From positions 1 to 12,912 of the IMG/VR virus record IMGVR_UViG_3300032320_002275: 12,912 nucleotides of DNA, one strand, 5' to 3'. The notes under the pieces are model-generated. The model was not told the DNA's origin. It was given only the letters and a program-made list of their open reading frames with translations, and did not search any database. This document shows positions 1-12,912 of this stretch, one piece after another (position 1 is the stretch's first letter; the number at the start of each line of letters is the position of its first letter). The stretch comes from a virus. Both the position numbers and the translations under genes were made by a program.

Positions 1-65
1 ATAAAAGCGAAATAGCAAAGATTAACGATAATTACGCACGAAAAAATATAAAATTTAGATTTTAA
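1..65 (+). CDS. Duplicate copy of the 3' end of the 12369..12854 gene (partial at window edge)
   Basis: Same sequence as 12790..12854; stop TAA at 63..65. Confidence 0.9.
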   Translation, partial: KSEIAKINDNYARKNIKFRF

Positions 66-123
66 ATAAAGAATTATGAAAAATAAAAGTACAATGTTAT
101 TAGTAGGTATTGGAGTAGCTTAT
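1..123. repeat. Terminal overlap, left copy (exact duplicate of 12790..12912); marks a circular or circularly permuted genome of 12,789 bp
   Basis: Base-by-base comparison shows 1..123 and 12790..12912 are identical. The junction lies inside the 12369..12854 ORF. Confidence 0.95.
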
Positions 124-372
124 TTATTATACCGATTATACAAAAAAAATTCAATGGCACCAGTTACTACAACTGCAAGTCCAAGTCCAACCCCAACAAT
201 ATTAAAAGCTGATACTGAACAAATTATATCAAATGGAGTGCCTAATCAATTTTTAGTAGATAAAGTAAGAGATGAAGCTATTTATTATGAAATACCTAAT
301 ACTTATCAAACTTTTTACGCAAGAGGAAATAATTTAGCTGGTGCAATATCAAAAGTACCATCTACTTGCTAA
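76..372 (+). CDS. N-terminally membrane-anchored protein of unknown function (putative virion membrane protein)
   Basis: 98-aa ATG ORF in the plus-strand block. It has one hydrophobic segment, MLLVGIGVAYLLYRLYKKN, followed by a Pro/Ser/Thr linker (TTTASPSPTPT). Confidence 0.6.
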   Translation: MKNKSTMLLVGIGVAYLLYRLYKKNSMAPVTTTASPSPTPTILKADTEQIISNGVPNQFLVDKVRDEAIYYEIPNTYQTFYARGNNLAGAISKVPSTC

Positions 373-398
373 CATTTTTAACCTTTAAATAAAATAAA

Positions 399-671
399 AT
401 GAGCAATTTTAATATAAAAGCTGGATATATAACTTATGATGTAAACTTTATAACTTATGATGCTAACGGATTTATAACAAGTAATTGCAATAGTATTACT
501 TTTATTAATTATGGTTCTAATGTAGTTACAATAGAAAGCGTTGTATTACAACAAAATCAAAGTTTTTCAATAGACGGAAACGCTGGCGAAATAATGAATA
601 AGCAATTTTTAGCAACCTTTACTGGTGCTGGAACAAATAATTTAGTTACAATAAAGAAAAACTATATCTAG
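399..671 (+). CDS. Small beta-rich protein immediately upstream of the fibre gene; possible vertex or spike-base component
   Basis: 90-aa ORF with alternating hydrophobic/polar beta-strand-like pattern (ITFINYGSNVVTIESVVL). Its stop TAG overlaps the GTG start of the fibre gene (TAGTG). The function is a guess from position only. Confidence 0.5.
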   Translation: MSNFNIKAGYITYDVNFITYDANGFITSNCNSITFINYGSNVVTIESVVLQQNQSFSIDGNAGEIMNKQFLATFTGAGTNNLVTIKKNYI

Positions 672-2692
672 TGAGTAATATTAGCGTAGATTTTGATGTG
701 TTAAACCAAAGGGGTAGCCCAGCTTGGTTTACTGATACTTTTGCCAATATACCTACTGCTGGCTTTGTAGGTCGTATGTTTATTTCAAAAGATACTTTTG
801 CGTTTTATAGAGATACTGGTAGTGGGTGGGATTTAATTGGTGGGCCAGGCATTGGTACATTAACTGGTAGTGGTGTAGTAGGGCAAGTATCATTTTTTAA
901 TGGTACCCAAGTTATTACTGGTAACAATAATTTATTTTGGGACAATGTTAATAGTAGGTTAGGAATTAATACAACGACGCCGGGTGCACCTTTAGATATT
1001 CACGCTACTGGTACTAATGCACAATTTAATGGTACTGGTACAAATAATGCTTATTTAGTATTTCAAAATGCTGGATCTAACAAATGGCGTATAGGCAATA
1101 ATTATAATGGTGGTGCTAATAGTTTTGATTTATATAATAATACAACTACAAGTACAATTTTTTCAGTTAATTCTAATGGTACATTTACATTATCAACAAG
1201 TTTATTTGCTAATTTTGGTATTGCTTTAAAAGATGTATCAGGCGTAAATAGTAATGGAAGTTTAGGTTTAGGTAGTACTGGTGCTGGTTTAAGTCTTGGA
1301 ATGAATGTTACTACTACAAATTATTTTGTATTGCCTACATCAGTAGGATATTCATATACTTTTCCAGCAACTACTGGTACAATAGCTTTAACAAGTAATT
1401 TAAGTAGTTACGTACCTTATACTGGTGTAACGCAAAGTGTAGATTTAGGTATTAATGATTTAAGTTCAAGATATTTAATTGCAAATGGTAATAGTACTGC
1501 TTCAGGAATATTAGCTTTAAAAATTAGCAATACTGTAACTGCTACAAGTGGTTATGGAACAATAGGTGCTTTATCAGGTCAACAATTTGCATTTGTATCT
1601 TATCTTGCAAGTAATTATGATAAAATTGCATATTTAAATTTAAGTGCATTATCTGATAGTACACCTAGAGTATTTACTTTACCAAATGCAACTGGCACCT
1701 TAGCTTTAACAAGTGATATTACATCTGCAATAAGTGGTACTACAAATAGGCTTGCAAAGTTTACCAGTACAAATGTTATTGGTAATAGTATGGTAAGTGA
1801 TGACGGCACTACTTTAACCAGTACTGGTGCTACAAGGTCAAATTTTTATATAAAAGCTGCAAACAATTCGGAATATGGGCAACTTGCATTCACAAATGGT
1901 ACAAACGCATTAAGCGGAGGTATAAGCTATAACAATAGCAGTCAGTATATGCAGTTTGAAACAAATACAAGTGAGTGGATGAGATTGAATAGTAATGGTA
2001 ATTTTTTAATAGGAACTACAACTGATAATGGTAATAAATTACAAGTAAATGGAACTGGATATTTTTCAGGTAATGTAGGAATTGGTGTAACTACTCCAAG
2101 TTATAAATTAGATGTCGCAGCACCTGGTAGTCCATCTGCAAGAGTTAGAAATAGCGATTTAGGTGGAACTGCAACTTTATTATTAGAAACTGCAAATAAC
2201 TTTAGCGGTACTTGTCAAACTTATGTTAAATGTATTGGTGCAGTAGGTAGTGGTGTTTCAGATTTAGCTTTTGGAACTGCGGGTGCAAGTGGTGACGCAA
2301 CTGCAGCTGAAAAAATGCGTATTAGTTCTGCTGGAGTAGTTACAATAACTAATTTAGGAACTGGTGCCGTTACATCAACGGCTGGAGTATTATCTGTTAC
2401 TTCTGATATGTATTTAAAAATAGAAGATGGATTTATAGATAATGCTTTAGAAAAAATATTAAAATTGACTCCTAGATATTTTTATTGGAAAAAAGAAAGT
2501 GGTCTACCTATTGATTTAAGACAATTAGGATTTTATGCTCAAGAAGTTAATCAAGTTTTAGGAGAAGAAGTATCAAATACACCAAAAAAAGAAAGTGATA
2601 AATGGGGTATTTATGATAGAGGTATAATTGCTATGCTAACAAAAGCTATCCAAGAATTAAACCAAAAATTAATAAATAATAATATAAATTAA
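671..2692 (+). CDS. Receptor-binding fibre or spike protein with C-terminal peptidase S74 intramolecular chaperone (autoproteolytic) domain
   Basis: 673-aa ORF with a GTG start. It is Gly/Thr/Asn/Ser-rich and has repeated fibre modules (RLGINTTTPGAPLDI and NVGIGVTTPSYKLDV; TFPATTGTIALTSNLSS and TLPNATGTLALTSDITS). The C-terminus SDMYLKIEDGFIDNALEKILKLTPRYFYWKK...LGFYAQEVNQVLGEEV...IIAMLTKAIQELNQKL matches the S74 pattern (SD.rLK ... w.w ... G.iAQEv ... l.al.i.aiqeL). The predicted cleavage Ser is about residue 578 (nt 2402). Confidence 0.85.
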   Translation: MSNISVDFDVLNQRGSPAWFTDTFANIPTAGFVGRMFISKDTFAFYRDTGSGWDLIGGPGIGTLTGSGVVGQVSFFNGTQVITGNNNLFWDNVNSRLGINTTTPGAPLDIHATGTNAQFNGTGTNNAYLVFQNAGSNKWRIGNNYNGGANSFDLYNNTTTSTIFSVNSNGTFTLSTSLFANFGIALKDVSGVNSNGSLGLGSTGAGLSLGMNVTTTNYFVLPTSVGYSYTFPATTGTIALTSNLSSYVPYTGVTQSVDLGINDLSSRYLIANGNSTASGILALKISNTVTATSGYGTIGALSGQQFAFVSYLASNYDKIAYLNLSALSDSTPRVFTLPNATGTLALTSDITSAISGTTNRLAKFTSTNVIGNSMVSDDGTTLTSTGATRSNFYIKAANNSEYGQLAFTNGTNALSGGISYNNSSQYMQFETNTSEWMRLNSNGNFLIGTTTDNGNKLQVNGTGYFSGNVGIGVTTPSYKLDVAAPGSPSARVRNSDLGGTATLLLETANNFSGTCQTYVKCIGAVGSGVSDLAFGTAGASGDATAAEKMRISSAGVVTITNLGTGAVTSTAGVLSVTSDMYLKIEDGFIDNALEKILKLTPRYFYWKKESGLPIDLRQLGFYAQEVNQVLGEEVSNTPKKESDKWGIYDRGIIAMLTKAIQELNQKLINNNIN

Positions 2693-2693
2693 T

Positions 2694-2954
2694 ATGAAAC
2701 AAATACAAGCAGTATCTATATGGTTTAACGGACAAGTGGTACAAGCTACTATATTTAATTTAACAAGTATTAATGATAATTTAATAGATAGTGCTACATT
2801 TTATTGGCAATTATTTGATGCTACAAATATACAAGTAGCACAAGGCAATCTAACTATGGGTAATTCTAATTATACAAATTATTCTAGTAGTTCAGATTCT
2901 AACGAATACGCTTACCAATGGGGTGCAACACAATTAAATTTAACCTTAGTTTAA
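2694..2954 (+). CDS. Hypothetical protein downstream of the fibre gene
   Basis: 86-aa ORF starting 2 nt after the fibre stop. No motif recognised. Confidence 0.5.
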   Translation: MKQIQAVSIWFNGQVVQATIFNLTSINDNLIDSATFYWQLFDATNIQVAQGNLTMGNSNYTNYSSSSDSNEYAYQWGATQLNLTLV

Positions 2955-2969
2955 TCAAAACAATATAAT

Positions 2970-3131
2970 ATGGAAAACCAAAAAGCCCTAGAATTAATTA
3001 AAGCCTTAATTGATGAATCAATTAAAAAAGGTGTATTACTAAACATTGATACGGCAGTACAAGTCGCAGAAGCGTTTAATACAATCGTAAAGGCAATTCA
3101 AAACAATGATTCTAATGAATCAGTAATTTAA
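2970..3131 (+). CDS. Small helical hypothetical protein (53 aa), not in the supplied ORF track
   Basis: Hand translation: MENQKALELIKALIDESIKKGVLLNIDTAVQVAEAFNTIVKAIQNNDSNESVI, stop TAA 3129..3131. It fills an otherwise non-coding gap in a tightly packed operon. Confidence 0.45.
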   Translation: MENQKALELIKALIDESIKKGVLLNIDTAVQVAEAFNTIVKAIQNNDSNESVI

Positions 3132-3136
3132 TTGAA

Positions 3137-3310
3137 ATGACTGAAAAAAATGGTATAAGTGGGTCGATTGCTAGTGTAGGTACTTACATATTAAGTATTA
3201 ACCAAATTAACGCATATATGTCGTTATTTTTGGGCTTACTCTCTGGTATTAGTTCCATTTATACCATTTTATATTTTTACAATTTAAACAAAAAGAAAAA
3301 TGAAAAATAA
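3137..3310 (+). CDS. Small TM protein (57 aa), holin or antiholin candidate, not in the ORF track
   Basis: Hand translation: MTEKNGISGSIASVGTYILSINQINAYMSLFLGLLSGISSIYTILYFYNLNKKKNEK. It has a hydrophobic core and a charged Lys-rich C-terminus, and lies upstream of the lysozyme gene. Confidence 0.5.
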   Translation: MTEKNGISGSIASVGTYILSINQINAYMSLFLGLLSGISSIYTILYFYNLNKKKNEK

Positions 3311-3461
3311 AAAAACTACAATATTTGGTTTATTAGCTGCAATTAGTGGCTATTTTGCTACGGCTGGTACTGGTAAAGTTCAAGTTATTGCTCAAGCAAT
3401 AGCTGGTATTAGTACATTTTTATTAGGTGGAGTGGCAGCTGATTCTAAAAAAGATAATTAA
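3300..3461 (+). CDS. Small two-TM protein (53 aa), holin candidate, not in the ORF track
   Basis: Hand translation: MKNKKTTIFGLLAAISGYFATAGTGKVQVIAQAIAGISTFLLGGVAADSKKDN. It has two hydrophobic stretches and a charged C-tail. It overlaps the previous ORF by 11 nt and ends 8 nt before the lysozyme start. Confidence 0.55.
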   Translation: MKNKKTTIFGLLAAISGYFATAGTGKVQVIAQAIAGISTFLLGGVAADSKKDN

Positions 3462-3469
3462 TTGACTAT

Positions 3470-4015
3470 ATGGCTAGTAATAAAAAAGTATTAGCTACTT
3501 TAGTTATATCAACAATAGTAATATATATGTTACGTAAACGAATAGCTACGGCTTTAAATAATACCCCTTTTGCTTTAGTTAGCGACAAGCTATTTAATGT
3601 AATAGCTAGTTTAGAGGGGTTTGTTGCTATACCTATTTGGGACTATATGCAATATAGCGTTGGTTACGGAAGTGGCTATAATTGGGACTTAAAAAGACCA
3701 GTTATTAAAACTGATGTAATTGACAAAGAAACGGCTAAAAAGTGGCTATTATTGGAAGCCCAAGATAAATACGATTTTGTAAAAAGTAAGGTTAAAGTAC
3801 CAGTTACCGATAACCAGTTATTAGCTATGGCTAGTTTTACTTATAATGTAGGCGAAAATGCTTTTGCTAATAGTACACTACTAAGATTGCTTAATGAGGG
3901 GGTTAGTAAGGACAAGGTAGCCCTACAATTTGATAGGTGGGTATATGCTGGGGGAAAGGTTAGTAGTGGCTTAAAAAAGCGTAGAATAGCTGAAAAGCAA
4001 TTATTTTTATCATAG
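3470..4015 (+). CDS. GH24 (T4-type) lysozyme/endolysin with N-terminal TM segment (signal-anchor-release or membrane-tethered form)
   Basis: The sequence SLEGFVAIPIWDYMQYSVGYGSGY gives Glu49 and Asp58 with the spacing of T4 lysozyme E11/D20, followed by the S/T-x-G-Y-G turn. Downstream are TDNQLLAMASFTYNVGENAF and GLKKRRIAEKQLF, both typical of GH24. The N-terminus KKVLATLVISTIVIYMLRKR is hydrophobic. Confidence 0.85.
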   Translation: MASNKKVLATLVISTIVIYMLRKRIATALNNTPFALVSDKLFNVIASLEGFVAIPIWDYMQYSVGYGSGYNWDLKRPVIKTDVIDKETAKKWLLLEAQDKYDFVKSKVKVPVTDNQLLAMASFTYNVGENAFANSTLLRLLNEGVSKDKVALQFDRWVYAGGKVSSGLKKRRIAEKQLFLS

Positions 4016-4044
4016 GGGGGTTTTTGCATAGTATAAAGGTAGAG

Positions 4045-4069
4045 GGGGTATTTTTATACCCCTTTTTTT
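4045..4069 (+). terminator. Intrinsic terminator hairpin at the convergent junction (end of the plus-strand block)
   Basis: GGGGTAT (4045..4051), loop TTTT, ATACCCC (4056..4062), then T7 (4063..4069). An A-run follows on the opposite strand. The hairpin overlaps the stop codon of the minus-strand ORF 4054..4245. Confidence 0.6.
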
Positions 4070-4245
4070 ATGTATATGCGTTCTACATATAATCTAGTGG
4101 TTTTTTCGTACAAATTAAAATACTCGGCATCTAGGGTTCTAGCAAAAGTTATAAAATTATTAATACTAGAAATATTATGATATTTACGAACTGGCTGGAT
4201 ATTATCCTTAAAAAATACAATAGCACTATACAACTTTTTAGCCAT
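4054..4245 (-). CDS. Hypothetical protein (63 aa), last gene of the minus-strand block
   Basis: ORF overlaps the upstream gene by 8 nt, which suggests coupled translation. No motif recognised. Confidence 0.5.
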   Translation of the reverse strand: MAKKLYSAIVFFKDNIQPVRKYHNISSINNFITFARTLDAEYFNLYEKTTRLYVERIYIKKGV

Positions 4246-4483
4246 TTTTAAGGGGTTTATCGTTTATAGCGAAGTATCTAACATTGTCTTGGGTAACTGC
4301 CCTAATTTTGCGTTTTACTACCAGCGGTGCAACTGCTCGTAATATAGTAAATCTTTGCCATTTTGTAATGTCTTGCAAATCTTTTAAACTTACTACTTTG
4401 CGTTCTAGAATGATAAAATAAATTTTTGTCTTATTTGTCATAGTGTTATATTTGTAGTGAAAAGTGTTAGAGTAGGCAATCAT
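4238..4483 (-). CDS. Small winged-helix-like DNA-binding protein (putative transcription regulator)
   Basis: 81-aa ORF. KIYFIILERKVVSLKDLQDITKWQRFTILRAVAPLVVKRKIRAV resembles a helix-turn-helix plus wing. An alternative start at Met15 (nt 4441) is possible. The CTGACTATAA motif lies 8 nt upstream of ATG 4483. Confidence 0.5.
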   Translation of the reverse strand: MIAYSNTFHYKYNTMTNKTKIYFIILERKVVSLKDLQDITKWQRFTILRAVAPLVVKRKIRAVTQDNVRYFAINDKPLKNG

Positions 4484-4491
4484 TGTCTATT

Positions 4492-4552
4492 TTATAGTCA
4501 GCGAGAAGTCAGCCTAAAAACTGGCTTCTCGTTTTTTTATGACTACAAACTA
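4492..4552 (-). promoter_or_regulatory. Bipartite upstream element, copy 1: TAGTTTG (4552..4546), 44 nt, then CTGACTATAA (4501..4492), then ATG 4483
   Basis: The same two words occur in the same order upstream of two other minus-strand genes. TAGTTTG resembles the Bacteroidota -7 box TAnnTTTG but is one base shorter. Confidence 0.35.
4502..4538 (+). terminator. Strong stem-loop plus T7, oriented as a plus-strand terminator inside the minus-strand block
   Basis: CGAGAAGTCAG (4502..4512) pairs with CTGGCTTCTCG (4521..4531): 11 bp with one G-T wobble and an 8-nt loop. T7 follows at 4532..4538. On the minus strand no U-run follows the stem. Confidence 0.5.
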
Positions 4553-4556
4553 ACCA

Positions 4557-4685
4557 TTAGTATCGTTTTATTTTTGAATTGTTAATTATATGCTCTATAA
4601 AAGCTATAAACATTATATACATAGCAAATAATATAGCTAGTGGCATTAATACAAATATTAAATAAAGTCTTTTTAAAATTGTCAT
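4557..4685 (-). CDS. Micro-ORF encoding a 42-aa single-TM peptide
   Basis: Hand translation: MTILKRLYLIFVLMPLAILFAMYIMFIAFIEHIINNSKIKRY. Its ATG overlaps the stop of the preceding micro-ORF (ATGA). Confidence 0.4.
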   Translation of the reverse strand: MTILKRLYLIFVLMPLAILFAMYIMFIAFIEHIINNSKIKRY

Positions 4686-4759
4686 ATATCCTTGTTTAAT
4701 AGTTTATAAAATAATTTTTTCGCTAATTCCCATATAATTATTGTTAATATAATTGTCAT
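4682..4759 (-). CDS. Micro-ORF encoding a 25-aa hydrophobic peptide
   Basis: Hand translation: MTIILTIIIWELAKKLFYKLLNKDI. Its ATG overlaps the TGA stop of the helicase gene (ATGA), and its own TGA overlaps the next ATG. Confidence 0.35.
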   Translation of the reverse strand: MTIILTIIIWELAKKLFYKLLNKDI

Positions 4760-5746
4760 AATATTTTATAATTGTTTTTATTATCTTTTACAATATAGTT
4801 TTTATTTATCCACAATTTAATTAAGTTTTTTGCATAGGCTTTACTGGTGGCAGTCCTTTCAATAATTTCGCTAGATATATCATTATAGGGCATTGGCATA
4901 GTAACTATTTGATGCAATAATCGTTTACTTTCAATTTCATCTAAGTCGGTAGCTTTTTTTCCACTATTCTTTGCTTTGTCGGTTTCAGTTTGCTCAAATA
5001 TGCCGTTAAAATTCATTAATGTAATAGGTTCAAAGTCGGAATCGCTACGCATAAAACGGCTGGATAGTACATAGGTATTTTTATCTTTGTCTTTTGTAAT
5101 ATCTAAAGTGGATTGAGCAAACCTATCACTAGCACTACCAATGTGTCCAGTAGTCATTAAATTGCTTTTTGACTGGTGCAAAACCGATATTAGCAATATA
5201 TTATAATGCTTAGTTATCTTTTTTAGCCAGCTAGTTAATAAACTACTTTCTTTCTCATCATTGTAATTTACCAATAAATCAAGCAATCCGTCCACAATTA
5301 GTATAGAGCAGTCTAAATTAAGCTCTAAATAGCGTTCAATCATTAATTTAATGGCGTTGCTGGAATCTTCGCGAACTTGAAATGCGTCAAAATAAGGTGG
5401 TAAATCGTTAATTTGAGCAAATCCTTTAATTTTATTAATAGTCCTATAAAAGTCGTAGTCGCTACTTTCGGTATCAATTAAACATACTTTAGCCCTATTT
5501 TGGGGGGTATGCAATTTCATTGTGAAAATATCATAGGTATTAAATACGCTACTAATCATAGCACATATAAAGGTTGATTTACCAGCTTTAGGGTAACCCC
5601 GAAAATATACAAAAGTTTTGGAGTGAGCCGATATGTTTACCTTGTATGGTAAAAATAATGTTTTCCTTGCTAGGTATATAGTTGGGGTTGTATTTGCGTT
5701 TTTCTAGTAAATCATCAATGTTTATCTTATAGTCAGTATTTTCCAC
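4756..5746 (-). CDS. RecA-fold replicative helicase (DnaB C-terminal / RepA, AAA_25-like) with C-terminal wHTH; reading frame interrupted by a +1 change at 5597..5600
   Basis: Walker A GYPKAGKST (5598..5572), Walker-B-like ILIVDGLLDL, ISVLHQSKS and GHIGSASDRFAQSTLDI are typical of DnaB-C/RepA helicases. The tracked ORF (4756..5559) starts downstream of the P-loop. The N-terminal 52 codons (GTG 5746 to stop at 5588) are in a different frame. Confidence 0.75.
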
Positions 5747-5777
5747 ATTTATAAATTTTCAAGTAAAGCACAAACTA
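5727..5777 (-). promoter_or_regulatory. Bipartite upstream element, copy 2: TAGTTTG (5777..5771), 34 nt, then CTGACTATAA (5736..5727), at the helicase 5' end
   Basis: Same words and order as copies 1 and 3. Here the second word lies just inside the GTG-5746 reading frame. Confidence 0.3.
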
Positions 5778-5812
5778 AAAATACAAATATTAGTATTAAA
5801 ACTGCTTGTCCG

Positions 5813-6082
5813 TTAATGGTTGTAAATAACCATTTCGCTATTTTTATCATTTTCAAATGTTTTAGTTTTTTCTTCAATTTTGTTTAAAAAAGTAATTGCT
5901 TGTTCTATGCTAATATCCATTAATACTAAATCGTATTCTTCTATATTATTAGATATTTTAGCTTTGTAAATTTCTAGTGCAAAATGCTCAAACTTACTTA
6001 GACCAGGTATAGGTACCACTAAGCGTTTAAAATTATCTTGTAATGGTACTACTGGATAGGCTGGTTGAGTTAAATTATTCAT
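5813..6082 (-). CDS. Hypothetical protein (89 aa)
   Basis: ORF in the minus-strand block with an 8-nt overlap with the upstream gene. No motif recognised. Confidence 0.5.
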   Translation of the reverse strand: MNNLTQPAYPVVPLQDNFKRLVVPIPGLSKFEHFALEIYKAKISNNIEEYDLVLMDISIEQAITFLNKIEEKTKTFENDKNSEMVIYNH

Positions 6083-6269
6083 TAGTAATAGGTTTTAATG
6101 GTTCTGCTTCGTAAATTTTGTAGTCGGGTTGCGTAGGCTTTACCTTATATTCATTTTTCCACATTGTATATAGTTTTCCTTCAATAGTAAAACTGATATA
6201 GGTTTTGCTATTTTTTGTGGTTTTGTCCCAAGCACCAATACTTGTTTTTTTTTCAGTTTCGTTTTGCAT
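6075..6269 (-). CDS. Hypothetical small protein (64 aa); faint resemblance to DUF736-type small beta proteins
   Basis: IGAWDKTTKNSKTYISFTIEGKLYTMWKNEYKVKPTQPDYKIY recalls the G.w.k....G..yls.kl....a.l..n......pdy.v pattern. This comes from memory only, so the assignment is weak. Confidence 0.45.
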   Translation of the reverse strand: MQNETEKKTSIGAWDKTTKNSKTYISFTIEGKLYTMWKNEYKVKPTQPDYKIYEAEPLKPITNE

Positions 6270-6316
6270 TTTTTTAAATTTTGAGTTTTTGCTAATAATA
6301 AAAAGTAATTCATAGG

Positions 6317-6463
6317 TTATTTAGTTAAATAGTCTATATGGCATTTTGCACTAGTTAAACTGCTATGCTCACTCATATCAATTTGAACAATATAAACTTT
6401 TGGTAATAAGTGGTCGTATAAAGTTTCAAAAATAACATAACCTAAATAATAAATTTTTTTCAT
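6317..6463 (-). CDS. Small hypothetical protein (48 aa), not in the ORF track
   Basis: Hand translation: MKKIYYLGYVIFETLYDHLLPKVYIVQIDMSEHSSLTSAKCHIDYLTK. It starts 1 nt after the stop of the 6465..6749 ORF. Confidence 0.4.
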   Translation of the reverse strand: MKKIYYLGYVIFETLYDHLLPKVYIVQIDMSEHSSLTSAKCHIDYLTK

Positions 6464-6464
6464 T

Positions 6465-6749
6465 TTATAAATTTTTTAAGTGTTGGTTAAGTGAGGATAT
6501 ATCTTTATCAAATTGCTCAATGCTATCATCAATAATATTAATAATTTCATTAGGCAAATGAAATGGTAACATATCATTAGTAATATGCACCATTTTAATT
6601 TCTGCGTCATCAGTTGCAGTAAATAAAATTGAAACATCTCGGTACTGGGTTAATTTAAAAATTTCTACCAGTTTTTCTTTTTTGCGTGCAATTTTTTGGA
6701 TTTCAAGCAATACGGCGTTGGTACTGCTCAACGATTTGAATTGAATCAT
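6465..6749 (-). CDS. Hypothetical protein (94 aa), first gene of the minus-strand block
   Basis: ORF begins 11 nt downstream of a CTGACTATAA motif. No domain recognised. Confidence 0.5.
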   Translation of the reverse strand: MIQFKSLSSTNAVLLEIQKIARKKEKLVEIFKLTQYRDVSILFTATDDAEIKMVHITNDMLPFHLPNEIINIIDDSIEQFDKDISSLNQHLKNL

Positions 6750-6760
6750 TTTTGTAAATT

Positions 6761-6815
6761 TTATAGTCAGTAAAATAGAATAACGATATAAAATAAAGGA
6801 TATTATATCAAACTA
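6761..6815 (-). promoter_or_regulatory. Bipartite upstream element, copy 3: TAGTTTG (6815..6809), 38 nt, then CTGACTATAA (6770..6761), then ATG 6749
   Basis: It shares 13 nt (ATTTTATAGTCAG on the plus strand) with copy 1 and 12 nt with copy 2. Confidence 0.35.
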
Positions 6816-6885
6816 CCAAAATAATTAATATAATATCTATTTTAAAGGTCAAAAGTGTTAAAATATATATGTTTTAGGGGTATTT

Positions 6886-6957
6886 CTGTTTTATTAGATT
6901 TCTTGTTGCGAGCTTATGCTCGGCAAAAGCAAATCTAATAAAAATAAAACAAGAAAA
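6886..6957. promoter_or_regulatory. Cluster of overlapping dyad symmetries in the divergent intergenic region (operator or origin candidate)
   Basis: TTTTATTAGATTT (6889..6901) is the reverse complement of AAATCTAATAAAA (6931..6943). TTTCTTGTT (6899..6907) is the reverse complement of AACAAGAAA (6948..6956). An inner mini-hairpin is CGAGC-TTAT-GCTCG (6909..6922). The two long pairs interleave rather than nest. Confidence 0.5.
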
Positions 6958-7002
6958 AGACATTTACCCGATTTTTTTTTCCACAAGCCTAAAAATTTAA
7001 CA

Positions 7003-7032
7003 TTTTAGGACGTTTTTAGGGCTATTTTAAGG
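7003..7032 (+). repeat. Three TTTTAGG / TTTTAAGG direct repeats at 11-bp phasing (iteron-like)
   Basis: TTTTAGG at 7003..7009 and 7014..7020, and TTTTAAGG at 7025..7032. There is one further direct copy at 6872..6878 and an inverted copy CCTAAAA at 6988..6994. A T9 run lies at 6972..6980. Confidence 0.45.
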
Positions 7033-7103
7033 TTTTGTAAACAAAAACAATAATATTTTGTTATTATAGTTTATTGTCTTAATTTTATGGCAATTAGATT
7101 TTT

Positions 7104-7529
7104 ATGAACAAAAGAAATTGGTGGTTACTTCCAGCAACAATTATTGGTTATTTAGTTTATAAAAAATATGTACTAGCAAAAACTGTGTCAGTTTTTTTTA
7201 AGACAATAGATTTTAGTAGTATGTCATTATTGTACCCAACTATTAACATAGTAGTACAAGTAAATAACCCAACCGATATTACGGCAACAATACAAAATAT
7301 TAAAGGAGATTTATATTTAAACAATACTTATATAGGTAATGTAATAGGAATAACGCCTACTACATTAGTAACTGGTAGTTCTATTTTAAGAATACCAGTA
7401 ACTTTATCTTATACTGGTGTAGCATCTTTAATAAAAGGTCTAAGCACAAAAGGAATTAATTTAAGATTTAACGGAAGTATAATGGTTGATTTAATAGTAT
7501 TGCCTTTAAATTTTGAGTATAATATATGA
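7104..7529 (+). CDS. N-terminally anchored protein with LEA_2 (LEA14 / NDR1-HIN1-like) beta-sandwich-like domain
   Basis: TM segment WWLLPATIIGYLVYKKY, then TINIVVQVNNPTDITATIQNIKGDLYLNNTYIGNV...GSSILRIPVTL. This matches the LEA_2 pattern (l.v.NPN.. i..i.g.l.l.g..ig ... g....v.vpv). First gene of the plus-strand block. Confidence 0.5.
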   Translation: MNKRNWWLLPATIIGYLVYKKYVLAKTVSVFFKTIDFSSMSLLYPTINIVVQVNNPTDITATIQNIKGDLYLNNTYIGNVIGITPTTLVTGSSILRIPVTLSYTGVASLIKGLSTKGINLRFNGSIMVDLIVLPLNFEYNI

Positions 7530-8503
7530 TTAGTAAAAATATGGTGCTACAAAAATTGGCACCTTATACCAATTTTAAAAAAGTATTAATTGAGGACCAA
7601 AATACTGGCGATATTATACAAGGTATTTTAGATAATCACGATAACTATCAAAGTGAATACGACAAGATTAGTGAAATGTTTATCGACGATAATGAAGTAG
7701 AAACGGCAAAAAATGTTTTTGAATTTTTAAAAGATAATGTTCCCTATTATGTTGAGCCTATTGAAAAACAAACTTTAAGAAGTCCTAGTGCTATTATAAG
7801 TATTAAACAAGGTGCCGACTGCAAAAGTTACGCCAGTTTTATTAACGGCATTATGAGTTCACTCAATAGAAAAGGAATATTTAAAGTACCACTAGCGTAT
7901 CGTTTTGCTAGTTATAGATATGATACAAGAGAACCCCAACACGTTTTTGCTGTATTATATCCTGGTACTAAAAATGAGGTATGGGTAGATCCCGTACTAA
8001 ATAAATTCGACCAAAGAAAAGAACCAGTATTTATAAAAGATAAAAAAATAAAAATGGCACTAATAGCTATGTCAGGCACATCAACACAAGGTACGGCAAC
8101 TTTACAAGAGATGCAAAATTACCGAGATAAATTAGTTAGTTTAAAAAACAAATATTTGAATAGTGGTTTTATTACGCCAGGAAGTCAAGAGGAAAACCAA
8201 TATATTATGGCGATTGATAAAGTAACAAAAGCTATTCAATTTGCAAGTATTAGCGGAGTTCCAAATGTTAATGGAATATTTGATAGTCCCGACGAAGGCG
8301 GTATAGATTGGGGTAATATATTTGGAAAACTTATTGATACTGGTGCAAGTTTAATACAAAGAAATAACCAGCCTAGTGGTGGTATGTTTTTTCCTACTAC
8401 GCAATCTACTATGCAACCTATTACAAATCAAGGTATTAATATTAATACATTATTATTAATAGGTGCTGGTGGTTTAGCTTTATATTTAATTCTTAGGAAA
8501 TAA
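7526..8503 (+). CDS. Transglutaminase-like (Cys-His-Asp) peptidase-fold protein with C-terminal TM tail
   Basis: KQGADCKSYASFINGIM (Cys99), PQHVFAVLY (His139) and EVWVDPVLN (Asp155) occur in the order and spacing of the transglutaminase-core triad. C-terminal anchor is LLLIGAGGLALYLILRK. ATGA overlap with the upstream gene. Confidence 0.6.
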   Translation: MISKNMVLQKLAPYTNFKKVLIEDQNTGDIIQGILDNHDNYQSEYDKISEMFIDDNEVETAKNVFEFLKDNVPYYVEPIEKQTLRSPSAIISIKQGADCKSYASFINGIMSSLNRKGIFKVPLAYRFASYRYDTREPQHVFAVLYPGTKNEVWVDPVLNKFDQRKEPVFIKDKKIKMALIAMSGTSTQGTATLQEMQNYRDKLVSLKNKYLNSGFITPGSQEENQYIMAIDKVTKAIQFASISGVPNVNGIFDSPDEGGIDWGNIFGKLIDTGASLIQRNNQPSGGMFFPTTQSTMQPITNQGININTLLLIGAGGLALYLILRK

Positions 8504-8505
8504 TA

Positions 8506-9096
8506 ATGGCATATTATACTAATAATATAGGTTATAAGCAAATGACAGCTATTGGAACCAAATTTATACCAATATATACTGGCGAACCAATATCATCAGT
8601 AATTGCTACTGCTGGTGCTACATTAATAGCGTCTTGGAATGACTGGTTTACACGCCCAGCGTTTGACGCAAATAGATTAATTAATAGTGTTAAACCACAA
8701 TTAGCTAATAGTGATGCAAGGCAAAGATTAGCTTTAGTAATAGCTACTTCTCAAAAAATTAGTCCTAGAGCTAGGGATGTAGGTGCAGAAAAACTTTTTT
8801 TATGGTATAAAAATACATACAACGAAGATTATAAAACATTATCATTAGAAGATAAAGAGTATTATAATAAGTTTTTACAAACTGCAATACAAACGCAAGC
8901 TGACGGAAATAATTTTTGGGCTAATTCTCAAAGAGCAATGTTTACAAATTCAGAATTAAATTATAATGCAAATCCAGTACAAGCAATTACAAATACTGCA
9001 AGCAATATATTTACTAATTTAACAAAAAGTCCAAGTAGTTTAATTTTATATACTGGCATTGGACTAGGTTTATATTTAATATTAAAAAATAAATAA
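8506..9096 (+). CDS. C-tail-anchored membrane protein, unknown function
   Basis: 196-aa ORF. C-terminus LILYTGIGLGLYLILKNK is nearly the same anchor as the preceding protein, and the two share the 12-nt string TTTATATTTAAT. Confidence 0.55.
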   Translation: MAYYTNNIGYKQMTAIGTKFIPIYTGEPISSVIATAGATLIASWNDWFTRPAFDANRLINSVKPQLANSDARQRLALVIATSQKISPRARDVGAEKLFLWYKNTYNEDYKTLSLEDKEYYNKFLQTAIQTQADGNNFWANSQRAMFTNSELNYNANPVQAITNTASNIFTNLTKSPSSLILYTGIGLGLYLILKNK

Positions 9097-9419
9097 TGAA
9101 AAAGGGAAATTTAATTTTTATCGTAGGGGGTTTAGGTTTATTGTATTATTTTTATATGCGTAAAAAAAATCCAATACCAGTTACTAAAACATTAGTACCA
9201 ACTCAAACAAATGTAGAACCATATGTTTACCCAGCTGGTTTATTAGAACTAGACTTTGTTGCAAATGGAGTAGAAACTGCTCAATTATATCAAGGGCAAT
9301 TAAGACCTATGACTGCTGCATATGCTCAAATGTATGCACCAAATCATTGGGCAAATACTAAAATAATACCAGATATTATATATAGAAGCATTCCAAGAGG
9401 TGCAGTATTAGACGTATAA
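9096..9419 (+). CDS. N-terminally anchored membrane protein, unknown function
   Basis: 107-aa ORF with TAATG overlap with the upstream gene. N-terminal TM is LIFIVGGLGLLYYFYMRKKN. Confidence 0.55.
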   Translation: MKKGNLIFIVGGLGLLYYFYMRKKNPIPVTKTLVPTQTNVEPYVYPAGLLELDFVANGVETAQLYQGQLRPMTAAYAQMYAPNHWANTKIIPDIIYRSIPRGAVLDV

Positions 9420-9429
9420 AATTAATAAA

Positions 9430-9966
9430 ATGACACAAGCACAAAAAACTGCAAAAGCAAAATTTAAGCAAGCTATTGCTTATAGACAAAAAACTGGCGT
9501 TTCTTTAAAAGAAGCGTTTGCACATATATACGGAAAAAAGAAAGTAGGTGCAGTTAAGAAAAAGTCGGCACCTAAAAAGAAAGTAGCTAAGAAAAAAGTA
9601 GCTAAAAAAGTTGTTAAGAAAAAATATAGTTTAAATAAAAAGAAAGATAAACTATACTCAGCTAAGAAACCAGGTAAGCGTTTAAGTAAAACTGGTAAAA
9701 CTTATTACGAAAATAGAGAAAATCGTAGCGACAAAGGAAAGTTATTAGGTATTGAAAGTAATTTAAGTATGAGTTTAATTAAAAGACTTGAAGATATTAA
9801 TAAAGAAATAGAAAAAAGGCAAGATGTTATTGCTAATGTAATACAAAATAAAACATATTTTGTAAATAAAAATGGCAAATCTTGGTATCCTAAATTTATG
9901 AAATTAGCAAAAGGTCATATTGCTGAATTGAAAAAACATAAAATAGAAATTAAAAAATTAGTTTAA
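9430..9966 (+). CDS. Highly basic Lys-rich, histone-H1-like protein (putative DNA-condensing core protein)
   Basis: The stretch GKKKVGAVKKKSAPKKKVAKKKVAKKVVKKKYSLNKKKDKLYSAKKPGKRLSKTGK has 26 Lys in 56 residues by my count. It includes KKVAK repeats encoded by 15-nt DNA repeats near 9577..9606. The C-terminal half looks helical. Confidence 0.65.
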   Translation: MTQAQKTAKAKFKQAIAYRQKTGVSLKEAFAHIYGKKKVGAVKKKSAPKKKVAKKKVAKKVVKKKYSLNKKKDKLYSAKKPGKRLSKTGKTYYENRENRSDKGKLLGIESNLSMSLIKRLEDINKEIEKRQDVIANVIQNKTYFVNKNGKSWYPKFMKLAKGHIAELKKHKIEIKKLV

Positions 9967-10006
9967 TAAAAATTTTCTCATAAACAATAATTAAAAATCA
10001 AACAAA

Positions 10007-10438
10007 ATGGCAAGAAGAAAAAGAGCAACTAAAAAAAGTAGCTACCGCAGACGCAGAATGTCAGGCGTAGGTGCTATGGGTAGTCAAATTACTGGTGCAT
10101 TATATACAATCGCTGGTGCCGTTGCTGCTGGGGCAGTAACAAAATTTTTACCCGCAACTATGAACGAAAAGCTAAAAGCAGCAGTTCCAGTAGTAGTAGG
10201 TATTATGTTACCTAAATATTTAAAAGGTAATGTCGGACAAGGTATCGGTGCTGGTATGGTAGCAACTGGTGGACTTAAATTAGTACAATCATTCGGCATT
10301 CTTAACGGAATCGGTGCTTATGGTGGTTATGCTGGTTATCAAGTACCGCAAGTAGCTGGTAATTATAACAACGCTGGTTTAATGGATACTAGCTATATGA
10401 CGCCGTCAATCGCTGGTATGGATGAGGGGAATTGTTAA
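10007..10438 (+). CDS. Membrane protein with Arg/Lys-rich N-terminal arm and Gly/Ala-rich TM segments
   Basis: MARRKRATKKSSYRRRRM has 10 basic residues out of 18. It is followed by GSQITGALYTIAGAVAAGAV, AAVPVVVGIMLP and GIGAGMVATGGL. Confidence 0.6.
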   Translation: MARRKRATKKSSYRRRRMSGVGAMGSQITGALYTIAGAVAAGAVTKFLPATMNEKLKAAVPVVVGIMLPKYLKGNVGQGIGAGMVATGGLKLVQSFGILNGIGAYGGYAGYQVPQVAGNYNNAGLMDTSYMTPSIAGMDEGNC

Positions 10439-10495
10439 TCTAACACTATTCACCTTTAAATAAAAATTTAATAAAAAAATAAAAATTAAAAAACA

Positions 10496-11155
10496 ATGGC
10501 AACTCAAATGGGACAAAGAATGGTCTTTGAAAATGCAAAAGCATTAGTAAGAGGTCTAGGTTATAGCGTAGATCAAGCAGTTCTAACGCAATCTTATTTA
10601 CGCAGTGAGGTAGCTTTAAGCACTTCTATTGCAAACTATCATTTACCAGTATTGGTTAATGATACCCAAAATGGTGCGGTTCGTGTAAACGAAAAGCGTC
10701 TAAATTTACAAGATATATTTGTGGCAAGTGAAATTTCAGTATTAATTGGAGTAGGTTCTGCAACAAGTACAAAAGCACCATTATATACTTACCCTAATGG
10801 TGTTATATTTACAAGTGCAACAGATGATGATTTATTGTCAATTTACAATGGCTCATTGAATTTAACAATTAACAATCAACAAGTATTACCAGCTTGGGAC
10901 GTATATCGTCATTACTACGTGCCACAAACACAAGGTGGTGTTGGTATTACTGCACAAACTATTTTCCCAGTAGATCAAAACGATGGTAGCGAAAATGGAT
11001 TTTATCCAGTAGAGCCAGGAATCGTATTTAATGGTGCTGCTAACATCAATTTCCAATTAACGGCAAATGGTGCACCAGCAACAATTTTAGCTAATAGTTT
11101 TATCTGCGTAATTCAAAGAGGTATCTTGTTACAAAACGTAACAACTGTTAAATAA
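10496..11155 (+). CDS. Candidate major capsid protein (beta-rich, 219 aa); fold not verified
   Basis: It has the longest A-rich leader in the plus block and is followed by a structured GC-rich terminator-like element. Composition is Asn/Gln/Thr/Val/Gly-rich with no TM and beta-strand-like periodicity. Assigned by context and composition only. Confidence 0.4.
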   Translation: MATQMGQRMVFENAKALVRGLGYSVDQAVLTQSYLRSEVALSTSIANYHLPVLVNDTQNGAVRVNEKRLNLQDIFVASEISVLIGVGSATSTKAPLYTYPNGVIFTSATDDDLLSIYNGSLNLTINNQQVLPAWDVYRHYYVPQTQGGVGITAQTIFPVDQNDGSENGFYPVEPGIVFNGAANINFQLTANGAPATILANSFICVIQRGILLQNVTTVK

Positions 11156-11165
11156 AAATATGCTT

Positions 11166-11216
11166 TGGCGAAGCTAAACGCTACTGCCAGCGGTCAGTAA
11201 CTACCGCTATTTTTTA
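11166..11216 (+). terminator. Tandem hairpins plus T-run after the candidate capsid gene (attenuator or terminator)
   Basis: Imperfect hairpin TGGCGAAGC...GCTACTGCCA (11166..11189). Then AGCGGT (11189..11194) pairs with ACCGCT (11203..11208), followed by ATTTTTT. The segment is locally GC-rich in an AT-rich genome. Confidence 0.45.
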
Positions 11217-11235
11217 AATTATTAAAAAAAAAGAT

Positions 11236-11643
11236 ATGCGTATTAAAAGATACCAAGCCGTAGAAATCAATGTACCAAGTGGAAGTACTTTAACTTTCTT
11301 TTTGTTCACTGACCAACCACAGCTAAGAAATGCTAAAATACAAGGTATTCAAGTATATACGCCTACTGCAATTACAAAAACGCCTTTAAGCGGTGCTACG
11401 CCAGTAACACTAGCAGATTTAAAGCAATCGTTTTTAACATTGTATCAAGGCGACTTACAAATTATATATAGACTACCATTGTTAGCGTTTAACAATATAC
11501 AAGATTTAACAAGTCCACACGTTTGGGAATTACCTGAAATGAACGATATTGATATAAGCTGGACTAAAAGTAGTGTTACAACGGCAGCTGCATTAGGCAC
11601 TACTGGTGTAACTTATAGTTTCGGAATTTATTATTATTTATAA
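11236..11643 (+). CDS. Second small beta-rich structural protein candidate (135 aa), possible minor or second capsid protein
   Basis: STLTFFLFTDQPQLRNAKIQGIQVYTP ... LQIIYRLPLLAF ... GVTYSFGIYYYL has beta-strand-rich character and no TM. It is adjacent to the 219-aa candidate. Confidence 0.35.
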   Translation: MRIKRYQAVEINVPSGSTLTFFLFTDQPQLRNAKIQGIQVYTPTAITKTPLSGATPVTLADLKQSFLTLYQGDLQIIYRLPLLAFNNIQDLTSPHVWELPEMNDIDISWTKSSVTTAAALGTTGVTYSFGIYYYL

Positions 11644-11655
11644 TATAGTTTTATT

Positions 11656-12369
11656 ATGGCAGTTCAAAAAGCAATGACTACTGGAACTAACGGAGTTATG
11701 GACTGGTTTGACAGAAATGCAACCAGTCCGTACTACTCGGTTTGTGAGATAATTAGTCCTACAAAAAAAGAGTTACTATTTTCTTGTAATGAGGATAGTG
11801 TAGATAATGCAAGGCGAATTTTAGAAGAAAATATATCTGCGTTTGAACAAAACGGAGTTAATACCTTATATGCTTTAATCTTGCACCCTAAAAAAGACAA
11901 GACGGGATATATTACTATGAATACGCCAAGCCACGCAATGTTAAAATTTCGACCAGCAGAACTAGAGGCACCAATCTACGGAGTAGGTGCATATACTGGT
12001 GGGGGTGGTAGCAATCGTTATGAAATGGAAAAAATAATGGAAAAGCTAAATTTATTGGAAAGTAAGTTAGCAGAAGCAGACTTAGAGGAATACGAAGAAA
12101 CGCCACAAAACCCAATAAACGCTATGCTTAGTAATATGGCTGCAAATCCACAAGTACAAGAGGCATTAATTAGCGGTTTAATTGGCGTAGTAGGTGGTTT
12201 TTTAAATAATGGCAAACAAATGCAAGGTGTAGCTGGAATAGGACAAGTTAATGAAGAAGCTATTTTAATATTGGATAGCTTAATAAAAAAAGGAGTTAGT
12301 TTAGAACATTTAAGAAAATTAGATGCTATGACTAATACCAAATTACAAAGTTTATTAATAATGTTATAA
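11656..12369 (+). CDS. Hypothetical protein with central acidic coiled-coil-like segment (scaffold or assembly candidate)
   Basis: 237-aa ORF containing YEMEKIMEKLNLLESKLAEADLEEYEE and a Gly-rich hydrophobic patch LISGLIGVVGGFL. No enzymatic motif recognised. Confidence 0.45.
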   Translation: MAVQKAMTTGTNGVMDWFDRNATSPYYSVCEIISPTKKELLFSCNEDSVDNARRILEENISAFEQNGVNTLYALILHPKKDKTGYITMNTPSHAMLKFRPAELEAPIYGVGAYTGGGGSNRYEMEKIMEKLNLLESKLAEADLEEYEETPQNPINAMLSNMAANPQVQEALISGLIGVVGGFLNNGKQMQGVAGIGQVNEEAILILDSLIKKGVSLEHLRKLDAMTNTKLQSLLIML

Positions 12370-12854
12370 TGGCAATAGATAAGCAAACGCAAAAACTTTT
12401 ATTATATACTGCAATAGGTGGTGGTGCGTATTTTTTAATACTAAAGCCACTTCTTATTAAATTAGGTGTATTAAAAAGTGCATTAGAATTAGAACAAGAT
12501 TATACTCAAAAAGTAAATATAGATGCGTATATTAATAATTCTATAAAAACACAAACGCCAACTAAATCAAAAGGGGAATGGCAGATTATAGCAGACCAAA
12601 TATATAACGATCTAAAGTTTAGCGGAATTGCCGACAATAAAAGTGATGCTGGCTATCAAGTAGCAAGAGTACAAAATGATGCCGATATTGCTACATTAAT
12701 ACAAGTTTTTGGAATGAGGCAAGAAAGTTTTTTTGGTATTAATATTGGGGGACTACAAAATTTACCACAATTTATTATAGGTAATTTAGATAAAAGCGAA
12801 ATAGCAAAGATTAACGATAATTACGCACGAAAAAATATAAAATTTAGATTTTAA
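12369..12854 (+). CDS. N-terminally anchored membrane protein, unknown function; spans the circular junction
   Basis: 161-aa ORF with TAATG overlap with the upstream gene. TM segment is LLLYTAIGGGAYFLILKPL. Its last 65 nt are the sequence at 1..65. Confidence 0.55.
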   Translation: MAIDKQTQKLLLYTAIGGGAYFLILKPLLIKLGVLKSALELEQDYTQKVNIDAYINNSIKTQTPTKSKGEWQIIADQIYNDLKFSGIADNKSDAGYQVARVQNDADIATLIQVFGMRQESFFGINIGGLQNLPQFIIGNLDKSEIAKINDNYARKNIKFRF

Positions 12855-12912
12855 ATAAAGAATTATGAAAAATAAAAGTACAATGTTATTAGTAGGTATT
12901 GGAGTAGCTTAT
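12790..12912. repeat. Terminal overlap, right copy (exact duplicate of 1..123)
   Basis: Identical 123-nt string at both window ends. Confidence 0.95.
12865..12912 (+). CDS. Duplicate copy of the 5' end of the 76..372 gene (partial at window edge)
   Basis: Identical to 76..123. Confidence 0.9.
   Translation, partial: MKNKSTMLLVGIGVAY

What the first reader, a model, noticed from the sequence alone, without database searches (positions are those of the whole stretch)
1..12912. Complete ~12.8-kb circular virus-like genome with no recognisable terminase, portal, tail or packaging ATPase: candidate new lineage of tailless, membrane-containing phage
The replicon closes on itself at 12,789 bp. It carries clear phage hallmarks: an S74-chaperone fibre, a holin-like plus GH24 lysis cassette, and a tightly coupled structural operon. 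Only three proteins exceed 300 aa (fibre, transglutaminase-like protein, helicase). None looks like a portal, large terminase, HK97-type capsid protein, tape measure or tail tube. I found only one Walker A motif in all translations, and it belongs to a DnaB-C/RepA-type helicase rather than to an FtsK/A32-type packaging ATPase. At least 10 proteins have TM segments, as expected for viruses with an internal lipid membrane (PRD1, PM2, FLiP, P23-77 are the known architectures). However, no double-jelly-roll-sized capsid protein, no HUH Rep (as in PM2/FLiP) and no packaging ATPase (as in PRD1/PM2/P23-77) is evident. This gene complement does not fit any family I can name.
Basis: partly seen in the sequence, partly recalled or inferred. 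Interest (0 to 1): 0.85.

Follow-up and report, generated by a model that had tools for sequence, protein, structure and literature searches.

The report
New tailless jelly-roll-capsid phage lineage
This is the complete circular 12.8-kb genome of an uncultured freshwater phage from a large, apparently undescribed family that seems to build a tailless, membrane-lined shell from a small single jelly-roll protein and to fill it without any DNA-packaging motor.

Summary
The window is a 12,789-bp circle, closed by a 123-nt exact end overlap. It carries an S74-chaperone fibre, a holin-like plus GH24 lysis cassette, one Walker-A protein (an AAA_25/RepA-like helicase) and about 11 proteins with membrane segments. 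No terminase, portal, HK97 capsid, tail protein, HUH Rep or FtsK/A32 ATPase was detected in the window or in about 90 related genomes.

New here: the most conserved structural protein (10496-11155, 219 aa) belongs to a very large family (624 clusters at 50% identity, mostly on 11-14-kb contigs). It is confidently modelled (pLDDT 92) as an N-terminal helix plus a single jelly-roll. Its weak best structural matches are viral capsid proteins (SPV1 VP4, P23-77 VP17, PRD1 P3). Its 135-aa neighbour is a second small beta-sandwich and a candidate vertex protein.

None of the four structural proteins searched matched the 50,697 deposited phage genomes, and no structural-module protein matched PHROGs or PDB sequences; Pfam matched only LEA_2 and a transglutaminase-like domain. 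I found no published description.

Best reading: a new family-or-higher lineage of tailless, membrane-containing phage, probably infecting Bacteroidota. I infer that basic proteins, not a motor, condense the genome. The virion, membrane, DNA type and host are all inferred.

Side finding: the helicase gene is interrupted at its P-loop yet under purifying selection, so it is a candidate programmed +1 frameshift.

The parts
1..123 (.). Terminal direct repeat, identical to 12790-12912. This is the assembly overlap that closes the circle (unit 12,789 bp).
76..372 (+). g01, 98 aa, small protein with an N-terminal TM segment. Found only in the near clade (12-16 of the 84-90 loci compared).
399..671 (+). 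g02, 90 aa, beta-rich core protein immediately upstream of the fibre. Conserved down to relatives whose capsid candidate is only 40% identical. Candidate vertex or spike adaptor (inferred).
671..2692 (+). g03, 673-aa fibre or spike. It has a conserved N-terminal ~60 aa (capsid-attachment candidate), a variable shaft and a C-terminal S74 intramolecular chaperone domain.
2694..2954 (+). g04, 86 aa, conserved small protein downstream of the fibre. No family match.
3137..3461 (+). g06 (57 aa) and g07 (53 aa), overlapping small TM proteins. Holin-like by position and topology only.
3470..4015 (+). g08, GH24 endolysin (Phage_lysozyme) with an N-terminal hydrophobic signal-anchor (SAR-type candidate).
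4041..4066 (+). Terminator-like hairpin between the converging late (+) and replication (-) modules.
4054..4685 (-). g09 (63 aa, conserved), g10 (81 aa, basic, possible wHTH) and g11 (42 aa, TM). Small proteins at the end of the replication/early module.
4756..5746 (-). AAA_25/RepA-like helicase. It is encoded as two ORFs (5746-5588 and 5559-4756) that need a +1 shift at CCC_TAA_A (5593-5587) to give a 329-aa protein with the Walker A sequence GLPKAGKST. The C-terminal ~80 aa is a possible DNA-binding domain (inferred).
5813..6749 (-). g14 (89 aa, conserved), g15, g16 and g17. Small early proteins with no family assignment.
6750..7103 (.). 354-bp AT-rich intergenic region between the diverging modules. 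Candidate for divergent promoters and the replication origin (inferred; no iterons were demonstrated).
7104..7529 (+). g18, 141 aa, N-terminal hydrophobic segment plus a LEA_2 (beta-sandwich) domain. Candidate virion membrane protein.
7526..8503 (+). g19, 325 aa, transglutaminase/papain-like domain with invariant Cys99, His139 and Asp155, plus a C-terminal TM anchor. Candidate virion-associated cell-wall or entry enzyme (inferred).
8506..9419 (+). g20 (196 aa, C-terminal TM anchor) and g21 (107 aa, N-terminal TM). Candidate membrane proteins.
9430..9966 (+). g22, 178 aa, Lys-rich (54 K+R, net charge +41). Candidate genome-condensing protein.
10007..10438 (+). g23, 143 aa, Arg-rich N-terminal arm (MARRKRATKKSSYRRRR) followed by Gly/Ala-rich hydrophobic segments. 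Universal in the family. Candidate membrane-to-DNA linker.
10496..11155 (+). g24, 219 aa, major capsid protein candidate: an N-terminal helix plus an eight-stranded single jelly-roll.
11236..11643 (+). g25, 135 aa, second small beta-sandwich (jelly-roll-like). Candidate penton or minor capsid protein.
11656..12369 (+). g26, 237 aa, conserved and acidic, with one hydrophobic segment. No family. Candidate assembly or membrane protein.
12369..12854 (+). g27, 161 aa, N-terminal TM segment. Conserved in distant relatives.

Best explanation
The window is the complete circular genome (12,789 bp, probably dsDNA) of an uncultured lytic phage. It belongs to a large freshwater family with no cultured or described member.

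Shown:
- Circular closure.
- A fibre with an S74 chaperone.
- A GH24 endolysin preceded by small TM proteins.
- One RecA-type AAA_25 helicase.
- Many small membrane proteins.
- A 219-aa protein that folds as a single jelly-roll, and a 135-aa beta-sandwich next to it.
- Family-wide absence of any other P-loop NTPase.

Inferred mechanism:
- g24 tiles an icosahedral shell, with g25 (and/or g02) at the five-fold vertices carrying the trimeric g03 spike.
- An internal lipid membrane holds g18, g19, g20, g21, g23 and g27.
- The genome is not pumped into a preformed shell. It is condensed by the Lys-rich g22 and the Arg-rich arm of the membrane protein g23, and the shell then encloses it. This would resemble the ATPase-less viruses SPV1 and FLiP.
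- The membrane-anchored Cys-His-Asp enzyme g19 acts on the cell envelope at entry.
- Replication starts in the AT-rich 6750-7103 region and uses the phage helicase plus the host replisome.
- Release is by holin plus a signal-anchored lysozyme.
- The host is most likely Bacteroidota.
For: Circle.

Phage hallmarks.

g24:
- The family has 1,029 clusters at 90% identity and 624 at 50% identity, almost all on 11-14-kb contigs.
- The AlphaFold2 model has pLDDT 91.7 and pTM 0.88, with a helix followed by a jelly-roll.
- Best PDB matches are capsid jelly-rolls: SPV1 VP4 (prob 0.90), P23-77 VP17, FLiP penton and PRD1 P3 (prob 0.63-0.77).
- Best viral-library match has TM 0.49/0.51, E 1e-4.

g25: pLDDT 83, eight-strand sandwich. 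Its closest viral match is a 135-residue HHIV-2 virion chain, TM 0.40.

Conservation: g24, g25 and g02 are the most conserved genes in distant relatives.

ATPase: one Walker A in six frames and none beyond the helicase in about 90 loci. The helicase is AAA_25 (27.7 bits against a cutoff of 27 in L087; precomputed for relatives). Its only PDB sequence hit is FlaH, a RecA/KaiC-type protein.

Other virion candidates: TM segments in about 11 proteins. g22 has net charge +41. The g19 catalytic triad is invariant.

Precedent: SPV1 and FLiP lack packaging ATPases, and vertex proteins of this kind are small pentameric SJR proteins (PMC8812541, read).

Host:
- 2 of 26 genes have an SD-like motif, and upstream regions are 54% A.
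- The only GTDB hits are free contigs; four of the six lie in MAG bins titled 'uncultured Bacteroidetes' or 'uncultured bacterium'.
- The helicase core is closest to Flavobacterium and Olleya phage primase/helicases.
Against: - No virion, membrane, DNA type or host has been observed.
- The structural matches of g24 are weak (TM 0.30-0.36 to SPV1 VP4, E about 4e-3). The hit list also contains non-capsid jelly-rolls (BclA, C1q, ExsFA), so 'capsid protein' rests on fold, conservation and position together.
- g25 has no significant structural neighbour.
- Only two proteins could be modelled, so a capsid fold hidden in g20, g26 or g27 is not excluded.
- Standard metagenome libraries would also recover the replicative form of an ssDNA phage.
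- MAG binning of a ~12-kb viral contig is weak host evidence, and two relatives sit in bins labelled Proteobacteria or unclassified.
Confidence: 0.62

Rival explanations
1. It is the same tailless, membrane-containing particle, but the encapsidated genome is circular ssDNA (as in FLiP and PhiCjT23). The metagenome contigs would then derive from the double-stranded replicative form.
For: Small size, no packaging ATPase and basic DNA-binding proteins are also typical of ssDNA phages. FLiP infects Flavobacterium, has an internal membrane and lacks an ATPase (PMC8812541).
Against: No HUH or rolling-circle Rep was detected by Pfam, PHROGs or NCBIfam. The replication protein is instead a RepA/DnaB-like helicase. 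The replication genes are on the opposite strand in this clade. A relative carries a TET-associated DNA glycosyltransferase. The family is abundantly assembled from ordinary metagenomes.
Confidence: 0.17
2. It is an enveloped or pleomorphic virus without an icosahedral shell (plasmavirus- or pleolipovirus-like). The many membrane proteins would form the envelope, and g24/g25 would be spike or matrix proteins rather than capsomers.
For: About 11 membrane-segment proteins, basic nucleoproteins and no packaging motor. Acholeplasma phage L2 (Plasmaviridae) has a circular dsDNA genome of similar size (my own knowledge). Jelly-rolls also occur in lectins and spikes (one search lists BclA and C1q).
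Against: g24 and g25 are the most conserved proteins, which is unusual for receptor-facing spikes. The top structural matches are capsid shell proteins. A dedicated variable fibre already exists. A holin-endolysin cassette implies lysis rather than budding.
Confidence: 0.1
3. It is a non-autonomous element, either a satellite or a plasmid-like replicon. It would borrow the capsid and packaging machinery of a helper phage, and that would explain the missing ATPase, portal and capsid genes.
For: No hallmark morphogenesis genes were found by sequence. It has a plasmid-type AAA_25 helicase.
Against: More than half of the genome is a conserved, tightly coupled module of unique structural-type proteins, including two jelly-roll-like proteins, its own fibre and its own lysis cassette. 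There is no match in 72,556 plasmids. Genome size is constrained to about 11-14 kb across hundreds of lineages. No integrated copies were found.
Confidence: 0.06
4. It is a highly divergent miniature tailed phage whose HK97 capsid, portal and terminase are too diverged to detect.
For: The fibre hits PHROG 'tail fiber' families.
Against: 12.8 kb is smaller than the smallest tailed-phage genomes I know of (my own knowledge; not checked here). There is only one P-loop protein, and it is AAA_25. Besides the fibre, the TGase-like protein and the helicase, no ORF is longer than 237 aa, which is too short for a portal or large terminase. The most conserved structural protein is a jelly-roll, not an HK97 fold.
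Confidence: 0.02

Closest known systems
[quoted passage not shown]
   Same: Circular DNA genome with no packaging ATPase (PMC8812541). A single jelly-roll major capsid protein, VP4, which is the top PDB structural match of g24. SPV1 also has a lipid-containing virion whose genome is condensed by basic protein (the SPV1 detail is from my own knowledge).
   Different: SPV1 infects hyperthermophilic archaea and is about 20 kb. There is no sequence similarity (PDB profile search returned nothing) and the structural similarity is weak (TM 0.30/0.36). The window has bacterial-type lysis genes, an S74 fibre and a RepA-like helicase.
Thermus phage P23-77 and other Helvetiavirae (Matshushitaviridae, Sphaerolipoviridae, Simuloviridae)
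   Same: Tailless, with an internal membrane and a small circular dsDNA genome in P23-77. Adjacent genes encode small vertical single jelly-roll capsid proteins. VP17 and an HHIV-2 virion chain are among the structural matches of g24 and g25.
   Different: Helvetiavirae encode an FtsK-HerA packaging ATPase (PMC8812541), and none exists here. g24 and g25 show no profile-level relationship to each other or to PDB capsid sequences. Whether g25 is a second major capsid protein or a penton is unknown.
Flavobacterium phages FLiP and PhiCjT23 (Finnlakeviridae)
   Same: The host phylum is probably the same (Bacteroidota) and the habitat is fresh water. Small circular genome, internal membrane, no packaging ATPase. 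The FLiP penton is among the g24 structural matches.
   Different: FLiP has ssDNA, a double jelly-roll capsid protein and a rolling-circle Rep. The window shows a single jelly-roll, no Rep and a helicase-based replication module. tblastn of g24, g25, g19 and the fibre found no match in the phage collection.
Pseudoalteromonas phage PM2 and other Vinavirales (Corticoviridae, Autolykiviridae)
   Same: Circular dsDNA genome of about 10 kb, tailless, internal membrane with many small membrane proteins, vertex spikes.
   Different: These have a double jelly-roll capsid protein and an A32-like ATPase, and PM2 also has a rolling-circle Rep. None of these was found here.

Membership tests
Caudoviricetes (tailed phages) | HK97-fold major capsid protein, portal and large terminase | tested here: not met
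   No Pfam, PHROG or NCBIfam hit to any of them. The only P-loop protein is an AAA_25 helicase. The most conserved structural protein is a jelly-roll. Only two proteins were modelled structurally.
Prokaryotic Bamfordvirae (Tectiviridae, Corticoviridae, Autolykiviridae, Finnlakeviridae) | [quoted passage not shown] | tested here: not met
   g24 is one jelly-roll of 219 aa. There is no sequence hit to PRD1, PM2 or FLiP capsid chains in PDB. The other unassigned structural ORFs are at most 237 aa. g20, g26 and g27 were not modelled.
Prokaryotic Bamfordvirae and Helvetiavirae | FtsK-HerA (A32-like) genome-packaging ATPase | tested here: not met
   A single Walker A in six frames and none beyond the helicase in about 90 relatives. 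The helicase matches AAA_25 and FlaH, not FtsK/A32.
Helvetiavirae | Two single jelly-roll major capsid proteins encoded side by side | tested here: inconclusive
   g24 is a confident SJR with weak matches to VP17. g25 is a small eight-strand sandwich with no significant match. The two profiles are unrelated. The capsomer arrangement cannot be tested here.
Portogloboviridae | Single SJR capsid protein homologous to SPV1 VP4 | tested here: inconclusive
   VP4 is the best PDB structural hit (E 4.4e-3, prob 0.90, TM 0.30/0.36) and appears in the viral library at rank 35. There is no sequence-level signal.
Portogloboviridae | Absence of a packaging ATPase | tested here: met
   The SPV1 property is taken from PMC8812541.
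Portogloboviridae | Archaeal (Sulfolobales) host | tested here: not met
   The window has a GH24 lysozyme and an S74 fibre, sits in bacterial MAG bins, and its helicase is related to those of Flavobacterium phages.
Finnlakeviridae, Corticoviridae, Microviridae | HUH rolling-circle replication initiator | tested here: not met
   No Rep family hit in Pfam, PHROGs or NCBIfam for any ORF.
AAA_25 / RepA-like hexameric helicases (PF13481) | Profile match above the curated threshold, with a Walker A in a RecA-type core | tested here: met
   The relative L087 scores 27.7 bits against a cutoff of 27. PF13481 is precomputed for the 333-aa orthologues. The frame-repaired window protein scores 24.1 bits, just below the cutoff, and hits phrog_239 primase/helicase at 1e-5.
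GH24 phage lysozyme (PF00959) | Profile match above threshold | tested here: met
   97.9 bits against a cutoff of 22.3. phrog_7 endolysin at 1e-33.
Fibres with an S74 intramolecular chaperone (PF13884) | C-terminal chaperone domain above threshold | tested here: met
   31.2 bits against a cutoff of 22, residues 589-634.
Membrane-containing phages in general | Lipid in the virion | not testable with these tools
   There is only indirect evidence: about 11 small proteins with TM segments in the structural module.

The most novel reading that the evidence does not exclude
This family is the bacterial counterpart of the 'portoglobovirus-like' ancestral state postulated for Helvetiavirae: a shell of one single jelly-roll capsid protein plus a small vertex protein, a lipid layer, a protein-condensed genome and no packaging motor. 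If so, it is a lineage at order-to-kingdom rank that is abundant in lakes and has been overlooked because none of its structural proteins matches any profile.
Probability: 0.25. Interest if true: 0.88.

Novelty: new variant of a known kind. Interest (0 to 1): 0.72.

Why it matters
Tailless, membrane-containing phages are few in culture and are thought to be badly under-counted.

This genome stands for a family that is diverse (624 capsid-protein clusters at 50% identity) and recurrent in lake metagenomes. No cultured, deposited or (as far as I could find) published relative exists for it.

If the model is right, the combination 'single jelly-roll capsid, internal membrane, no packaging ATPase' is no longer a lone hyperthermophilic archaeal curiosity (SPV1). 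It would also occur in common freshwater bacteria. That bears directly on how jelly-roll capsids and ATP-driven packaging evolved (PMC8812541).

It would also provide profiles for annotating thousands of 'dark' viral contigs.

The helicase frameshift is a compact, testable case of possible translational recoding in a phage whose likely hosts do not use Shine-Dalgarno sequences.

Tried and rejected
- Whole-genome megablast against 50,697 phage records: no match.
- tblastn of g24, g25, g19 and the fibre against phages, and of g24 against plasmids: no match.
- PDB sequence-profile searches for g24, g25, g26, g19 and g02: nothing, or chance-level hits.
- PHROG scans of 94 and 59 diverse members of the two jelly-roll families, and a Pfam scan of the g26 family: nothing meaningful.
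- g24 and g25 as paralogues, like VP16/VP17: rejected at profile level.
- Gut 'Bacteriophage sp.' contigs MT836017 and MT836227 as relatives: rejected, because they share only the helicase.
- Obscuriviridae (a lead from my memory): the retrieved papers place the name among 6.5-kb ssDNA microvirus-like Cellulophaga phages, so it is not relevant.
- 'Charybdis elements' preprint: 4.6-kb archaeal elements, unrelated.
- Prophage or integrated state: the GTDB scan gave only free MAG contigs.
- IMG/VR scans with two very distant capsid homologues: no loci.
- Contexts of distant representatives: short contigs with the same local synteny and no new genes.
- tRNAs and Rfam families: none.
- Sigma-70-type promoter matches: fewer than in shuffles. 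The Bacteroidota -7 motif TAnnTTTG: not enriched.
- Endolysin as a host marker: uninformative, because its hits span many phyla.
- No iterons or strong repeats in the candidate origin.


Full report
**1. Observation**

The window closes on itself. Bases 1-123 equal bases 12790-12912 exactly, giving a 12,789-bp unit. A relative was assembled as a 37-kb head-to-tail concatemer of the same ~12.7-kb gene set, as expected for a circular or concatemer-forming replicon. GC content is about 30%.

I count 27 plausible genes in three blocks:
- A plus-strand block (76-4015) with a fibre and a lysis cassette.
- A minus-strand block (4054-6749) of small proteins plus the helicase.
- A tightly coupled plus-strand block (7104-12854).

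- The 673-aa ORF carries a C-terminal Peptidase_S74 chaperone domain above Pfam's threshold and matches PHROG tail-fibre families.
- The GH24 lysozyme match is strong (E 7e-28). Two small TM proteins precede it, and the lysozyme itself has an N-terminal hydrophobic anchor.
- There is exactly one Walker A motif in all six frames of the circularised sequence.
- Twelve proteins have an uncharged hydrophobic 17-mer. One of these is a beta-strand of the jelly-roll protein, so about 11 are real candidates.
- No terminase, portal, HK97 capsid, tail, HUH Rep or FtsK/A32 family is detected by Pfam, PHROGs or NCBIfam.

One correction is needed. The helicase is not a single ORF (see section 5).

**2. How common is it, and is it already deposited?**

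The genome has no nucleotide match in 50,697 phage records. The 219-aa protein, the 135-aa protein, the transglutaminase-like protein and the fibre have no tblastn match there either. The 219-aa protein has no match in 72,556 plasmids.

The family is nonetheless very large:
- The 219-aa protein has 1,029 relatives at the 90%-cluster level, mostly on 11-14-kb contigs.
- It has at least 100 IMG/VR loci, of which the tool kept the best 80.
- It has 624 clusters at 50% identity in an exhaustive search.

A scan of one genome per GTDB species found only six MAG contigs. All are free-standing. Several are about 11-13 kb and come from bins titled 'uncultured Bacteroidetes bacterium' or 'uncultured bacterium'. 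Two high-GC bins were also hit, one titled Proteobacteria and one only 'bacterium'. No copy sits inside a bacterial chromosome.

Literature searches found no description of such a group. The library is limited to open-access text, so this is absence of evidence, not proof.

**3. What the structural module encodes**

Gene-by-gene comparison across the loci defines a conserved core. It includes relatives whose 219-aa protein is only 40-51% identical. The core is:
- g02 (90 aa)
- the fibre
- the lysozyme
- g09
- the helicase
- the LEA_2 protein
- the transglutaminase-like protein
- the Lys-rich g22
- g23
- the 219-aa g24
- the 135-aa g25
- g26
- g27

g24, g25 and g02 are the best conserved.

*g24.* With a 94-sequence alignment, AlphaFold2 models g24 at pLDDT 91.7 and pTM 0.88 as an N-terminal helix followed by an eight-stranded jelly-roll.
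- Foldseek finds no close structure.
- The top PDB matches are capsid jelly-rolls: SPV1 VP4 (E 4.4e-3, prob 0.90, TM 0.30/0.36), P23-77 VP17, the FLiP penton and PRD1 P3 (prob 0.63-0.77). Circovirus and plant-virus coats also appear, mixed with non-viral TNF/C1q-like jelly-rolls.
- In the viral model library the best hit has TM 0.49/0.51 (E 1e-4) but is unnamed.

*g25.* g25 is modelled at pLDDT 83 as a compact eight-strand sandwich. It has no significant neighbour. The nearest viral one is a 135-residue HHIV-2 virion chain at TM 0.40. g24 and g25 are not detectably paralogous.

*Sequence libraries.* Sequence profiles of both families hit nothing in PDB, Pfam or PHROGs.

*Remaining proteins.*
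- g19 has a transglutaminase/papain-type domain (DUF553, E 2.5e-4). Cys99, His139 and Asp155 are invariant across the family, and it has a C-terminal membrane anchor.
- g18 is an anchored LEA_2 beta-sandwich.
- g22 carries 54 Lys+Arg in 178 residues, a net charge of +41.
- g23 combines an Arg-rich N-terminal arm with Gly/Ala-rich hydrophobic segments and is present in every relative.

**4. The missing packaging ATPase**

The only P-loop protein is the helicase.
- Orthologues reach Pfam's AAA_25 threshold (27.7 bits against 27; precomputed).
- The frame-repaired window protein scores 24.1 bits and hits the PHROG primase/helicase family.
- A family profile finds only FlaH, a RecA/KaiC-type ATPase, in PDB.
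- By tblastn its core is closest to primase/helicases of Flavobacterium and Olleya phages. Full-length but distant matches occur in unannotated gut contigs that share nothing else with this genome.

Across about 90 related loci, no other ORF of at least 80 aa has a Walker A motif, apart from chance matches inside fibre, TGase-like, Lys-rich and small unassigned ORFs. The lack of an FtsK/A32-type packaging ATPase is therefore a property of the family, not a gap in one assembly.

**5. The helicase frameshift (side finding)**

On the minus strand the gene reads ...TCG GGG TTA CCC TAA AGC TGG TAA A... The first ORF ends at TAA directly after 'FSGLP'. 'KAGKST', the rest of the Walker A motif, continues in the +1 frame. 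No ATG, GTG or TTG lies upstream of the motif in that frame.

A +1 slip of the P-site prolyl-tRNA from CCC to CCU at the stop codon would produce GLPKAGKST. That is exactly the sequence of the roughly 47 relatives in which the gene is uninterrupted.

L001 comes from a different IMG/VR metagenome record and has the identical junction. Six further genomes (L002, L004, L005, L007, L008, L010) have a different, 5-nt-longer junction at the same codon, again with TAA after Pro.

The 277-278 codons downstream stay open in all of them and evolve under strong purifying selection:
- dN/dS 0.038 for window versus L001, at dS 0.30.
- dN/dS 0.070 for L004 versus L010, at dS 1.48.
- dN/dS 0.062 for an uninterrupted pair.

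The interrupted genes are therefore expressed. For the window type, a programmed +1 frameshift is the most economical explanation. This rests on my knowledge of shift-prone CCC_U-stop sites and was not tested. For the 5-nt type the mechanism is unclear; re-initiation at an in-frame TTG eight codons upstream of the GKS is possible.

**6. Most likely biology**

The following are shown:
- a circular genome;
- a fibre with a chaperone domain;
- a lysis cassette;
- one helicase;
- many membrane-segment proteins;
- a confident single jelly-roll protein;
- a second small sandwich protein;
- no second NTPase.

Inferred: g24 forms the icosahedral shell. g25 and/or g02 form the five-fold vertices that hold the g03 spike. 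The spike's first ~60 residues are conserved while the rest varies, which fits a capsid-attachment domain. A lipid membrane carries g18-g21, g23 and g27. The genome is condensed by g22 and the Arg-rich arm of g23 and is then enclosed, rather than being pumped in.

The precedent is explicit in the literature. SPV1 (one SJR capsid protein) and FLiP (a DJR capsid protein) both lack packaging ATPases. Helvetiavirae have two SJR capsid proteins plus an FtsK-HerA ATPase. Vertex proteins derive from small pentameric SJR proteins (PMC8812541, read).

Replication presumably starts in the AT-rich 354-bp divergent intergenic region and uses the phage helicase and host enzymes. I favour dsDNA for three reasons: no rolling-circle Rep was found, the replication module is a helicase module, and a relative carries a TET-associated DNA glycosyltransferase. 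An ssDNA virion is not excluded.

The host is probably Bacteroidota, on three grounds:
- Only 2 of 26 genes have an SD-like motif, and the 20 nt upstream of start codons are 54% A. This matches what I know of Bacteroidota translation initiation.
- The MAG bins are labelled Bacteroidetes.
- The helicase has affinities to flavobacterial phage helicases.

Even a 54%-GC relative shows A-rich, SD-less upstream regions in the five gene starts inspected. No integrase or integrated copy was seen, so a lytic or episomal lifestyle is likeliest.

**7. Comparison with known groups**

In how it probably works, this genome resembles SPV1/Portogloboviridae (single SJR capsid protein, no motor, protein-condensed genome). 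In ecology it resembles FLiP, and in general layout it resembles PM2 and P23-77.

It is not a member of any of them. A double jelly-roll, an A32-like ATPase and an HUH Rep were tested and not found. Relatedness to SPV1 VP4 and P23-77 VP17 is only a weak structural signal with no sequence support. The host domain also differs from that of SPV1.

I therefore class it as a new variant of a known kind (a tailless jelly-roll phage with a membrane), at family rank or higher.

**8. Limits**

Noticed in passing
window 5587-5599 (minus strand), within the helicase gene 4756-5746: The helicase is split exactly inside its Walker A motif (…FSGLP | KAGKST…) by a CCC_TAA_A junction that needs a +1 shift. 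The junction is identical in L001, from a different IMG/VR metagenome record. The downstream 277 codons are under strong purifying selection (dN/dS 0.04-0.08). This is a candidate programmed +1 ribosomal frameshift.
   Followed up: partly
L002, L004, L005, L007, L008, L010 (helicase junction; e.g. L004 around 8400, minus strand): A sister clade has a different, 5-nt-longer interruption at the same codon (GGG TTG CCG TAA CAA AAG CTG GTA AA). It puts the Walker frame at +2/-1 and is maintained across genomes only about 80% identical. The expression mechanism is unclear; an in-frame TTG eight codons upstream would give MYIFGVAVTKAGKST.
   Followed up: partly
window 4054-6749 compared with L081-L084 and L087: The replication/early module is inverted (minus strand) in the window's clade but co-directional with all other genes in more distant relatives. 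So a module inversion occurred within the family.
   Followed up: no
L087:5287-6114: A relative whose capsid candidate is 51% identical carries a TET-associated glycosyltransferase (PF20691, E 2.9e-31) next to the helicase. This suggests DNA hypermodification in part of the family. The window has no such gene.
   Followed up: no
L081 (JGI 3300020042, contig Ga0206640_1000217, 36,986 bp): The contig is a head-to-tail concatemer of nearly three copies of a ~12.7-kb genome, not a larger genome or a prophage.
   Followed up: yes
window 8470-8508 and 9060-9098: The 3' ends of g19 and g20 are 74% identical at the DNA level. Both encode a C-terminal TM anchor (…GLALYLILRK / …GLGLYLILKNK) followed by TAATAATG-type stop-start junctions. 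This may be a duplicated tail-anchor module.
   Followed up: no
L089 and L090 (MAG contigs RFTN01000040.1 and RGZB01000169.1): These are high-GC (L089 is 54% GC) members of the same family. One sits in a bin titled Proteobacteria and the other in a bin titled only 'bacterium'. In L089 the regions upstream of genes still lack Shine-Dalgarno motifs and are A-rich. So the bin label may be wrong, or the family may span several phyla.
   Followed up: partly
MT836017.1 (L091), MT836227.1 (L092) and other 'Bacteriophage sp.' contigs from human faeces: Unannotated gut contigs of 9-15 kb encode a full-length homologue of the helicase (about 26% identity) but none of the structural proteins. They may be another uncharacterised group of small phages that shares the replication module.
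   Followed up: partly
window 4500-4533: A strong 13-bp-stem hairpin (AGCGAGAAGTCAG…CTGGCTTCTCGTT followed by a T-run) lies between g10 and g11 inside the minus-strand module. Its function is unknown (terminator-like on the plus strand).
   Followed up: no
BFVD entry I1ZBH9 (211 aa), with A0A141HS21 and A0A141HS23: The best structural neighbours of g24 in the viral model library (TM up to 0.51) carry no name in the tables available. Identifying these viruses could give the closest characterised relative.
   Followed up: no

Follow-up and report, generated by a model that had tools for sequence, protein, structure and literature searches.

A Lys-rich modular protein and an Arg-arm protein as a candidate genome-binding pair in small tail-less phages without an apparent packaging ATPase

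Results

The locus and its phage family

Two neighbouring genes in the late (morphogenesis) block of a small phage genome, directly 5′ of the genes c219 and c135, encode the basic proteins K178 and R143. The window, that is, the whole 12,912-nucleotide stretch of DNA analysed, is a complete circular genome of ~12.79 kb with a 123-bp overlap at its termini. The features discussed here are as follows.

9430..9966, + strand: K178, Lys-rich modular protein (ORF, 178 aa, net charge +41)
9430..9534, + strand: K178 N-domain, residues 1–35, two helices (near-invariant columns in the family)
9535..9633, + strand: K178 poly-Lys linker, residues 36–68, predicted disordered (holds the tandem repeat at 9572–9609)
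9634..9753, + strand: K178 motif A mini-domain, approximately residues 69–108 (conserved columns)
9739..9963, + strand: K178 variable C-terminal module, a predicted helical hairpin (coiled coil) in this genome
10007..10438, + strand: R143, Arg-arm Gly/Ala-rich protein (ORF, 143 aa, net charge +12)
10007..10060, + strand: R143 Arg/Lys arm, residues 1–18, 10 of them basic (conserved in relatives)
10061..10318, + strand: R143 Gly/Ala-rich, weakly hydrophobic region with small-xxx-small patterns (from hydropathy and conservation)
10496..11155, + strand: c219, putative major capsid protein (from conservation and gene position)
11189..11208, + strand: terminator-like hairpin after c219 (consensus match only)
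11236..11643, + strand: c135, small β-rich protein, putative capsid or vertex protein (second most conserved)
4756..5746, − strand: AAA_25 helicase of the replication module, the only P-loop protein of the genome

The genome comes from a family of abundant, widespread, uncultured small tail-less phages that are associated with Bacteroidota and have circular genomes of ~12.8 kb. Particles of this family probably contain an internal membrane. The late block is rich in single-anchor membrane proteins (lea141, tg325, g196, g107, g161 and g98), and in this it resembles phages with an internal membrane. The replication module of this clade runs in the opposite orientation to the structural genes.

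A nucleotide search with the whole window against phage isolates gave no match, and nor did tblastn searches of isolates with c219, R143, tg325 and the constant region of K178. Scans of all structural-block proteins with Pfam, PHROG and NCBIfam returned nothing useful for K178, R143, c219, c135 or g237. Scans for tRNAs and Rfam families found nothing, and the intergenic regions held no convincing candidate for iterons or an origin. Two human-gut contigs, MT836458 and MT836017, were considered as relatives and rejected; they have the helicase in common with this genome, but are conjugative or mobilisable elements.

The gene order K-protein, R143, c219, c135, g237 is retained in ~95 related genomes, and holds even in distant genomes whose K-protein has a different N-domain. 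A K-protein gene lies 5′ of R143 in 76/76 loci having upstream DNA, 31–45 nt or ~316 nt away and on the same strand as the structural genes; R143 is immediately 5′ of c219 in all loci, and c135 invariably follows c219. The initial annotation had assigned both genes to a structural block, and their position in the late block, just ahead of c219 and c135, the best-conserved genes of all, bears this out. It had also proposed that conservation and adjacency be checked in related contigs: the two genes are adjacent or nearly adjacent in every relative with sufficient sequence.

The putative role of c219 as major capsid protein is suggested by its position and by its conservation, the highest of any protein in the family (1029 relatives; median identity 77.7% in the distant clade). 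Its AlphaFold2 model has a pLDDT of 32 (shallow alignment, at least 84% identity). Comparisons by hhalign among c219, c135, g237, g90 and g86 found no relation. R143, c219 and c135 each have an A-rich leader; these separate leaders, together with the hairpin after c219, fit strong expression of major structural proteins.

K178 is a Lys-rich protein of shuffled modules

K178 contains 48 Lys and 6 Arg against 13 Asp/Glu and has a pI of 10.4. Its net charge of +41 is far beyond that of the 24 other proteins of this ~30% G+C genome (−8 to +11). Inspection of the sequence confirmed the 26 Lys in a 56-residue stretch, with KKVAK repeats, that had been reported at the outset: the densest such stretch is residues 35–90, and the repeats reflect a 15-nt tandem repeat in the DNA (2.5 copies, 9572–9609).

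Protein clusters contain 1204 relatives of K178, and family members range from 119 to 353 aa. The protein is organized as beads on a string: the N-domain is followed by a disordered poly-Lys linker, then by motif A, and finally by C-terminal modules that can be exchanged. AlphaFold2 predicts two helices in the N-domain (residues 3–22 and 26–34, pLDDT ~90), for which we found no match in Pfam, the PDB or Foldseek. Residues 38–68 have a pLDDT below 50 and are predicted to be disordered; among relatives this linker differs in length and sequence and retains its composition. Motif A (consensus DKLYSAKKPGKRxSKxGKTYYExRxNRSDKGKLLGI) is predicted by AlphaFold2 to fold as a short helix plus a β-hairpin. 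It occurs in tandem copies in other proteins (P0396 and P0486) and forms the C-terminus of an LPD29 protein encoded beside an SNF2 helicase on a 56-kb viral contig (locus L099), and many relatives of K178 are without it. The C-terminal module of K178 is predicted to consist of helices 104–139 and 153–177 (pLDDT 82–96 per 10-residue block). In relatives it is swapped for TreK (PF24229), DUF7222 (PF23864) or others, and modules are shuffled across 657 diverse representative K-proteins, in which C-terminal modules and inserted domains are hypervariable. The K-protein family is thus large and previously undescribed, and neither the N-domain nor motif A has a Pfam model.

Foldseek comparison of the K178 model with the PDB and BFVD returned only generic helical hairpins, none at E ≤ 0.001, and PDB sequences yielded no match in profile searches with K178, c219 or R143. 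A scan of viral contigs with one distant K-protein variant also gave no match; an alignment-based scan found K-protein motif matches where the single-sequence scan did not.

The initial annotation described K178 as histone-H1-like. That description stands for the composition: like linker histone H1 and chlamydial Hc2, K178 has a disordered stretch rich in Lys, Ala and Pro. It does not stand for the domain architecture, which is that of a modular family. A Pfam scan of K178 and 71 relatives found no H1/H5 winged-helix (Linker_histone) domain, and the N-domain is modelled by AlphaFold2 as two helices, not as a winged helix. K178 has no match to HC2 (PF07382) either; 1 of the 71 relatives has one (E = 5.6e-5), in a low-complexity region. 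Moreover, the shuffling of short modules, the swappable C-termini and the frequent absence of motif A would not be expected of a pure condensing protein, and this sequence pattern suggests that K-proteins may have roles beyond neutralising charge.

R143 has a conserved basic arm

R143 has 213 relatives and, among full-length proteins of the family, ranks third in conservation behind c219 and c135 (median identity 61.7% in the distant clade), with no match in Pfam, PHROG, NCBIfam or the PDB. As first reported, its N-terminus (MARRKRATKKSSYRRRRM) has 10 basic residues out of 18 and is followed by a Gly/Ala-rich sequence. All seven Arg residues of the protein (7/7) lie inside the arm, in an AT-rich genome where Arg makes up 0–4% of most other proteins, and the net charge of +12 just exceeds the range of those other proteins.

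The arm has 10–11 basic residues in every full-length relative among the 120 listed; shorter entries are start-codon miscalls at Met18. It persists in relatives at 35–42% identity, its charge held while its sequence drifts, which is the usual pattern of electrostatic nucleic-acid binding.

The region after the arm is highly conserved (for example, GGLKLVQSFG), with conserved Lys between hydrophobic segments. Arg-rich N-terminal arms also occur on jelly-roll capsid proteins of the circo-, noda- and anellovirus type; judged by its sequence, the body of R143 appears unlike a β jelly roll, and its gene is separate from c219. R143 had been called a multi-TM protein. Its Gly/Ala-rich segments are only weakly hydrophobic: the best 19-residue window scores 1.38 (Kyte–Doolittle) and the best Wimley–White octanol value is +0.9 kcal/mol, as against −5 to −11 for clear membrane anchors in the same genome. 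These values fall below the usual TM thresholds, so the multi-TM assignment is not secure. Gly/Ala-zipper helices can nevertheless be membrane-embedded.

One P-loop protein and no apparent packaging ATPase

The original remark that no packaging ATPase is apparent holds for the complete circular genome. Its sole Walker A motif is in the AAA_25 helicase gene, P-loop proteins other than this helicase are absent from ~95 related genomes, and scans with Pfam, PHROG and NCBIfam found no packaging ATPase of the FtsK/HerA (A32-like) type. A canonical packaging ATPase, which had been named as evidence against the condensation proposal, was thus found neither in the genome nor in its ~95 relatives.

The helicase gene is itself unusual. 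A break at 5590 separates the Pro codon of its Walker A motif from the Lys codon (GLP^KAGKST) and interrupts the reading frame, yet the gene is under strong purifying selection, which suggests programmed recoding. The gap is 1 nt (UCGGGGUUACCCUAAA) or 5 nt (GGGUUGCCGUAACAAAA) long. The RNA around it has no significant fold and no covariation. The gene may represent a new example of such recoding in a phage of Bacteroidota.

Comparison with known systems

The closest parallel to R143 that we found is in FLiP (Finnlakeviridae). Its gp7 (ASQ41223.1), annotated as a structural protein, also has an N-terminal Arg-rich arm followed by a hydrophobic segment, and its gene is immediately 5′ of the major capsid gene, just as the R143 gene is immediately 5′ of that for the putative capsid protein c219. 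The claim that Arg-rich arms are unusual in phages was therefore overstated. By analogy, R143 probably resembles gp7 functionally, as a putative genome-holding protein. The two differ in other respects. The 84 residues of gp7 include an arm of 46 (net +27) and a single clear TM helix, whereas R143 has 143 aa, an 18-residue arm and predicted long, weakly hydrophobic Gly/Ala-rich helices; BLASTP finds no sequence similarity between them (E = 5.4). FLiP has an ssDNA genome and a rolling-circle Rep, whereas the R143 family has an AAA_25 helicase and no Rep. Moreover, no similarity was seen between c219 and the capsid protein of FLiP (hhalign showed no relation), and the family's capsid candidate has no detectable relation to the capsid proteins of Odin-group, FLiP-group or PM2-like phages.

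FLiP infects Flavobacterium (Bacteroidota), has an internal membrane and lacks a packaging ATPase; the portion of Yutin et al. (2018, PMC5894146) drawn on here describes the Odin and FLiP groups as DJR phages without this enzyme. The R143 family is, like them, small, non-tailed and without a packaging ATPase. For PhiCjT23 and PM2-like phages, the corresponding portion of Kejzar et al. (2022, PMC9719478) proposes that the genome is first enveloped by a membrane vesicle, on which the capsid then assembles. Basic genome-binding proteins are not described in these portions of the two papers.

The variable modules of K178 invite a second comparison, with the polyvalent proteins of phages and conjugative elements (Iyer et al. 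2017, PMC5512222); those of phages are predicted there to travel inside the virion and to reach the host along with the DNA. K178 resembles them as a string of small modules, some variable, encoded among virion genes. It differs in being small, with poly-Lys linkers and 3–4 small modules, and no LPD or recognised enzymatic domain was found in the K178 family. The link consists of one short motif, motif A, shared with one LPD29 protein (that of locus L099).

Some other viral proteins have comparable features, in different settings. The adenovirus core proteins (pre-Mu/pX, VII and V) and phiX174 J are small and highly basic, accompany the genome and neutralise it within an icosahedral shell. Adenovirus pX combines an Arg-rich part with a hydrophobic tail rich in Gly, Ala and Ile, and phiX174 J (26–37 aa) anchors ssDNA on the capsid's inner surface, with no membrane context. 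None of these proteins is homologous to K178 or R143, and they differ in host, genome type and assembly route; adenovirus, moreover, employs a packaging ATPase.

Discussion

We tentatively favour the explanation that K178 and R143 together hold the DNA in a phage that has no packaging motor, and that the genome is enclosed by wrapping or co-assembly, not by pumping; we put this at somewhat short of an even chance. The analysis shows the sequence features, conservation and synteny of the two genes, the modularity of K178, and the absence of a packaging ATPase; DNA binding and condensation, location in the virion, membrane association and the assembly route are what we infer. R143 would be an abundant component within the virion. 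Its Arg/Lys arm would bind genome phosphates electrostatically, and its Gly/Ala-rich helices would lie in or on the internal membrane, under the capsid protein encoded next door. K178 would coat the DNA through its disordered poly-Lys linker, perhaps assisted by the two-helix N-domain and motif A, and would enter the particle along with the genome, bearing its swappable C-terminal module. The lipid core would form first and the capsid later, with no motor pumping DNA.

Arithmetic on copy number is compatible with this scheme. The genome contains 25,578 phosphates. By calculation, ~200–600 copies of K178 would neutralise between a third and all of them, and ~1200 copies of R143 about half. These are plausible numbers, and they count in favour of a genome-neutralising role. 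Membrane topology is less accommodating. Were R143 to be inserted with the positive end cytoplasmic, its arm would meet DNA only if the cytoplasmic face of the membrane wraps the genome inward. In PRD1-type assembly, the vesicle derived from the cytoplasmic membrane has its cytoplasmic face towards the capsid. Positive-inside insertion into such a vesicle would direct the arm of R143 towards the capsid and away from the lumen, and this counts against the scheme.

K178 might instead act inside the infected cell, and not in a virion core, for example as a nucleoid-binding protein, a regulator of transcription or an agent of host takeover. The Lys-rich linker and N-domain would then direct it to intracellular DNA, and the variability of its modules would stem from a host–phage arms race. 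We consider this unlikely, but it has evidence on its side: TreK, one of the hypervariable C-termini, takes its name from early terminal-repeat genes of Staphylococcus phage K, modules are shuffled among the 657 representatives, and Pfam, PHROG and Foldseek gave no structural-protein signature. Against it, the gene is always within the late block and on the structural-gene strand, even where the replication module is inverted, and a constant N-domain with poly-Lys fits a shared core role better than it fits purely variable effectors.

It is also improbable, and we rate it slightly lower, that the arm of R143 serves something other than DNA, whether by setting membrane topology, by binding anionic lipid head groups or by bridging the membrane to an acidic inner face of the capsid proteins. 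Basic residues beside hydrophobic segments are a normal topology signal (the positive-inside rule), the cytoplasmic face of pinched-off PRD1-type vesicles points towards the capsid, and acidic neighbours are available in c219 (net −4) and g237 (net −8). However, 10 basic residues out of 18, of which seven are Arg although the proteome is poor in Arg, far exceed what a topology signal needs. Nor does the arm (…YRRRRMSGVG) fit a Tat signal: the motif S/T-R-R-x-F-L-K is absent, positions +2/+3 are not hydrophobic and there is an additional basic cluster at the extreme N-terminus. Furthermore, the arm of FLiP gp7, at net +27, is longer still in a phage that also encloses its DNA without a motor.

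A motor might after all package the DNA, driven either by the AAA_25 ATPase in addition to its replicative function or by a recruited host translocase (FtsK, for instance); the basic proteins would then only neutralise charge or do something unrelated. The genome does encode one RecA-like P-loop ATPase, and a host factor is conceivable. We regard this as less likely still: the ATPase belongs to the replication module, which in this clade runs opposite to the structural genes, its matches are to AAA_25 and to primase/helicases of phages rather than to FtsK/HerA, and non-tailed phage groups without an ATPase are already recognised in the part of the literature cited here (PMC5894146). Finally, although ~30% G+C, the Lys codons AAA/AAG, replication slippage and the 15-nt tandem repeat within the Lys-rich stretch could together generate basic sequence, it is highly improbable that these features are a chance effect of composition or functionless by-products of an AT-rich genome, because the charge of K178 is approached by no other protein of the genome, because the R143 arm spends Arg codons that are costly here, and because both features are kept in ~95 related genomes and across the family down to 35–42% identity.

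Motor-free enclosure by K178 and R143 remains our preferred explanation, and the modularity of the K-proteins allows it to be extended. A K-protein might be a DNA-tethered cargo platform that is enclosed with the DNA and delivers its C-terminal module into the next host. We offer this as speculation and think it unlikely to be correct as it stands. If it were true, the poly-Lys linker, N-domain and motif A would fix the K-protein to the genome, and TreK, DUF7222, coiled coils and other modules would be delivered at the earliest moment of infection. K-proteins would then be a minimal equivalent, in non-tailed phages, of the polyvalent proteins that tailed phages package, and the K-protein and the R143 arm would form a protein–DNA core that replaces the packaging motor.

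This candidate genome-binding pair, conserved in hundreds of genomes from the environment, bears on how small non-tailed phages may enclose their DNA without a packaging ATPase, a question that Odin-group and FLiP-group phages, as well as PM2-like assembly, had already posed. The parallel in FLiP gp7 belongs to an isolated phage, in which experiments are already possible.

A conserved pair of basic proteins

Both ORFs proved to have the coordinates and composition that the initial annotation gave them, and they lie directly upstream of the putative capsid gene:

9430-9966 (+): K178, Lys-rich protein of 178 aa
10007-10438 (+): R143, Gly/Ala-rich protein of 143 aa with an Arg arm
10496-11155 (+): c219, putative major capsid protein
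11236-11643 (+): c135, second conserved small protein

K178 carries 48 Lys in 178 residues (net charge +41), 26 of them within residues 35-90, and its KKVAK repeat arises from a 15-nt tandem repeat at 9572-9609. R143 begins MARRKRATKKSSYRRRRM, in which 10 of 18 residues are basic. This arm holds all seven Arg of the protein, and Arg is rare in the window proteome. The other 24 window proteins have net charges of -8 to +11; K178 lies far outside this range and R143 (+12) just above it.

In every one of the 76 loci that extend upstream of R143, the K178 family gene (K-protein gene) and the R143 gene are conserved and adjacent. They are 31-45 nt apart, or ~316 nt apart with a 92-aa ORF between them. 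This ORF (MYKISLYTKRKAKALN...SPGYYADQLLW; for example, L001 9688-9966) is conserved, present in roughly half of the relatives and absent from the window, and gave no significant hit in Pfam. The gene order also persists in L094, L098 and L100, which are more distant (c219 43-52% and R143 35-42% identical), and so does an arm of like character (for example, MARRKKRVMKRKTSRRR and MARRKKRSAPSRRRKSRK). Both are kept even where the N-terminus of the K-protein differs (L094 and L100). Because the character of the arm persists in these distant genomes, we conclude that its charge is kept while its sequence drifts, a pattern that, at the level of sequence, fits electrostatic binding rather than a sequence-specific signal. 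We also considered a Tat signal and rejected it: the pattern does not fit the Tat motif.

The description of R143 as a multi-TM protein is not established. Hydrophobic scores are low (Kyte-Doolittle maximum 1.38; best Wimley-White octanol energy +0.9 kcal/mol), compared with octanol values of -5 to -11 for the unambiguous anchors of six other proteins (g57, tg325, g196, g107, lea141 and g161). R143 may be membrane-embedded through Gly/Ala-zipper helices.

Genome organization and relatives

An exact 123-bp direct repeat (1-123 = 12790-12912) brings the start of the window back at its end, and the window is therefore a complete circular genome of ~12,789 bp. Its G+C content is ~30%, and its genes have A-rich leaders without a Shine-Dalgarno sequence. 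The plus-strand late block encodes many small single-membrane-anchor proteins, a lysozyme and a fibre of 673 aa that carries a Peptidase_S74 chaperone domain; the minus-strand block encodes small proteins and an AAA_25 helicase. The window encodes no terminase, portal or tail proteins, and scans of it for tRNAs and Rfam RNAs found none. Among 50,697 phage records there was no nucleotide-level resemblance to the window and no protein-level resemblance to its structural proteins.

The late block opens with a LEA_2-domain protein carrying an N-terminal anchor (7104-7529), followed by a protein of 325 aa (7526-8503) that has a C-terminal anchor and a transglutaminase-like domain, DUF553. Neither domain is usual in the structural module of a phage. 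The 80-nt gap immediately 3' of c219 contains a terminator-like hairpin (11189-11208, AGCGGT...ACCGCT, then a T-run); this would be consistent with attenuation downstream of the putative major capsid gene.

Public protein clusters hold 213 relatives of R143 and 1,029 of c219, many from 12-13.7 kb contigs, and we collected ~95 related loci. Two family contigs were placed in metagenome bins labelled uncultured Bacteroidetes. The kept gene order is lea141, tg325, g196, (g107), K-protein, (92-aa ORF), R143, c219, c135, g237, ..., g90, fibre, g86, ..., lysozyme, replication module. Among full-length proteins in the distant clade, conservation is highest for c219, c135 and R143 (median identity 77.7%, 69.6% and 61.7%); helicase identity is 46.8%. 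The window's clade has the replication module (small ORFs and helicase, 4054-6749) on the minus strand, and most relatives have it on the strand of the structural genes (compared with L001 3593-6727), a module inversion between clades. L001 itself (JGI contig Ga0206640_1000217, 36,986 bp) is a concatemer of ~3 non-identical genome copies, one with a Phage_lysozyme gene and the next with a Glucosaminidase gene, and with fibres of different length (409 and 403 aa). Strains occurring together may have been assembled into a chimera, or the concatemer may be real.

K-proteins are modular

The AlphaFold2 model of K178 (mean pLDDT 74) has four parts; Pfam, PDB sequences, and PDB and BFVD folds gave no match to any of them.

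Table. Parts of K178 as predicted by AlphaFold2
N-domain: two helices, residues 3-22 and 26-34 (pLDDT ~90)
Lys-rich linker: residues 38-68, predicted disordered
Motif A: short helix and beta-hairpin, conserved DKLYSAKKPGKRxSKxGKTYYExRxNRSDKGKLLGI
C-terminus: helical hairpin

In 1,204 relatives and in 657 proteins that represent the family at 50% identity, what stays constant is the N-domain and the poly-Lys linkers, and everything downstream of them is shuffled. Motif A is present, absent or repeated; there are other short modules (for example, HKDTKSHNVNIRVVSG and ILNKIHKVKxxVxxLDEAQHKHM); some members have globular domains between duplicated linkers; and the C-terminus is a coiled coil, TreK (PF24229), DUF7222 (PF23864) or something else. 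The label histone-H1-like consequently suits the composition of the linker and nothing more: K178 is a modular "beads-on-a-string" protein with a constant part, which judging from its sequence probably binds DNA, and a variable part. The family is previously undescribed.

Motif A also occurs in other proteins. An LPD29-domain protein of 727 aa (L099 7940-10123), on a 56-kb viral contig, IMGVR_UViG_3300033120_001125, ends at its C-terminus in this motif (KPGKRLSKNGEIYYEYRTN...); the protein adjoins a 1,280-aa SNF2 helicase, with a HerA-like ATPase nearby. Two further proteins, P0396 and P0486, have tandem copies without the K-protein N-domain. The class of "polyvalent proteins" is defined by LPD domains, and Iyer et al. 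predict that its members are packaged and delivered with phage DNA (PMC5512222).

No packaging ATPase, and a parallel in FLiP

The claim that no packaging ATPase is apparent holds for the complete genome, whose one Walker A motif is within the helicase, and for ~95 relatives. When all ORFs of 90 aa or more in these relatives were scanned, P-loop motifs were confined to helicase homologues, seven chance matches in fibres and K-proteins aside. The helicase, located in the replication module, has its matches in AAA_25 and phage primase/helicases. Its closest database relatives (27-31% identity) are L092 and L093 (MT836458.1 and MT836017.1), human faecal records named 'Bacteriophage sp.'. With a large VirB4/TraG-like ORF, primase, ParA and an integrase-like ORF, these look like conjugative or mobilisable elements instead of phages.

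Absence of the ATPase is not unprecedented in such phages. FLiP (L101, MF361639), which has a Flavobacterium host and an internal membrane, is also without one. Kejzar et al. model a membrane vesicle that wraps the genome first, with capsid trimers attaching afterwards (PMC9719478). FLiP gp7 (2703-2957, 84 aa), annotated as a structural protein, is encoded immediately upstream of the major capsid gene and consists of a 46-residue Arg-rich arm (net +27) and one clear TM helix. The late-gene order resembles that of the window: Arg-arm protein, capsid protein, small membrane/structural proteins, penton, spike, lytic enzyme, replication. R143 shows no sequence similarity to gp7, nor does c219 to the FLiP capsid protein; the resemblance is one of architecture and probably of function rather than homology. 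The Arg-arm element is already known from FLiP, and R143 is a further version of it. The published label of gp7 seems at odds with its sequence, and a possible genome-binding role apparently goes undiscussed in those parts of the FLiP literature that we consulted.

The helicase gene is interrupted at Walker A

One extra base at position 5590 splits the helicase gene (4756-5746, minus strand) into ORFs of 52 and 267 aa, exactly between the Pro and Lys codons of Walker A (GLP^KAGKST). In the window this gives UCG GGG UUA CCC U AAA, with an in-frame UAA; L005, L006 and L010 share the 1-nt form (CCC U AAA). At the same site, six genomes from independent samples (L011, L012, L013, L016, L022 and L023) have a 5-nt form (CCG UAACA AAA, in-frame UAA). 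In a sister clade the gene is intact.

Strong purifying selection acts on both halves in the interrupted lineages. For the C-terminal half dN/dS is 0.035-0.09; the short N-terminal half, which has few substitutions, gives 0.03-0.23. dS reaches ~1.5, and the KAGKSTFICA codons are invariant. In the downstream frame, Walker A has no ATG, GTG or TTG start ahead of it that could rescue it. Because the halves stay under selection, the gap site is shared and there is no rescuing start, the sequences point to candidate programmed recoding. The 1-nt form, with its G-rich stretch, 3-nt spacer, slippery CCC and stop codon, resembles the prfB +1 cassette. For the 5-nt form, a +2 or -1 shift or a short hop would be required. 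Nothing significant emerged from RNA structure around the gap.

A possible motor-free assembly route

The initial annotation proposed motor-independent DNA condensation with membrane tethering. The features of both proteins, with their conservation, the gene order, the modularity of K178 and the absence of a packaging ATPase, are observed directly; DNA binding, virion location, membrane association and an assembly route are what we infer. Our best joint explanation, held tentatively and at a little under even confidence, is as follows. R143 would be an abundant inner-virion protein, in or on an internal membrane, whose arm binds genome phosphates. With its poly-Lys linker and constant modules, K178 would coat the DNA and be enclosed along with it, and the particle would form, motor-free, around this protein-DNA-lipid core. 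The charge arithmetic is plausible: ~200-600 copies of K178 would neutralise one third to all of the 25,578 phosphates, and ~1,200 R143 arms about half. A positive-inside arm is cytoplasmic; for it to face DNA, the genome has to be enclosed by a membrane whose cytoplasmic side is turned inward, unlike in the PRD1 route.

There are rival readings. K178 might act inside the cell only, as a DNA-targeted takeover protein or regulator; against this, its gene sits in the late block upstream of R143 in all 76 loci, and we judge it unlikely. The arm of R143 might set topology, bind lipid or bridge membrane to capsid; the longer arm of FLiP gp7 counts against this reading, which we rate lower still. 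A motor, either the helicase or a host translocase, might be used after all, which we think improbable; the helicase is housed in the replication module. That the features of both proteins are compositional artefacts is scarcely credible.

Alongside this motor-free route, the constant and variable parts raise the idea, which we regard as doubtful, of the K-protein as a DNA-tethered platform carrying variable modules into the next host. If true, the DNA-tethered K-protein would be a minimal non-tailed counterpart of the packaged polyvalent proteins.

Follow-up and report, generated by a model that had tools for sequence, protein, structure and literature searches.

A circular 12.8-kb phage genome with two adjacent predicted single jelly-roll proteins and no detected packaging ATPase

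Which proteins build the capsid of the virus presented above? The window, that is, the whole stretch of 12,912 nt that was analysed, contains two adjacent genes coding for small proteins of 219 and 135 amino acids. The first-pass annotation had suggested that they form a split capsid, in which two separate single jelly-roll proteins take the place of a single large one, as in Thermus phage P23-77. To our knowledge, only Thermus phages, haloarchaeal viruses and one Sulfolobus virus have capsids made of separate single jelly rolls that stand upright. Such capsids are central to ideas on the origin of the double jelly roll found in PRD1, adenoviruses and giant viruses.

The window is a complete circular genome. 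Bases 12790..12912 are an exact 123-nt repeat of bases 1–123, an assembly overlap, so the circular unit has 12,789 bp. Comparable terminal overlaps are found in 35 related contigs, and the units of the relatives range from 8.8 to 13.6 kb. One related contig of 36,986 bp is a concatemer: a gene set of about 12.7 kb is repeated, and the 20.7 kb examined cover more than a whole unit. The element is a virus and not a plasmid: it has an S74 fibre, a lysozyme and many small anchored proteins, and its relatives are found in IMG/VR. No ORF has a Pfam or PHROG match to the capsid, portal or terminase of HK97-fold tailed phages. No rolling-circle Rep protein was detected, unlike the situation in FLiP and PhiCjT23, and Rfam and tRNA scans of the genome were empty. 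The main features are given in Table 1.

Table 1. Features of the window, in order of position
Feature	Position	Strand	Evidence
90-aa beta-type protein, conserved core	399..671	+	stop overlaps fibre start
673-aa fibre/spike, C-terminal intramolecular chaperone domain	671..2692	+	Pfam Peptidase_S74 E=2.8e-7
181-aa lysozyme	3470..4015	+	Pfam Phage_lysozyme E=7e-28; PHROG endolysin
Replication helicase-like P-loop ATPase	4756..5746	-	Walker-A scan; AAA_25 (PF13481) in relatives
Four structural-module genes (141, 325, 196, 107 aa)	7104..9419	+	Pfam, hydrophobic anchors
178-aa lysine-rich protein, candidate DNA-condensing protein	9430..9966	+	54 K+R vs 13 D+E
143-aa protein, candidate membrane-to-DNA linker	10007..10438	+	translation, conservation
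A/T-rich 57-nt spacer 5' of 219-aa gene, putative leader or translation enhancer	10439..10495	+	sequence
219-aa predicted major capsid protein	10496..11155	+	ORF (ATG), AlphaFold2 model
Terminator-like hairpin and T-run, directly 3' of 219-aa gene	11189..11215	+	consensus scan, covariation
135-aa predicted small jelly-roll capsid protein	11236..11643	+	ORF (ATG), AlphaFold2 model
237-aa conserved structural-module protein	11656..12369	+	acidic coiled-coil-like centre, hydrophobic Gly-rich stretch
161-aa protein with N-terminal hydrophobic anchor	12369..12854	+	start overlaps 237-aa gene stop

Both ORFs are present exactly as the first-pass annotation had placed them, and they are indeed the best capsid candidates. 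According to Pfam, PHROG, charge and hydrophobicity, the remaining ORFs code for enzymes, a fibre, basic proteins or membrane proteins, and none of them is a credible capsid candidate. The fibre matches PHROG tail-fibre families, with E-values down to 2e-16, and the lysozyme has an N-terminal hydrophobic anchor (residues 7–21). The block of four structural-module genes includes a LEA_2-domain protein (Pfam E=2.6e-6) and a transglutaminase-like protein (DUF553 E=2.5e-4). Terminal hydrophobic anchors scoring at least 1.9 are found in its 325-, 196- and 107-aa proteins, while an N-terminal hydrophobic segment was recognized in the 141-aa protein by eye and from an hhalign match; hhalign also indicates that the anchors of this block resemble one another. 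The 325-aa ORF was considered as a possible capsid protein and ruled out by its transglutaminase-like domain and C-terminal anchor.

The 143-aa protein has a basic N-terminus (MARRKRATKKSSYRRRR) and a hydrophobic, Gly-rich body, and its gene is also immediately 5' of the capsid gene in contigs L007, L008 and L009 and in most metagenome loci. The lysine-rich protein is kept in L007 and L008. The gene for the 237-aa protein, which has no family match in Pfam and PHROG scans, starts only 12 nt 3' of the 135-aa gene. The 90-aa protein is conserved in L007, L008, L009, L091 and L092; profile comparison gives no relationship to either the 135-aa or the 219-aa family, and we regard it as an alternative candidate for a vertex protein or penton adaptor.

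As had been proposed, both candidates are soluble and beta-rich: they lack the terminal hydrophobic anchors of their membrane-protein neighbours, and their AlphaFold2 models are mostly beta. The model of the 219-aa protein (pLDDT 91.9, pTM 0.88) has an N-terminal helix (residues 4–20), followed by a single jelly roll of about eight main strands, several of them 10–13 residues long. The hydrophobicity maximum of this protein lies within a predicted strand (residues 74–86). The model of the 135-aa protein (pLDDT 85.2, pTM 0.78) is also a single jelly roll of about eight strands, a bare barrel when compared with the long loops and the helix of its larger neighbour. The proposal of two single jelly rolls thus agrees with confident predicted models, one jelly roll in each. 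The call is based on predicted structure and not on length. The first-pass annotation had also argued that no ORF is large enough for a double jelly roll; this argument fails, since the double jelly-roll capsid protein of PhiCjT23 has only 239 aa (PMC9719478) and size alone rules out nothing.

Comparison of these folds with the capsids that the first-pass annotation had named was only partly favourable. The best matches include P23-77 VP17, SPV1 VP4, PRD1 P3 and an HHIV-2 chain, but the structural matches of both proteins are weak (TM 0.2–0.46, rmsd 6–15 Å), so that relatedness to any known capsid lineage is not demonstrated. Foldseek gives no PDB match at E<=1e-3 for either of them. The match of the 219-aa protein with the lowest E-value is P23-77 VP17 (E=4.8e-3, probability 0.35, TM 0.23), its match with the highest probability is SPV1 VP4 (0.89), and PRD1 P3 and the FLiP penton are also found. 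Capsid proteins of PRD1, SPV1, EhV and PBCV-1 have probabilities of 0.5–0.89, against 0.07–0.25 for those of circovirus or picornavirus type. Six matches at E<=1e-3 are found in BFVD, the best of them with TM 0.44/0.46 and a probability of 1.0. Two BFVD entries with consecutive accessions, I1ZBH9 (211 aa) and I1ZBI0 (256 aa), both match the 219-aa protein with probabilities of 0.97–1.0; a literature search on these two accessions gave nothing relevant. The role of major capsid protein very probably falls to the 219-aa protein. We infer the orientation of the jelly rolls in the shell, which monomer models do not reveal.

For the 135-aa protein, the best PDB match is again SPV1 VP4 (6oj0_A, probability 0.90, TM 0.39), followed by the trimeric cement protein of KHP40 (TM 0.39/0.42). 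HHIV-2 chain 6h82_b is also matched (TM 0.41, probability 0.47); the length of this chain is consistent with the penton protein VP9 minus 40 disordered residues (PMC6414509). Many of the lower matches come from sandwiches of non-capsid proteins, among them botulinum toxin Hc, CBM32 and the furin P domain, with probabilities of 0.04–0.28. The 135-aa protein would be a penton or vertex protein, or a lower-copy partner in the shell.

A 135-like gene is invariably located 3' of the 219-like gene, and the pair is kept in every complete relative. Two old 135-like paralogues, 31–38% identical, are found in 27 related loci. This is an observation that a plain penton role does not simply predict; PRD1 builds a heteropentameric penton base (PMC9719478). 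Two genes of the major capsid type are found in one relative, contig L092, for which no close relatives were detected in IMG/VR or metagenome contigs when its own protein was used as query. No relationship is detectable between the 219-aa and 135-aa families (hhalign probability 0.8%). Profile–profile comparison of both with 11 other gene families of the genome gave no paralogy, only shared membrane anchors were matched.

This is a very large and uncharacterised group, mostly from lake-type metagenomes. The relatives of the 219-aa protein form 624 clusters in a library clustered at 50% identity (E<=1e-3), all of about 215–240 aa; at 90% identity, the number of clusters exceeds 1,000. When all major ORFs and 109 + 56 family members were scanned with Pfam and PHROG, nothing was found for either protein. 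Sequence and profile searches against PDB chains gave no match for either of them, and a set of 50,697 phage records, searched by tblastn and megablast, gave chance matches only. In the 10 clusters which were looked up, the source names are "hypothetical protein" or none. There is no cultured representative, and literature searches found no published description of the family. The GC content of the relatives lies between 25 and 55%, and some of them are Tara-labelled (TARA_) contigs, so that "Bacteroidota-type", as the element had been called, is too narrow; they have been binned with uncultured Bacteroidetes and with other bacterial MAGs. The possibility of a prophage or of a known host was considered and rejected: in the species-genome collection, the family is confined to MAG bins, where its contigs are short or element-sized (1.5–12.9 kb).

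A characteristic feature of the pair is the hairpin between its genes. The 219-aa gene is followed by AGCGGT-N8-ACCGCT at 11189–11208 and then by ATTTTTT, as found in a consensus scan. Such a hairpin with its T-run is present in 118 of the 131 distinct spacers between 219-like and 135-like genes, whereas shuffling of the spacers gives it in 12 of 131. It is absent from all 111 spacers 5' of the 219-like gene, and only one of the 57 spacers 3' of the 135-like gene contains it. In an alignment of 30 spacers, five of the six stem pairs have changed on both sides and 91.7% of the cells pair; the observed score was reached by none of 500 shuffles. The hairpin is also found in the distant loci L007, L008, L010 and L091. 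The terminator-like hairpin described by the first-pass annotation is therefore a conserved feature with compensatory changes. As it is located exactly between the two genes, throughout the family and with covariation, it argues for unequal dosage and favours a lower copy number for the 135-aa protein. The hairpin and T-run may instead stabilise the RNA or be leaky. The long leader claimed on the other side of the 219-aa gene corresponds to the A/T-rich spacer in Table 1, which lacks any terminator-like structure and may act as a leader; the median length of this spacer is 53 nt in the relatives. Codon usage, taken as a proxy for expression, does not separate the 219-, 135- and 237-aa genes.

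Walker-A scans of the window and of 172 related loci detected no packaging ATPase. In the window, a single ORF has a Walker A motif; it codes for the helicase-like protein, on the strand opposite to the capsid genes, and in this genome the gene is interrupted inside Walker A. In the 172 loci, the only Walker-A ORFs which form a family are homologues of this replication helicase. The claim that the pair has no associated ATPase agrees with these results. The pair is kept throughout a very large family, for which we found no published description.

Our preferred reading, to which we give about an even chance, is that the element is a tailless phage which bears fibres and lacks a packaging ATPase, with a layout nearer to that of SPV1 than to P23-77. 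It would probably contain an internal membrane. The 219-aa protein would be the major capsid protein, with a single eight-stranded jelly roll as in the capsids of the PRD1 type, sphaerolipoviruses and SPV1. Since its gene ends at the conserved terminator-type hairpin, its message would be produced or retained in excess of the downstream genes. The 135-aa protein would be a second, minimal jelly-roll capsid protein, expressed with the downstream structural genes of lower copy number, and would most likely be placed at the five-fold vertices as penton base, or at another lower-copy position in the shell. The DNA may be condensed by the lysine-rich 178-aa protein and by the 143-aa membrane protein with its basic tail, and may be enclosed during assembly and not pumped in.

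A tentative alternative is that the 219-aa protein is the large and the 135-aa protein the small major capsid protein, and that their heterodimers form pseudo-hexameric capsomers like VP17/VP16 of P23-77 or VP4/VP7 of HHIV-2 and HCIV-1. The vertices would then be made from another protein, such as the 90-aa protein, whose gene is coupled to the fibre gene; with this conserved candidate as penton, the 135-aa protein could serve as a subunit of the shell. The constant presence of adjacent single jelly rolls in every complete relative fits such a model, as do the position of VP17 as the top PDB match of the 219-aa protein by E-value and the consecutive accessions of I1ZBH9 and I1ZBI0, which both match this protein. 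The loops and helix of the 219-aa protein could form a tower on one subunit, the other being a bare barrel. Duplication of the small gene could reflect the fact that the small protein has both paired and unpaired positions in sphaerolipovirus capsomers (PMC6414509). On the other hand, small subunits are the more numerous in sphaerolipoviruses, with four VP7 and two VP4 in two-tower capsomers (PMC6414509), while a conserved, covarying terminator hairpin separates the two genes here. The match to VP17 is weak, neither protein has a sequence or profile relationship to the other or to any solved capsid protein, and the small gene is present in one or two copies depending on the relative. A packaging ATPase is also lacking, and the genes are in the reverse order with respect to the usual block of ATPase, small and large protein. 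The part of the P23-77-type proposal which stands is the presence of two adjacent predicted single jelly rolls; the large-then-small order, the terminator between them and the variable copy number leave a co-major, heterodimeric role unsupported. At least equally suitable for this layout would be a single jelly-roll protein in hexamers with a jelly-roll penton, as in archaeal SPV1 (PMC8459092).

It is unlikely that the 219-aa protein builds the shell alone, with the 135-aa protein as an accessory beta-sandwich that serves, for example, in cementing or decoration, as an adaptor for the fibre or spike, or as a carbohydrate-binding module. The KHP40 cement protein is its second-best match and many of the lower ones are non-capsid sandwiches, but these last have far lower probabilities than SPV1 VP4. 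The differences in copy number between lineages and the location of the gene 3' of the terminator, together with minor structural genes, would suit an accessory protein; however, this gene invariably adjoins the capsid gene and not the fibre gene, and an icosahedral jelly-roll shell needs a five-fold protein, for which the 135-aa protein is the candidate of best size. We consider very improbable that the 219-aa protein is a minimal double jelly roll comparable to those of PhiCjT23 and PM2, with the 135-aa protein as its penton, in a divergent member of the PRD1/PM2/FLiP group. Two jelly rolls do fit in 239 aa (PMC9719478), and PRD1 P3 and other double jelly-roll proteins are found among the matches of the 219-aa protein with probabilities of 0.6–0.87. 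Nevertheless, the alignments with PRD1 P3 cover about 190 query residues with TM of only 0.3 (query) and 0.2 (target), and the capsid proteins PM2 P2, FLiP MCP and PhiCjT23 MCP are absent among the best 50 matches listed. A confident model with about eight main strands and one N-terminal helix is far from the sixteen strands required, and a compact double jelly roll was rejected on this strand count. As regards packaging, we know of no ATPase identified in FLiP and PhiCjT23, the FLiP-type phages of Flavobacterium, which would suit this last model.

A wider interpretation, which is possible but still doubtful, is that the family represents unrecognised phages of aquatic bacteria, from 25 to 55% GC, with circular genomes, no ATPase and a membrane-lined icosahedral capsid of separate vertical single jelly rolls. 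Their shells would be built from one large protein and one or two small ones. If true, they would be a bacterial, mesophilic counterpart of the P23-77/sphaerolipovirus and SPV1 capsids, and a living example of the separate-barrel stage which has been proposed to precede the double jelly-roll capsid protein. Such capsids would then be present in common bacteria of lake-type and Tara-labelled metagenomes, and an abundant group of non-tailed phages would be added, for which the annotation pipelines in use have no label. The natural variants of the family, with one or two small and one or two large subunits, could be used for testing the assembly of shells without a motor.

Comparison with known systems shows several partial similarities. 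Like PM2, FLiP, PhiCjT23, PRD1 and Autolykiviridae, this virus has a small genome, many small membrane proteins and vertex spikes or fibres, and the 135-aa protein has the size (about 125–150 aa) and the predicted fold of the single jelly-roll pentons of double jelly-roll phages. Unlike Corticoviridae, Finnlakeviridae, Tectiviridae and Autolykiviridae, it has one predicted jelly roll per chain, and no other ORF qualifies as a double one. No sequence or profile match to double jelly-roll membrane phages was found. FLiP and PhiCjT23 infect Flavobacterium.

P23-77 and sphaerolipoviruses share a gene block formed by the packaging ATPase, the small and the large major capsid protein, and viruses of this type have thermophiles or halophiles as hosts. 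P23-77, HHIV-2, HCIV-1, SH1 and SNJ1 are tailless and contain a membrane, with adjacent genes for small and large single jelly-roll proteins and a separate jelly-roll penton (PMC6414509). In current classifications P23-77 belongs to Matsushitaviridae, HHIV-2, HCIV-1 and SH1 to Sphaerolipoviridae, and SNJ1 to Simuloviridae. The virus described here resembles P23-77 and HHIV-2 in its adjacent large and small predicted jelly rolls, with weak matches to VP17 and 6h82_b. It differs in that the ATPase, small, large block is not found: the order is large then small, with a conserved terminator between them. Searches of PDB chains and phage records gave no sequence or profile match to these vertical single beta-barrel viruses.

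SPV1 (Portogloboviridae) has a circular genome of 20 kb, an icosahedral shell that covers an internal layer of lipid, and a basic nucleoprotein core (PMC8459092). Its shell contains two single jelly-roll proteins, VP4 in hexamers and VP10 in pentamers, and none of the nine ORFs to which a function has been assigned is a packaging ATPase (PMC8459092). No sequence similarity links the present virus to SPV1. VP4 is the PDB match of highest probability for both the 219-aa and the 135-aa protein, yet with TM of only 0.32–0.39. SPV1 has a hyperthermophilic archaeal host and is not lytic; Portogloboviridae are restricted to hyperthermophilic Sulfolobales. In contrast, the relatives of this virus are found in bacterial MAGs, and its 12.8-kb genome codes for a phage lysozyme and a phage-type fibre. 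Like SPV1, it combines a circular genome with two different single jelly rolls, here predicted, and no detected packaging ATPase; it also codes for a lysine-rich protein and many anchored proteins, and may have a nucleoprotein core and a membrane. With a probable major capsid protein, a second jelly roll of presumably lower copy number, no ATPase and a circular genome, its layout would be closer to SPV1 than to P23-77.

The 219 aa protein is predicted to consist of one jelly roll, not two. Its AlphaFold2 model, built on an alignment of 109 sequences (29–60% identity to the query), has a pLDDT of 91.9 and a pTM of 0.88, with strands at residues 29–40, 47–49, 74–86, 120–125, 128–135, 170–179, 184–189 and 201–213, a helix ahead of them (4–20) and another at 108–117. 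Foldseek found nothing in the PDB at E ≤ 1e-3. Viral capsid jelly rolls predominate in the list of PDB matches: chain 6oj0_A of Sulfolobus polyhedral virus 1, SPV1 (prob 0.89, TM 0.32/0.37), PRD1 P3 (prob 0.72–0.87, TM about 0.33 on the query), the EhV and PBCV-1 capsid proteins (prob 0.51–0.63, TM 0.31–0.35 on the query), the FLiP penton (E = 1.3e-2, prob 0.38, TM 0.20/0.26) and P23-77 VP17 (E = 4.8e-3, prob 0.35, TM 0.23). Circovirus and picornavirus capsid proteins reach a prob of only 0.07–0.25. In BFVD, six matches have E ≤ 1e-3. Geometrically the best of them is I1ZBH9, an unnamed 211 aa protein (prob 1.0, TM 0.44/0.46); the next accession, I1ZBI0, also matches (prob 0.97), and SPV1 VP4 is in the list (prob 0.75). 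We are fairly confident that the 219 aa protein is the major capsid protein.

The model of the 135 aa protein, built from 56 sequences (28–84% identity), has a pLDDT of 85.2 and about eight strands. Its best Foldseek matches are SPV1 6oj0_A (prob 0.90, TM 0.39/0.33), the KHP40 cement protein (TM 0.39/0.42) and the 135-residue chain 6h82_b of HHIV-2 (TM 0.41). In the HHIV-2 penton protein VP9, 40 N-terminal residues are disordered (PMC6414509); the chain is presumably VP9 without them, which its length fits. Both models look like small viral jelly rolls, so the fold proposed for this pair in the first-pass annotation stands, with matches too weak to place either protein in any known lineage. 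Profile comparisons found no kinship among the 90, 135 and 219 aa families.

Both ORFs are found exactly where they had been annotated, in a long run of rightward genes that lie close together. Bases 1–123 are an exact copy of 12790–12912, so the window is a whole genome, a circle of 12,789 bp. The ORFs at 12369–12854 and 76–372 adjoin on this circle. Similar terminal overlaps are present in 35 related contigs, with units of 8.8–13.6 kb (median 12.35 kb), and a JGI contig of 36,986 bp repeats a gene set of about 12.7 kb, with more than one full unit within the 20.7 kb read. No HK97-type capsid, portal, terminase or tail genes were detected in the genome, whose tRNA and Rfam scans gave no match. 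As judged from sequence, its gene content would suit a small phage that lacks a tail and has an internal membrane.

Features of the genome and of two related contigs
Feature	Position	Strand or block	Remarks
219 aa ORF	10496–11155	+	ATG start
Terminator-like hairpin	11189–11208, then T-run		between the 219 and 135 aa genes
135 aa ORF	11236–11643	+	ATG start
Fibre, 673 aa	671–2692	rightward	C-terminal Peptidase_S74 chaperone domain; PHROG tail-fibre matches
Lysozyme		rightward	N-terminal hydrophobic anchor
LEA_2-domain protein		rightward	
Transglutaminase-like protein, 325 aa	7526–8503	rightward	weak DUF553 match (E = 2.5e-4, just above Pfam cut-off); C-terminal membrane anchor
178 aa protein		rightward	very lysine-rich, 54 K+R
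143 aa protein		rightward	basic N-terminus, Gly-rich hydrophobic body
Several small proteins		rightward	one terminal hydrophobic segment each
Small ORFs and sole P-loop protein (helicase-like)		leftward	relatives carry PF13481 (AAA_25)
L116, tandem 135-like genes	7463–7882 and 7903–8310		
L092, duplicated genes (example ranges)	3–928 and 949–1883		

The core shared even by the most distant genomes consists of the 143 aa basic membrane protein, the 219-like and 135-like proteins, the transglutaminase-like protein and the 90 aa beta-type protein. The weak domain match of the transglutaminase-like protein, which is kept in the most distant relatives, is of the cysteine-protease type. The protein may act as a protease associated with the virion, or on the cell wall as an enzyme. 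The fibre is flanked by small conserved beta-type proteins of 90 aa (399–671) and 86 aa (2694–2954). Their stops and starts overlap or abut (the stop of the 90 aa gene overlaps the start of the fibre), which suggests coupled translation and a three-protein vertex complex. On the minus strand, the motif ACTGACTATAA(A/G)AT recurs at 4466–4503, 5701–5738, 6108–6125 and 6735–6772, with at least two copies just upstream of the leftward start codons at 6749 and 4483; an early promoter, an operator or a leader element is possible. Where the rightward and leftward blocks meet, there are two terminator-like hairpins (4041–4066 and 4500–4533, with 11 and 13 pairs, a T-run after each) that are stronger than any other in the genome.

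A six-frame Walker A scan of the circle gives one real site, in the helicase. Across 172 loci, 84 Walker A ORFs belong to that helicase family. The remaining 17 encode transglutaminase-like, lysine-rich or fibre proteins in which the motif occurs by chance: The lack of an associated ATPase, already remarked for this genome, holds for the whole family. The helicase-like gene (4756–5746) is interrupted inside Walker A, at 5588–5610 on the minus strand. The coding strand is TTT TCG GGG TTA CCC TAA (F S G L P stop), reading resumes in the +1 frame with K A G K S T, and most relatives have F S G L P K A G K S T unbroken. One extra T (CCC-T-AAA) is present in the window and in the related locus L011, and TAACA at the same codon boundary in six other loci (L012, L014, L015, L017, L018 and L020). 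Both insertions give TAA after the Pro codon, with open flanking frames. This could be programmed +1 frameshifting, other recoding or a clade-specific broken gene.

The most informative of the features first remarked is the terminator-like hairpin after the 219 aa gene, which is indeed present. We have taken the spacers from the 219-like gene to the next 135-like gene in all loci: Of 131 distinct spacers, 118 contain a stable hairpin with a T-run after it, versus 12 of 131 when shuffled. In most of the 13 exceptions a strong GC hairpin is kept and the T-run is weaker. A stable hairpin with a T-run is found in none of 111 spacers that precede the capsid gene, and in one of 57 after the 135-like gene. 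The stem is 91.7% paired in an alignment of 30 sequences, where five of six pairs vary on both sides (AGCGGT/ACCGCT, GACGGT/ACCGTC and GGTGGGG/CCCCACC are variants with two-sided change); no shuffle equals its score, and slid controls collapse. At the matching place, four distant loci (L007, L008, L010 and L091) carry hairpins that are just as strong but unrelated. A second, weaker hairpin (TGGCG-N8-CGCTA, 11163–11181), just upstream of the terminator stem, recurs altered in relatives; 60.7% of aligned cells pair, a low value due partly to register shifts between subgroups. In the simplest reading, the capsid gene would close a transcript, or an attenuator would stand after it, and its message would exceed those of the 135 aa gene and other structural genes. 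The 135 aa gene is followed by the next gene after 12 nt, and later genes overlap or abut.

The family is widespread. For the 219 aa protein, a word-indexed search gave 1,029 clusters at 90% identity and an exhaustive search 624 clusters at 50%, nearly all of 215–240 aa; the 135 aa protein gave 406 clusters. The names in ten clusters checked are "hypothetical protein" or none. Neither protein has a match in Pfam, PHROGs, PDB sequences or 50,697 deposited phage genomes. We have found no published description in the literature on the family or its closest known analogues, nor in that on I1ZBH9 and I1ZBI0. IMG/VR contains at least 219 loci, and metagenome contigs include Tara-labelled (TARA_) records, such as L093 and L118. 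In the species-genome collection the family is found solely in metagenome-assembled bins, mainly "uncultured Bacteroidetes", with one "Proteobacteria"; no integration was seen there, as the contigs are short or element-sized (1.5–12.9 kb). The family extends beyond AT-rich genomes. The GC content of relatives is 25–55% (54–55% in L009 and L010), which points to hosts beyond Bacteroidota: It is unlikely that these are the only hosts.

Single 219-like and 135-like genes are found in 137 of 172 loci. In 27 others, all within L093–L136, a single 219-like gene is followed by two tandem 135-like genes, only 31–38% identical to each other, and in L092, a short contig, two 219-like genes stand ahead of two 135-like ones. 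How many genes encode the small jelly-roll protein therefore varies across the family.

We favour, at about even chances, a reading in which the 219 aa protein is the major capsid protein and the 135 aa protein a lower-copy vertex or shell protein. The terminator between the genes suggests unequal dosage, and a length of 135 aa is usual for a penton. The two co-major subunits proposed in the first-pass annotation are possible, with clearly lower probability. The 219/135 gene pair is strictly conserved, the contrast between a large protein with loops and a small bare barrel resembles VP17/VP16, and the true vertex protein could be the fibre-linked one of 90 aa. The duplicated small gene might mirror the two small-subunit positions in sphaerolipovirus capsomers. 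Its duplication can also fit a penton role, since the PRD1 penton base is heteropentameric, built of two proteins (PMC9719478).

That the 135 aa protein is instead an accessory sandwich seems unlikely, and a double jelly roll hidden in the 219 aa protein is very improbable. Size would allow the latter: PhiCjT23 has a double jelly-roll capsid protein of only 239 aa (PMC9719478), so the earlier argument from ORF size is unsafe. Jelly-roll orientation, oligomers, copy numbers, membrane, genome strandedness and packaging mode are what we infer, as is all that goes past sequence, conservation and predicted monomer folds.

Two known architectures with separate upright jelly rolls have been weighed, the sphaerolipovirus/P23-77 type and the SPV1 type. 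The former has a conserved gene block: ATPase, small, large. Its small and large major proteins heterodimerise, a third jelly-roll protein is the penton, and a packaging ATPase is present (PMC6414509). In SPV1, VP4 forms hexamers and VP10 pentamers, and a packaging ATPase is not among the assigned functions (PMC8459092). Our family shares more with the SPV1 type: its genome is circular, it encodes a strongly basic protein and no ATPase, and the 219 and 135 aa proteins both have SPV1 VP4 as their match of highest probability. The ATPase block known from sphaerolipoviruses and P23-77 is missing, the hosts are not the archaea that portogloboviruses infect, and there is no double jelly roll as in PRD1, PM2 and FLiP. 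Since it fails tested defining features of each, the family should not be included in any of these groups: They are the known systems which it most resembles in kind.
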